Below are positions 1 to 64,000 of a stretch of 64,000 nucleotides of DNA, one piece after another. Each line of letters opens with the position of its first letter. Position 1 is the stretch's first letter. This DNA is from Pristiophorus japonicus. Lineage: Eukaryota. The stretch covers positions 25,420,001 to 25,484,000 of the forward strand of contig NC_091980.1 in assembly GCF_044704955.1 (NCBI RefSeq), written 5' to 3'. Both the position numbers and the translations under genes were made by a program. Below the pieces are notes generated by a model. It did no database searches and was not told where the DNA came from. It saw only the letters and a list, made by a program, of their open reading frames with translations.

Positions 1-1003
1 CAACTATTTACAATATACATTAATGATTTAGACGAAGGAATTGAATGTAATATCTCCAAGTTTGCAGATAACACTAAGCTGGGTGGCGGTGTGAGCCATG
101 AAGAAGATGCTAAGAGGCTGCAGGGTGACTTGGACAGATTAGGTGAGTGGGCAAATGCATGGCAGATGCAGTATAATGTACATAAATGTGAGGTTATACA
201 CTTTTGGTGGCAAAACAGGAAGGCAGAATATTATCTGAATGGTGACAGATTAGGAAAAGGGAAGATGCAACGAGATCTGGGTGTCATGGTACATCAGTCA
301 TTGAAAGTTGGCATGAAGGTACAGCAGGCAGTGAAGGAGGCAAATGGCATGTTGGCCTTCATAGCAAGAGGATTTGAGTATAGGTGCAGGGAGGTCTTAC
401 TGCAGTTGTACAGGGCCTTGGTGAGGCCACACCTTGAATATTGTGTGCAGTTTTGGTCTCCTAATCTGAGGAACGACATTCTTGCTATTGGCGGACTGCA
501 GCGAAGGTTCACCAGACTGATTCCCGGGATGGCAGGACTGACATATGAGAAGAGACTGGATCGACTGAGCTGATATTCACTGGAATTTAGAAGAATGAGC
601 GGGGATCTCATAGAAACATATAACATTCTGACAGGATTGGATAGGTTAGATGCAGGCAGAATGTTCCCGATGTTGGGGAAGTCGAGAACCAGGGGTCACA
701 GTCTAAGGATAAGGGGTAAGCCATTTATTACCGAGATGAGGAGAAACATATTCACTCAGAGAATTGTGAACCTGTGGAATTCTCTACCACAGCAATTTGT
801 TGACGCCAGTTCATTCGATACATTCAAAAGGGAATTCGATGTGACCCTTACGGCTAAAGGGATCAAGGGGTATGGAGAGAAAGCAGGAATGGGGTACTGA
901 AGTTGCATGATCTGCCATGATCATGTTGAATGGTGGTGCAGGCTCGAAGGGCCGAATAGCCTACTCCTGCACCTATTTTCTTTGTTTTTAAATTTCTATG
1001 TTT
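1..1003 (+). mobile_element. CR1-type LINE 3' end (RT C-terminus and 3' tail), degenerate
   Basis: ORFs 91-573 and 595-900 carry CR1 ORF2 motifs (WQMQYNVHKC, LVRPHLEYCVQFWSP, RTRGHSL, FTQRIVNLWNSLP). The 3' UTR has gggccgaatagcctactcctg and a ttctatgttt tail. An in-frame stop lies near 571. Confidence 0.9.
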
Positions 1004-1004
1004 G

Positions 1005-1580
1005 TAGGAACAAGCACATTTTTCAGGGTTTCATACAACTCAGGGCCTGATTAAGTCAGGAAAATAGCCCGTTTTCTTTCTAACTCCACCCGGTTACGGT
1101 TTTCATCATCGGGAATTTTGATGATACTATTCATGGTTAAAAAACATTTCTAGCCACTCAAAATATGCTCCTGAAGTCTCTTGGTCACGATGGAACTCAC
1201 TCAAGCACCCTATTATTCCCATAGGCGCGGCCATCTGGACTCTGCCAATGTCAACAGTGCGCTTGAAATGTACCTTGGATTTTTAGCTGTGCTGCAAAAC
1301 AAAGAACATCTCAAAGTCTCTTTGTTGGTTGGCTGGAACATCCAGCAACAAAAATTTCAGGTAGGGAATCCAGAAATCCCATCCTACATCGCAAATGTGA
1401 TATCTTCTATTTGACATCACAAATACACACATACACAAGATGGCTCTACAGAAACTTGTCAGGTGACCTTGTCACATGATGCTTTGATTGTATTTACATG
1501 TGTAGTTGCATTACTACAGTAGTCCACTAGGTGGAGCAGTAGTCCACTAGGTGGAGCTCTATTATGTGATAGTGTAAACA
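1005..1580 (-). mobile_element. Gypsy LTR retrotransposon 5' fragment (LTR ~1396-1580, degenerate PBS, gag N-terminus), truncated at the CR1 tail
   Basis: The minus-strand LTR ends GAAGATATCACA, like the LTR at 47621-47792. It is followed by a degenerate TGGCGACGAGGATGG-type PBS and ATG GCC GCG CCT ATG GGA ATA ATA GGG (MAAPMGIIG...ERKRAIFLT*SGPELYETLKNVLVP), a Gypsy gag start. The outer LTR end is uncertain. Confidence 0.7.
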
Positions 1581-2533
1581 GCTGGTAGTGAATTGGAAGT
1601 ACATTTTACCTCTCACAAAGATGACTTACGATTGCACAGTCAAAGTTACCCATCCACATTCTCTCCCACACTAAAACCTCATACTTTGTCTACACAAACA
1701 CTGAAAACCTATCTCTTTGACCAAGCTTTCAGTCACCTCTCTTTTTCACTAATACTGACGTTAACTTCATTCTTCCTCAGTGAGGCATTGTTGTATTTCT
1801 TTCTTCAAGATGCTGTTATTGAAAGCATTTTCTGTTTTATTTTATGTCCGGTATCATTTATGAAAAAACATTCTGCAATTCAGATTTTCTACCTTCCGAT
1901 GTTGAACTGCTTCACTTACTTTGACAATTCTAGACAAGTAAAACAAATATTGGCTGCAGCCTTGTCCCTCTCCCCCACTTGCCTCTCGACAGCTGGTGAA
2001 GTGGTTCCCCACTCAGTTACCTGTACAGAACCAGGCCACATTATAACCACCCACCCTCCCTCCAATCCCTATCTATTGATATCAGATGCTGACAATCACA
2101 GAGCAACATAACTGCCGGTACAATTCTTGTACTGCTAATGATGTTCAACCAAAGTCACTCAGTATTGTCCCCAATGTGTGAGTATTGGGAGAGCACTGAG
2201 TAGATATCAGGGCTGGACTTTAATGCTGTGCCCTTGCAGTGAGTAAAGTGAACCATATTTAGAAAATAATTGTCTCGTGTTTTGGTCACTGATGAGCTGT
2301 GTGAGAATGTTTATGTCCACCTTTAGCTATTTATTGTCCGATCCATCAACACCCTGGTTGTTGATATTTGCCCACTGTATTGCAATGTTATATTTACACC
2401 AATGTTCCAAAGAGAAAATAAGGTCCCAGTCTGTAGTAAAAGCATATGCTGTCTCTGTGCTCCCTGTAACAGTGTGCAACAGTGCTATTTCAGTAACTAT
2501 TTAATATCTACTGTAAGGTAGTTCTGGACTTAC

Positions 2534-2625
2534 CCTGATCCACATCAATAGTTTTGATGCTATTTTAATAACAGAGTATTTTTTCTACACTTCACACAAA
2601 TACAAATTCTTATCTTCTGTTCCAA
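2534..2625 (-). pseudogene. Broken 3' half of a paralogous Ig C2-type exon
   Basis: The minus strand reads GTEDKNLYLCEV*, homologous to EDQELYACEVQ of exon 3044-3313. It then frameshifts to TIDVDQ with a CAGG|GTAAGT donor. The adjacent intron (ttaatatctactgt) matches that of exon 3044-3313. Confidence 0.7.
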
Positions 2626-3043
2626 AGTGCCACTCTCAGCTTTTCCTCTCTTCCTCCCCCAAAGCCCCACTCCCAGCCTGTCATTTCCCTCTGCCCACCA
2701 TCTCTCCTCTACATTCCCATCATTTCCATCCTTCCCTCTCCCGTTCATGGCCATTGATTCCCTGCCCTTCCCTCTTCCCTTAGTCCTACTCCCAGCTCAA
2801 TGCTTATTTGAAGCCGAGAGTATGCAGCAGCTGGAATCATTTCCAACAGCCGCAGAACTGGGTTAGAAGTGGCATTGAGGGGAGAGAGGCCAGTTTTTTG
2901 TTCAATGCTGATATGTGCACCAGGCCCCCACATGCTGACTGTAAGCAGGAAGTGCTGATGGTTAACATGTATGACTCCACTTTATATGTAACAGTTTTAA
3001 ATTAGTAACTCTTTAATATCTACTGTGATGTAACTGTACTTAC

Positions 3044-3313
3044 ATTGTGACACAGAAAAAGCTGCTTTTCCTGTGCGCATAATGGACCCATTTTCCTGCA
3101 CTTCACACGCATACAACTCCTGATCCTCTACTGCAACATGTCTGACTATCAGATAGACTGTGTTATTTAGTCGGACCTGATCAGTGTTCCTCCTGTTCTG
3201 CTGAGATGAGTCTCTCTGTTTCCATTGAAGACTGACTGTATCTGAGAGTTTGGAGATAGTACAGCTGAGTGTAACATCACTGCCCACCACAGCTCTCTGT
3301 AGACTTCTCTCAA
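3044..3313 (-). CDS. Ig C2-type domain exon of a CD4/LAG-3-like multi-Ig protein
   Basis: 270 nt, phase 1/1, ttcacag acceptor and GTAAGT donor. Translation (V)ERSLQRAVVGSDVTLSC...SLQW...TVYLIV...EDQELYACEV has the canonical C-W-C core and is open. Confidence 0.85.
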
Positions 3314-3962
3314 CTGTGAAAAACAGATCAATAAGATTTAGTATAAGTCGTGACATGTACAATCCAATGATTAGGTTCTAACTGACAGTAGGATGTGACC
3401 ATCATCAGCATTTGCATCTTGCTGCATTAAAGAGCCAGGTCAGGTTACTAACAGTGCATTTTAATCAGTAAAATATTGGGCCCGAAATCTCTCGGTCCTG
3501 TTCCACCAATGTAAGTGAGGCAGCGTGGGGTCGGTCAACTTTACCCCTGACCCTGCTGGAGTATCTGGCATCAGGTCAAGGTTACGCAGTTTGGATGGCA
3601 TTTGGGGATGGTGATACCACAATGGACAGATAATGGAATCGCACCAGAGGAGGGTGTGATGGAAATGTCACGCCCATATTATCAGACATGGAGAAGGCTC
3701 CAGTTCAACTCTGTTCTCAATGTGCCTAGCACACTGCAGTAAGACCTCCAAACACATGCACTGGGAGCCTGTGCACAAAACCCACATCAAAAGTCATTAC
3801 AGCCCCAGACATTATTTAAATTAGTGTGCTCCCAGAAGGCTCTAATCATTGAGGCCCCATGAGAAATAGCACTTCAGGAGACACTTGTTCTAAAAATGTT
3901 CACCGTTACTTTCAGTCCTACATACAAAAAAATGCAAGTAATAATCAAATCATCAACATGGA

Positions 3963-4317
3963 CTTTATTTCCAATGCCAGGCCACAATAATGGCACCCAA
4001 CACACTGGTGTCTGACCCATGTGGCATTCCCCATGTATCACGCACTATGTACCATGAGTGCCCTAAAAATGTAATGAGTGGACTTTCTATTATGGTCAAC
4101 TCATTCTGGTGCAGTTTGGGCCAACTCTTCAGGAGCAATGGTCTAGGGCCAGTACAGTCACGCTCAAATTTTGGTCACTAAACATTTCAGAATTGGATGA
4201 TATTTTGTATCAAGTTCATCTGACAGTGACCTTGGCCTCATTTAGATGTGAAACATATCAACAATCCAGGCTGTGCAGCTGTTTAACAACATCCTTAGTT
4301 TTCAGAATCCAAAGACT
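3963..4317. repeat. ~350-bp diverged direct repeat, copy 1 (copy 2 at ~6086-6418)
   Basis: Colinear similarity, e.g. gacccatgtggcat...cacgcactatgtaccatgagtgccc...ctttctattatggtcaactcattctggtgcagtttgggccaac in both copies. Confidence 0.85.
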
Positions 4318-4318
4318 T

Positions 4319-6086
4319 GGCCGGAATTTTGCCTAGTTAGCGGGGTCTGATATGGGCAGTGTCCTTGGCGGGTCGCGACCCCGTGGCTGGTTCCATCCCA
4401 CTGTTGAAAATTAACTTACCTTCATGGGGCCTATTAAGCCCGCCCAACGCCTTACCCGACCCAATGAGAAGGAATGGGTCTGGTGACGTCAGTCATGATG
4501 CGTTTTCAGCCGGGATCTTTAATGGGGCCATGGCCACTACATTTGAAGTTTAATCTAACACAGTGCTGTCAGTAAACTACAGCAAACACTTTGACAATGA
4601 CTGCACAGAGGCAGAGGACTGCACCAAGGTTCTCCCATGACTCCCTCCATGTGCTTATAGAAGGAATCAGAACAAACAGTGGTGTTCTCTTCCCTTCTGA
4701 TGGGCAGTAGATGCCTCCCTAGGAGACCAACACAGCCTGGTTGCACATTGCAGAGGAGGTCACAAGCAGGGATGTAGTCTTGAGGACCTGCGTGTAGCAC
4801 AAATGTTTGAATGATCTCAGTAGATCACAAAATATTAGTACAAAGCCACACTCAACCACATCCCGGTGTGCATCTTATCACATCCCCATCACTCTGCCTT
4901 TCCTAACCTACTCCTGCATATCCTTACTCACACCAACTTAGCTTGCACCTCCATCCATCCTTCTCAATCTGCATTGTTACATCCTCATCTCACTAGCCTC
5001 ATCCGAGTACAATCATACCAACTAACAACACACAAGGCCAGGTACTTGGGTGTTTTATGCAATGTTTGTGTTAAGTTTCTGTTATTGTGCTGTCAAACAT
5101 TGAAACTTTTATTTTCAACATTTTGAGTTCCTGGCAGATTTGTGTGCATCTTTGTAAGTGATTTAGTGAGTTGCAGTGACCGGTGAGACACCCCATGGTA
5201 CCCACCACAACAGTGATGACTCTGAAAAGAATGGCTTTTGGCATTGGTTTGGGGTGGAGCAGAGCCAATCTGGCACATGATGTGGCAGCCAGGGTGCAAA
5301 GCTTCAAGTGAAGTAAATGTGGCCAAGGTGAAGCCATCCCTGGCCTCCCAGGCAGCAGTGTAGACGGTTGCTGATGCGCTGTGTCCTGTTCAGTATCAGT
5401 TGATTGCAAAGAATGTTGGTATTGTTGTTGGTTATGCTGATGTGCCTGGTGATGCTTGTGTGCCTGGTGATGCTGGTGTGCCTGGTGATGCTGGTGTGCC
5501 TGGTAATGCTGAGGTTGGGACCGATCGTGGTGGGATTCTGAGGACCAAGGTGAGAGAGTTTCAAGGGCACCCATGCTGATGGAATAGACGGCAGGTGAAG
5601 TAGAGATGACAGAAGCGATCTGTCAATGGTGGCAAAGGTAATGAGGTCATACTTGTGTAAAGATGTGAAGCATCCTGAATCTGTAGTGGAAATGCAGTTT
5701 AGAGAAGCTAGTGGTTCAGGGAACATTTTTCAATCAGCTGGGAGCTGTGACTTGACATTTGAAGCTGTCAATTCATCATCTGATTCAATGGCCACTGACC
5801 TTCCGCCTCAGCTTCACAGACGAGGTCTGGGTACAGCGGGAAACCAGTGGGCAACCTGTCAAACCCAAAAAGCTGGGAAAAAAACATTGATAAGTAGCTG
5901 TAAACAAGTCACTAATGATTTTAATTGCCTCGCCCACCGCTGCGTGTCGAGTCTGCACAGCACTGACAGACCCGGCATTTGATAAAGGCGGGCTCACAGC
6001 GGGGTCCTGAACCCCTGAGGGAGAAAACCATGTTCCCACCTGACCCATCACTGATCGTGCCTGCTGACCCCCGCAATATCCAGCCC
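4319..6086. mobile_element. Non-autonomous Harbinger/PIF deletion derivative
   Basis: Imperfect TIRs (ggccggaattttgc ... gcaatatccagccc). A degenerate Myb/SANT exon lies on + (APRFSHDSL...AWLHIAEEVTSR). It contains an internal 18-bp repeat gtgtgcctggtgatgctg and is colinear with the elements at 15726-17210 and 58838-63157. Confidence 0.7.
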
Positions 6087-6418
6087 TTTATTTCCAACGC
6101 AAGGCCCGACCCATGTGGCATGCCCCGTGTACCACGCACTATGTACCATGAGTGCCCCTAACACATGTAAATGAGTTGACTTTCTATTATGGTCAACTCA
6201 TTCTGGTGCAGTTTGGGCCAACACCTCAGGAACAATGGTCCAGGGCCAGTACAGTCACGATCATATTTTGGTTGCTACAATATTTCCGATTTGGATTATA
6301 AGTTGTCGCAAGTTCATTTGACAGTAACCTCACCTTCATTTAGAAGTAAAATACATCAACTAACCAGGAAGTGCAGCTACTTAGCAAGATATTTAGTTGG
6401 CAGAAACTAAAGATTTTG
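6086..6418. repeat. ~330-bp diverged direct repeat, copy 2
   Basis: Matches 3963-4317 throughout. Confidence 0.85.
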
Positions 6419-6464
6419 ATTTATTTATACTAAAGGATGTTAAATATTTTTGAGTTGACACATT

Positions 6465-7562
6465 GGCTGGAATTTTAATTTGGAGGTAGGTAGAGAGCGT
6501 GGGGGATGAATTTAGCGGCAGTGCCCGATTAACATTTTGAATCTCTATTCCCTGCCCGCAGCCAGCCGGAAGGAGAGGCTGTTGAATGTGTAAGCCTGCG
6601 GCTCCAGGCCGCGGAGAAGGAGGAGGGAGGGATCGGTGGGGGTATTGGCAGGCCGGAGTGGGGGTTGGAATTTTGAAGGGGGGCTCTGTGGCCTCGTGGA
6701 GGGGGTGTCGATGGCCTCAGGAGGGGAAGTTGGGAGGTAGATGGGAAGTGTTGGGGCAGTGTCCAATCGGGGGTGGTTGGTGAGGCAGAAACGCTGGATC
6801 CAGCAGGTGAGTGGAAAGGCACTTACTCCTGGATCCAGCATTTCTCGTCACTCTTTAGTTGGCGTGTTCCCCGAGGTCTGCGAAATCCCCCCACCCTGCT
6901 CACAATGGTGGATCACTGTGAGGCACCCAACCTCATTATCATATTTAAAGTGCCAACCCACCTCCTGCAAGCGAGTTTTTAAAAATGTATTAATTCAAGT
7001 GATGTTTACGTCGCCGCCAAGGTCGGCATTTATTGCCCATCCCTAATTGCCCTCAAGTAGGTGGTGGTGAGCCGACCTTCTTGAATACAACTGAGAGGCT
7101 TGCTCGGCCATTGCAGAGGGCAGTTATGAGTCAACCACATTGCTATCGGTCAGGAGTCACATATAGGCCAGACTGGGTAGGGATGGCAGATTTTCTTTTC
7201 TAAAGGACATTAGGTGAACCAGATGGGTTTTTACGACAATCCGGCAGTTTCACGGTCACCATTACTGATACTAGCTTTTTATTCCAGATTTATTTAATTA
7301 TTTTTAATTTTAAATTCCCCAGCTGCTGTTGGGGGATTTGAACTCTTGTCTCTGGATCATCAGTCCAGGTCTCTGGATTACTAGCCCAGTAATATAACCA
7401 TTATACCACTGTATCCAGTTGGCTGCCTGGCCCCCATCCCGCCTCCCTTAAAACCGGAAGTGAGCAGGTTGGAGGAGGATTGGGGTCGGAATTCAGAAAT
7501 TTAACTCTGTAACCTCCCACCCGAACCAAACCCACCTGTTTTATGGGGTTAAAATTCCGACC
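6465..7562. mobile_element. Harbinger-like MITE with a SINE nested inside
   Basis: Ends ggctggaatttta / taaaattccgacc form imperfect inverted repeats. The interior is GC-rich and non-coding. Confidence 0.5.
7015..7412 (-). mobile_element. tRNA-headed SINE
   Basis: The minus strand starts with a tRNA-like head: A box TGGTATAATGG and B box GAGTTCAAATCC. The body resembles a common shark repeat (recognised from memory). Confidence 0.55.
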
Positions 7563-8098
7563 AGCATATCTATATTTCTATGTTTCTCATTGCTTTCCTG
7601 GAGGTGTTAATTCCTTGGTTTATTTACACTAAAGATTACTAAAGATTAAAAGTTCCACAGACACTCTACATCCTCTGGGACATCCAGCAATTGACATATC
7701 GAACAGGTTCACTGGACAGCAATCAGGAGCAGTGATACTGGCCAATCATATACCTGTCCCACAGTGCTGAGGTCTATTACTACAAGTGACCTATTGGTGT
7801 AGTAACGGAATTCAGTACATCTTACAGAGAGTGCACCAGTGTACAGACCATAATACTCTCTGTGGGGTAGATTCCTCGTTTTGCTATTTCCAGTATAATT
7901 ATCAAAACATTTTTACTCTTGTTGACCTTTCAGGAGAAACAATGAACAAAATCTTTCCCCTGGTTGTTTTAATGAGAGCTGCTCTCTGCACTGGGTGATA
8001 TAAATCTCACGTGATCCTGGCAATCTCTCATCATTATATATGAAATTATTTACGGAGAATCATTTTATTGAATCTTTTCTAGATTTTGTCCCACTCAC

Positions 8099-8443
8099 CT
8101 TTGATCCCAAATAGTTCATACTGTTTCAGGATTTTATTACTCGGCTGTGTTTGAGACAAGATAAACGATCCCGCAAATTTAAATGTGGGATTTCTAATTC
8201 TCAGGTCAATGGTACCACGAGGATCCTGTTTCACGCTCTGGAACAAGTCTTTGTATGTAATGGGATCACTCCATTGTGCGGCCCACTGGCCCGAACTCCC
8301 TTTGTGAAAAGTAACCAGCCGCTGGATTGCTTGCCCTGAGTGTGGTTTCCATTCCCAGACAACAGGGCCATTCCCAGGATTGTCTGGTCCTTTTAATGGA
8401 ATGTCATCTCCCTTATCCAAAAAATAAATATGAGTTGTGTTTC
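8099..8443 (-). CDS. Cysteine-less Ig V-type domain exon (CD4 D3-like)
   Basis: 345 nt, phase 1/1, ctaacag acceptor and GTGAGT donor. Open frame NTTHIYFL...LKGPDNPGNGPVVWEW...IDLRIRNPTFKFAGSF...KQYELFGIK. It is a paralogue of the exon at 63628-63972 with identical length. Confidence 0.85.
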
Positions 8444-10368
8444 CTGTTAGAAAGAGGAACAATGTAAGCATCTTGATATCAAATCACAACTCCTTAATCC
8501 ATGTTTGTAATTACTTATACAGCTCATTTATTTAGTCCTATTTTGATATTCAACTGATCATGTTGCCTTCACTGCAGTCACTATTACAGAGAAAAACAGA
8601 GCAATTCCATTATATATTCAGAGTATGTATTATGAGAGTTATCAGAACATGCATCATTACTACAAAAAATAATCAATAAAGAAAGAGAGGACCTGGTTAA
8701 TTCCATGTTACAGTAGATAAAGCTCCAAATCTCCTTGCGACTCCTGGTCTTCAGGGGGCATTATCAAGGTGGACAGGAGCTCGCGGGAAAGAAATTGGGG
8801 CAGGATACAGTTATGTCGGGTCTCCACCCACATTTATCCTGTGACGGGGTTTTCCGAGGTGGGTGGAGATCAGGCGGTTCCTGCGCCCTCCTCCCACTTG
8901 TCTGAAAAGACACATGAGAGAAATAATCCGGCTCTTGGAACTGGACTTGCAGCCTCTTTCCACCAGGTGCTTTGCCTTATCAGTGAAGACAGTGACAAAT
9001 GCACTTTACATTAATGCATTTGGACACTTCCAGGTGGCTTCTGGTGACATTGATCACATCATTCAGCCAATAGTTAATTGCTACCATTCCCTGGACTGTA
9101 TTTTCACCTGTGAATGAACATGTGACTTCATTTTAAGTATAGCAGTGAACTAACACTCATTGGATAGTCAAGGATAACAGTAAAATCCTCATTGTAACCA
9201 TTATTATATCTACATTTTTATAAGGGAACTTACCTCAAGCATTAAATCCCCTGAATCTTTGACTAGATTAAATTGCAATTGACATCAGATTTACCAAAAA
9301 TAAAATCACTCCATGCAAAATGTACCCATAGAAAAGGGGGTAGAAATTCAAGGCGCTAACTGACGAGCGCAAAGGTTTCAGAACTTCTTCTAAATTGGGC
9401 TTTAGCACCGCCGAAAGGAAGGAGGTGGTAAATCAAGCACTAATGACCTCAGTAAAGTGCTACAGGGGCGCTAGCACCAGAGTGCTACCCAATGTCAGGT
9501 GACTCACGTCCAGCAATCATCCTTCAATCCTTCACACTGGCTCATTCCAGCTCTTAAAGAGGAGAATATATAAAGCTGCAGCCGCTCATTTTCTGCAGTG
9601 CGGCATTTGAAGGAGACCTTGCAGGAACTGATAGAAATATTTGATATGGCTGCTGCTAAACCAGCTGCAAGGGAGAGAGCACATCATTTTAATGCTGTGG
9701 CATTGGAGGCATTGGTGGGGGCAGTCGAGAGAAGGAGGGATGCACTCTTCCAGCAACTGGAAGGAGGCCATTGCCCCAGGTGTTCAGGGCTATGTGGACG
9801 GAAGTGGCAGAGGAGGTCTCGGCCTGCAATGTAGTTCAACAAACCCTCACACAGTGCCAGAAGAAATTCAACAGCCACAGTCGGGTGGGCAAAGTGAGTA
9901 CATGCTTCCACACCTCCTACATACCAGCCTCTGAACCTCTGTCTTTGCGCACTGCGCAAACTATCACTCACCACAACTCACCCACCAAACATGTACAGCT
10001 ACGCAAACTCATATCCTCATCTCATGCCTTGCCTACATTCACAGCTATTCAACAAAGGCAGGCATATCTCCCACATAGCTGGACTCTGACTCACACAAAT
10101 TCCTTTCTTTTGCAGACCAAGAAGGCACATAATAGTAGGGAGCAACAGAGGACAGGCGGGGGGTGAACTTCACCTCCAGCAGCTGTCCAACCTGTTGGAG
10201 CTCATTGGCCTGCAGGTGGTGGGCGCCGTGGCCGTTGGCAACATCGACACCGCTGGGGGCAACAACGGTATCATCATCCCCTCTCCTTTTCTCATCCCAC
10301 ATCCCCCTCACATCAAAAGGCTTGATCACTTTCCAGCTCCTTATACTTGTGTTCATACTCTATTTATT

Positions 10369-12881
10369 TGTTATAGCTCACTGGATGGGCTTTAGGACCC
10401 TGCGGGAGCTATTCACAGTTGCTGTACTCATGCTGGTTCATGCTGGTTTGGGGACTCCATTTTGGCTTGTTGTATAAAGCACACGGTTTGAGTTGTTTAC
10501 GCGTACACAACATCATTTGGCGATGAGGGTGGCTCAAATTAATCTTCCTACCCCCCACCTTTCACTCCACACACGGGAACCCTCCAATTCTGAGGCCGAG
10601 TTGGATAAAAAGCTTTTCTGCCTACATCATGGCGAGTGGGTTAGACATCAACAACGTAACACCAGCTCGCCACTATGCAATACTGATCCATTGCCTCAGC
10701 ACCGAAGGCCAAATGTAAGACACGGAGTCCTACAATAAAACGGTAAGCGCTCCGGAGAACTTTTTTGAGCCAAAAAAAAGTATCGTGATGGAGAAATACC
10801 AATTTTGTAAAAGGGGTCAAGGGAACGGTGTATCTTCTGGTTCTGTACCAATCTGCGGTATTCAAGTCCAGTCAAGGTCAGCTTCCCAGTCGAAATAGCG
10901 AGGCTCTCTTTGCTCGTAGATGGTTTTTCTTCTCTCTGTCCCAGACTGATTGCTCAGTTCCTGTGGTTGATTGAAGCAAGCAGGTTTAGAAGAGGGGCGA
11001 GAGAGAGAGAAATATAGCTGCAAACTGCCATCTCTTATACCTACAAAATGCTTCTTCTCGCGCCAAAAGTTCAACTGTCCATTCGCCTGAGGCATTCCAA
11101 CTGAAAAGCAAGACACATTTCCAGCCTGTTTCTTTGTTACTGGGCCTTCTCCTGTGGATCTGGCTCCGAAAAGTTTGGGTGTCCACATAGTTTCTGTAGT
11201 GTTTGAAGTCACTCTAGTAATGACTCCACGAGGTAAGGTATTGCACTTGAACTGTTGTGACCTTCAGGTGCTGCGATGGATCCAAATTTGGAGCAGCCTA
11301 GGACTTCGATCGCCGGGACCTGGAGGTTGTCCCAGCTCCAACAGATTTTGATTTGCTTCATCCAACTTCTTCTTAGCAGCATTGGACCATCACCAGTAAC
11401 GATCCACAAAGGTAGCTTGTGCATCGCGCCACCGTAGGACACCTGGACATCCACGCTGCCAACGACTGGGATGGTGTCGTTCGTGTAAGTGAGCAGCTTC
11501 GCCTGGATTGGTAGCATTTTAGGCTGTTCGATAGGGTTGTCCCAGAGTTTCTCGAAGGCCGCCTGGTTCATCAGTGATTGGCTCGCCCCTGTGTCGACCT
11601 CCATCAAGACTGGAACACCGTTGATTTCAACTTCTATCTTCAACGGGGAACTCTCAGTGAAGCAGGTAAACACTCCGTACATCTCTTCCTGGGGCTGAGC
11701 TGTCTCCTGAGCTATCTCTTCGTCTTCATCAGCGCAGGAGCCCGGGTGATCGGCCAACTCTTCAGCGACTCAGTGAGTAAAATTTCTTTTACGCATTTGC
11801 TGTAGATGGCATTTAGTGTTGCAGCCCTTGCAAGTATAGTCTCTGTATCTGCATTATTGGGCTCTGTGATTTCCTCCACAGCGCCAGCATGGGGCTGGCC
11901 GGTTGACCCCCTGTGGCAGACTCAGGGTTGCGGGGTTCGGGGTCACAGTCTTACCTCTGAAAGGCGCCATTCGGTTCGCTGTACTTGCCGTGTTGGAGTC
12001 CTGGAGTTGAGTCATCATCCTTCTGGAATCGCAGGACGAGGCCATGAACGCTTGGCTCACGTTAATTGCTTTCTGCAGGGTGACGGTGGTGTCCGCAGAG
12101 AGCAGCCTGTGGAGGAGGCCTTTGTGGCCGATTCCAATAACAAAGATGTCCCTCAGTGCTTCGGTGAGGTGGTCACCAAAATCACACGGTGCAGCCAATC
12201 GTCTCAGGTCTGCAGCATATTTTGTGATTTTCTTTTGGCCTTTTTGACAAGCTTGTGTTCTAAGTTTACGACCCAACTGGCATATCTGTGTCCATGTTGG
12301 ATTTTGACAAGCAGTATCTCTCAATTTTCACAGGGTTTGGAGTGACAACAAAATTCTGCCATCGTCCCCGTGTTGACCCTTCCATCAAACCTGTTATGCA
12401 GCGACTTTGCCGTCTCCCATTTGCAGTTCGCGACCAAATATCCGCAGAATTAACGTGACTCGAATCTCAGGGAATCATTGAGAGCATCGACTCCTCATCT
12501 CGAATTTAGTCTTTGCTTGGAGTAAAAATGTATCGACCTGAAAGAGGTCAACAAGGCTACCATCCCCGACAAGTACCCTCTTCCTACCATCAACGAAGTG
12601 TCTTCAGAATTCCACGGCTTAATAGTCTTTACGAAACTCGCCATGCGCCGCAGTTACCTGCAAATACCCCTAGCGGAGGATAGCAAACCGCTCACAGCAT
12701 ACACGGCACATGATGGTCTGTATCAGTATTGACGCATGCCCTGCGGGAGCTATTCACAATAACTGTACTCATGCTGGTTCATGCCGGCTTGGGGACTCCA
12801 TTTTGGGTTGTTGTATAAAGCACACGGTTTAAGTTACTTTTCTCCTGGCTCAGTTCGTCAGTTATTTACACGTACACAACA
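10369..12881 (+). mobile_element. Internally deleted Gypsy LTR element (5' LTR 10369-10512, PBS TGGCGATGAGG, gag and RT remnants, partial 3' LTR 12739-12881)
   Basis: Two similar LTR copies (ccctgcgggagctattcaca...gtacacaaca). RT remnant DKYPLPTINEV...FTKL...YLQIPL at 12360-12735. Confidence 0.8.
10830..12340 (-). mobile_element. Gypsy gag-protease fragment nested in opposite orientation
   Basis: Gag (ADLRRLAAPCDFGDHLTEALRDIFVIGI, zinc knuckle CWRCGGNH) and aspartic protease MEVDTGASQSLM. Confidence 0.85.
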
Positions 12882-14189
12882 ATACTGTCTGCCTTCCTTG
12901 CTCTATTCCTGACCCCCTGCCCTCACAATGCGAGTCATATGCTAATTATGCTTTCAGATAATCAGCGGTCAGATGACCAGCCTGTCCCTGAGCCCCCCAT
13001 GAATCTGACGAGGGAGAAGAGGACGTCCCAAGCACCGCGCCATTGCATCTCTCACCCGCAGGCACCAGCTCAGAGACGAGCACTACACGGTCGTTAGAGG
13101 TCAGCTTAGTAGAACGGCCAACACTGGGTAATGCACCAAGGCCTAGCAGCTGTAGCAAGGCCAAGGGGAAAGGGCTCGGGAGCCAGTTCCTCAGAGGGAG
13201 AGTTTCCGCACGAGTTCTGCTGCACAGGCCTCAGATGAGGACGCTGAAGGGGAGGTGCTTACAAGAAGGTTGATGGCATGCACTCTAAGATGATGGGTGC
13301 AATGGCAAGGGTGCCTGAGAGCTTCTTGGCAATGATAAGGAGCATGGAGGGGTACAACATTGCACAGAGCTCGGCGCACATCATGGAGCCCATCATTTCC
13401 TGTCTGTAGACGTTAATGGACTCCCAGAGAGACCATGTGGATCCAGATGTCATGACACATGTCATGGATGATGTGGCAGCTTCCATTGCAGCACAGGCGG
13501 AAGCCACGCTACATCTTACAGCTACCATGCAGTCAATGGTTGGAGGCATTGAGTCTCAGACTGCTCTCATGCAGTCTCAGCTGGATGCCACACAAGCTCT
13601 GTCTGATGCCATTGCCGCTGCGTCCACCGCAGTCAACCAGGGAACTCACAATGTCACAGCAGGCCACCAATCTGGGCCCCAGATGATTGGATGGGGATGC
13701 TGAGGTGCTGCCCTGAGGGAGTGGCAGTGGGTCAGTGGAGCAGGAGCCTGCAGACCTCTCTCAGGATGACAGCATTCCTGAGCCAACCACTGCCACTCTG
13801 CACGTAATCCAGCCAGCCCAGCCTGCCGCCGCACAGCCTGAGGTGGTGCAGTCTACAGCCGGGCCTTCCAGGCCCAGAGCTAGTCGAGGGCATCCTGCAA
13901 GGCCATCTGTAGGCTCTGGCCCTGACACTCAGCAGCCTTCCACCAGCCTTGCTGCAGCTACAGGGGACACACTGCGAAGGAACTCTAGATTGGGTAAAGC
14001 CACAGTTAAGCGGGGATATAAGATATTGCACAAGGTGAGTCATAAATTTTATTGGTGTTTAGAATTGTGGTGTTATGAGATAAATTTTAATTGGATTGTT
14101 GCATATTTGGTGCTGTCTCTCATTTCAGTTTTGGGACTGTGGTATGGAAGAGGAAATTGATGTGCTGATGGAGATGTGCAGAGCAATCG

Positions 14190-15358
14190 GGAAGTAGGCT
14201 GGAATTCATTGTAACCGGAGTCTGATGAGGCTGTCACGGACCGTCCTTGCAGAATGCTGATTGAGTGGCTGCCTCCTCCCTCATTGCTGTTGTTGCTCCT
14301 GCTGCTCCTCCTCCTCATCCTCCTCCTCCTCCTTCTCCCTCCTCGTCCTAGTCCTCCTCCTACTCCTCCTCATGTGGTGCAGCTCTGCCTGGAGGCAATG
14401 GCTGCACCCTCATGATGGCCAACTTGTGCAACATTCAACAGATGATGACAAAAAGGAACACCTGCTCAGACAATAACTGGAGGACTCCTTCAGAGCCATC
14501 GAGGGAGTGGAGCCATTGCTTGAGTACTCCGATGATCTGCTCAATGATGATCCTAGTGCTGGGCAGGAGTGTTGAGGATGTGGAGGTGAGAGCGAATAGA
14601 CCTTTGTCTCCGAGCAGTCATCCGCGAGATTGATGTGGTGACTGGACGATTACAGGCATTCCGGCCTGGCGCAGGATGAATGCATCGTGGCTGCTACCAG
14701 GATAATGGGCTTTGATGGTGAGGATTCGATGTGTGTGGTCGCACACCAACTGCACATTCAGTGAGTGGTAGCCTTTGCAGTTATGGAATACTTCAGGATT
14801 GTTCAGCGGTGCCCTCAAAGTGTCGTGGGTACAGTCAATGGCGCCCTGCACCATAGGGATGCCCACGATCCTGGCTAAGCCACATGCACGATCAAGCTGC
14901 TTCTCTGGTCATGGGGAAGGAAGTGTATTCCCTTCTCCTTCTGTAGAGAGCATCTGTGACCTCACAGATGGAGCAATGGACGGCAAACTGGGAGATGTTG
15001 GAGATGTCTCCTGTTGCACACTGGATGGATCCACTGGCGTAGAAATTGAGTGCGATGGTGACCTTGACTGCCACTGAGAGAGCCGTCCTCATCCTGGTCT
15101 GGGGCTCGAGGTCTGGTTGCAGCAGGTGGCAGAGCTCTGTCACCACGCCCTTGCTGAAGCGCAGCCTTCGAACACACTGCTCCTCAGTGAAATTGATGTA
15201 AGAGAACTGTTGCTGGAATACCCTGGGAGGGTAAGATCTCCCATTGACAGCCCTGTTGGCCCTCCTCCCTCTGGCCACATTTTGATGTCTTTCTTTCTGC
15301 CTAAGTTGTCTCCGACGTGAATGTCAAAGTGCGAGGTCGAGTGCGAACAAAGCCCCCT
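14190..15358 (-). pseudogene. HARBI1-like Harbinger transposase, frameshifted
   Basis: EEQCVRRLRFSK...VAVKVTIALNFYASGS; VQGAIDCTH...KGYHSLNVQLVCD...YPGSSHDAFIL; LLGDKG catalytic motif region. Confidence 0.9.
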
Positions 15359-15725
15359 TGAAAAATATAAATATTATCCTTTCAAATCTGCCCTCAACGA
15401 AAGCCACAAATCTTTAACTGGCAGACCCTCCTTCAAATGTAAATATGTGAAATCTGACAAAAACATCTGTCTGCCTATGTGGAAGTAAGCAGCAACCATT
15501 ATTGGCTGACTAAAAATCTATCCGATCCTGACGTCTTTAAATAGCACTGCTCCAGCCAACACCCGACTGAAACACAACAGCTCGTTGTCAGCACCAGGGG
15601 TTAAAACAGGGGGCGAGGGCTAATTTATCTTCTGGGGTGGTAACAGGGCACTGCGCATGGTGATGACATCACCATCGCCAGGCGCAGCTGAGCGGGACGT
15701 AACCTGTTAGTGCCACCGCAAAACC

Positions 15726-17210
15726 CTTGTCCACTTGAGCGGGAGGCGCTGTTCTTGCCATGCCCAGGCAAAATCTCATTTGTGCCCCCCATAATGGACA
15801 GGAGGGCACAAGCAGGGATGTGGTCAGGAGGAGCTGGCTGCAGTGGCACAAACCTTTCAATGATCTCAGTAGATCACAAAATGTTACTGCAAAGCCACAC
15901 TCAACCTCATCCTGCTGTGCTACTCATCACATCCCCATCACTCTGCCTTCCCTACCCTACTCCTGCATATCTTTACTCACAACAACTTACCTTGCACCTC
16001 CACCTATCCTCCTGTCTCTATCTACATTATCACATCCCAATCTCACGAGCCACCCTCACACACACCCTCATACTTGTCCAATCGTACCAACTAACAACAC
16101 ACTAGTGTACGGACTTGGGTCTTCAGCCAATGTTCATGTAGACTTTCTGCTCATGTGTTGTCAAACAATGAAATCTTTATTTTGAACACTTTGCCTTCTT
16201 AGACAGATTTGTGTGCAGCTTTGGAAGTGGTTTCGTGAATTGTAGTGAACGGTGAGACATAACGGTACCCCTGCACGGTTGCTGAGTGTGGAAGGAATGG
16301 CTTGGGCATTGCAGGGATGCTTTATCATGCTGGTGTGGGGTGGTGCCAACCTGGCGCATCATGTGGCAACCAAGGTGTATAAAGCCAAGTGAAGTAAATC
16401 TGGCCATGGTGAGTCCATCCCCAGCCTCCCGGGCAGCAATGTGCTTGGGTGCTGATGCCCTGTGTCCTGTGCAGAGAATGTGATTGCAGAGAATGTTGGT
16501 GATGTTATTGGTGCTGTTGGTGTGCGTGGTGCTGCTGGTGTGCCTGGTGATGCTGGTGTGTCTGGTGCTGCTGGTGTGCCTGGTGATGTTGGTGTTGGGC
16601 TGATCGTGGTGGGATTCTGAGGACTATTGTGAGGTTTTGTCAAGGGCACCGATGCTGCTGGAGTAGATGGCAGCTGTGGTTAAGATGACAGAAGCGATCT
16701 GTCAATGGTGAGAGAGGTTGCTCCACGGGGGTATCAGTAGTTAGAGAATTTACTCCAAACACTTCCAACCTTCCTAAAGCTGAAAAGTGCATTCCAAACC
16801 CTGAAGGCTGCAGCTTCTACGATTGGAAGAAAACAGCTGGGGAATAGTAGCTTTTATACTACAGGTACTTTTGCAGCTGTCACCTATTCAGAGAAATGTA
16901 TAGTCATTGAAAATCTGACCGACTGACCTGACGTGATCCCGAATGCCATAGATCTCGTCTAAAAAGCTGGAAAAATGTGAAGTATGTGGTAAAATGCTGT
17001 TTAAGTACCTTTTAACAAGTTGTTAACTGTGTCAATTGGCTCGCTCCCCACTTGGTGTCGGGTCTGTAAAGCGCAGACAGACCCCGCACTTGGGAAACTG
17101 ACTTGGAGGCGGGTTCACAGCGGGACCTCGACCCGCTGACAATCTTTTTTGTATTTTGACAGTGGACCCGCCTCCAAAACCGCCCTCTGAGCGCAGGAAC
17201 AATCCCGGCC
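15726..17210. mobile_element. 5'-truncated non-autonomous Harbinger derivative (same family as 4319-6086)
   Basis: Colinear with 4680-6086, has the 18-bp gtgtgcctggtgatgctg repeats at 16500-16600, and ends aatcccggcc. Confidence 0.65.
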
Positions 17211-17589
17211 TGTGTGTGTGGGTTCATTAAACACTCTGATAAAGTAAAACAATATGACTGTGATTGGTGGAAATAAGGCACTTACTTTGTGTGAGAACAG
17301 ACGGAAGTAGAAACACACAGAAACTGCACATCAAACCAGCTGGCATTTTGTTGCAGAAAAATCGTCGACTCATTTCACAGATTCAGTCTATTTCCCTGTA
17401 AGAAATATACACATAGATATACATTTATATATAGAACAAGGGTGATTAATTGACGTTGTTGATTTGATAAACTTATAAATTATATGTGGAATGTTTGTTT
17501 GTGGTGCCTCTCATTTCAGCTTTATGCCCAGGAGTTCTGTGAAAGAGGGATGGTAAGATGGGGAAGTGGTGAGCAACGGGGATCTGGGG

Positions 17590-18225
17590 TTTCATTCATT
17601 GGAACCGGAGTCTGAGGAGGTGTTCACGGTCAGCCCGACCGGAACGGGGATCTGCTGCCTGCCCCCTCCCTTCCTCCCCCTCCCCCTCCTCCTCCTCCTC
17701 TCCCTTCCATGGTGAATCCCACTCTCCTGGCAAAGCCACATGTAAGTGCCTCCTGCTTCTCTCTGTTCAGAGAGAATACAATGAAATCCCTTCTCCTGGA
17801 GTGTAGAGCCTCAGTGACCTCCCGGATTCAGTGATGGATGGCAAACTGGGAGATGTTAGCTCTATTTCCTGCTCCAGACTGGAAGGATGTAGTGGCAAAA
17901 AAATTGAGGGCCGCGGTGACCTTGAGGGCCGCTGGCACCGCATTCGTCGGCATGCTCTGAAGCTGCAGGTCTGTTTGCAGGAGGTGGCAGAGATCTGTGA
18001 CCACCTCCTTGGTGAAGCGGAGCCTCCTAATACACGTTTGCCGGTTTAAGTTCAGGTGGGACAAGTGCTCTCGGAAGACCCTAGGTGGTCAAGGCCTCCT
18101 GCTGAGAGCCCTCGTGCCCTTCCTCCACCTCCCTATGTGGGCATCTTGTTCTCTTCTTTGCTGCCCCCTCTCCCTCTCCCTATCATACTCGAGCGCGAGA
18201 GGGACTGCAAATAGAGCCCCCATGA
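17590..18225 (-). mobile_element. HARBI1-like transposase fragment (internally deleted)
   Basis: TCIRRLRFTKEVVTDLCHLLQTDL...LKVTAALNFFATTSFQSGAG. Duplicated at ~21585-22205. Confidence 0.8.
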
Positions 18226-18325
18226 CCAGGAGCAAGTGGTGTAAGCAGAACCCTTTGGCTGTAAAGCGCATTGGGATGTCTGGTGGACGTGAAAGGCGCT
18301 ATATAAATGCAAGTCTCTCTTTTTT

Positions 18326-18750
18326 TCAAGATATCCCAAAGTGCTTTTTAAGCAATGAAATATTTTTGAAATGCTGACACTGTTGTCAAGTAGGAAACTC
18401 AGCAGCCAATTTGCACACAGCAAGGTCCCACAAGTTGTAATGAAATTAATAACCAGTTCATCAGTTTTATGAGTACTTTGAGGGATAAATGCTGACCAGA
18501 CCACCAGGAGAACTCAGCTGTTCTTCTTCAAATAGTGTCCAGGGATCTTTAATGTTTACCTGAGAGGACAGACGGGCTATCAGTTAATCTCCTCTTCCAA
18601 AAAAGGGCACCTCTGACAGTGAAGCACTCTCTGAATATTGCACAGGAATATCAGCCTAGATTATGTGCTCAAGGCTGTGGAGTGGGACTTTAACCCACAA
18701 TCTTCTGACTCAGAAGTGAGAGTGCTAACACTGAGCCACTGCTGACACCT
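18326..18750 (-). mobile_element. tRNA-derived SINE (DeuSINE/SacSINE1-like)
   Basis: Minus-strand head with TGGCTCAGTG A box and GGGTTAAAGTCCC B box. The body and tail (aatttgcacacagcaag) resemble the shark DeuSINE from memory. Duplicated at ~22320-22742. Confidence 0.6.
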
Positions 18751-19044
18751 TGTATTTCGAGCTTTTTTTCTGAAAGTTATGTGAAACTAATAATTTTTAT
18801 ATTTGGTATAACAAATTGAATATATCATACCAACTCTGAAACTAAAGCTAAATTAATTCTTTTACTGATCTATAAAATGCTGGACAAAATTTTCATGGGC
18901 TTATCTCACTGGTCCTGACTTGGGTCATGTGAGCATCCCATTGCAGTAGATGGTTATATTAGTGTTGCAGTGTTAGATTCACTATATTTGAGCCTTGTGG
19001 AGATCGTTGAAGGATGTCAGTCTGGTTAATGTAGCACTTCCTCT

Positions 19045-20716
19045 AAGGACCCCCCCCTGCCCTAGCCCTGACCTCCCAACTTTCTCCAGTTTCTCTCCGA
19101 TCTCCCCTCATGATTTTTCCCAGCTCATCCTTTCCATGAGACCCACTTCCGGCTCCTTTGATCCGATTCCCACCAAACTGCTGACCACCCGACTTCCTAT
19201 TCTGGCTCCCATGTTAGCTGACAATGCTACTGTTTCTCTCTCCTCGGGTACTGTCCCCCTATGCAGTCATCACCTCTCTCCTCAAAAAAAAAACGTCGAC
19301 CCCTCCGTCCTTGCAAACTGCCGCCCCATCTCCAACCTCCCTTTCCTCTCCAAAGTCCTTGTACATGTCGCCTCCCAAATCCATGCCTGTCTTTCCAACA
19401 ATTCCATGTTTGAATCCCTCCAATCCGGTTTCCGTGCCTGCCACAGTACCGAAATGGCCCTCAACAAAGACATAAATGATATCTTTTGTGATTGCTCCTC
19501 GTCCTTCTTGACTTGTCTGCAGCCTTTGACATGGTTGACCACTCCATCTTTCTCCAGCGCCTCTCCACTCTCAGCTGGGTGGGACTGCACTCGCCTGGTT
19601 CCATTCTTAGCTGTCTAATCGTAGCCAGAGAATCACCTGAAATGGCTTCGCTTCCATCCAGCATCATTACTTCTGATGATCCCCCAAGGATCTATCATTT
19701 GCCCCTCCTATTTCTAATCTACATTTTGCCCCTTGGCGACATCCTCTGAAACCACACTTTCAGTTTCCACATGTACACTGATGACACCCAGCTCTACCTC
19801 ACTACCACTTCTCCTGACCTCTCCTTGGTCTCTATATTGTCCGACTGCTTGTCCGACATCCAGTTCTGGATGAGAAGAAATTTTCTCCAATTGGATATTG
19901 GGAAGACCGAATCCTTTGTTTTCAGTTCACGCCGCAAAGTCCTTTCCCAAGCCATTGACTCCATTCCTCTCCCCAACTTCTGTCTGAGGCTGAACCAGAC
20001 TGTTCGCAACCTTGATGTCATATTTGAGCCTGAAATGAGCTTCTGACCACATATCCGCAGCATAACTAAAACCACCTATTTTGACCTCCGTAACATCGCC
20101 CGTCTCCGTCCTTGCCTCAGCTCATCCACTGCTGATGCCCTCATCCATGCCTTTGTTACCTCTAAACTTGACTATTCCAATGCACTACTGGCTAGCCTCC
20201 CACATTCTACCCTTTGATCCAAAACTCTGCTACCTGTGTCCTAATTCGCACAAAGTCTCACTCACCCATCACCCCTGTGATCGCTGACCTATATTGGCTC
20301 CTGGGTAAGCACACTTCGATTTCAAAATTCTCATCCTTGTTTTCAAATCACTCCATGGCCTCACTCCTCCCTACCTCTGTAAGCTCCTCCAGCCCCACAA
20401 CCTCCCGAGATGTCTGCGCTCCTCTAATTCTGCCCTCTTCAGCATTCCTGATTATAATCGCTCAACGATTGGTGTCACTGCCTTCTGTTGCCTAGGCCTC
20501 TCAGTTGTGGAATTCCCTGCCTAAACCTCTCCGCCTCTCTACCTCTTTTTCCTCCTTCAAGACGCTCCTTAAAACCTACCTCTTTGAATAAACTTTTGGT
20601 CACCTGCCCTAAGTTCTCCTATGCGGCTCGGTGTCAAATTTTTATCTCCTAATACTCCTGTGAAGTGCCTTGGGAAGTTTCACTACGTTAAAGGCGCTAT
20701 ATAAATACAAGTTGTT
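19045..20716 (+). mobile_element. L2-clade LINE 3' fragment (RT), degenerate
   Basis: DPIPTKLL, RPISNLPFLSKVL, QSGFRACHSTE, LLDLSAAFD, YTDDTQLY. Tail aaaggcgctatataaatacaagttg. Confidence 0.88.
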
Positions 20717-21327
20717 GATATTTTTTCAACTAAATTGGGCATCACTGATTAGTCAAAGAACTGAATGGATACAGAACTGTGAAGGACAATGAAGACCTCA
20801 AACAGAACCAGAGAATCACTTGGGAAACCAGAAAATACAAATCCTGTTAAAGAAAATGTTTTATATCGACCAGTCAACAAGCAGAAAAGCTTAAAATATA
20901 TAAAATAGCAGATGGTCATCATTGAGTTGTAAGAAACTCTCTTAGGTAATGTTATGAATAAGGAGATGAAACAATATAACCATAGTCTAAAGGGGGCAAC
21001 ATGTTTGAGAAATGCGATCAGTTATTCAAAGCACATTTAAATCATTCCTTTAAAATGAGCATGATTGCAGTAAGATTGCTTACCTTGTGTGAAGAGACTA
21101 GTGAAGGAGTCCAGAGACTGAGCAGCAAAGCTCTCAGCACAGCAGAACACAAGCTAAAGTAACTGACGTTGTCTCTTGTGAAACTACAAGCCAGGCGAGC
21201 TTTCTCTTCCCTTTCAGCTCAGGGTTCAGACATCATTGGTGCTGGGCACATTCGAGCTGAGATAGAAAATTGGCTCAAAATAGGAAACGGAGGGCCGCTC
21301 AAAATGGGAACTTATCAAGTTCAAAAG

Positions 21328-24300
21328 TTTGCTGCAGAAAGATTGTCGGCTCATTTCACAGATTCAGTCTCTTTCCCTGTAAGAAATATAAACATAGATA
21401 TACATTTATATATAGTACATGATTTATTAGTTGACATTGTTGATTTGATAAACTTATAAATTTTATGTGGAATTTTTTTTGTGATGCCTCTCATTTCAGC
21501 TTTATGCCCAGGAGGATGCTGTGATCTTCCGTGAAAGAGTGATGGTAAGATGGGGCAGTGGTGAGCAACGGGGATCTGGGGTTTCATTCATTGGAACCGG
21601 AGTCTGAGGAGATGTTCACGGACAGCCCTTCTGGAATGGGGATCTGCTGCCTGCCCCCTCCCTTCCTCCTCCTCCTCCTCCTCCTCTCCCTTCCATGGTG
21701 AATCCCATTCTCCTGGAAAAGCCACATGCAAGCACCTCCTGCTGCTCTCTGTTCAGAAAGAATACAATGAAGTTCCTTCTCCTGGAGTATAGGGACTCAG
21801 TGACCTCCCGGATGGATGGCAAACTGGGAGATGTTAGCTCTATTTTCTGCTCCAGACTGGAAAGATCTGGTGGCAAAAAAATTGAGGGCCCCGGTGACCT
21901 TGAGGGCCGCTGGCACCGCATTCGTCGGCATGCTCTGAAGCTGCAGGTCTGTTTGCAGGAGGTGGCAGAGATCTGTGACCACCTCCTTGGTGAAGCGGAG
22001 CCTCCTAATACTATTTTGCCAGTTTAAGTTCAGGTGGGAGTAGTGCTCTCAGAAGACCCGAGGTGGAGAAGGCCTCCTGCTGTGAGCCCTCCTGCCCCTC
22101 CTTCTCCTCCCTATGTGAGCATCTTGTTCTCTTCTTCGCTGCCTCCTCTCCCTCTCCCTATCATACTCGAGCACGAGAGGGACTGCAAATAGAACCTCCA
22201 TGACTGAGAGCAAGTGGTGTGTGCAGAACCCTTTAAAAGTGCTTCATTGGCTGTAAAGCACATTAGGATGTCTGGTGGACGTGAAAGGCGCTATATAAAT
22301 GCAAGTCTCTCTTTTTTTCAAGATATCCCAAAGTGCTTTTCAACCAATGAAATATTTTTGAAATGCAAACACTGTTGTCATATAGGAAACTCAACAGCCA
22401 ATTCACACACAGCAAGGTCACACAAGTTGTAATGAAATTAATGACCAGTTCATCAGTTTTATGAGTACTTTGAGGGATAACTGCTGACCAGGCCACCAGG
22501 AGAACTCAACTGTTTTTCTTCGAATAGTGCCCAGGGATCTTTAATATTTACCTGACAGGACAGACGGGCTATCAGTTAATCTTCTCTTCCGAACGAGGGC
22601 AGCTCCGACAGTGAAGCACTCTCTGAATATTGCACAGAAATATCAGCATCGATTATGTGCTCAAGTCTCTGCAGTGGGACTTTTACCCACAATCTTCTGA
22701 CTCAGAGGCGAGAGTGCTAACATTGAACCACGGCTGACACCTTATATTTAGAGCTTTTTTCCTGAAAGTTATGTGAAAATAATATTTTTTATATTTGGAA
22801 TAACAAATTGAACATATCATACCAACTCTGAAACTAAAACTAAATTAATTATTTTACTGATCCATAAAATGTTGGACAAAATCTTCATGGGCTTATCTCA
22901 CTGGTCCTGACTTAGGTCATGTGAGTAAACCATAGCTAATGTTTCTCTCTCCTCGGGTACTGTCCCCCTATGCAGTCATCACCTCTCTCCTCAAAAAAAA
23001 AACCGCCGACCCCTCCGTCCTTGCAAACTGCCGCCCCATCTCCAACCTCCCTTTCCTCTCCAAAGTCCTTAAAAATGTCGTTGTCTCCCAAATCCGTGCC
23101 CATCTTTCCCAAAATTTCATGTTTGAATCCTTCCAATCCGGTTTCCATGCCTGCCACAGTACCTATACGGCTCTCATCAAAGACACAAATGATATCTTTA
23201 GTGATTGCTCCTCGTCCTTCTTGACTTGTCTGCAGCCTTTGACACGGTTCACCACTCCATCTTTCTCCAGCGTCTCTCCACTCTCAGCTGGGTGGGACTG
23301 CACTCGCCTGGTTCCATTCTTGGCTATCTAATCGTAGCCAGAGAATCACCTGAAATGGCTTCACTTCCATCCAGCATCATTACCTCCGGTGTCCCCCAAG
23401 GATCTATCATTTGCCCCTCCTATTTCTTATCTACATGTTGCCCCTTGGCGACATCATCTGAAACCACACCTTCAGTTTCCACATGTAACTGATGACACCC
23501 AGCTCTACCTCACTACCACTTCTCCTGACCTCTCCTCAGTCTCTATATTGTCCGACTGCTTGCCCAATATCCAGTTCTAGATGAGAAGAAATTTTCTCCA
23601 ATTGAATATTGGGAAGACCGAATCCAATGTTTTCGGTCCACGCCGCAAAGTCCTTTCCCAAGCCATTGACTCCATTCCTCTCCCCAACTTCTGTCTGAGG
23701 CTGAACCAGACTGTTCGCAACCTTGGTGTCATATTTGACCCTGAAATGTGCTTTTGACCATCTCCGTCCTTGCCTCAGCTCATCCACTGCTGAAGCCCTC
23801 ATCCATGCCTTTGTTACCTCTAGACTTGACTATTCCAATGCACTCCTGGTTAGCTTCCCTTTGTAAACTAGAGGTGATCCAAAACTCGGCTGCCCATATC
23901 CTAATTCGCACACAGTCCCACTGACCCATCACCCCTGTGCTCGCTGACCTACATTGGCTCCCGGGTAAGCACATTTCGATTTCAAAATTCTCATCCTTGT
24001 TTTCAAATCGCTCCATGGCCTCGCTCCTCCCTATCTCTGTAAGCTCCTCCAGCCCCACAACTTCCCAAGATGTCTGCGCTCCTCTAATTCTGCCCTCTTC
24101 AGCATTCCTGATTATAGTCGGTCAACCATTGGTGCCCGTGCCTTCTGTTGGTTAGGCCTCTCAGCTGTGGAATTCCCTGCCTAAACCTCTCCGCCTCTCT
24201 ACCTCTCTTTCCTCCTTCAAGATGCTCTTTAAAACCTACCTCTTTGAATAAACTTTTGGTCACCTGCCCTAATTTCTCCTATGCGGCTCGGTGTCAAATT

Positions 24301-24972
24301 TTTATCTCCTAATACTCCTGTGAAGTGCCTTGGGAAGTTTCACGACTTTAAAGGCGCGATATAAATACAAGTTGTGATATTTTTTCAACTAAATTGGGCA
24401 TCACTGATTAGTCAAAGAACTGAATGGACACAGAACTGTGAAGGACAATGAAGACGTCAAACAGCACCAGAGCATCACTTGGGAAACCAGAAAATACAAA
24501 TCCAGTTAAAGAAAATGTTTTATATCGACCAGTCAACAAGCAGGAAAGCTTAAAATGTATAAAATAGCAGATGGTCATCACTGAGTTGTAAGAAACTCTC
24601 TTTGAGTAATGTTACGAATAAGGAGATGAAACCATATAACCATAGTCTAAAGCGGGCAACATGTTTGAGAAATGCGATCAGTTATTCAAAGCACATTTAA
24701 ATCATTCCTTTAAAATGAGCATGATTGCAGTAAGATTGCCTACCTAGTGAAGGAGTCCAGAGACTGAGCAGCAAAACTCTCAGCACAGCAGAACACAAGC
24801 TGAAGTTACTGACGTTGTCATTTGTGAAACTGCAAGACAGGCGAGCTTTCTCTTCCCTTTCAGCTCAGGGTTCAGACATCATTGGTGCTGGGCACATTCG
24901 AGCTGTGATAGAAAATTGGCTCAAAATAGGAAATGGAAGGTAGCTCAAAATGGGAATTTATCAAATTCAAAA
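21328..24972. repeat. Tandem segmental duplication, copy 2 (~3.65 kb; lacks the equivalent of ~18935-19230)
   Basis: Same order of HARBI fragment, SINE, L2 (22935-24375) and unique flank as copy 1. Confidence 0.92.
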
Positions 24973-25109
24973 TAATTTCGGGATGAGTAGCAAAAGGACA
25001 TGTTATTTTAAATGTAACTGGGGGATCTGAAATGGCAGAATGGTAAATTGGAGAATCTGCTGCTTTATACTGAAAGGACTGTTATACCGTGAACATAATA
25101 ACAAAATGA

Positions 25110-27140
25110 CATAAGAATTAGGAGCAGGAGTAGGCCATTCGGCACCTTGAGCCTGTTCCGCCATTGAATGAGATCATGGCTGATCTTTGACCTCAACTCC
25201 ACTTTCCTGCAATGTCCCCATATCCCTTGATTCCCTTAATATCCAAAGATCCATCATAAGAAATAAAAATAGGAGTGGGCCATTCGGCCCCTCGAGCCTG
25301 TTCCGTCATTGAATGAGATCATGGCTGATTTTCCACCTCAAATCCACTTTCCTGCACGATCCCCATATCCCTTGATTACTTTAATATCCAAAAATCTATC
25401 TATCTCTGTCTTGAATATACTCAAATTCTGGGCTTCCATAGCCCTCTGGGGTAGAGAATTCCAATGATTCACCACCCTCTGAGTGAAGAAGTTTCTCCTC
25501 ATCTCAGTCCTAAATGGCCGATCCCTTATTCTGAGACTGTGACCCCTGGTTCTAGACTCATCAGCCAGAAGAAACATCCTCCTTCCATCTACCCTGACAA
25601 GTCCTGTAAGAATGTTGTATGTTTCAATGAGATCACCTCTCATTCTTCTAAAGTCCACAGAATATAGGCCTTGTCTACTTAATCTCTCCTCATAGGACAA
25701 TGCTCCCATTCCAGGAATCAGTCTGGTGAATCTTCGTTGCACTCCCTCAATGGCAAATATATCCTTCCTTAGGTAAGGAGAACAAACCTGTACACAATAC
25801 TCCAGGTGCGGTCTCACCAGGGTCCTAAATAATTGCAGTAATACATTTTTACTCTTATACTCATATCCTCTTTTAATAAAGGCCAACATACCATTTGCGT
25901 TCTTAATTGCTTGCTGTACCTGCATGTTAACTCTCAGTGATTTGTGTACAAGGACACCCAGGTCCCTCTGAACACCAACATTTCCCAATCTCTCACCATT
26001 TAAAAAATGCTCTGCTTTTCTATTTTTCTAACCAAAGTGGAATACTTCACATTTCTCCACAATATATTCCATTTGCCATGTTCCTGCCCACTCACTTAGC
26101 CTGTCTGTATCCCCTTGAAGTCTCTTTGCATCCTCCTCACAACTTACATTCCCACCGAGCTTTGTATCCTCAGCAAACTTGGATATATTGTGGCCGAAAT
26201 TCAGCCTCCCGAAAATGTCTCTGACCGCTGGAAAGTGGCAGCCACGTGGCGGAGTCGAATGGACACCGCTCGCGAAATTCTCCGAGGTGCTTTTTCCGGT
26301 GGTCTCCATTTCTGCCCCGCTGCTGCTGATCCCTCCTAAGTGCATCATCAAAGCGCGCACTGCCAATCTCCCGCACCTCAAGCTAAATTCAGGGGGAAAT
26401 CTTCGCGCCGGTGAGTGGTGCCCCGACAGTTTTTTCTGCCGGTGCACTCACTGTGTTTGCAGTGTGTGCGAAATGGCTGAGTGGCGGCCATTCAAGGGAA
26501 GGGTGCACAGCCGCGGCCGCCATTTTATTGTTTTTGTCGGCTCGGTCAGCCGGACAATTATGCCCCCGAGATCGGCCGGGCCATCAACAGGCAGCCTGGC
26601 ACCTCCTCTGGGGTGCCAGGCCGCTGGACTGGCCGACACCCTCCCTGGTGGCCCAGTGGACCTAACTGAAATAATCGCAGAACTACCAGTGTCTCGCTCC
26701 TTTCAGTGAAGGGGAGAGACGTGGTGACGCACAAGTGTCATGATGTCATCAGCGCTGCGCTGATGCCTGACAGCGGCTGAGACTCCATCCCGCTTCAACT
26801 TCCCACTCCTCTTGTGATCGATCTCCTGCTCTCTGCCCCACTTCCACCCCCATTATCACCGAATTACGGTCCGCTCAGAAAAAAAATGACAAAGAGCTGA
26901 ATTTTGCGCAAGAGGCCACCTCATCCTCAGCGGCGGTGAAAACACAACAAAAGCGGTAGGCGCGACCTGTTTCGAGCGGCGGTGAATTTCGGCTCCATTC
27001 CATTTAGTCCCCTCATCCAAATCATTGATATAGATTGTGAATAGCTGGGGCCCAAGCACCGATTCTTGCGGCAGCCCACTAGTTACAGCCTCCAACCCGA
27101 AAATGAGCCGTTTATTCCTACTCTTTGTTTTCTATCCATG
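25110..27140 (-). mobile_element. CR1 LINE 3' portion (RT), with doubled 3' tail and a MITE inserted
   Basis: ORF 25338-25988 LVRPHLEYC...FFTQRVVNHWNSLP; SGLPQESVLGPQLFTIYINDLD; SKFAEDTKL. Confidence 0.9.
26190..26996. mobile_element. Harbinger-type MITE (807 bp) with 13-bp TIRs and 3-bp TSD
   Basis: TIRs gtggccgaaattc / gaatttcggctcc. ATT is present on both sides (26187-26189, 26997-26999), and the CR1 sequence resumes across it. Confidence 0.85.
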
Positions 27141-27389
27141 AAGTGCCAGGGGTTGAAATTCTGGGGTTCCATCCAAAAAAAATGGCACAGATACTGGGGA
27201 AAATTGAGCCCTAACTACTCTGCACCAAGTGGCAAATAGTTCTGTACAGGTTTTTTAATTCATTTTCAGCTTTTTAAAATTGGGTTATTCACAGGTGGTG
27301 AACTAGAAATTGATTAAAAATACTTATTCTTTGTGAGAAACCCATTGTCAGTTAATAAAACTGCACCAATTACCAATCTTAATTACCAC

Positions 27390-29280
27390 TAGGAAGAGGC
27401 AGCGGACCTGGGCGAGGTCTGAGCGGGAGGGGAGCGAGAGCGGGAACGGCGATAAAAGCAGCGTAGAGTGCAGGCCCGAGACTGGAGGAAGCAGCAGACC
27501 TGGGCAAGGTCTAAGCGGGAGGAGAGCGAGAGCTGGCAGATTTTAAAAGAGTGACGTCAGAGTAGAAAAAGTGATGTCGGCACAAGGGTAGGAGCTGATT
27601 GGTGAATCGCTGGTGAGTGATTTTTGTTACGTTTTAGGTTTATTTCTGCTGGGTTTGTTCTTAGTCTATTAAATAGCTGCATGTCAGGGCAGCTCAGTTC
27701 CGTGGTGTGCACATCCTGTGTCATGTGCGAAGTCCTGGACACTTTGCGTAGCCTGGACGACCACATGTGCAGGAAGTGTTGCCAGCTACAGCAACTCGAG
27801 CTCCGCGTTTCGGCACTTGAGCGGCGGCTGGGGTCACTGAGGTGCATCCGCGAGGCTGAGAATTTTGTGGATAGCACGTTTCTAGAGGTGGTCACCTCGC
27901 AGCTTAAAAGTGTGCAGGCAGAGAGGAAATGGGTGACCACCAGACAGAAGAGGAGGACTAGGCTGTTAGTGCAGGAATCCCCAGAGTCCATCTCGCTCTC
28001 CAACCAGTATTCTGTTCTGAGTACTGGTGAGGGTGAAGGTGCCGTTGTGGAGTGCAGTCAGAGCTAAGTCCAGGACACCATGGGTGGCTCAGCTGCACGG
28101 GGGGGAGAAAGAAGAGTGAAAGAGCAATAGTGGTAGGGGATTCGATCGTCAGGGCTCGACAGGCATTTCTGCGGCCGTAGATGTGACTGCGGAATGATAT
28201 GTTGCCTCAGGGTCAAGGATGTCACCGAGCGGCTGCAAGACATTCTGGGGGGGAGAGGGTGAATAGCCAGAGGTCATGGTCCATATTGGTACCAATGGCA
28301 TAGGTAGAAAGAGAGACGAGGTCTTGCAGGCAGAGATTAGGGAGCTAGGAGAGAGATTAAAAAGCAGGACCTCAGAGGTAGTAATCTCCGGGTTACTGCC
28401 GGTGCCACGTGTTAGTGAGTACAGAAATAGGAGGATAAAGAAGATGAATGTGTGACTGGAGAGATGGTGCAGGTGGGAGGGCTTTAGATTCCTGAGGCAT
28501 TGGGGCCGTTTCTGTGGGGGGGTGGGACCTGTACAGACCGGACGGGTTGCACTTCAACAGAGCTGGGACCAGTATCCTCATGGGAGGGTTTGCTCGTGCT
28601 GTTGGGGAGAGTTTAAACAATCTTGACAGGGGGATGGGAACTGGAGAATAGATTCAGTGGGGAGAGAAGCAAAGCTGGATTTGGGCAGTGAAAAAGTAGA
28701 AAGTGAATTTGAAAGACAGAGGAAACAAGGGCTGGAAAATAGACAACAAGGGAGTTTGCCACCACTAAATGGTATATACTTCAATGCAAGGAGTATAAGG
28801 AATAAGGCAGATGAGCTGAGAGCACAGAGAGACACTTGGCAGTACGATATTATAGCTATTACTGAGACATGGCAGAAAGAAGGGCAGGTATGGCAGCTCA
28901 ACATTCCTGGTTACAGGGTTTTCAGACGGGATAGAAAGGGGAGTAAAAAAGGAGGGGGATCGCAGTATTCAATAAATAAACAATTACAGCTGTGAGAAGG
29001 GATGATATTTTAGAGGGTCATCAAAAGAGGCCATGTGGGTTGAATTGAAGAACAAAAAAGGGGCTATCACACTACTGGGAGTGTACTATAGACCCCCAAA
29101 CAGTCAGAGGGAGATAGAACAAGTATGTGTGCAAATTGCTGCGGTGCGTTAAAGTACAAAGTGTTGTAATAGTGGGGGACATCAACTACCCTAATATTAA
29201 CTGGGAAAAAAGCAGTGTGAATGGTACAGAAGGTGCGGAACTCCTAAAACGCATTCAGGAGAACTTCTTTAGCCAGTATG
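27390..29280 (+). mobile_element. CR1 LINE 5' portion (5' UTR, ORF1 zinc-finger/leucine-zipper plus esterase, start of ORF2 endonuclease)
   Basis: CTSCVMCEV...HMCRKCCQLQQLELRVSALERRL; VVGDSIVR (GDSL/SGNH-like); IYFNARSIRNKADEL...YDIIAITETW. Confidence 0.88.
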
Positions 29281-29284
29281 TAAC

Positions 29285-29566
29285 ATATATGTAAGACAAA
29301 GGTCCTCCACCAACCTGACCCCGCCACACAGCACTGCCCCCCAGTCATTAAGATCCATGGCGCGGCCCTGGACAACGTGAACCACTTTTCATACCTCGGG
29401 AGCCTATTATCAGCAAGGGCTGACATCAGCGATGAGGTTCAACACCGCCTCCAGTGCGCCAGCGCAGCCTTCAGCCACCTGAGTAAAAGAGTGTTCGAAG
29501 ATCAGGCCCTCAAATCTGCCACCAAGCTCATGGTCTAGAGGGCTGCAGTGAAACCCGCCCTCCTGG
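29285..29566 (+). mobile_element. RTE LINE internal fragment
   Basis: KTKVLHQP...IKIHGAALDNVNHFSYLGSLLSARADISDEVQHRLQCASAAF, the RTE post-RT region. Confidence 0.75.
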
Positions 29567-30110
29567 ATTCGCACATCTGCAGGAAATGTCTCTGCCTTCA
29601 GTCACTGTGGCTCAGAGTCATTGAGCTGGAGTGCGAGTTAGAGACACTCCAACAAAAAAGGAAGTGAGAGGATTGTTTTATCCAGATCTACATGCTACCG
29701 GTGAGGAGAAGGAGAATGTTTGCAGGGAGCAGAGCCACAATGCAGACTGAGGCACCGTGGCTCAGAAGGCGATGTGGCGGGGGGAGCGGTGGGAAAGAGT
29801 AAAATAGAAATATGGTAGTGATAGGGGCTTCTATAATTCGGGTGATAGATAGTGTCCTCTGCAGCCATGAATGAGAATTCCGAAGGGTGTGTTGCCTACC
29901 TGGTGCCAGGGATATCTCGAGGTGGCAGGAAATGAATTTGGAAAGGGAGGAGGAAATTCCACTTGTCATATTCCATGTTGGAATACACAACCAGGGTAGG
30001 AACAGGGAGGAGGTCCTGTGGAGGAAGTAATAGCAGTTAGGGGCTAAATTAAAAAGCAGGACCTCGAGGGTAATAATCTCTGGATTATTGTCCAAGCCAG
30101 GTGCAAATTA
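29567..30110 (+). mobile_element. CR1 ORF1 fragment
   Basis: HICRKCLCLQSLWLRVIELECELETL and esterase remnants (RVCCLPGAR, VIFHVG). Confidence 0.7.
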
Positions 30111-30384
30111 CTTAGGGGACGATTTTCATCAAGGCCTCCGCCTGCCCGAGTGCCGCCCAAAGTGCTGCAAACAGCCGCCGAGGTACTTTGGGTGGGATAT
30201 TCATCACTGAGGTCCCTCGAAGGTCGGCGGGCCGCAAATAGATGCCACGTGGCACCAATCTGCGATGCAGTGGGCGGGAGGTCCCATTCTCGGCGGCAGC
30301 CGCCCAAATGCCGACGAGGATGGAGTTGGGCCCACGGAGAGTCGAAGACCTTAAAAAAAAATCAGCAGTAAAAAATAAAAAAAG

Positions 30385-33300
30385 CTATCGTCAGTCCATT
30401 GGCCAGTTTGACTTGAAACACCCTACTCCCTTCTTTGGTTATGACAGTGCCAGTAAGCTATTTGGGACCATGTCCATAGTTGAGTACAAATATAGGGTCA
30501 TTGACTTCAATATCGCGTGACAGCTTTGCACGATCAACCCGAAGAGGACACCACCAACTTCGACCCTCCAACACGCATACAAGTTGCAACCGACATCACG
30601 GTTGACCACGAAGCTGAACTCACCATCCACAGCAATTTTCTGGCTGGGGTCCACTGAAGGTCTTCCAATGGTACATGCTTTGCTGATGCCGCCTGCCCTC
30701 GACATGATCATGGAGATCAGGGTGGACAAGAGATAGCCTTGTTTTGAGTGCCCTTTTCATGAGCAGCTCAGCTGGGGAAGCCCCGGTGAGCGAGTGGGGT
30801 CTGGTGCAGTAGCTGAGCAGGACTCAGGACAGGCGGATCTGCAGGGAGCCTTCCGACATGCGTTTCAAGCTTTGTTTGTTGGTTTGGACTGCCCATTCTG
30901 CCTGGCCGTTGGATGTGGGCTTGAACGGGGCAGATGTGATGTGCTTGATCCCATTGCGGGTCATGAATTCTTTGAATTCAGTGCTGGTGAAGCACGGCCC
31001 ATTGTGGCTGACAAAGACATTAAGCAGGCCGTGTGTAGCAAACATGGCTCGTAGGCTTTCGATGGTGGCAGTGGACGTGCTTACAGACATTATTACACAT
31101 TCAATCCATTTTGAATAAGCATCCACAACAATCAAGAACATTTTGCCTAGGAATGGGCCCGCAAAGTCAACGTGGATCCTAGACCACAGTTTGGAGGGTT
31201 ATGACCACAAACTTAGCGGTGCCTGCCTGGGAGCATTGCTCAGTTGAGAGCAAGTGTTGCATTGGCGCACGCATGACTCTAAGTCTGAGTCGATGCCGGG
31301 CCACCACACATGAGATCTGCCTATAGCTTTCATCATGACTATGTCTGGGTGGGTACTGTGTAGGTCGCGTATGAACATTTCCCTGCCTTTCTTAGGCAAA
31401 GCCACGCGATTACCCCGCAAAAGACAGTCCGCCTGTATGAACATTTCGTCTTTGCGCCGCTGGAATGGCTTGATCTCTTCATGCATCTCCGCTGGGACGC
31501 TGGAGCAGCTCCCATAGAGGATATAGTTTTTTTACCAGGGACAGTGAAGGATTCTGGCTGGTCCAGGTCCTGATCTGACGTGCCGTAATGGGTGACTTTT
31601 CGTTTTCGAATGCATCCATCACCAAGAGCAAGTCTGCAGGCTGTGCCATTTACAACCCGGTGGTGGGCAATGGTAGCCGACTGAGAGCATCAGCGCAGTT
31701 CTCTGTGCCTGGTCTGTGGCGGATTACATAGTTGTATGCAGACAGCGTGAGCGCCCATCTTTGGATGCGGGCAGAGGCATTGGTGTTAATCCCTTTGCTC
31801 TCTGAGAATAGCGTTATGAGCAGCTTCTAGCTCAAACTTGAGACCAAACAGACACTGGTGCATTTTTTTCACCCCGTAAACACACGCCACAGCTTCTTTT
31901 TCAATTATGCTGTAGGCCCTTTTGGACAAACTCCTGGATGCATAGGCGACCAGTTGCAATGTTCCCGATTCGTTAGCTTCTTGTAACACACACCCAACCA
32001 CGTATAACAACGCATCGCAAGCTCGCACTAATTGTTTACATGGGTTATACAGAACAAGCAGTTTGTTGGAACATAACAGATTTCTGGCTGTCTCAAAAGC
32101 AGCCTCTTGTGATTTCCCCCATACTCAGACATCTCCCTTGCGCAGTAGCACATGTAGAGGTTCTAGCAAGGTGCTTAACCCAGGTAGGAAATTACCAAAA
32201 TAGTTGAGGAGTCCCAGGAACGACCGCAGCTCCATCACGTTCTGTAGTCTCGGCGTATTCTAGATGGCCTCCGTCTTGACGTCGGTGGGTCTGATGCCGT
32301 CTGCCACGATTCTTCTTCCTAAGAACTCGACCTCTCGCGCCAGGAAAACACACTTCGAGCGTTTCAACCTGAGTCCCACGTGATTTAGCCGATTTAGAAC
32401 TTCTTCCAGGTTCTGCAAGTGTTCGATGGTGTCCCGATCTGTGACCAGTATGTTGTCCTGGAAGACCACGGTGCGTGGAACTGACTTTAGCAGGCTCTCC
32501 ATGTTCCGTTGTAAAATTGCCGCGGCCGAACGAATCCCAAACGGGCATCTATTGTAGATGAATAGACCTTTGTACGTGTTGATGCAGGTGAGGCCTTTCG
32601 AAGATTCCACCAGCTCCTGTGTCATGTAGGCCCAGGTCAGGTCCAACTTGATGAATGTCTTTCTTCCAGCCAGGGTCGCAAATAGGTCGTCTGCCTTGGG
32701 TAGCGAGTATTGGTCCTGTAGCGAAAAACGGCTAATCGTTACTTTATATTCCCCACAAATTCTGACCGTGCCGTCGCTTTTGAGAACCAGAACAATCAAA
32801 CTGGGCCACTCGTTGAACTCCTCCAGCGCAATGATGGCTTCTCTCTGCAGCCTGTCCAGCTCAATTTCCACTTTCTCTCACATCATATATGGCACCGCCC
32901 GTGCCATGTGATGGATCGACCGTGTACCAGGAACCAAGTGGATCTGCACCTTTGGCCCCGAGAAACTTCCAATGCCTGACTCAAACAATGACGGGAACCT
33001 GCTCAGAACCTGGGCACATGAGGCATTGACGACGGACGAAAGCGCTCGGATGTTGTCCCAGATCTAGCGGATTTTTCCCAGCCAGCTTGTGCCGAACAGT
33101 GTGGGGCCATCTCCTGGTACAATCCAAAGTAGGAGTTCGTGCACCACTCCATCATAGGAGACTTTTACTTCTGCGCTTTGATGTAAGGAATTAGCTCTTT
33201 GGTGTAAGTTCTTAGCTTGGTGTGAACAGGTCTATGCTTGGGCCTGTGTGCCTTGTTGCACCACAGCCTGTCGAAGGCCTTTTTGCTCATGATAGACTGA

Positions 33301-34511
33301 TTCGCACCTGTGTCCAGTTCCATGGATACTGGAATTCCGTTCAGTTCAACTTTTAACATGATCGGTGGATATTTCTTGGTGAAGGTGTGTACCCCGTACA
33401 CTTCTGTCTCCTCGATTCGAGTCTCTAGTTCAGCCTGATCCACCATGGATCGATCTTCCTCTGCAACGTGGTGGTTTGTAGGTTTTGCAGCTTGTCTGCA
33501 CATTCGCTGGAGGTGTCCCATTGTTCCACAGCCTTTGCACACATAGTGTTTGAAGCAGCATTGATGGACTCGATGATCACCTCCACAGCATCAACAAGGT
33601 GTTAACTGCCTCGCATTAACGATTGATGGCGGACTCTGGGTCATCTGAGGTCATGCAGCTGCAGGCATGTATATTCTGCCATATGCATTCCTGCCTGAAA
33701 AGAACGTTGCTTTGTGTACAGTACTAGCCGAAACCTCTTTATGCTGCAAAATTTGTTTTGTGTTATCGCTGGTGGACATAAATGCCTGGGCTATCGTTAT
33801 GGCTTTGCTCAGATTCGGTGTTTCAACAGCAAATAGTTTACGAAGGATAACCTCACAAGGAAAACCTGCCAAGCACAAGAGTCTCTTAGCATTTGCTCAA
33901 GAAATCCATTGAATTCGCAATGTCCTGCAAGGCGCCTTAGTTCGGCGATGTAGCTCGCCACTTCCTAGCCTTCAGACCATTGACCCGTTGTCATCAAAAC
34001 ACTTTCCTTCGGATTTAGATGCTCCCAGACCAGCATACACAGTTCTTCACAGGATTTGATTGTTGGTTTCACCGGAGCTAGAAGATTCTTCATGAGGCCA
34101 TAGGGTGTTGCCCCACAGACCGTAAGGAATGTCATCCTTCATTTGGCAGTGTTCTCATCCCCTTCCAGCTTGTTGGCCATGAAGTATTGGTCGAGTCACT
34201 CCAGGAAGGCCGCCCAATCGTCCCCTTCTGAGAATTTCTCCAGTATACCAACAGTTCTTTGCATTTTCGCATGGTTGTTCGTTATCTCGTCGCCAATTGT
34301 TATGCTCATAATAAAGTGATACAACTGAGTACTGTATGCAATGAGTAAGTTTAACCTTAGCTCCTTTAATTAAACTCCAGAGTGTTGGTACAGCATGGGA
34401 GACCTTCTTATATACAGTGCTCCCAAGGGATGCTGGGATCCCTTGGGACTCCAACAGATAGGCCCTCTAGTGGTGTCATGATACCGGTTACCAAGGGTTA
34501 CATACATAACA
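30385..34511 (-). mobile_element. Gypsy LTR retrotransposon: 5' LTR (34298-34511), PBS, gag-pro-RT-RH-IN; 3' end lost; many stops and frameshifts
   Basis: TG...CA LTR followed by PBS TGGCGACGAG. MQRTVGILEKF gag; MELDTGA protease; RCPFGIRSAAAILQ/FQDNIL RT; VAYASRSL RNase H; VVDAYSKWIEC/PFKPTSNGQAE integrase. Confidence 0.92.
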
Positions 34512-34995
34512 GGATCCAAGGGAGAGGAAATTGGATCCAAAATTAGCTCAGTGACAGGAAGCAAAGGGGAGTTGAGGAGAGTTTTTGAGACTGGAAGGTT
34601 GTTTCCAGTGGGGTTCCACAGGGCTCAGTACTCGGTCCCTTACTTTTTGTAGTATAAATTAATGAGTTAGGCTTAAATGTAGGGGGCATAATAAAGAAAT
34701 TTACAGATGATACAAAAATTGACCATGTGGTTGACAATAAAGAGGAAAGCTCTAGACGATGAACTAGTCAGTTAGGCAGAAAAGTGGCAAAAGGAATTTA
34801 AGGTGGAAACGAATAGTATAGATGCATTTAAGGGGAAGTTAGATAAGCATATGAGGGAGAAGGGAATACAGGGTTATGCTGATAGGGTTAGATGAGGAAA
34901 GACGGGAGGAGGCTCGAGTGGACATAAACACAGGCAGAGATTAGTTAGGCTGAATGGCCTGTTTCTGTGCTGTATATCCTTTGTAATCCTATGTA
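34512..34995 (+). mobile_element. CR1 fragments (RT and 3' tail)
   Basis: SGVPQGSVLGPLLF...KFTDDTK, then a 3' UTR with ggctgaatggcctgtttctgtgctgta. Confidence 0.75.
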
Positions 34996-35919
34996 GAACG
35001 GTTAACAATTCTTTCAGATGCACTCAAATGGGTTCAAATGGTTTCCTGAAAGGGTGACTAATATATTCGACCATTTAATGAGTAGGCTTCAAGAGGACAC
35101 TGAATTACCTTAAAGAGGTTTACGTGTCACACCAAAGTTCAATATCAATTAAAGTTTGTGGCTACATCAAAAGTGCAGTGATTTATCAACAGGTCATTTT
35201 CAAAATCTTCCTCACTATACAACTTCTATTTGCTCTTGCAAATACATAATTTTAATTTATTTTTCTCATCCAATCTACCAATTTATTAGTCCCTCTCTAT
35301 ACAACATCCTGCTTTGATACTCAGTAAACGTCTCATACTCCTACAAGTAATATTGTTGAACTTCAGAAAGAGATTCCCAGCCATATATCCAATGTTAATT
35401 TTCAGGATTAAAATATATTATTCAGACCTCATTTAGACTGGGAACAGAAAAATCTATTTTCCTTATTATAGATGCATTATCTTGTTTGTTACATTGTTCA
35501 TTTTTGAGTTTAAAGGACAGAATTGGTCCCTAAAATCTGATATTCACTTTATTTAACTTTCTTATTCACCTTCCCAAGTGATTAAAATGAAACTTGACCA
35601 ACAAGACAAGTTTCGCCACCGAACAGTCCATAATAGACCTACATAGATCAGCTTTTAAGATGTGAAACAGGTTCCTGTGTCTGCTTTCACTACCCTTTTA
35701 GAAAAGCATCCATATTTTGGCCAGTTGGTGCTCAAATTGCCCAACTCTATGGCAGCAATTGGGATTTCAAAGGTGATGTGGATCATCTGTCGTGGCAGAA
35801 CTTGACAGATCGCAAGTTTGTGATTTAGCGCAGGCACATTCGAAAATTCAGAACTTGCCGTATATTCTAAAGGTGGTATGACGGCGAAATCCAAGCCAAT
35901 AGGTTGCGAGAAACCCCAA

Positions 35920-37370
35920 ATAGTAGGGATTTTGAGACATGGCTACAGAAAAATCAGCACTGAGAATTAAACATTACAGGGTAGAACATATTTAGCGAGG
36001 GGTAAAAGGGAAGGTGGAGTAGCTGTACTTATTAGAGATAACTTAATGACAGTAGATAACAGTGATGCAGCCACCTGTAAGACAGAAATAGAATCCATGT
36101 GGACAGAGATAAAAGCTAATAAGGTATCAATCGCACTAGATTTAAGATCCTAATTTCGGGCTTAAATTAATCACTCTCAAACATAGTATAAAATTCTATC
36201 ATATTAGGATTACTCTTCTCCAGAGTTCCCTTTACTCCAAGGTTATTAATTAATCCTTTCTCAGTGCACAATACGAGATCTAAACTAATCTGTTCCCTAG
36301 TTGGTACCTCGACATACTGATCTAGAAAACTATCTTGAATACATTCCATGAACTTGTCCTTCACACTATTAACGCAAATTTGGTTTGCTCAGTCTATATG
36401 AAGATTAACGTTCCCCGTGTATAACTGTACTATCCTTGTTGCATGCAACTCTAATTTCCTGATTTATACTCTGTCTGACACTACAATTACTGTTCGGGTG
36501 CAGAGAAACAATTCCACCAAAGTTTCCTGTCCCTTGTTGTTACTTAGCTCCACCCAACCTTGATTTTCTGAGCTAAGATCCTTTCTCTATTCTGTCTTTA
36601 GCCCATCCATTACTATCAGGGCTTACCACCCCACTGCTTTTCCATATTGCCTATCTCTGCTAAAAGTCAAATATCCTAGAATATTTCGTGCCCAACTTTG
36701 ATTGCTCTGCAACCACGACACTGTAATGGCGATAAGATCAAACCCATTTATTTCTATCTGTGCTATTAATTCATCTATTTTGTTGCAAATGTTTCACACA
36801 TTCAGATATAGTGCCTTTAGCTCTAATGTTGTTTCTGTCATCCCTGATGTCACCTTAGTCTTTATTGCTTTATTAAGTTTGTTAAGATCTCTTTCTTGCC
36901 CTGACCCAGTCTGCTTATTTTTACTTAAATCGTTACTCTGCTCTATAATCTTGACATTTCTCTTACTGCCTTTGACTTTACTCTTTCCTGAATCCTCCCA
37001 CTTTCCCCTTCATTAGTTTAAAGCCCTATCTACCGCCCTTGTTATTTGATGCGCCAGAACACTGGTCCCAGCCCAGTTTAAGTGGAGCCTGTCCCAATGG
37101 AACAGCTCCCTCTTTTCCCAGTACTAGTGCTAGTGCCCCATGAATGGAAACTCTTGCCTCTCGCATCACTCTTTCAGCCATGCATTTAAACTTCTAGTCT
37201 GTTTGTCTCTATGCCAATTTGCACGTGCTCTTGTAACAATCCAGAGATGAATTATGAGGTTCTGTGTTTTAATTTTGACCCTAGCTCCTCAAATTCTCCC
37301 AGTAGAACCTCATTCCTAGTTCTACTTATGTTCCTATGTGGACCACGACAACTGGATCCACCCCACCCCA
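35920..37370. mobile_element. CR1 endonuclease/ORF1 fragments in opposite orientations (+ ~35920-36140; - ~36140-37370)
   Basis: Minus ORF MECIQDSFLDQYVEVPTREQISLDLVL. On + a degenerate endonuclease segment (GGVAVLIR). Confidence 0.7.
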
Positions 37371-37459
37371 CTACTCCTTTGGCATCACTTTTTCCGATTT
37401 GGAATTTTTTTTCAGATTCTTGCCTGCGTCATAGAGAGAGACTGCACGTCCTGTGCCTT

Positions 37460-38137
37460 ATCCCAGTTCCTCTCCTCGCTCTCTATCCTAGGTCCTCTCC
37501 TCTCGCTCTCTATCCCAGGTCCTCTCCTCTCGCTCTCTATCCCAGGTCCTCTCCTCTTGCTCTCTATCCCAGGTCCTCTCCTCTCGCTCTCTATCCCAGG
37601 TCCAATCCTCTTGCTCTCTATCCCAGGTCCTCTCCTCTCGCTCTCTATCCCAGGTCCAATCCTCTTGCTCTCTATCCCAGGTCCTCTCCTCTCGCTTGCT
37701 ATCCCAGGTCCAATCCTCTCACTCTCTATCCCAGGTCCAATCCTCTCACTCTCTATCCCAGGTCCAATCCTCTCGCTCTCTATCCCAGGTCCTCTCCTCT
37801 CGCTCTCTATCCCAGATCCTCTCCTCTCACTCTCTATCCCAGGTCCAATCCTCTCACTCTCTATCCCAGGTCCAATCCTCTCGCTCTCTATCCCAGGTCC
37901 TCTCCTCTTGCTCTCTATCCCAGGTCCAACCCTCTCACTCTCTATCCCAGGTCCTCTCTTCTCACTCTCTATCCCAGGTCCAATCCTCTCACTCTCGATC
38001 CCAGGTCCAATCCTCTCGCTCTCTATTCCAGGTCCAATCCTCTCGCTCTCTATCCCAGGCCCTCTCCTCTCGCTCTCTATCCCAAGTCCAATCCTCTCGC
38101 TCTCTATCCCAGGTCCAATCCTCTCGCTCTTTATCCC
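37460..38137. repeat. 27-bp minisatellite (~25 copies), consensus TCC(AAT/TCT)CCTCTCGCTCTCTATCCCAGG
   Basis: Direct inspection. It produces the spurious repetitive ORFs (SNPLALYPR)n and (IGPGIESER)n. Confidence 0.95.
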
Positions 38138-38142
38138 ACTTT

Positions 38143-38805
38143 TCTCTTGCAAAGAGGTTTTTTAAATTATGAAGCTGTTCAATAGGTTAGAAGTAGAGAA
38201 CATGGTTCCACTTGTGGCAGAGTCCAAAACTAAGGCCTTGGTGAGACCACACCCGGAATATTGTGCACAGTTTTGATCTCCTTACCTGAGGAAGAATATA
38301 ATTGCCTTAGAGAGAGTGCAATGAAGGTTCACTAGACAGATTTCTGGGATGAGGGTATTGTTTCATGAGAAGAGATTGAGTAGAATGGGCCTATATTCCC
38401 TAGAGTGTAGAAGAATGAGAGGTGATCTAATTGAAAATATGAAATTCTTAAGGGGCTTAACAGGGTAGATGCTGGGAGGATGTTTCCCCTGGCTGGGAAG
38501 TCTAGAACTAGGGGTTACAGGCTCAGAATATAAAGATTCGGCCATTTACAACTGAGATGAGGAGAAATGTCTTCACTCAGAGTGTGGTGAATCTTTGGAA
38601 TTCTCCACCACAGAGGTCTGTGGATACTATTATTGAGAATATTCAAGACAGAGAGCGATAGATTTTTGGATACTAAGTTAATCAAGGGATATGGGAATAG
38701 GGTGGGATCGTGGAGTTGATTTAGAAGATCAGCCATGATCTTATTGAATGGTGGAGCAGGCTCAAAGGGCCGAATGGCGTATTCCTACTACTATTTCTTA
38801 TGTGC
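38143..38805 (+). mobile_element. CR1 3' end, rearranged
   Basis: LVRPHPEYCAQF, RMRGDLIE, FTQSVVNLWNS, and a tail with gggccgaatggcgtattcctac. Confidence 0.8.
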
Positions 38806-39009
38806 TTATGAAATCACACTGCCAATTGTGTGAGTTGAAGCCTCAGTTAATGAAGTATGTGTGGAAGGTTGCGGACTATGTCTCACTTCCTCTTTTCACT
38901 GATCGTGGCTGTGTTGGGAGTCAGGGTGTTACAACCAACTTCTGTGCCTGCAGATTCAGGAAGGTGAAAATCAGACACAGCTCTGATTGCTGTCCCTTGG
39001 AACGATATT

Positions 39010-39590
39010 CCTTCGTACGATCACCTGCCAGATCTTTTCTATCAGAGCTGTAAAGCTCGATTTTCTCTACTCGTTCCTAATAACTCAAGCCTCTGACACA
39101 AGAAACCAGCCTCGTGACTCTTCGCTGCACTGCTCTCAGTGTCTGAACTTCTGCTTTGTTTCTTGGTGACTGGAGCACTGATCAGTTTCAGACTTCCTCT
39201 AACTTATACTGTTGTGTCTATGTATTTTTGGCTAACCCTAAACCTAAGACTGAACCTAACCCGAAACCTGACCCTAACCCTGACCCTAAACCTAACCCTA
39301 AGCCGAACCCAAACCCGAACCCTATCCAACTGTTGGCCTTATTAATTGTTGCTTTGTTTTTATATGTTGAGGGTTGAGTCCACGAAGACTCTCTTAGCCT
39401 CTTAGCTATTTCAATGCATACGTGTGCCACCCATTTCTCTAACTATCGACAAATCTTTACACTTATCAGCATTAAGTTTCATCTGTCACTGTTCTGCCCA
39501 CTTATGTATTTTGTCCAACTTACTCTTTAATGTCTGAGCTGCCTCCTCCGATCCCACTGCTGATTTTAGTTTGGTATCATCTGCAAATTT
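39010..39590 (-). mobile_element. Old CR1-like RT fragment split by a telomere-like tract
   Basis: Minus strand KFADDTKL...MKLNADKCK...VFVDSTL...ATINKAN, continuing beyond the tract. Confidence 0.6.
39232..39324 (+). repeat. Degenerate interstitial telomere-like (CCCTAA)n tract, ~15 units
   Basis: ctaaccctaaacctaagactgaacctaacccgaaacctgaccctaaccctgaccctaaacctaaccctaagccgaacc. Confidence 0.8.
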
Positions 39591-39942
39591 GACTAATCTG
39601 GAATATTAAATATTAAAGTTGGCTTGGGACTTCAAGATGCATTCGAATTAAGTTGTCCTCTGAGGAGAGATTGAGGTGGCTTGGTCTACATTAGGGTGAC
39701 CATACATCCCCATCTTCCAGGGACATTTCCCAGATGAGGGACTGAATCCCCAGGCAAACAATGTGCCCAGAAGAGTCCCCAGTTCATGAAACTCGTCCAC
39801 AAGCTGCCCAGCAGGTGATTAATAAAGTGGGTGGGGTTGTGCGATGGGGCAGGTTCCGATTAGTGGGAGAAATGTCAAACTCCTGTTTTCATCCAGTAGA
39901 GAGGGAGGACTTACTGAGGGACATTAATTTCTAAGAACATAT

Positions 39943-42900
39943 TGTAAAGTCCTGTCCCCTCAGTACAGATTCACACGAGGCATGTATTGAAGTCAAGGTC
40001 ACTCTGGACCTGCACCTTTATTTCACAGCTCTGGAATGCTGCACTTGCCTGAGACCTCTCCTTATATACCTGTCTCTTGCAAGTGCACCCCTGGTGGTAA
40101 GGTATGCTGGTGGGTACAGGTCATATCTTATTACAGTCATGTATAGCATGTTAGGATACAATTATATATAATAATGTAAGATAGATGACATCACCCTCCC
40201 CTAAGGTCTTATTGTCTTTATAGGTTCAGTCTCTCAGGTGGTCTACGCTCTCGTGTGAGCGTCTGGGTTGTGGTTCAGTTGTTTGCCTTGCTTGCTGTCT
40301 GTTTTTCGTTGGGTGTGGTTGCTGGTATCTCACCTGGGCTGTCGGTTTCGATTGGTGTGATTGTTGTTGACTCGCCTGGGCTGTCTATTGGGATTGCCCT
40401 TTCCTCAGGTTGTTCCCTCTGTCTGTCCACCAGGTGTAGTGCGAGTTCCACATTGTAGTCTGCCTCTGGTTCCACAGTGTTGTTGGTAAATCTGCTTTTG
40501 ACTTGGTCTACACGCCTCCAGCAGGTTTTGCCATTGTCCATTTGTACTACCAGAAGCCTGTTTCCTTCCTTGCCCGTTACTGTCCCTGCAAGCCATTTGG
40601 GACCCTGCCATAGTTTAGTACAAACAGTTTGTCCCCTATCTCATTCCATCTCCCCCTCGAATTTCTGTCATGGTACTCAGTCAGCTTACGACGCTTTGCT
40701 CAACGATTTCATGCATGGCTGGGAGGATTAATGAGAGCCTTGTTTTTAAAGTCCTTTTCATCAACAGTTGCGCGGGAGGGATCCCAGTCAGTGAGTGCGG
40801 ACGAGATCTGTATGCCAGCAGCAGTCACGACAGGTGACCCTGCAGCGTGGGACCTTGGATTTTAAGCATGCCTTGTTTAATGATTTGCACTGCTCTCTCT
40901 GCCTGGCCGTTGGAGGCCGGCTTGAACGGTGCCGTCTTGATGTGATTTATGCCATGGTCAATTATAAAGTCTTGGAATTCTGCGCTGGTTAAGCATGGAC
41001 CATTGTCACTGACGAATATGTCAGGGATCCCGAGCGTTGCAAACATGGTTGCGAGGCTCCCCACAGTGGTGGAGGTTGTGCTCGAGTTTAAAATGGTGCA
41101 TTCGATCCACTTTGAAAATGCATCTACAACTACGAGGAACATTTTGCCCATGAATGGGCCCGCATAGTCTATGTGCACCCGCGACCAGGGTTTGGTAGAC
41201 CAGGGCCAGGGGCTCAGTGGAGCCTCCCTGGGGGCATTGCTGAGTTGGGCACAAATGGTGCACCTTCGGACGCAGAGCTCCAAGTCCACGTCAATACCAG
41301 GCCACCAGACGTGGGATCTGACTATGGCCTTCATGAGAACGATCCCCGGATGCTCACGGTGGAGCTCCCTGACAAATGCCTCTCTGCCTCGTGGAGGCAT
41401 GACGACTCAGCTGCCCCACATCAGGCAGTCTGCTTGTCGTGATATCTCATGCATGTGCCTGTGAAAGGGTTTTAATTCCTCGGGGCAGACATCGCGAGCC
41501 TCTGCCCAGTCACCGGTTAGGACACATCTTTTTACTAATGATAACGTGGGGTTGGTGGCCGTCCAGGCTCTGATTTGGCAAGCTGTCATGGGCGAACATA
41601 TGGACTCAAAGGCATTGATTGCCATGACTATCTCACAGTCCTGTTCGTCAGACCCTTCCATGGTAGCCTGCTGAGTGCATCGGCACAGTTGTCTGTGCCT
41701 GGTCTGTGCCTTATGATGGAGTCGTAGGACGCCAGCATGAGTGCCCACCGTTGAATTCGTGCCGAGGTGTTGCCGTTTATTGCCTTGCTCTCGGATAGGA
41801 GGGACGTGAGGGGCTTGTGGTCGGTTTCTAATGCGAACTTGGCCCCGAAAAGTTATTGGTGCATCTTTTTGACACCGTACACGCATGCAAGCGCCTCCTT
41901 CTCTACCATTCCGTACCCGCGCTCCGCCCACGAAAGTGACCTGGAGGCATAAGCTATGGGTTGTAATTTGCCCGCACTATTGACATGTTTCAAAACGCAC
42001 CTGACCCCAGACGCTGACGCATCGCATGTGAGAACTAGCTTTTTACCTGGGTCAAAGAAAGTCAAAACACAGAAGGTTGCGTGTCCCCCCAAACCAATTG
42101 CACCCCTTCCTGAGTAGCACGTGGAGAGGCTCCAGCAGCTTAATTTCTGCATAAAGTTCCCAAAGTAATTGAGTAGCCCAAGAAAGGCGCGCAGTTCTGA
42201 GACATTCCGAAGCCTGGGTGCCAGGCGAATTGCTTCTGTTTTGGATTCTGTTGGGCGGATTCCATCAGCAGCAATCCTCCTGCCCAAAAATTCAACCTCG
42301 GGTGCGAGAAACAGGCAATTGGATTTCTTGACTCGTAGGCCAACCCGATCCAACCGCTTTCGTACTTCCTCCAAATTACGGAGATGGGAGTCGGTGCCCC
42401 TGCCCGTGATAAGTATGTCGTCTTGAAATACAAACGTCTCCGGGATTGACTTGAGCAGACTCTCCATGTTGCGCTGGAATATGGCAGCTGCCGACCTGAT
42501 GCCAAATGGGCATCGATTGTACATGAAAAGGCCTCGATGTGTGTTGATGGTGGTGAGTAGCTTAGATTCCTCGGTCAATTCTTGCGTCATATACACAGAT
42601 GTGAGGTCTAATTTTGAGAAAAGTTTACCTCCAGCCAATGTGGCAAATAAGTCCTCCGCTCTGGGCAGCAGGTTCTGGTCCTGTAGGGAGACTCTGTTTA
42701 TGGTAGATTTGTAGTCCCCACAGATTCGTACGGATCCATCAGGCTTCATAACTGGACGATGGGACTTGCCCAGTCGCTAAATTCCACCTAATGCCTTCCC
42801 GCAGAAGCCTGTCTAGTTCGTGTTCAATCTTTTCCCTCATCACATAGGGTACAGCTCTGGCCTTGTGATGGACCGGTTTAGCATCCTTTGTGATTTAGAT

Positions 42901-43050
42901 TTTGACTTTGGCCCCTTTGAAAGTGCCCACAGCTGGCTGAAAGAGATGTTCAAATCGCTTTATAACTGTTGAGCAGGAGGTCCGTTCCTCTAATGACATG
43001 GCATGGGCATCATCCCATTTCCAGTTTAGTTTTGCCAGCCAGCTTCTCCC
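39943..43050 (-). mobile_element. Gypsy LTR retrotransposon 3' part (RT-RH-IN, PPT, 3' LTR 39943-40190)
   Basis: RICGDYKSTIN...FQDDIL RT; PIAYASRSL; VHIDYAGP/SDNGP/PASNGQAER integrase; polypurine tract GGGGAGGG just before the TG...CA LTR. Confidence 0.92.
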
Positions 43051-43390
43051 CGCCTTCCTGATTACCTGCTGCACCTGCAAACTAACATTTTGGGATTCAT
43101 GCACAAGGACCCCCAGGTCCCTCTGCACCTCAGCATGTTGTAATTTCTCCCCATTCAAATAATATTCCCTTTTACTGTTTTTTTTCCCAAGGTGAATGAC
43201 CTCACACTTTCCGACATTGTATTCCACCTGCCAAACCTTAGCCCATTTGCTTAACCTATCCAAATCTCTTTGCAGCTTCTCTGTGTCCTCTACACAACCC
43301 GCTTTCCCACTAATCTTTGTGTCATCTGCAAATTTTGTTACACTACACTCTGTCCCCTCTTCTAGGTCATCTATCTATATTGTAAACAGG
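43050..43390 (-). mobile_element. CR1 RT fragment
   Basis: KFADDTK...WQVEYNVGKCEVIH...QRDLGVLVH. Confidence 0.8.
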
Positions 43391-45300
43391 CTAACAAAGC
43401 TCTTGTGGGGGCTGTGGAGAGGAGATGGCAAGAATTACACCGGAGGGATGGATCTAGACTCCTAACCATCCATTTTTCATAGAATATTAAGGGAAATTGC
43501 TGAGGTCTCTGCTTCAGACACAGTGGCCAGGAGTGGGAATCAGTTCAATGATTTTTCGAGGGTCATTTGAGTGAGTACAATTTTTATTGATGCACTCCTT
43601 CATTACTTCAATTATAAATCTGACACACTATTATTTGTTGTGCTGTTGCTGTCTCTCAGCACTCTGTGGGTTGCCTCCTAAACTGCATGACACATAGGTT
43701 GGCTTAGTTTGGCATCCTATTTGCCAGGAATGATCATTACACATTATTAAGATTGCTTTTTGAAATCTCACAAGATGTTTCTGCACTTCGATGTCTTCCT
43801 CATGAACCATGTGCAACTTCCAAAGCCATTAAACAGAGGACTGTATTAAATTCAGACAGTATGGTTATCTGTGTGTGCCACAAGAGCAGATGGATCTTCT
43901 TGTAACCATTCCCATTTTCATCTTTGCCGGCAAAGAAGTCCCATAACCGCCGCAAACAGGTGTGGACAGGTGGCGTCCACCTCAGACCCTGCCACTCACC
44001 GACCTAAAGGAGCAAGTGACAGGCCTCATTGGCATCACAGGTCAGGCAACTGCCACTGGGGATGCTGATCCCGCTTGGATTCTGAGGGTAAGTCCTGTAT
44101 ACTGCATGGGCTGGGTTGGGGCAATGTGATGCAGTATCTGTGGACTAGATATAATGGAGTAACAGCGCTCCTTCAAATGTGCCTGTGCTATGCAACCTTC
44201 CTCATGTCACCCTGTCCCCTCCCCTGCTGCTAACCACTCGTTAGTTGCTTTCTACTTCCAGATGACCAATCACAGGTGCCGCATCACTTGGATCAACCCT
44301 CCACGTCAAGCCATCATTTGGAGGAGGAGGAGGAAGAAGGAGAGGAGTTCACAGATCAGCCGACTCTGGACGGGCAGATGCACTCTGCACCTCTTTTTCT
44401 ACCGGCAAACACCTCGTCCGAGGAGGATGTAACTTTCTCGGACTTTGAGACCTTCGAGGCTCCTGGGACTAGTGGCGTGCAGCAACGCAGTTCTGGGATC
44501 GAATCCCGTATGCCATCTCTTTGGAGGGTGAGTCGGCAAAGTCAGTCTGCTGGCAGACAGGCAGTCACAGAACGAGAGATGGTGGGACTGTCCAGGGAGA
44601 GCATCCAGCTCACCCATCAGCTCCTTGATGTCCTGGGTAGGATTCCTACGGCCTTCGAGAATCTCACTGTGACCATAACAGAGGTCGGCTGGGTTGGGGC
44701 AATGTGATGCAGTATCTGTGGACTAGGCAATGACTAGGCTGATGGCCTCCACCAGTGACACTGGGGTCCCTGAGAGTGCGGCGAGAAGCCTTTCCGAATA
44801 TGGTACATCACAGGCACAAGCTCTGCTTCAGCTTGGGCAGTTGATGCAGTCCATAACACATTCCACCATACCCTCTGCGTTTCCCAGTGTGACACCCAGA
44901 CCCACACCACCTGTGACTGTCGATGCAGATGAAGAGGCTTGCCAGTTAGAAGCCGGGCCTTCCACATCACGAGCTGGTCCAGTGTCTCCCCAGGTGGCAC
45001 CTCCAATGTCTCTCCCCCCAACTCAGCAGTGCTCTGGCACCTTTACTGCACGCCATCGTGCTGCCACTTTGGGTACAAGGAACAGAAGGTGAGGGAGGGG
45101 GATCAGGGTAAAGGGGGAGAAAAGCCGGTGGTAAAAGACAGTGGGGCTGGGGTTGCTGCGTTATGTTCTGCATTCTGTTGGTTATAATGCTGGTGTTGTT
45201 GTTGTTGTTGTTTAATCACACTGCTGGATGCAGATAATTTATGTCATTTTATTCAAGTTTCAACGTTAACAAATTATGTTAACAAAATTATAAAAGTTTA
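43390..45300 (+). mobile_element. Harbinger Myb/SANT gene remnant (spliced, degenerate)
   Basis: Myb-like exon ending NQFNDFSRVI followed by GTGAGT; a short second exon ending GAGG|GTAAGT; an acidic (EEEEEE) third exon. Organisation resembles 9646-14010. Confidence 0.55.
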
Positions 45301-45309
45301 CAATGTGTG

Positions 45310-46477
45310 AGTCCATTATTAAAGAAGCAGTAGCAGGACATTTGGAAAAGTAAAATTTGGTCAGGCAGAGTCAGCTTGGCTTTATGAAGCGGAAGTCATG
45401 TTTGACAAATTTGCTGGAATTCTTTGAGGATGTAACGAACAGAGTGGAACCAGTGGATGTGGTGTATTCGAACTTCCAGAAAGCATTTCACAAGGTACCA
45501 CATAAAAGATTACTGCACAAGATAAAAGTTCACGGGGTTGGGGGTAATAAATTAGCATGGATAGAGGATTGGTTAACTGACAAAAAACAGAGAATCGGGA
45601 TAAATGGTTCATTCTCTGGTTGGCCACCAGTAACTAGTGGGGTTTATGATATTATACAATCTATATTAATGACTTGGAAGAAGGGACTGAGTGTAACGTA
45701 GCCAAGTTTGCTGACGATACAAAGATGGGAGGAAAAGCAATGGGTGAGGAGGACACAAAACTTTGCAAAAGGACATAGACAGGCTGAGTGAGTAGGCAAA
45801 AATTTGGCAGATGGAGTATTATGTTGGAAAGTGCGAGGTCATGCACTTTGGCAGAAAAAGCTCAATCAGCAAGTTATTATTTAAATGGGGAAAGATTGCA
45901 AAGTGCTGCAGTGCAGCGGGACCTGGGGGTACTTGTGCATGAAACACTAAAGGATATTATGCAGGTACAACAAGTGATCAGGAAGGCCAATGGAATCTTG
46001 GCCTTTATTGCAAAGGGGATGGAGTATAAAATCAGGGAAATTTTGCTACAGTTATACAGGGTATTGGTGAGGCCACACCTGGAATACTGCGTGCTGTTTT
46101 GGTTTCCATATTTACAAAAGGATATACTTGCTTTGGAGGCAGTTCAGAGAAGGTGCACTAGGTTGATTCTGGAGATGAGGGGGTTGACTTATGAGGAAAG
46201 GTTGAGTAGGTTGGGCCTCTACTCATTGTAATTCAGAAGAATGAGAGGTGATCTTATCGAAACGTATAAGATTATGAGGGGGCTTGACAAGTTGGATGTA
46301 GAGAGGATGTTTCCACTGATGGGGGAGACTAGAACTAGAGGGCATGATCTTAAAATAAAGGACCGCCCATTTAAAACAGAGATGAGGAGAAATTTCTTCT
46401 CTCAGAGAGTTGTGAATCTGTGGAATTCGCTGTCTCAGAGAGCTGTGGAAGCTGGGACATTGAATAAATTTAAGACA
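45310..46477 (+). mobile_element. CR1 LINE RT fragment
   Basis: KSCLTNLLEFFE, FQKAFHKVPH, LVRPHLEYC, FFSQRVVNLWNSL. Confidence 0.9.
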
Positions 46478-47792
46478 TGGAAATGGCCTCCCAGGGTGTG
46501 GCAAAGGCTATATATTGATTTTGCTGAGTTAGATGGACAACAATTGTTCATTGTAATGATAGCCATTCAAAGTGGATTGAGGTGTTTCCAATGTGGAAAA
46601 TAACAACAAGTAAAACATTGGACATTTTACAAAAATTATTTTCTGCATTTGGCCTCCCTGAAGAAATTGTTTCTGATAATGGACCACAATTTTGTTCAGA
46701 AGAATTTGCACAATTCACGAGCAAAAATGGTGTGAAACATACCAAGGTTCCACCATACCACCCTGCTTCGAATGGTGCAGCAGAGCGCACTGTACAAATT
46801 GTCAAACGTGCCCTCATAAAACAAATGTTAGATCCAAATCCAAGGAAACAACCTTTGTCATTGGATCACAAATTGGCTAATCTTTTGATTGCATATCGAA
46901 ATACTCCTCATACAATTACTGGTAGAACACCAGCAGAGTTGTTTCTCAAACAACAGCCAGGAACCAGATTCTCATTGTTAAAGCCAAATTTGGCACAGTC
47001 TGTAGAAGAGACACAATTAAGACAAAAAGAGAATCACGATAAAGGGAGAGTAAAAGAGAGAAGAGTGAAATTAAACCAGAAGGTGAGAGTGAAGAACCAT
47101 CACCATAAATGGTTAAAGTGGTTACCCAGAAGAGTGGTGAGGATATGTGGTCCTCGTACATATTTGGTAAAGATGTTTGATAATGGACAGGTTAGGTTTG
47201 TCCATATTGATCATATTTTACCTACAGACATGGAAGAAGTTGAAGGTGGGAATGATTCAATTAATTCTGACTTTTCAGATAGTTTTGATATATCAATAGC
47301 AAATCCTAAATCCAATTTACTGGAAACAAATCCAGGAGAGAATCAGATTGAAAGTCTGAGTCCGAGTCAGGAAAACAAAGAGCCTGAAGTTAGAGTGAGT
47401 GCAAATGAAAATCAAGGAAATTCCATGGAGGAAAATGTTCCTCAGGATGAGCCTCAAATGAGTGTGAAATCAACACCATGTTTGGAAGGTTCTGTTCAGG
47501 AGTGAAGGTATCCTCTTCGAAACAGAAAACAAGTGGAAAAGTTAAATTTGTAAATATGTATAAAAATGAAAGTTATTTATGATGTTTGTTATGATGGCTT
47601 TTTCATTAAGAAGGGAGAGGTGTAATGTCTGTAAGCTTGTAATGCTTGTAGCTCCACACTGTGGATGTGGACATATTGTGCACTGAAGCTACATAGTTAA
47701 TCATTAAACAACAGGCAGCTTTCCGGAGAGTTCCGAGAGAGCAGCCTGCATGTTAGGAAGCTGTGTGTGCTGTGCTCTGAGAAGATATCACA
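46478..47792 (+). mobile_element. Gypsy integrase, PPT and 3' LTR (47621-47792)
   Basis: ORF 46582-47505 FGLPEEIVSDNGPQF...PYHPASNGAAER. PPT aagaagggagagg directly precedes TGTAATG...GAAGATATCACA. Confidence 0.9.
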
Positions 47793-50290
47793 TTCTGGTC
47801 TATCCCTGTGAGGAGAGAGGACCAGTACAAGTTTACTTTCACCTTTAAGGAACAGCAATATACTTGGAGCTGCCTCCCTCAGGGATTCCACAACAGTCCC
47901 AGCATCTTCCACCAGTGCATGGCGAACTGTTTAAAGAGCTTCAGCCAGCCGCAACAGTTGGTGCAGTATGTGGACGACCTGCTCCTTTTCACTGACAACA
48001 GTAAAGAGCATGGTCTCCTGCTGGCAGAACTGTTGGCTGTACTCAAGGAGGGGGGTTTTAAGGTCAACCCCAAGAAGGCCCAGATAGGGTTAAAGGAAGT
48101 AAAAATTCCTGGGTCTAACACTCAGAGCAGGGGAACGAGGTATACATGAGACCCGAAGGCAAGCCGTGCAGGAACTCCTGGTACCGACCACCGTATCCGG
48201 AGTCAGATCTTTTTTAGGGATCACAGGCTACTGTAGAGATTTCATCGAAGATTATGCAGCAACTGCAGCCCCTCTACTCAGGCTCCAACACAAAGGGGTC
48301 GAGTGGGAGTGGGATCGAGGCTGCCAAGCTGCATTTCTTCAGTTGAAAAAGAACCTGCAGAAGGCACTTGCACTGGGGGCTATTGATGGGGGAAAGGATT
48401 TCTATTTAGAAGTAGCAGCCAGCGGGGACAGTCCGAGTGCAGTGCTTTTACAGGAAAGGCACGGACAGCTGAGAACGGTGGTGTACTCCTCCAGAGTCCT
48501 TGCAGAGATGGAAAAGGGGTACTCCAACTGTGAAAGGCATCTGTTAGCCACTCACTGGGCTGTGAAAAAAGCACAGGTTTTCACAGGAGTATCCCCTATC
48601 ACATTCCTCACCCATCACACCCCGACCCAGATTTGTTAAATGGGAGAATAAAGGATGGAACAGTCAGCTGTGCCAGGATCACTCGCTGGACCCTCCTCCT
48701 CTCCCAAATGACCATCAGGGTCAGGGGCCTCTGCGAGCCCAGGCTCGCAGCTAACCTCATATATGCAGGGGAGCCACACAGATGCTCAGTAGAAGGGGTT
48801 TGGGACACCGACTTTGGATTTCGGGCAGGGGTACATCCGATAAGCCGTGAGATCTACGTCGATGGATCCAGTTCGGTGTCCGCGGGTACAAGACTCACGG
48901 ATTGCGGAGTTTGGGACCCCGAGGCAGGCATAGCCTTGGCGCTTAAACTCCCCAGCACCCTGAGCACCTAGCAGGCTGAACTATCAGCGGTGATGTACGT
49001 GGTGACAAACCCGAGGAAGTTCCCATCCCGTACACGATTTGTTCAGACAGTATGTTTACCTGCAATTCGTGTACGGAGTATCTGGCTATTTGGTCACGCA
49101 GGGGGTACACATCCGCAAATGGGAAGCCCCTGGTAACCAAACCCCTGCTAGTAAGGATAGTGGCAGCCCTAGGAACAATAGGGACGTCTGCATCCACAAG
49201 GTTAAGGCGCATTCTAAGACAGAGCCCAGGGCAGAGGGTAACCAGCGGGCGGACCTCCTGGCCAGAGAAGGAGCCAAGACAGGTCATTTCTGGGACCCGT
49301 ATGAGAAAGGCAGGGTGATAGCAGCTAGAGGCAAGCCAGGGAAACAAGGGAGCGCAGGGGTAGCAGTGGCCCCGGACCTGAGAACGGTTCAGGCGCAGGA
49401 CCCCGTCCTCAAGTCTGCCATAGCAACCATCCTAAGTGGAGGAAAGGCAGAGAGCCCAGACAGTGCCGCAGATATAGCTGTCAAGGAAGGGATGCTGTTT
49501 AAAGGGCATAAGTGGGTGGTTCCAGCACAACACCAGCAGGAGTTCCTACAACTGGCCCAGATGCAGGATATCCCGGGCCAGAGTCCACCTGGCAGAAGGT
49601 GGAACAGGCAGCATGTTGGCCAGATCTCCGGAACGACGTCCGTGATTTCTGCGCAGCCTGTCTGGTGTGTGCAGCCAACAACCCAACCCCCCAGAAGAGA
49701 AAGGCATCCATGGGACACATCAGGCGGGTAGAGGGACCATGGCAGTCGATCCAAATCGACTACATAGGGCCCCTACCAACCGCCCGGGATGTGGGTGGGG
49801 GGAGGGGTACAAGTACTGTCTAGTGCTGGTAGATGTTTTCTCCAAATGGGTGGAAGCCTTCCCTTGCCGAACAGCTACTGCATTGGGGATGGCCAAGATC
49901 CTGGTCAGGGAAGTGTTCTCAAGGTGGGGTCTGCCACAGTTTGTGGAGTCCAACCAGGGAAGCCACTTCACCGGCCAGGCCACCTTAAAGGTACTGGGGA
50001 TTAAAGCACGGTGGCATGTAGCGTACAACCCCCAGTCCTCAGGACCTGTAGAGCGTCTCAACCGCACCATCAAGGAAAGGCTCTGCAAGGAGACAGGGAA
50101 TTCACTCAACTGATGGGTAGAGGTCTTGCCACTAGTCCTTATGGGAATCCGGGCCAGTCAGTCGAAAAGCACAGAGTATTCACCCCACGAGCTGATGACT
50201 GAGAGACCCATGAGGACCACAATATACACATCGGTGCCGGGTCTCACCGAAGGACAGCTTCAGGAAGCTAACCGAGACCGCTTTGCTAGG
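47793..50290 (+). mobile_element. Endogenous retrovirus-like pol (RT, tether, retroviral-type RNase H, integrase), degenerate
   Basis: LPQGFHNSP and YVDDLL RT; degenerate Gypsy-type RH/tether (SAVLLQERHG...YSSRVL...CERHLLA); second RNase H (IYVDGSS...AEL...SDS...KVKAH...GNQRADLLA); integrase (IQIDYIGPLP, VDVFSKWVEAFP, YNPQSSGPVERLNRTIK). Confidence 0.8.
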
Positions 50291-51899
50291 AGACGGACTG
50301 TTACCGGCTGGGAAACCTACCATCGAACGGGCCCTGGGCTCGACTTGTCTGCAGAATATACAACCCAATTACCGAGAGGCCCAACATCGTCTCAATAAGC
50401 CAAGCCGCACACCGAACAATGCTCCGAGGCCAACCAGCTGAAGAACCGGAGACCGAAGTAACTGGGAGAGGCAACATTCACTCCAGCTACCCCGTAAACC
50501 AACCATCCTAAGGCTAAAAAAAAATAACTGTCAAAAGGGATCGTAAGTATTATCCTGGGGTTTCTTTTCTCAACTGTCGGCCGAGGTCAGTCAGATACAA
50601 AGGGGGGTGGGGGTGGTGTTGGAAATGTCTTGTAAAGGTAAAATTGTGTAAGGTTTTCGTTGTGTCCATTTCTTCCCATAGATTTTCATAGTTTATAAGT
50701 GTGAGTCAGATATGTGTTTTGATGAAGTTTGACCTTGTTTGAAACTTACCGTGGTTAATAAATTGGACTTACACGTTTTTTTCGTTCCAAGGACCACTTG
50801 TCTCTGAGCGTTTTTTTTTCCCTTGTGGAAGCTCATAATCCACCAAAATTCTGAGGTTAGAACCAGATAGGGGTGCGAGGGTGCTTTGAAACCGCCAGTT
50901 TCGTGGTTAGCGAGCCAAAAGCTGCTGAACTGTCCCCTAGAAGGGACAGAGAGGCCCAATACACCAACAGGCACCAAAGACCCCCATAATTGGGCAGAGC
51001 AAAAACCCCCTACACTCTATATATCAATGTACTTTTCTTCTCTAATATCTGGCTTGCAAGCCTCAATTTACTTTATACTCAATGACCCAAATCCCACTGT
51101 TCAGGGAGTGAGCGGTTGGATTTTGAGGTCTCCCGCCCGGCAGAATCAGGATGATAATGCCCCGGAAAATGGCTGGGAATGGCTCAGCCCCCTTCCCCCA
51201 CATTCCTGAAGTCGCTGTGGCCGCGGCAATCTTCTCCCAGGCCCGGCCCCAGGAGGTCAGAGTCAGGCAGCAGACCCATCGATTTCTGACCAAGGCCTGC
51301 CGGTGCGATACTAATGTGGCCCATCTGTCAACATGGACCGGGCCTGCCGTCAGTAACCATCGGGCAGCTGTCCATCGCCCTCCCGCTCAGCCGGTCAGAA
51401 ACCCGATAGTTCACATTGACCCCAAGCTGCTCTGGTGGGGTTTCTGGTGTGGGAGCTAACGCAGGATTAACGCGCTGAGCTGCTCGTTGTAAAACCTTGC
51501 CTTGTAATATTGTGGAGCCTATTATTAACACAGTGTGCGTACAGGTGCTGTTGAGGTGGTGAATTGTGTCTGGAGCCTATCACAGATACACTGTGGGATT
51601 GCCACTGCTCAATGAATCACAAGACCTGTGAGAGAATCTGGCACAATCAACGTTGGTGATAGAGCTGCAGTCACAATGAGTTTAACGGTCTCATAGGCTT
51701 TTTCTTCCTTCAATGTCGTGAGTTTGTTTCACCGAGTAGAGCTGATGCTTCTTTCTGTTTCTTTTCCCTCTATTCTTTATTTCAACCATGTACTATTGCT
51801 GCTTATTCTCTCTTTTAATCTTTCCCGACTGATTTAAACACTCATGGACTCAAACTTGTTATTATAAGGATAAATAAAGACAAGGGATGAGGGAATTTA

Positions 51900-52375
51900 C
51901 CAAAGCAAAATACTGCTGATGCTGGAATCTGAAATAAAAACAGAAAATGCTGGAAATCTCAGCGGGTCAGGCAGCATTTGTGGAAAGAAAAACAGAGTTA
52001 ACGTTTCAGGTCGATGAGCCTTCGTCATAGCTGGCAAATGTTTGAAATGGACAGATTCTTAAGGAGCACTGAAAGGGGGAGGGGAAGAAAGAACAAAAGG
52101 GAAGGTATGTGATAGGGTGGAAGACAGGAGAGATTAGAGAGACAAAAGGGATGATGGGCCGACTTGAAATGTTTATAGCAGAAGTTAGAAAAAGGTTGGT
52201 CTAGATAGGGTGTGAATGGCAGAATAATGACCAGCTGCCATTGAAGACAAAGAGAAAAAAATTACATAAGATCGGGGTGGGGGTAGGGTGGGAGGGTGGG
52301 AGGGTGGGGGGTAAGGGAACCAAATATGGGCAGAGGTTATGCTGCAAAATTGTTGACCTCAATGTTGAGTCAAAA
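51900..52375 (-). mobile_element. Penelope-like element 3' tail (GIY-YIG C-terminus and pseudo-LTR)
   Basis: Minus strand LNIEVNNF (PxGLN-type end), followed by the tail ...gatgctgcctgacc.gctgag.tttccagcattttctgtttttatttcagattccagcatc, recognised as a shark PLE tail. Confidence 0.7.
51996..52034 (-). ncRNA. Degenerate minimal type I hammerhead ribozyme motif (copy 1)
   Basis: Minus strand AGCT-ATGACGA-AGGC tcatcg ACCT-GAAAC-GT-T-AACT. Core C3 is changed to A. Confidence 0.55.
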
Positions 52376-53167
52376 TGAGGGAAGATAGTCGGTCCTTGCA
52401 CCTAATCCTTCCATGTCATCTTACTGTCTCATCATCGCAGCATCCAACTGCATTTTACACGAGTCAAGAGATTTTGCTCCAGGCCAATATTTTCTGTTCC
52501 ATACATTGTCTTATAAACCTCTTTAAGGTCCACTTTCATTCCTCTGCTTTTAAATCTACAGGGTCCGATGCCGAGAAATTGGACTTTCGCCCAAGCTGGT
52601 CAGCAAGTTGGCGAAGTGATCGCTTTGAGTGTCTGGGCCCCGATGACATTCGGCATTAGCCCTCATTTCAATTAAACATTCGATCCGCAGACACCAATCG
52701 GGCGTCCCGATGGAGGTCACCAGTGGGGTCCTGGTGAATTCCGGCCAGCTTCGATGCTGAACCAGCCCACAGGTAGGTCCCTGGGGAAGCTGAACCTGTG
52801 GGGTTGGATGGTGAGCCCAGGCCCCAGTATTATTGTGGAGCCAGGGAAAGCACTCCATATCCTCCAGACTCCACATAAATGTAACTGTTAAAAGGTTTTC
52901 TGGCCCATTTCTTGAGCGGCCTCCAACAATCCTGTTCAGCACCACTGGTTCATCCACTCAAAACCTGGAACAATGAGCAGGAGCTTGCATAGTGTCAGCT
53001 CCGCCCACTTGTACATAAATTTCAATCAGGGTCCTCCAGTTGGCTTTAGGACCCAGATTTGCATATGCAAGATGCCTAAAGCCTGTTTCAGGTGGCTACC
53101 CCGAAGAGCAGAAAGTGTTCAAGGTGGTCATTCCTAGAAGAGAAGTGACAGTGAATTAAGCACTAAT

Positions 53168-53340
53168 ACAAAAGCAAAATACCGCGGATGCTGGAATGTG
53201 AAATAAAAACAGAAAATGCTGGAAATACTCAGCAGGTCAGGCAGCATCTGTGGAGAGAGAAACAGTGTTACTGTTTCAGGTCGATGAACCTTCATCAGAA
53301 CTGGAAAAAGTTAGAGATGTAACAGGTTTTTAAGCAAGTG
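53168..53340 (-). mobile_element. Penelope-like element pseudo-LTR tail (second copy)
   Basis: Closely similar to 51900-52060. Confidence 0.7.
53265..53304 (-). ncRNA. Degenerate minimal type I hammerhead ribozyme motif (copy 2)
   Basis: Minus strand AGTT-CTGATGA-AGGT tcatcg ACCT-GAAAC. Core boxes are intact and stem II is a perfect 4 bp. The stem III/cleavage side is altered (AGTAACAC). Confidence 0.6.
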
Positions 53341-54112
53341 TAGGCAATTGGTTGTATGGATTTTCAGAGAGTTGTCCCTGAAGGTAGTTGACAAATATAA
53401 GTTGCATGCAACTGAGTGTGGGAGTCCGGTGCACTCAGATTCCCGACTCTATTGCTGGGTGCAATTCAGGGCAAATTTACTGCAAAACAAGAAACCTGGA
53501 GCTGCAGCTTCCAGACCTATAAAGTTAAAATTATCAAAGTAAATGGCAAACAAATAAATGATTTCTGCTCCCTTCCCAGTCTGCTTTCACATGGATCTGG
53601 GACAATATGTAAGCTGGACAGCCTTTTCTATCATTCCCCGACCAATCATTCCCATCCTATCATTCCTGTGGAAAATTGCCGCCACTTCCAGGATTTCGAT
53701 CCAGAAGTGACATTGGTCAAGTGTGGGTCACATTTAAATAAGTGCCAGGGACAGAGTGACATCATGCGTCACATTTTCCATTATTACTCACCAGAGCAAC
53801 ACTGAATGTAAAAGAAAACCACTACGTTATTGGCATCTAGTCTTATTACAGTGGGCAGGTGAGCATTACAGATTTAAAAGGTTCCTTACAGGAATGGAAT
53901 GGACTCCAATGAGATTTAGTAAGACGTGTTGTCCTCTTCAACTCCCATACATTGCTTTGAGTTGTATATTCTGACTTTTGTGAACACTTATGATTTTGAA
54001 CTCTGAGTAACATGGAGTGCAATAGGATATAAAAGGTTATCATAATTAAATGAGCTGTAAGTGACAAGAGCTTTCTGTGGAGGATACAAAGAGAAAAACC
54101 TGAGACACTTAC

Positions 54113-54382
54113 TGTTAACCTTGAGATAATATGGAATTAAAACCTGGCGTGTGTTTTGATAAAACAAAGCATATATCCAGTTCCCTCTGCCTCTGTCAGC
54201 TTTCTGAATAATCAGTCTCAATGATTTCTCTTCCCCATTCCGTCCATTCAATGTTTTCTCTCCAACAGTTTTGCCATCACTATTGATCCAAACAAGACTC
54301 ATTGATTCAGTGACATCAGAGACAGAGCAGGTCAGGGTAACGGTGTCTCCCTCAGTCACTGCATCAGATGGTTCAGCTGTGA
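54113..54382 (-). CDS. Ig C2-type domain exon (CD4/LAG-3 D2-like), F-strand Cys replaced by Tyr
   Basis: 270 nt, phase 1/1, ttccacag acceptor and GTAAGT donor. (V)TAEPSDAVTEGDTVTLTCSVS...LVW...GRGNWIYALF; TGG ATA TAT sits where WxC is expected. Confidence 0.85.
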
Positions 54383-54460
54383 CTGTGGAAATAAGAAAAT
54401 CATTTAGATTTTAAACAATGAATTTATCATTGAAAACAATGGTAACATTCTGTCTCCTAC

Positions 54461-54799
54461 CTTTAACTGTGATTAATTTAATGGTCACAAATTTATTTGG
54501 TCCCCGAAAACATGTGTAAACTCCTGCATCTTCATACAGTACAGGGACAGTCCTCACACTGAAGTTCTTGCCATTATAATTTCCCACTGTGGGCACCAGT
54601 CGACTCCCAAAGTCGGTCCTGTTTACATTGATCGGCTCAGATCTGAAAGTAGAAGCTATTTCTTTCTCTTGATTCTGAAAATGAAATGACTTCCAGGTCC
54701 ATGTAGTTTTATAGTACTCAGAAAGAGCTTCACAAATCAGGTCGAGTTCACCGTGATCTGTGTCTGACAGATAAAGTGTTTCTATCTTATTGTGTAAAT
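54461..54799 (-). CDS. Ig V-type domain exon with canonical Cys pair (CD4/LAG-3 D1-like)
   Basis: 339 nt, phase 1/1, atcacag acceptor and GTAGGA donor. LHNKIETLYLSDTDHGELDLICE...TWTW...FGSRL...NFSVRTVPVLYEDAGVYTC...KLITVK, open. The ORF track shows only its 3' part. A 78-nt intron separates it from the next exon. Confidence 0.88.
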
Positions 54800-55103
54800 C
54801 TGTGATAGAGGGACAGGAAACAAGGTGTTAGATTTTTATAGCTGCTGAGATACAGATGTTCTGAATTCCCACGTGGACAAACATCACCCTCTTGGCACAA
54901 GTCAGCTGGGAGTGCAGCACTGGGACAGGGAAATCGGCTGGGACTGGATACACTGGCTGCCGGCCCAGGCTGCCTATTGTTTAAATGCCGGGTTGTGGTA
55001 CAAAGTCCATCTGCCCCAAACATGGCCCCCATCAAAATGATGTTGTTTCCCCGTGGGCTGTAGATAATAATCTTGATTGGCGGATCTGACGTGTCTCCCC
55101 TGG

Positions 55104-55215
55104 ACCCCGTGCCGGCCCGCTTTTGTCCCGGGCCGAAGGGCCCCCGTGCCGGCCCGCTTTTGTCCCGGGCCGAAGGGCCCCCGTGCTGGCCCGCTTCTGT
55201 CCCGGGCCAAAAGGA
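55104..55215. repeat. GC-rich 37-bp tandem repeat x3
   Basis: cccccgtgccggcccgcttttgtcccgggccgaaggg repeated three times, with looser copies to ~55280. Confidence 0.85.
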
Positions 55216-55699
55216 CCCTGCTCCGCCCCAGGCCAAAAGGACTCTGCACCGGCGGAGCCCATCCCGGGCCGAAAGGACTCCACACCTGCCCATGCCTGTC
55301 CCTGTGGTCGCACACCAGGTGTTCATCGTGCTGACAGATTCAGGGGACGCTGAACCGGCCGAAGGGACCTAGGCGGCGGCGTTCAACTCAACGTCTTATA
55401 CTTCCAACCAACTTTTAATTAATTTTTAAACTTTTAATCAACTTTTAAACTTATTAAACAATTTGGGAGAACTTTTAAAACTTACATCTTAGTCTCTTAA
55501 TCGAAATACTTTTAAATATCTATTACTAATCTACATCTTTGACTTTTTACAACATTTAGAAACTTTTTAAATTGGGGAAACTATTATAATCTATTGTTGA
55601 TTTACATCTTAACCTTTTTAACAACTCTTCAAAACTTTTTAAACAAACTGAAAATCTTGATCAACTTTTAACTTTTAAAATAACTTTGGAAGTCACCTT

Positions 55700-58041
55700 C
55701 CTAATGCCTGCCCCCCAACCTAGCCTCGGGCCATCTACCATCAATGGCGCTACTCGGTGCCGAGCTTGCGGCCAACACTTGGCCACAGGCAATTAGGCCT
55801 ATCGAGCTGTGCCTGGTCTCCAGTTGTCTTGGATTCCCTTGCCACTGGACTGGTTCAGCTAAGCCCGTGTGGTTGCCAGTGTGCAGCGGCCACCCCACGT
55901 TAAAAGCACTCACGCACAGGCATCTTCCACTTCGTCAGTATGAAGTTCGGGACCTGGAATGTCAGGACCCTCATGGACAATCCCAACAGCAACAGGCCAG
56001 AACGCCGCACCGCGATAGTTGCCCGGGAACTCAGACGTTTTGACATTGACATTGCCGCCCTAAGCGAGACCCGGCGGGCAAGGGAAGGCCAGTTGAAGGA
56101 ACATGGTGGAGGTTACACCTTCTTCTGGAAAGGGAAACCAGAGGCAGAACACCGCCTTCATGGAGTCAGCTTTGCCGTCAAAAATGAGCTGGTTTACCGC
56201 CTCAAAGACTCCCCCTGTGGGGTTAACGAACGCCTCATGACTCTTCGTATCACCCAATCCCGGAATCAATGCACCACAATCATCAGTGCATATGCCCCTA
56301 CACTCGATGCAAAAGAGGTCTTTTGTTCCAACCGAGAGACATTCTTGTCCCACGTCCCCATGGGTGACAAATTGATCCTTCTGGGTGATTTTAATGCCAG
56401 GGTCAGCAAAGACACAGCCCTCTGGGGAGGCGTGATTGGTAGAGAGGGGGTAGAGAAAGCCAACTCCAGTGGTACCCTACTCCTGACAAAATGTCTAGAA
56501 CATGAACTCCTCATCACCAACACCCTGTTCCGCCAGAGGGACAAATATAAGGCAGGGATCGCAAGGATGTGCGCATCACCCGCGCCATGACAAGAGCTGA
56601 CGACTGCTGGACGGACCACCGCCTAATCCGATCAATCATCAACATTAACATTGCCCCAAAGCAGAGAGGATAGCAGAAGAAGTTCCACAAAAAAGTTAAA
56701 ACCTGAGCACTTTGAGACCCAGCTAAAAGAGCCCTATACCGCCAGCGCCTCTCAGCCAATCTGGCATGCCTTGATGACCCTGAGATACTGAATGCCCACA
56801 GCGCTTGGTCTGCCATCCAGGCCTCTATAACAAGTGCCTGTGAAGAGACACTTGGTCACTCAACCAAAAAACATCAGGACTGGTTTGATGAAAATGATCA
56901 GGAGATCGAAGAACTAATAGATCGCAAGCACAAAGCATTTCCGAGCCTCAAGCAATAACCCAACTCGGGAGCTGCAAAACAACATTACAGACGGCTCAAG
57001 GCTCAGGTCCAACAAAAACCCGGTACCTAAAGAACAGGTGGTGGATGGAGAAAGCACAAGAGATACAACAACTGGCTGACAGCCACGATATGCAAGGATT
57101 CTTCACTGCAGTCAAGGCCACCTACGGTCCAAAATCCCAAGGCCCCACCCCACTCCTGGCCAAGAACAGGGAAACACTCATCAAGGACACCGAGGCTGTT
57201 AGGGCCCGATGGAAGGAGCACTTTGAAGATCTCCTCAATCGAGACTCGCCTTTGACTCGAGTGTTCTCGACTCCATCCCGCAGCATGCGATCCGCCACCA
57301 ACTCAGTGAAACTCCAACATTGCACGAGGTAGGCAAAGCCATAAAACAGCTGAAGAATAACAAAGCTACAGGTGCCGATGGAATCCCTGCTGAGGCACTA
57401 AAATATGGCGGAGAGGCGCTGTTGGCGCGGATACATGACCTCATCTCTCTCATTTAGAGGGAGGAGAGCATGCCGGGAGATCTCAAAGATGCAGTCATTG
57501 TGACCATTTTTAAAAAGGGGGACAAGTCCGACTGAAGCAATTACAGGGGAATCTCCCTGCTATCAGCCACTGGGAAAGTTGTCGCTAGAGTTCTCCTCAA
57601 TCGACTTCTCCCTGTGGCCGAGGAACTCCTCCCGGAATCACAATGCAGATTTCTTCTCCTACGGGGCACAACAGACATGATCTTTGCAGCGCGACAGCTG
57701 CAGGAAAAATGCAGGGAGCAGCGCCAGGCCTTATACATGGCCTTTTTCGATCTTACAAAGGCCTTTGACACTGTCAACCGTGAGGGTCTATGGAGCGTCC
57801 TCCTCCGTTTTGGATGCCCCCAAAGGTTTGTCAACATCCTTCGCCTGCTTCACGATGGCATGCAGATTGTGATCCTGCATGTGACCAACAGATCCATTAC
57901 AGACCCAATTCACATCTGGACATGAGTCAAACAGGGCTGCGTCATCGCTCCAACCTTCTTCTCAATCTTCCTCGCCACCATGTTCCACCTCACAATCAAC
58001 AAGCTCCCCGTTGGAGTGGAACTAAACTACAGAACCAGCAG
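55700..58041 (+). mobile_element. RTE-clade LINE (endonuclease and 5' part of RT), truncated at the LTR
   Basis: MKFGTWNVRTLMD...DIAALSETR...LLGDFNARV; YRGISLLS...LPESQC...FDLTKAFDTV; KQGCVIAPTFFSIF...GVELNYRTS, ending abruptly at 58041. Confidence 0.9.
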
Positions 58042-58309
58042 TGTCATGTATCTCACACTACTGTATATAACTGTATCTTACCATGCTATACATGACTGTA
58101 ACTAGATATGACCTGTAACCACAAGTATACTTTACCACCAGGGGTGCACTTGCAGGAGACACTTCATACCTGTTCCACACAGGTATATAAAGGCAGGTCT
58201 CAGGCAAGTGTGGCACTCGAGAGCTGTGAGATAAAGGTGCAGGTCCAGAGTGACCTTGACTTCAGCATGTGCCTCGTGTAAGTCTGTACTGCAGGGTCAG
58301 GACTTTACA
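58042..58309 (+). mobile_element. Solo Gypsy LTR (family of the LTR at 39943-40190), no target-site duplication
   Basis: TGTCA...TTACA, with a TATA-like gtatataaa. It is reverse-complement similar to 39943-40190. Flanks gcag| and |ctgc differ. Confidence 0.88.
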
Positions 58310-58343
58310 CTGCCCATTACAGGCCTCTGTGAATCTGTTTCAA
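58310..58343 (-). pseudogene. 5' stub of an Ig C2 exon truncated by the LTR
   Basis: ttctacag|TT GAA ACA GAT TCA CAG AGG CCT GTA ATG GGC AG = (V)ETDSQRPVMG, homologous to (V)ERSLQRAVVGS of exon 3044-3313, at the expected position after the Cys-less V exon. Confidence 0.75.
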
Positions 58344-58837
58344 CTGTAGAAAAAGAAAGACTTGCATTTATATACCACCTTTCATGACCACCATGCATCT
58401 CAAAGTGCTTTACAGCCAACGAAGTGGAGTGTAGTCACTGTTGTAATGATACTGAAAACAGATAAATGACGTGTAATATAGATTTCTATAAGTTTTCTGT
58501 ACTATTGCATTCAAAATGTTCTTTTGGGAATTTTCTACACCAAAGATGCTCAGTCATTAAGTTTATTCAAGACAGAGATCGCTACATTTTTGACTATGAA
58601 GATAATCAAAGTATATAGGGATAGTGCGGGAAGATGGAGTTGAGGTTGAAAATCGGCCATTTTATTCTTGAGTGTTGGAACAGGTTCGAAGGCCTGAATG
58701 GCCTACTCCTGCTTACTGATAAATATTAACTGGCCGTGCTTAGTGCCCACTATCTACATTTCGCAGATAATGTTCATTTGCTCCATTTCATCTTCCTCAC
58801 CAACATGCTGCTCCTTAACAACATTGCCAAAGACTTT

Positions 58838-61800
58838 GGCCGTGATTTTGCTGACCTTGGCGGGTCCATGACAGGCGACATTGGTGGCGTATCCCGACCC
58901 CGCTGCTGGCTTCATCCCGCTCTGTAAAATGAATTTCCCTTGATGGGGCTTGTTAAGCCCGTCCAACGTATTTCGCGAGCCAAATAGAGGAAGTTCAGTC
59001 AGTTTCCTTAAAGGGACCATGTACATATTTATTTGGTCAGTTGTGCTCTCAGTGTTCTACAGCATTGAGGTGCTGCAAACACTGACAGTTACTGCACAAA
59101 GGCACAGGGCTGCACCCAAACTCTCCCATGACTCACTACATATGCTTATGGAGGGAGTCATAGCACACAGGGAGGTCCTTTTCCCTTCTTATGGGTGGAA
59201 GACACCTCCCCAGAAGATCAACACAGCCCGGGTGCACATTACAGAGGAGGTCACAAGCAGGAATATGGTCAAGAGGACATGGGTGAAGTGCTGCAGACAT
59301 TTCAGCGATCTTCGTAGATCATGAAACGTTAGTACAAAGCCACACTCAGACTCATCCTGCTGTGCATCTCATCACATCCCCATCACTCTGCCTTCCATAC
59401 CCTACACCTGCACATCCTTACCCACACCAACTTGCCTTGCACCTCCACCCATCCCTCTCTATTATCACAGCGCAATCTCACTAGCCACCCCTCACATTCA
59501 CACTCATCCTATTGCAATCGTATCAATTAACAACACACAAGGGTAGGCATTTGGGTGTTTTATGCAATATTCATGTAAAGTTTCTGTTAATATGGTGTCA
59601 AACATTGATACCTTTATTTTAGAAACATAGAAACATAGAAAATTGGAGCAGTTTTGGCCCTTCGAGTCTGCACCGACATTCAATATGATCATGGCTGATC
59701 CTCTATCTCAACACCATATTCCCTCTTTGTCCCCATACCCCATAATGCCTTTTGTTTCTAGAAATCTATTTATCTCCCTCTTAAATATATTCAATGACTT
59801 GGCCTCCACAGCCTTCTGTGGTAGAGAATTCCACAGGTTCACCACCCTCTGAGTGAAAAAATTTCTCCTCATCTGGTCCTACATTTCCTACCTTGTATGC
59901 TGAGACTGTGACCCCTTGTTCTAGACATCCCAGCCAGGGGAAACATCCTCCCCGCATCAAGTCTATCCAACCCAGTCAGAATTTTACACGTTTTAATGAG
60001 ATCCCCTCTCATTCTTCTAAACTCTCGTGAATACAGGCCTAGTCGACCCAATCTCACCTTATACGACAGTCCTGCCATCCCAGGAATCAGTCTGGTGAAC
60101 CTTCGCTGCACTCCCTCTATGACAAGTGTATCCTTTCTTACTGCACACAATACTCTAGGTCTGGTCTCATCAAGGCCCTGTAAACTGTAGTAAGACATCC
60201 TTGCTCCTAAACTCAAATCCTCTTGCAATGAAGGCGAACATACCATTTGCCTTCCTAACTTCTTGCTGCACCTGCATGTTCGCTTTCAATGGCTGGTGTA
60301 CAAGGACACTCAGGTCCCTCTGCACATCGACACTTCCCAAGTCATCATCATTCAAATAATACTTTGCTCTTACGTTTTTCCTAACAAAGTGGATAACTTC
60401 ATATTTATCCACTTTATAATGCATCTGCCATGTTTGCCTACTCACTCAACCTATCTAAAATCGCCTTGCAGCGTCTTTGCATCCTCCTCACAACTCACAA
60501 TCCCACATAGTTTTGTGTCAGCAGCAAACTTGGAATTATTACATTTGGTTCCCTCATCCAAATCATTTATATATATTGTCAATAGCTGGGGCCCAAGCAC
60601 TGATCCTTGAGGTACCCCATGAGTCACAGCCCACCACCCTGAAAAAGACCCGTTTATTCCTACTCTCTGTTTCCTATCAGTTAACCAATTTTCAATCCAT
60701 GCCAATACATTACCCCTAATCATATGTGCTTTAATTTTGCACATTAACCTCTTATGTGGGACTTTATCAAAGACCTTCTGAAAATCCAAATACACTACAT
60801 CTACTGGTTCTCTCTTATCTATTCTATCAGTTACATCCTCAAAAAACTCCAGTTGGTTTGTCAAACATGATTTCCTTTCATAAATCCATGTTGACTTTGT
60901 TTAGTCCTGTTATATTATCTAAGTGTGCCATTATCACATCTTTTATAATAGACTCCAGCATTTTCCCTACTACTGACGTCAGGCTAACCGGTCTGTAGTT
61001 CCCTGTTTTCTCTCTCTGTCCTTTTTTAAATAGTAGAGTGGGGTTACATTTGCCACCATCCAATCTGCAGGAACTGTTCCATAATCTATAGAATTTTGGA
61101 AGTTGACAACCAATGCATCTACTATTTTGATCGCTACCTCTTTTAGTACTCTGGGATGCAGATCATCAGACCCTGGGGATTTATCTGCCTTCAGTCCCAT
61201 TAGTTTCTCCAGCACTATTTTCTTACTAATAATTATTTCCTTTAATTCCTCGTGCTCACTAGATCCTTGGTTTCCGAGCATTTCTGGGACGATATTTGTG
61301 TCCTCTTCCGTGAAGACAGAACCAAAGTATTTATTTAATTGTTCTGCCATTTCCTTGTTCCCCATTACAAATTCTCCCGTTTCTGTCTGTAAAGGACCTA
61401 TATTTGTCTTCACTAATCTTTTTCTTTTTACGTACTTGTAGAAACTTTTGCAGTCGCTTCTTATGTTTCTTCAAGTTTACTCTCATACTCATTTTTTCCC
61501 CTCTTAATCAATCTCTTGGTCCTTTTTTGCTGAATTCTAAACTGCTCCCAATCCTCAGATTTGCGATTATTTTCTGGCAACTTTATATAACTCCTCTTTG
61601 GATGTAACACTATCCTTAATTTCTTTGTTAGCCATGGTTGGGCCACTTTTCCTTTTGTGTTTTTACGCCAGAAAGGAATGTATAACTGTTGCAATTCATC
61701 CATTCATTCCTCAAATATTAGCCATTGCCTATCCACCGTCATGCCTTTTAATGAATCTTTCTAATCTGTCATAGCCAATTCAGTCCTCATACCTTTGTAG

Positions 61801-63157
61801 TTTCCTTTGTTTAGATTTAGGATCCTAGTTTCGGATTGGAATACTTCATTTTCAGCTCAATAAAGAATTCAATCATGTTATGGTCAGTCTTGCCAAAAGG
61901 ACCCCGCACAAGACTGCTAATTAACCCTTTCTCATTACATAATACCCAATCTAGGATAGCTTGTTCCCTAGTAGGCTCCTCAACATACTTGTCTAAAAAA
62001 CCATCACGTACACACTCCAGGAATTCATCTACAACAGGATTATTCCTAATTTGGTTTAGCCAGTCTACCTGTAGATTAATGTCACCGATGATAACTGTAG
62101 TATGCTTACTACACGCATCTCTGATTTCCTGTTTGATGCCGTCCCCTACACTACCACTACTGTATGGAGGCCTATAGACAACTCCCACCAATGTTTTCTG
62201 CCCCTTGGTGCTCCTTAGCTCCACCCAGACTTTTTCAACACCTTGCTTTCTTGTACAGATCTGTGTGCACCTTTGGAAGTGGCTTAGTGAGTTGCAGTAA
62301 CTATTGAGACAAAACAGTACTCTGTGCAGTACTGATAAATGTGAAAGGAATGGCTTGGGCACTGTAGGGATGCTTCATGGTATTGGTGTGGGGTGCTGCC
62401 AAACTGGCACATCAAATGGCAGTCAGGGTGCACAGTGCCAAGTGAAATAAATCTGGCCATGGTGAGGCCATCCCTGGTGTCCCAGGTAGCAATGTGCTTG
62501 GGTTCTGATGCCCTGTGTCCTGTGCAGCATTAGTTGATTGGTGTTGTTGTTGGTGCTGCTGGTGACACTGGTGCTGCTGGTGTTGGGGATGATAGTGGTG
62601 GGATTCTGAGGACAAAGTTGAGATAGTATAAAGTGCACCCATGCTAATGCAATAGATGGCAGGTGAAGTTGAGATGACAGAAGCAATCTGTTAATGGTGA
62701 GAGAGGTTGTTCCAATGAGGTGACACTGGATAGAGAGTTTGCTACAAACATTTGCAACCTGCATAAAGCTCAACCTGTCTTTGAAATGCAATAACCAACA
62801 GCTTCTGAGCTTGCAAAATGAACAGCTGTGAGGTGGGAGCTTTTATTACACATTTAAAGCTGTCAGGTAATCAGCTGTTTCAATGGCCATTCATCTCCCG
62901 CCTCAGCTTAACTGACATGATCCCCGAGCAGTGAAGACTCCATGGGCGAGCAATAAAAATCACAAGATGAGCTCAAATGTATTCTTAATGATTTCTAAAC
63001 AAGATCATAATTGCCTGAATTCGATTCCCCGCCGCTGCGTGTCGGGTCTGCTCAGCACTGACATACGCGACATTGGGAAAGGCGCGTGGCGGTGGTTTCA
63101 CTTTACCACCTGACCCGCCACTGATCGCGCTCACTGACCCCACTGAAAATTCCAGCC
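58838..63157. mobile_element. Non-autonomous Harbinger derivative (family of 4319-6086) split by a CR1 insertion
   Basis: Ends ggccgtgattttgc / gaaaattccagcc. Myb remnant AAPKLSHDSLHML...EEVTSR...FSDLRRS. Element sequence resumes at 62231 where it stops at 59620. Confidence 0.72.
59620..62231 (-). mobile_element. CR1 LINE (endonuclease end, RT and tail), 5'-truncated, degenerate
   Basis: VVYRPP, DKSPGSDDLHPRVLKE, NYRPVSLTSVVGK, YLDFQKVFDKVPH, GVPQGSVLGP, FAADTKL, and a (TTCTATGT)n tail at 59620-59645. Confidence 0.92.
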
Positions 63158-63627
63158 ATTGGGTCAGATACCACGTGTGTATTCACGACACTCAGCTCTA
63201 CCACTCCACCACCTCTCTCAAAACCTCCACCGCCTCTGTGCTGTCAGTCTTGGATGAGCAATAACTTCCTCCAGTTAACGATTTGGAAGATCAAAGCCAT
63301 CGTCTTCGACCCTCGCCACGAATTCCATGCCATCGGCACCAGCTCCATCCTCCTGCATGGCCGTTGTCTCAGGAATTTTAGGAGGATGGATGACAAATTT
63401 CCGAAAAAATGTTAATGCTATCAATCAAAATGCCCTTAGTGCATCCACTATTTCTAATGCACAGAGGATTTTTACCCACATGGCTGTTTTGAAAGAGAGA
63501 TTCATTCTGGGCTGTGTGATAGAAATGGAGGATCATGACATCATCCCAACATTTTGTTTGAAATATTTCTGGAATTACTCACAAATAATCATATTATTTA
63601 ACCCTTTCCAGTCCTGGTTCTACTTAC

Positions 63628-63972
63628 CTTTGATCCCAAATACTTCATACTGTTTCAGGATTTGCTTACTGGGCTGTGTTTGAGTCCAGGTGAACAATCC
63701 CGCATGTTCAAAGGTGGGGTTTCTGATTCTCAGATTAAGGGTACCCCAGTCCTCACGGATCCTCTGAGAAATGCCTGGTATATTATTGTACTCAGTGCTC
63801 CATTGTATGGCCCACCGCTGACCTTCTCTGTGAAAAGTTCCCAATTGCTTTGTAATTTGTTGCCCTGAGTGTGGTCTCCATTCCCAGACAATAGAGTCAT
63901 TTCCAGGATTGTCTGGCCCTTTCAATACAAAGTTTTCTTCCTGATGGAAAAAATAAATATAATTCCGGCTTC
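63628..63972 (-). CDS. Cysteine-less Ig V-type domain exon (CD4 D3-like), paralogue of 8099-8443
   Basis: 345 nt, phase 1/1, ctcacag acceptor and GTAAGT donor. SRNYIYFF...LKGPDNPGNDSIVWEW...TLNLRIRNPTFEHAGLF...KQYEVFGIK, open. Confidence 0.87.
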
Positions 63973-64000
63973 CTGTGAGAAAAGAGAACAAACATTTTAA

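What the first reader, a model, noticed from the sequence alone, without database searches (positions are those of the whole stretch)
2534..63972. Candidate multi-Ig receptor built from tandemly repeated CD4/LAG-3-like V-C2-V-C2 modules
Seen: seven symmetric phase-1 Ig exons or exon remnants on the minus strand. The order is Vx(no Cys)-C2(stub)-V(Cys)-C2(WxC-type)-Vx(no Cys)-C2(YxC)-C2(half). The Cys-less V/C2 pair recurs, with identical 345-nt V exons, and no TM exon is visible between the units. Established: CD4/LAG-3 have a V-C2-V-C2 ectodomain with WxC in the C2 F strand, and mammalian CD4 D3 lacks the disulfide. Inference: this is a CD4/LAG-3-related gene, or a tandem cluster, whose four-domain unit has been multiplied. 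It could encode a long ectodomain that is not classical CD4 or LAG-3, and may be an under-described cartilaginous-fish immune receptor family.
Basis: partly seen in the sequence, partly recalled or inferred. Interest (0 to 1): 0.8.

Follow-up and report, generated by a model that had tools for sequence, protein, structure and literature searches.

The report
Two neighbouring shark multi-Ig receptor genes
The Ig exons are real, but they belong to two neighbouring genes of a large, unnamed shark and ray immune-receptor family with a CD4/LAG-3-like outer part: the damaged back half of an eight-Ig gene and the intact start of the next gene, not one giant repeated gene.

Summary
There are three corrections:
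- The "WxC" C2 exon reads W-I-Y in this copy.
- The two 345-nt V exons are equal in length only (74% nt, 54% aa identity).

The exons match about 100 database proteins, nearly all named "uncharacterized protein", from sharks, rays and a chimaera. The best match is 91%, to Pristiophorus japonicus paralogues. Family proteins are built SP-Vx-C2(YxC)-V(Cys)-C2(WxC), followed by either a TM segment or a second such unit.

Domain trees place VxA with the internal (fifth-domain) V type and VxB with the N-terminal type. The C2 exon at 54382-54113 ends in KVN, a motif seen only in the last Ig domain of multi-unit proteins.

The window therefore holds D5-D8 of an eight-Ig gene plus the leader, D1 and D2 of the next gene. 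In the first gene, D6 is cut to 36 nt, the D8 cysteine is lost, and no TM or tail exon follows. The proposed 54113->8443 splice is unlikely.

LAG-3 and CD4 are the closest solved relatives by sequence profile and by predicted fold, but the family fails two of their defining features.

The scan had already met this family on other DNA of this genome. Expression could not be tested.

The parts
63628..63972 (-). Gene 1, D5 exon (VxA): Cys-less V-set domain of the internal, post-D4 type. 345 nt, phase 1-1, open frame.
   Evidence: Splice sites read. 91% identical to P. japonicus P0055 residues 63-178. Sits in a clade (100/94*) of 21 internal Vx domains.
58308..58343 (-). Gene 1, D6 exon stub. The acceptor and first 36 nt (V-ETDSQRPVMGS) are kept, then unrelated sequence follows with TGA at 58299-58297. 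About 235 nt of the exon are missing.
   Evidence: Sequence read. 12 of 12 residues match P0055 179-190. Paralogues continue with D(I/V)TLSCTIS.
54461..54799 (-). Gene 1, D7 exon: V-set domain with the Cys pair. 339 nt, phase 1-1, open frame.
   Evidence: Pfam V-set match is weak. 70-73% identical to the D7 of P0051 and P0055. Sits in a starred set that holds all 15 'last unit' D7 domains.
54113..54382 (-). Gene 1, D8 exon: C2 domain of the WxC type, but reading W-I-Y here. It ends in YYLKVN, the terminal-Ig type. 270 nt, phase 1-1.
   Evidence: Pfam ig/Ig_3. 88% identical to the D8 of P0055. The KVN/KVK/PVN ending occurs only in the last Ig of multi-unit proteins (6 of 6) and never before a further Vx (0 of 20).
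21328..21354 (-). Truncated second copy of the gene-2 leader (ATG at 21354, first 27 nt of CDS only). It lies at the edge of a 4-kb tandem duplication.
   Evidence: 17347-21300 matches 21328-24946 at about 90% identity.
17286..17373 (-). Gene 2, leader exon: ATG plus signal peptide MSRRFFCNKMPAGLMCSFCVFLLPSVLTQ, with a phase-1 GT donor.
   Evidence: sequence. tblastn gives 68-71% identity to residues 1-30 of P. japonicus P0006, P0048 and P0059, E 3e-10. It joins in frame to VxB (A|GA = Arg, as in P0006).
8099..8443 (-). Gene 2, D1 exon (VxB): Cys-less V-set domain of the N-terminal type. 345 nt, phase 1-1.
   Evidence: 73% identical to P0006 D1. Sits in a clade (100/98*) of 51 N-terminal Vx domains. 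AF2 model has pLDDT 90.5 and a V-set fold, Z 13.5.
3044..3313 (-). Gene 2, D2 exon: C2 domain with standard YxC (Y-A-C). 270 nt, phase 1-1.
   Evidence: Pfam Ig_2, Ig_3 and I-set above their cut-offs. 80-85% identical to the D2 of P0006 and P0044.
2534..2629 (-). Partial duplicate of the 3' part of the D2 exon plus its donor and intron start. It carries an in-frame TAG (2587-2585), so it is a pseudo-exon.
   Evidence: 3129-2987 matches 2618-2475 at 68%. (HFGTEDKNLYLCEV*).

Best explanation
The window crosses the boundary between two head-to-tail genes of a large multigene family of type-I Ig-superfamily receptors. The family occurs in sharks, rays and chimaeras and is nearly always named 'uncharacterized protein' in databases.

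Family proteins are built signal peptide - D1 (Cys-less V) - D2 (C2, YxC) - D3 (V with Cys pair) - D4 (C2, WxC). This is followed either by a TM segment and tail, or by a second V-C2-V-C2 unit (D5-D8) and then the TM.

There are two tail types. One has two ITIM-type motifs. The other has a lysine inside the TM helix and a short tail. The family therefore looks like paired inhibitory and activating receptors.

Gene 1 contributes only its second unit to this window:
- D5 (63972-63628).
- A D6 exon cut down to 36 nt (58343-58308).
- D7 (54799-54461).
- D8 (54382-54113).

Its D1-D4 should lie beyond position 64000. This copy is probably defective: D6 is destroyed, D8 has lost its F-strand cysteine, and no TM or cytoplasmic exon follows in the 36.7 kb of retroelement-filled DNA before the next gene.

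Gene 2 starts at 17373 with its own leader exon. D1 (8443-8099) and D2 (3313-3044) follow, and the gene continues beyond the window start.

Shown here: the exon anatomy, family membership, the D5 versus D1 identity, the leader exon, and the absence of tail exons. Inferred: that gene 1 is non-functional, that D1-D4 lie upstream, and the signalling mode, which is read from paralogues and not from this window.
For: Family and architecture:
- hmmsearch with the Vx profile against 1.84 billion representative proteins gave only 41 hits. Those looked up were sharks, rays and basal ray-finned fishes.
- 78 relatives of P0006 were found, nearly all named 'uncharacterized'.

Domain identity:
- VxA falls in a 100/94* clade of 21 internal Vx domains. 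VxB falls in a 100/98* clade of 51 N-terminal Vx domains.
- D7 and D8 group with last-unit domains, and the KVN ending is exclusive to terminal Ig domains of multi-unit proteins.
- The D6 stub is identical to the D6-specific start VETDSQRPVMGS.

Leader exon:
- ATG and signal peptide are 68-71% identical to paralogue leaders. The phase-1 donor joins in frame to VxB.

No tail exons:
- tblastn with paralogue tails found none.
- All 118 fetched proteins at E<=0.5 found none.
- Unfiltered HMMs of both tail types over all six frames gave a best E of 0.38, inside a retroelement.

Tail types:
- 31 proteins carry ITIMs and about 19 carry GYLLVKL with no ITIM.
Against: - No transcript data: no RNA run was listed, so no splice junction is shown.
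- All Ig exons are phase 1-1, so a D8->VxB junction is grammatically possible.
- The surviving gene-1 exons are open and not unusually decayed. Violations of 90%-conserved columns are 0 (D5), 3 (D7) and 2 (D8), all within the family range. The damage is therefore recent, or the gene is still used with D6 skipped; a predicted paralogue isoform, P0063, skips D2.
- D1-D4 of gene 1 and D3-D4-TM of gene 2 lie outside the window and were not seen.
- No database protein is identical to these exons (best 91%).
Confidence: 0.75

Rival explanations
1. One reading: one very long gene in which D8 (donor at 54113) splices to VxB (acceptor at 8443). This would give a receptor of 12 or more Ig domains made of three or more V-C2-V-C2 units.
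For: - All exons are phase 1-1 and lie on one strand.
- No TM or tail exon lies between the units.
- Very long multi-unit models exist elsewhere, such as the catshark 1710-aa model.
Against: - In all multi-unit proteins of the main elasmobranch clade, the units after the first begin with a D5-type Vx. VxB is D1-type.
- An intact leader exon with ATG precedes VxB.
- D8 ends in KVN, never seen before a further Vx. The D4->D5 junction is normally EPSG.
- The catshark model starts in a LINE-derived peptide and is suspect at its N-terminus.
Confidence: 0.07
2. Gene 1 is still functional. D6 is skipped (D5->D7, both phase 1), and the product is anchored by a diverged or distant TM exon, or is secreted. 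For example, splicing the D8 donor to the AG at 17396, just upstream of the gene-2 leader, would add Arg-Lys-stop.
For: - The D5, D7 and D8 frames are open and their conserved residues are mostly kept.
- A predicted paralogue isoform lacks D2 (P0063).
- 40 of 97 family models have no recognisable TM, although many of these are partial models.
- The acceptor and the stop were read.
Against: - The invariant F-strand Cys of D8 is replaced by Tyr.
- No tail exon was found by any search.
- There are no transcript data.
Confidence: 0.15
3. The exons are scattered dead fragments (processed or shuffled Ig exon debris) in a transposon-rich region and do not form genes at all.
For: - Two of the seven features are broken: the D6 stub and the D2 half-copy.
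- The region is dense with LTR and LINE elements.
- A 4-kb duplication truncates a leader copy.
Against: - Five Ig exons and the leader are intact, in canonical family order and orientation, with correct splice sites and phases.
- Gene 2 shows no defect within the window.
Confidence: 0.03

Closest known systems
CD4 / LAG-3 family (MHC class II co-receptors)
   Same: - V-C2-V-C2 ectodomain.
- WxC in the F strand of D4, aligned to the two WxC motifs of human LAG-3.
- LAG-3 is the best PDB hit of the family profile, E 5.9e-9.
- LAG-3 and CD4 are the top Foldseek hits of the AF2 model of paralogue P0006, E 2e-17 to 4e-15 over about 420 columns.
- The model has continuous beta-strands running from V into C2 (residues 132-147 and 336-350). 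PMC10768021 section 3.6 describes this as a rare trait of CD4 and LAG-3.
- One V domain lacks the disulfide, as mammalian CD4 D3 does.
   Different: - D2 (and D6) has YxC or YxW, not WxC.
- The Cys-less V is D1, not D3.
- No hit to Pfam's CD4-specific C2-set family (PF05790), which the Atlas's CD4 cluster carries.
- Tails have ITIMs or a TM lysine, not Cx(C/H) or the LAG-3 (F/Y)xxL(D/E) context (PMC10768021).
- It is a multigene family with 4-, 8- and more-Ig forms, whereas sharks have their own CD4 and LAG-3 genes (PMC10768021).
- The margin over generic IgSF hits is small: CEA scores 2.8e-8.
Teleost G6F-like proteins
   Same: By protein-language-model features, 'g6f-like' clusters (526-538 aa) are among the nearest named clusters to catshark paralogue P0061, scoring 0.96, next to CD4 clusters.
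   Different: This is a lead only: there is no alignment or E-value, and no G6F sequence was fetched or compared here. No Ig_LY6G6F family appeared in the Pfam scan.
CD2 / SLAM family (2B4, NTB-A, CD48; Ly9 has duplicated V-C2 units)
   Same: - An N-terminal V domain without the canonical disulfide, followed by a C2 domain.
- 2B4 is the top Foldseek hit of the VxB model (E 1e-6, TM 0.68).
- NTB-A scores Z 13.2.
- The V-C2-V-C2 build of Ly9 is from my own knowledge.
   Different: - No sequence-level match. The PDB phmmer search with VxA found nothing relevant.
- The structural scores are tied with many unrelated V-set domains such as NITR, CAR and MPZ.
- D3-D4 and the WxC motif point to CD4/LAG-3 instead.
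Paired activating/inhibitory Ig receptor families (KIR, LILR, CEACAM, NITR and others)
   Same: Multigene clusters in which similar ectodomains carry either ITIM tails or a charged TM residue for an ITAM adaptor. Both types are present among the paralogues.
   Different: The domains are unrelated in sequence. The analogy concerns signalling logic only, and neither tail type is encoded in this window.

Membership tests
Unnamed chondrichthyan Vx-C2-V-C2 receptor family ('uncharacterized protein' LOC119965406/7, XP_067899148 and others) | Cys-less V domain with the GPDNPGN...WEW(K/R)PHSGQ...L(R/K)I.NP.F..AG.F signature | tested here: met
   VxA and VxB match family proteins at E 1e-35 to 1e-68. 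No violation of 90%-conserved columns.
Unnamed chondrichthyan Vx-C2-V-C2 receptor family | Exon and domain order Vx - C2(YxC) - V(Cys) - C2(WxC), each domain on one phase 1-1 exon | tested here: met
   The order in the window matches the order in the proteins. In this copy D6 is truncated and D8 reads W-I-Y.
Unnamed chondrichthyan Vx-C2-V-C2 receptor family | TM plus either an ITIM tail or a TM lysine | tested here: not met
   No such exon is in the window. For gene 2 the tail is expected outside the window. For gene 1 it is missing where expected.
CD4/LAG-3 family | V-C2-V-C2 ectodomain with rod-like V+C2 pairs (continuous G/A strand) | tested here: met
   AF2 model of paralogue P0006: strands 132-147 and 336-350 cross the V->C2 junctions. 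Top Foldseek hits are LAG-3 and CD4. This rests on a predicted model, not a solved structure.
CD4/LAG-3 family | WxC motif in strand F of both D2 and D4 (PMC10768021) | tested here: not met
   D4/D8 have WxC in the family (W414, C416), but D2 has YxC and D6 has YxW. The window's own D8 reads W-I-Y.
CD4/LAG-3 family | Cytoplasmic Cx(C/H) LCK motif (CD4) or (F/Y)xxL(D/E) motif (LAG-3) | tested here: not met
   Paralogue tails carry I(H/Q)YxxI and VIYAQI ITIMs, or are short behind a TM lysine. No Cx(C/H) was seen. No tail is encoded in the window.
CD4/LAG-3 family | Conserved synteny with the CD4/LAG-3 locus; low copy number | not testable with these tools
The family has many paralogues per species, unlike CD4 and LAG-3.
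CD2/SLAM family | Sequence-level homology of the Cys-less V domain, and a C2 domain with two disulfides | tested here: inconclusive
   Only fold-level similarity was found, tied with many V-set domains. No sequence match. D2 has a single Cys pair.

The most novel reading that the evidence does not exclude
The window may catch unit multiplication in progress. An upstream family gene has lost its TM and tail exons, and lies head-to-tail, in the same splice phase, in front of an intact family gene. Read-through transcription with a D8->D1 splice would then make a fused receptor of 12 or so Ig domains. This could be the route by which the 8- and 16-Ig members arose. The tree suggests such duplications happened at least three times independently (main elasmobranch D5 clade, the Heterodontus/Hemiscyllium/Chiloscyllium clade, and Callorhinchus).
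Probability: 0.07. Interest if true: 0.7.

Novelty: new variant of a known kind. Interest (0 to 1): 0.5.

Why it matters
Cartilaginous fish are the oldest lineage with MHC-based adaptive immunity, and sharks were once thought to lack proper CD4.

A large, unnamed family with a CD4/LAG-3-like V-C2-V-C2 ectodomain is a candidate for how that scaffold was used before, or alongside, MHC class II co-reception. The family comes in inhibitory (ITIM) and activating (TM lysine) versions and in 4-, 8- and more-domain forms.

It also gives a natural series for studying how Ig receptors grow by whole-unit duplication.

This window adds a gene boundary, the D1 versus D5 distinction, and an example of transposon-driven decay within the cluster. 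It does not add a new kind of gene beyond what the scan had already met elsewhere in this genome.

Tried and rejected
- Pfam on single exons gives only generic Ig families, and nothing for the two Vx exons.
- PDB phmmer with single exons was not discriminating. VxA hit only a chance plexin stretch.
- A candidate TM exon at 53199-53161 (TFQHPRYFAFVLV) was rejected. It ends in a stop, and I judged it by eye to lie in repeat-like sequence.
- Tail and TM searches found nothing: tblastn with tails from eight species and from five P. japonicus paralogues, and unfiltered HMMs over all six frames.
- RNA evidence: the look-up of sequencing runs listed no run, so read laying could not be used.
- The Atlas look-up of the window's own exon failed. 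A stored homologue was used instead.
- The conservation-violation test for pseudogene decay was not decisive.
- A literature search found no paper that describes this family.
Every search used single exons or natural database proteins.
Full report
**Observation**

Reading the minus strand confirms seven Ig exons or remnants. All have AG acceptors, GT donors and phase 1 at both ends.

| Feature | Coordinates | Length and notes |
|---|---|---|
| VxA | 63972-63628 | 345 nt |
| C2 stub | 58343-58308 | 36 nt homologous; TGA at 58299-58297 |
| V(Cys) | 54799-54461 | 339 nt |
| C2 (WxC type) | 54382-54113 | 270 nt, after a 78-nt intron |
| VxB | 8443-8099 | 345 nt |
| C2 (YxC) | 3313-3044 | 270 nt, reads Y-A-C |
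| Partial C2 copy | about 2629-2534 | in-frame TAG at 2587-2585 |

Three corrections apply.
- The "WxC-type" exon reads G-N-W-I-Y in this copy.
- The two V exons are equal in length only: 74% nt identity and 54% aa identity.
- A leader exon lies between the units (see "Which domains these are").

The DNA between the exons is packed with LTR and LINE retroelements.

**What the exons belong to**

Pfam sees only generic Ig families, and nothing for the Cys-less V exons. A profile of VxA plus VxB was searched against 1.84 billion representative proteins and found just 41 proteins.

Those looked up are all named "uncharacterized protein":
- Scyliorhinus canicula XP_038652085, 1710 aa.
- Heterodontus, Narcine, Hemiscyllium and Rhinoraja proteins.
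- A Mobula protein of 974 aa.
- Pristiophorus japonicus UPI00398F616C, 509 aa.

More distant relatives occur in eels, sturgeon and bowfin. A search with the sturgeon protein added paddlefish and bichir.

A word search with the sawshark protein returned 78 relatives in sharks, rays and Callorhinchus. Nearly all are unnamed.

The best identity to the window's exons is 91%, between VxA and P. japonicus P0055 and P0051. No database protein is encoded by this window exactly.

**Family architecture**

From the sequences, family proteins are built as follows:
- Signal peptide.
- D1: Cys-less V.
- D2: C2 with YxC.
- D3: V with the Cys pair.
- D4: C2 with WxC.
- Then either a TM segment, or a second unit D5-D8 followed by the TM.

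Tails fall into two classes.
- 31 proteins have ITIM-type motifs such as I(H/Q)YxxI and VIYAQI.
- About 19 have a lysine in the TM helix (GYLLVKL) and a short tail without an ITIM.

By established knowledge of paired immune receptors, the first class would recruit SHP phosphatases. The second would pair with an ITAM adaptor of the DAP12 or FcRgamma type. This is inference from paralogues; the window encodes no tail.

**Which domains these are**

I built a maximum-likelihood tree of 101 Vx domains.
- VxA sits in a clade (100/94*) of 21 domains that all follow a D4. Sharks and rays are mixed in this clade, so the D1/D5 split predates their divergence.
- VxB sits in a clade (100/98*) of 51 domains that all follow a signal peptide.

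Other evidence agrees.
- The stub begins VETDSQRPVMGS, the D6-specific start. It matches P0055 at 12 of 12 residues.
- The V(Cys) and C2 exons group with last-unit D7 and D8 domains.
- The C2 exon ends in YYLKVN. KVN, KVK or PVN occurs only in the terminal Ig of multi-unit proteins (6 of 6) and never before a further Vx (0 of 20), where EPS(G) is usual.

tblastn with the N-termini of the sawshark paralogues found a leader exon at 17373-17286.
- It encodes ATG and MSRRFFCNKMPAGLMCSFCVFLLPSVLTQ.
- It is 68-71% identical to paralogue leaders, E 3e-10.
- Its phase-1 donor joins VxB in frame, giving Arg as in P0006.

**Reading**

The window holds two genes.
- Gene 1: D5-D8 of an eight-Ig gene, whose D1-D4 must lie above 64000.
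- Gene 2: the leader, D1 and D2 of the next gene, which runs off the window start.

An earlier, unchecked scan note records a 687-letter CD4/LAG-3-like signature 15.6 kb before the window start. That is exactly the length of a D3-intron-D4 block: 54799-54113 in this window is also 687 nt. It would fit the D3-D4 of gene 2, but I could not check it.

**State of gene 1**

Three things are wrong with this copy.
- D6 is cut to 36 nt.
- D8 has lost a cysteine that is invariant in the family (C416).
- No TM or tail exon of either class exists anywhere in the window. This was tested by tblastn with paralogue tails, by all 118 fetched proteins at E<=0.5, and by unfiltered HMMs over six frames (best E 0.38, inside a retroelement).

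However, the surviving exons are open and not unusually decayed. The damage is therefore recent, or a D6-skipped product is still made. I put "defective copy" at roughly 0.6-0.7 within the two-gene reading.

**Relation to CD4 and LAG-3**

Evidence for a relationship:
- A 22-sequence family profile hits LAG-3 first in the PDB (E 5.9e-9). The family's gnWtC aligns to both WxC motifs of LAG-3. CEA (2.8e-8), PD-L1 and CD276 follow closely, and CD4 scores 3.6e-5.
- An AF2 model of paralogue P0006 (pLDDT 77.6) has LAG-3 and CD4 as its top Foldseek hits. E-values run from 2e-17 to 4e-15, and CD4 gives the best TM-scores among the top hits.
- The model shows continuous strands crossing both V->C2 junctions. 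PMC10768021 (section 3.6) calls this trait rare and typical of CD4 and LAG-3.

Evidence against membership:
- D2 lacks WxC.
- The tails differ.
- The family is multigene, while sharks have their own CD4 and LAG-3 genes (PMC10768021).

So it works like, and probably shares ancestry with, the CD4/LAG-3 scaffold, but it is not a member by the tested criteria.

The isolated VxB model (pLDDT 90.5) is an ordinary V-set fold. Its best matches (NITR11 Z 13.5, NTB-A 13.2, 2B4, CAR, and rat CD4 D3 at Z 11.0 with 19% identity) are effectively tied.

An Atlas look-up of a catshark paralogue placed "g6f-like" and CD4 clusters nearest. This is a lead only.

**Limits**

- No RNA run was listed, so no splice junction is demonstrated.
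- The flanks are invisible.
- The scan had already noted this family on other DNA of this genome (s1-876454, s1-876477, s1-878457). My independent tests agree with those notes on the family's nature.

Noticed in passing
window 17347-21300 and 21328-24946: A tandem duplication of about 4 kb (90% identity). Its edge lies 27 nt into the gene-2 leader CDS. This leaves a second copy of the promoter-proximal region with a truncated leader (ATG at 21354) upstream of the real one.
   Followed up: partly
window 17396-17374: An AG acceptor (ttcttacag|GG) sits 23 nt upstream of the leader ATG, which suggests an upstream 5'UTR exon. If the phase-1 D8 donor used it, the frame would read AGG AAA TAG, a stop after two codons.
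   Followed up: no
P0001 (S. canicula XP_038652085) residues 1-53 versus window 61368-61210: The 1710-aa catshark gene model starts with a peptide that matches a LINE ORF in this window (42% identity, E 2e-7). Its N-terminus, and possibly its great length, may be a prediction artefact.
   Followed up: partly
tree (P0002, P0005, P0062, P0017, P0022): The internal Vx domains of Heterodontus, Hemiscyllium and Chiloscyllium proteins, and of a Callorhinchus protein, cluster with N-terminal Vx domains of their own small clades and not with the main D5 clade. This suggests that the four-domain unit was duplicated independently at least three times.
   Followed up: partly
window 37211-38185: A long tandem array is open in several frames (repeated ...PLALYPRSS... 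/ ...SIPGPLLSL...), with strong negative GC and AT skew at 36-38 kb.
   Followed up: no
window 40825-42749 (-), 30824-33542 (-), 46582-50113 (+), 55940-57925 (+), 59869-62362 (-), 25338-26447 (-), 11209-11757 (-): Retroelement ORFs, namely integrase, RT/RNase H, aspartyl protease and LINE endonuclease/RT, fill most of the space between the Ig exons.
   Followed up: partly
window 63084-62600, 5990-5532, 16784-16611: A repeated element (68-78% identity) lies downstream of both Vx exons and near the leader region. It is probably a dispersed transposon, not conserved intron sequence.
   Followed up: no
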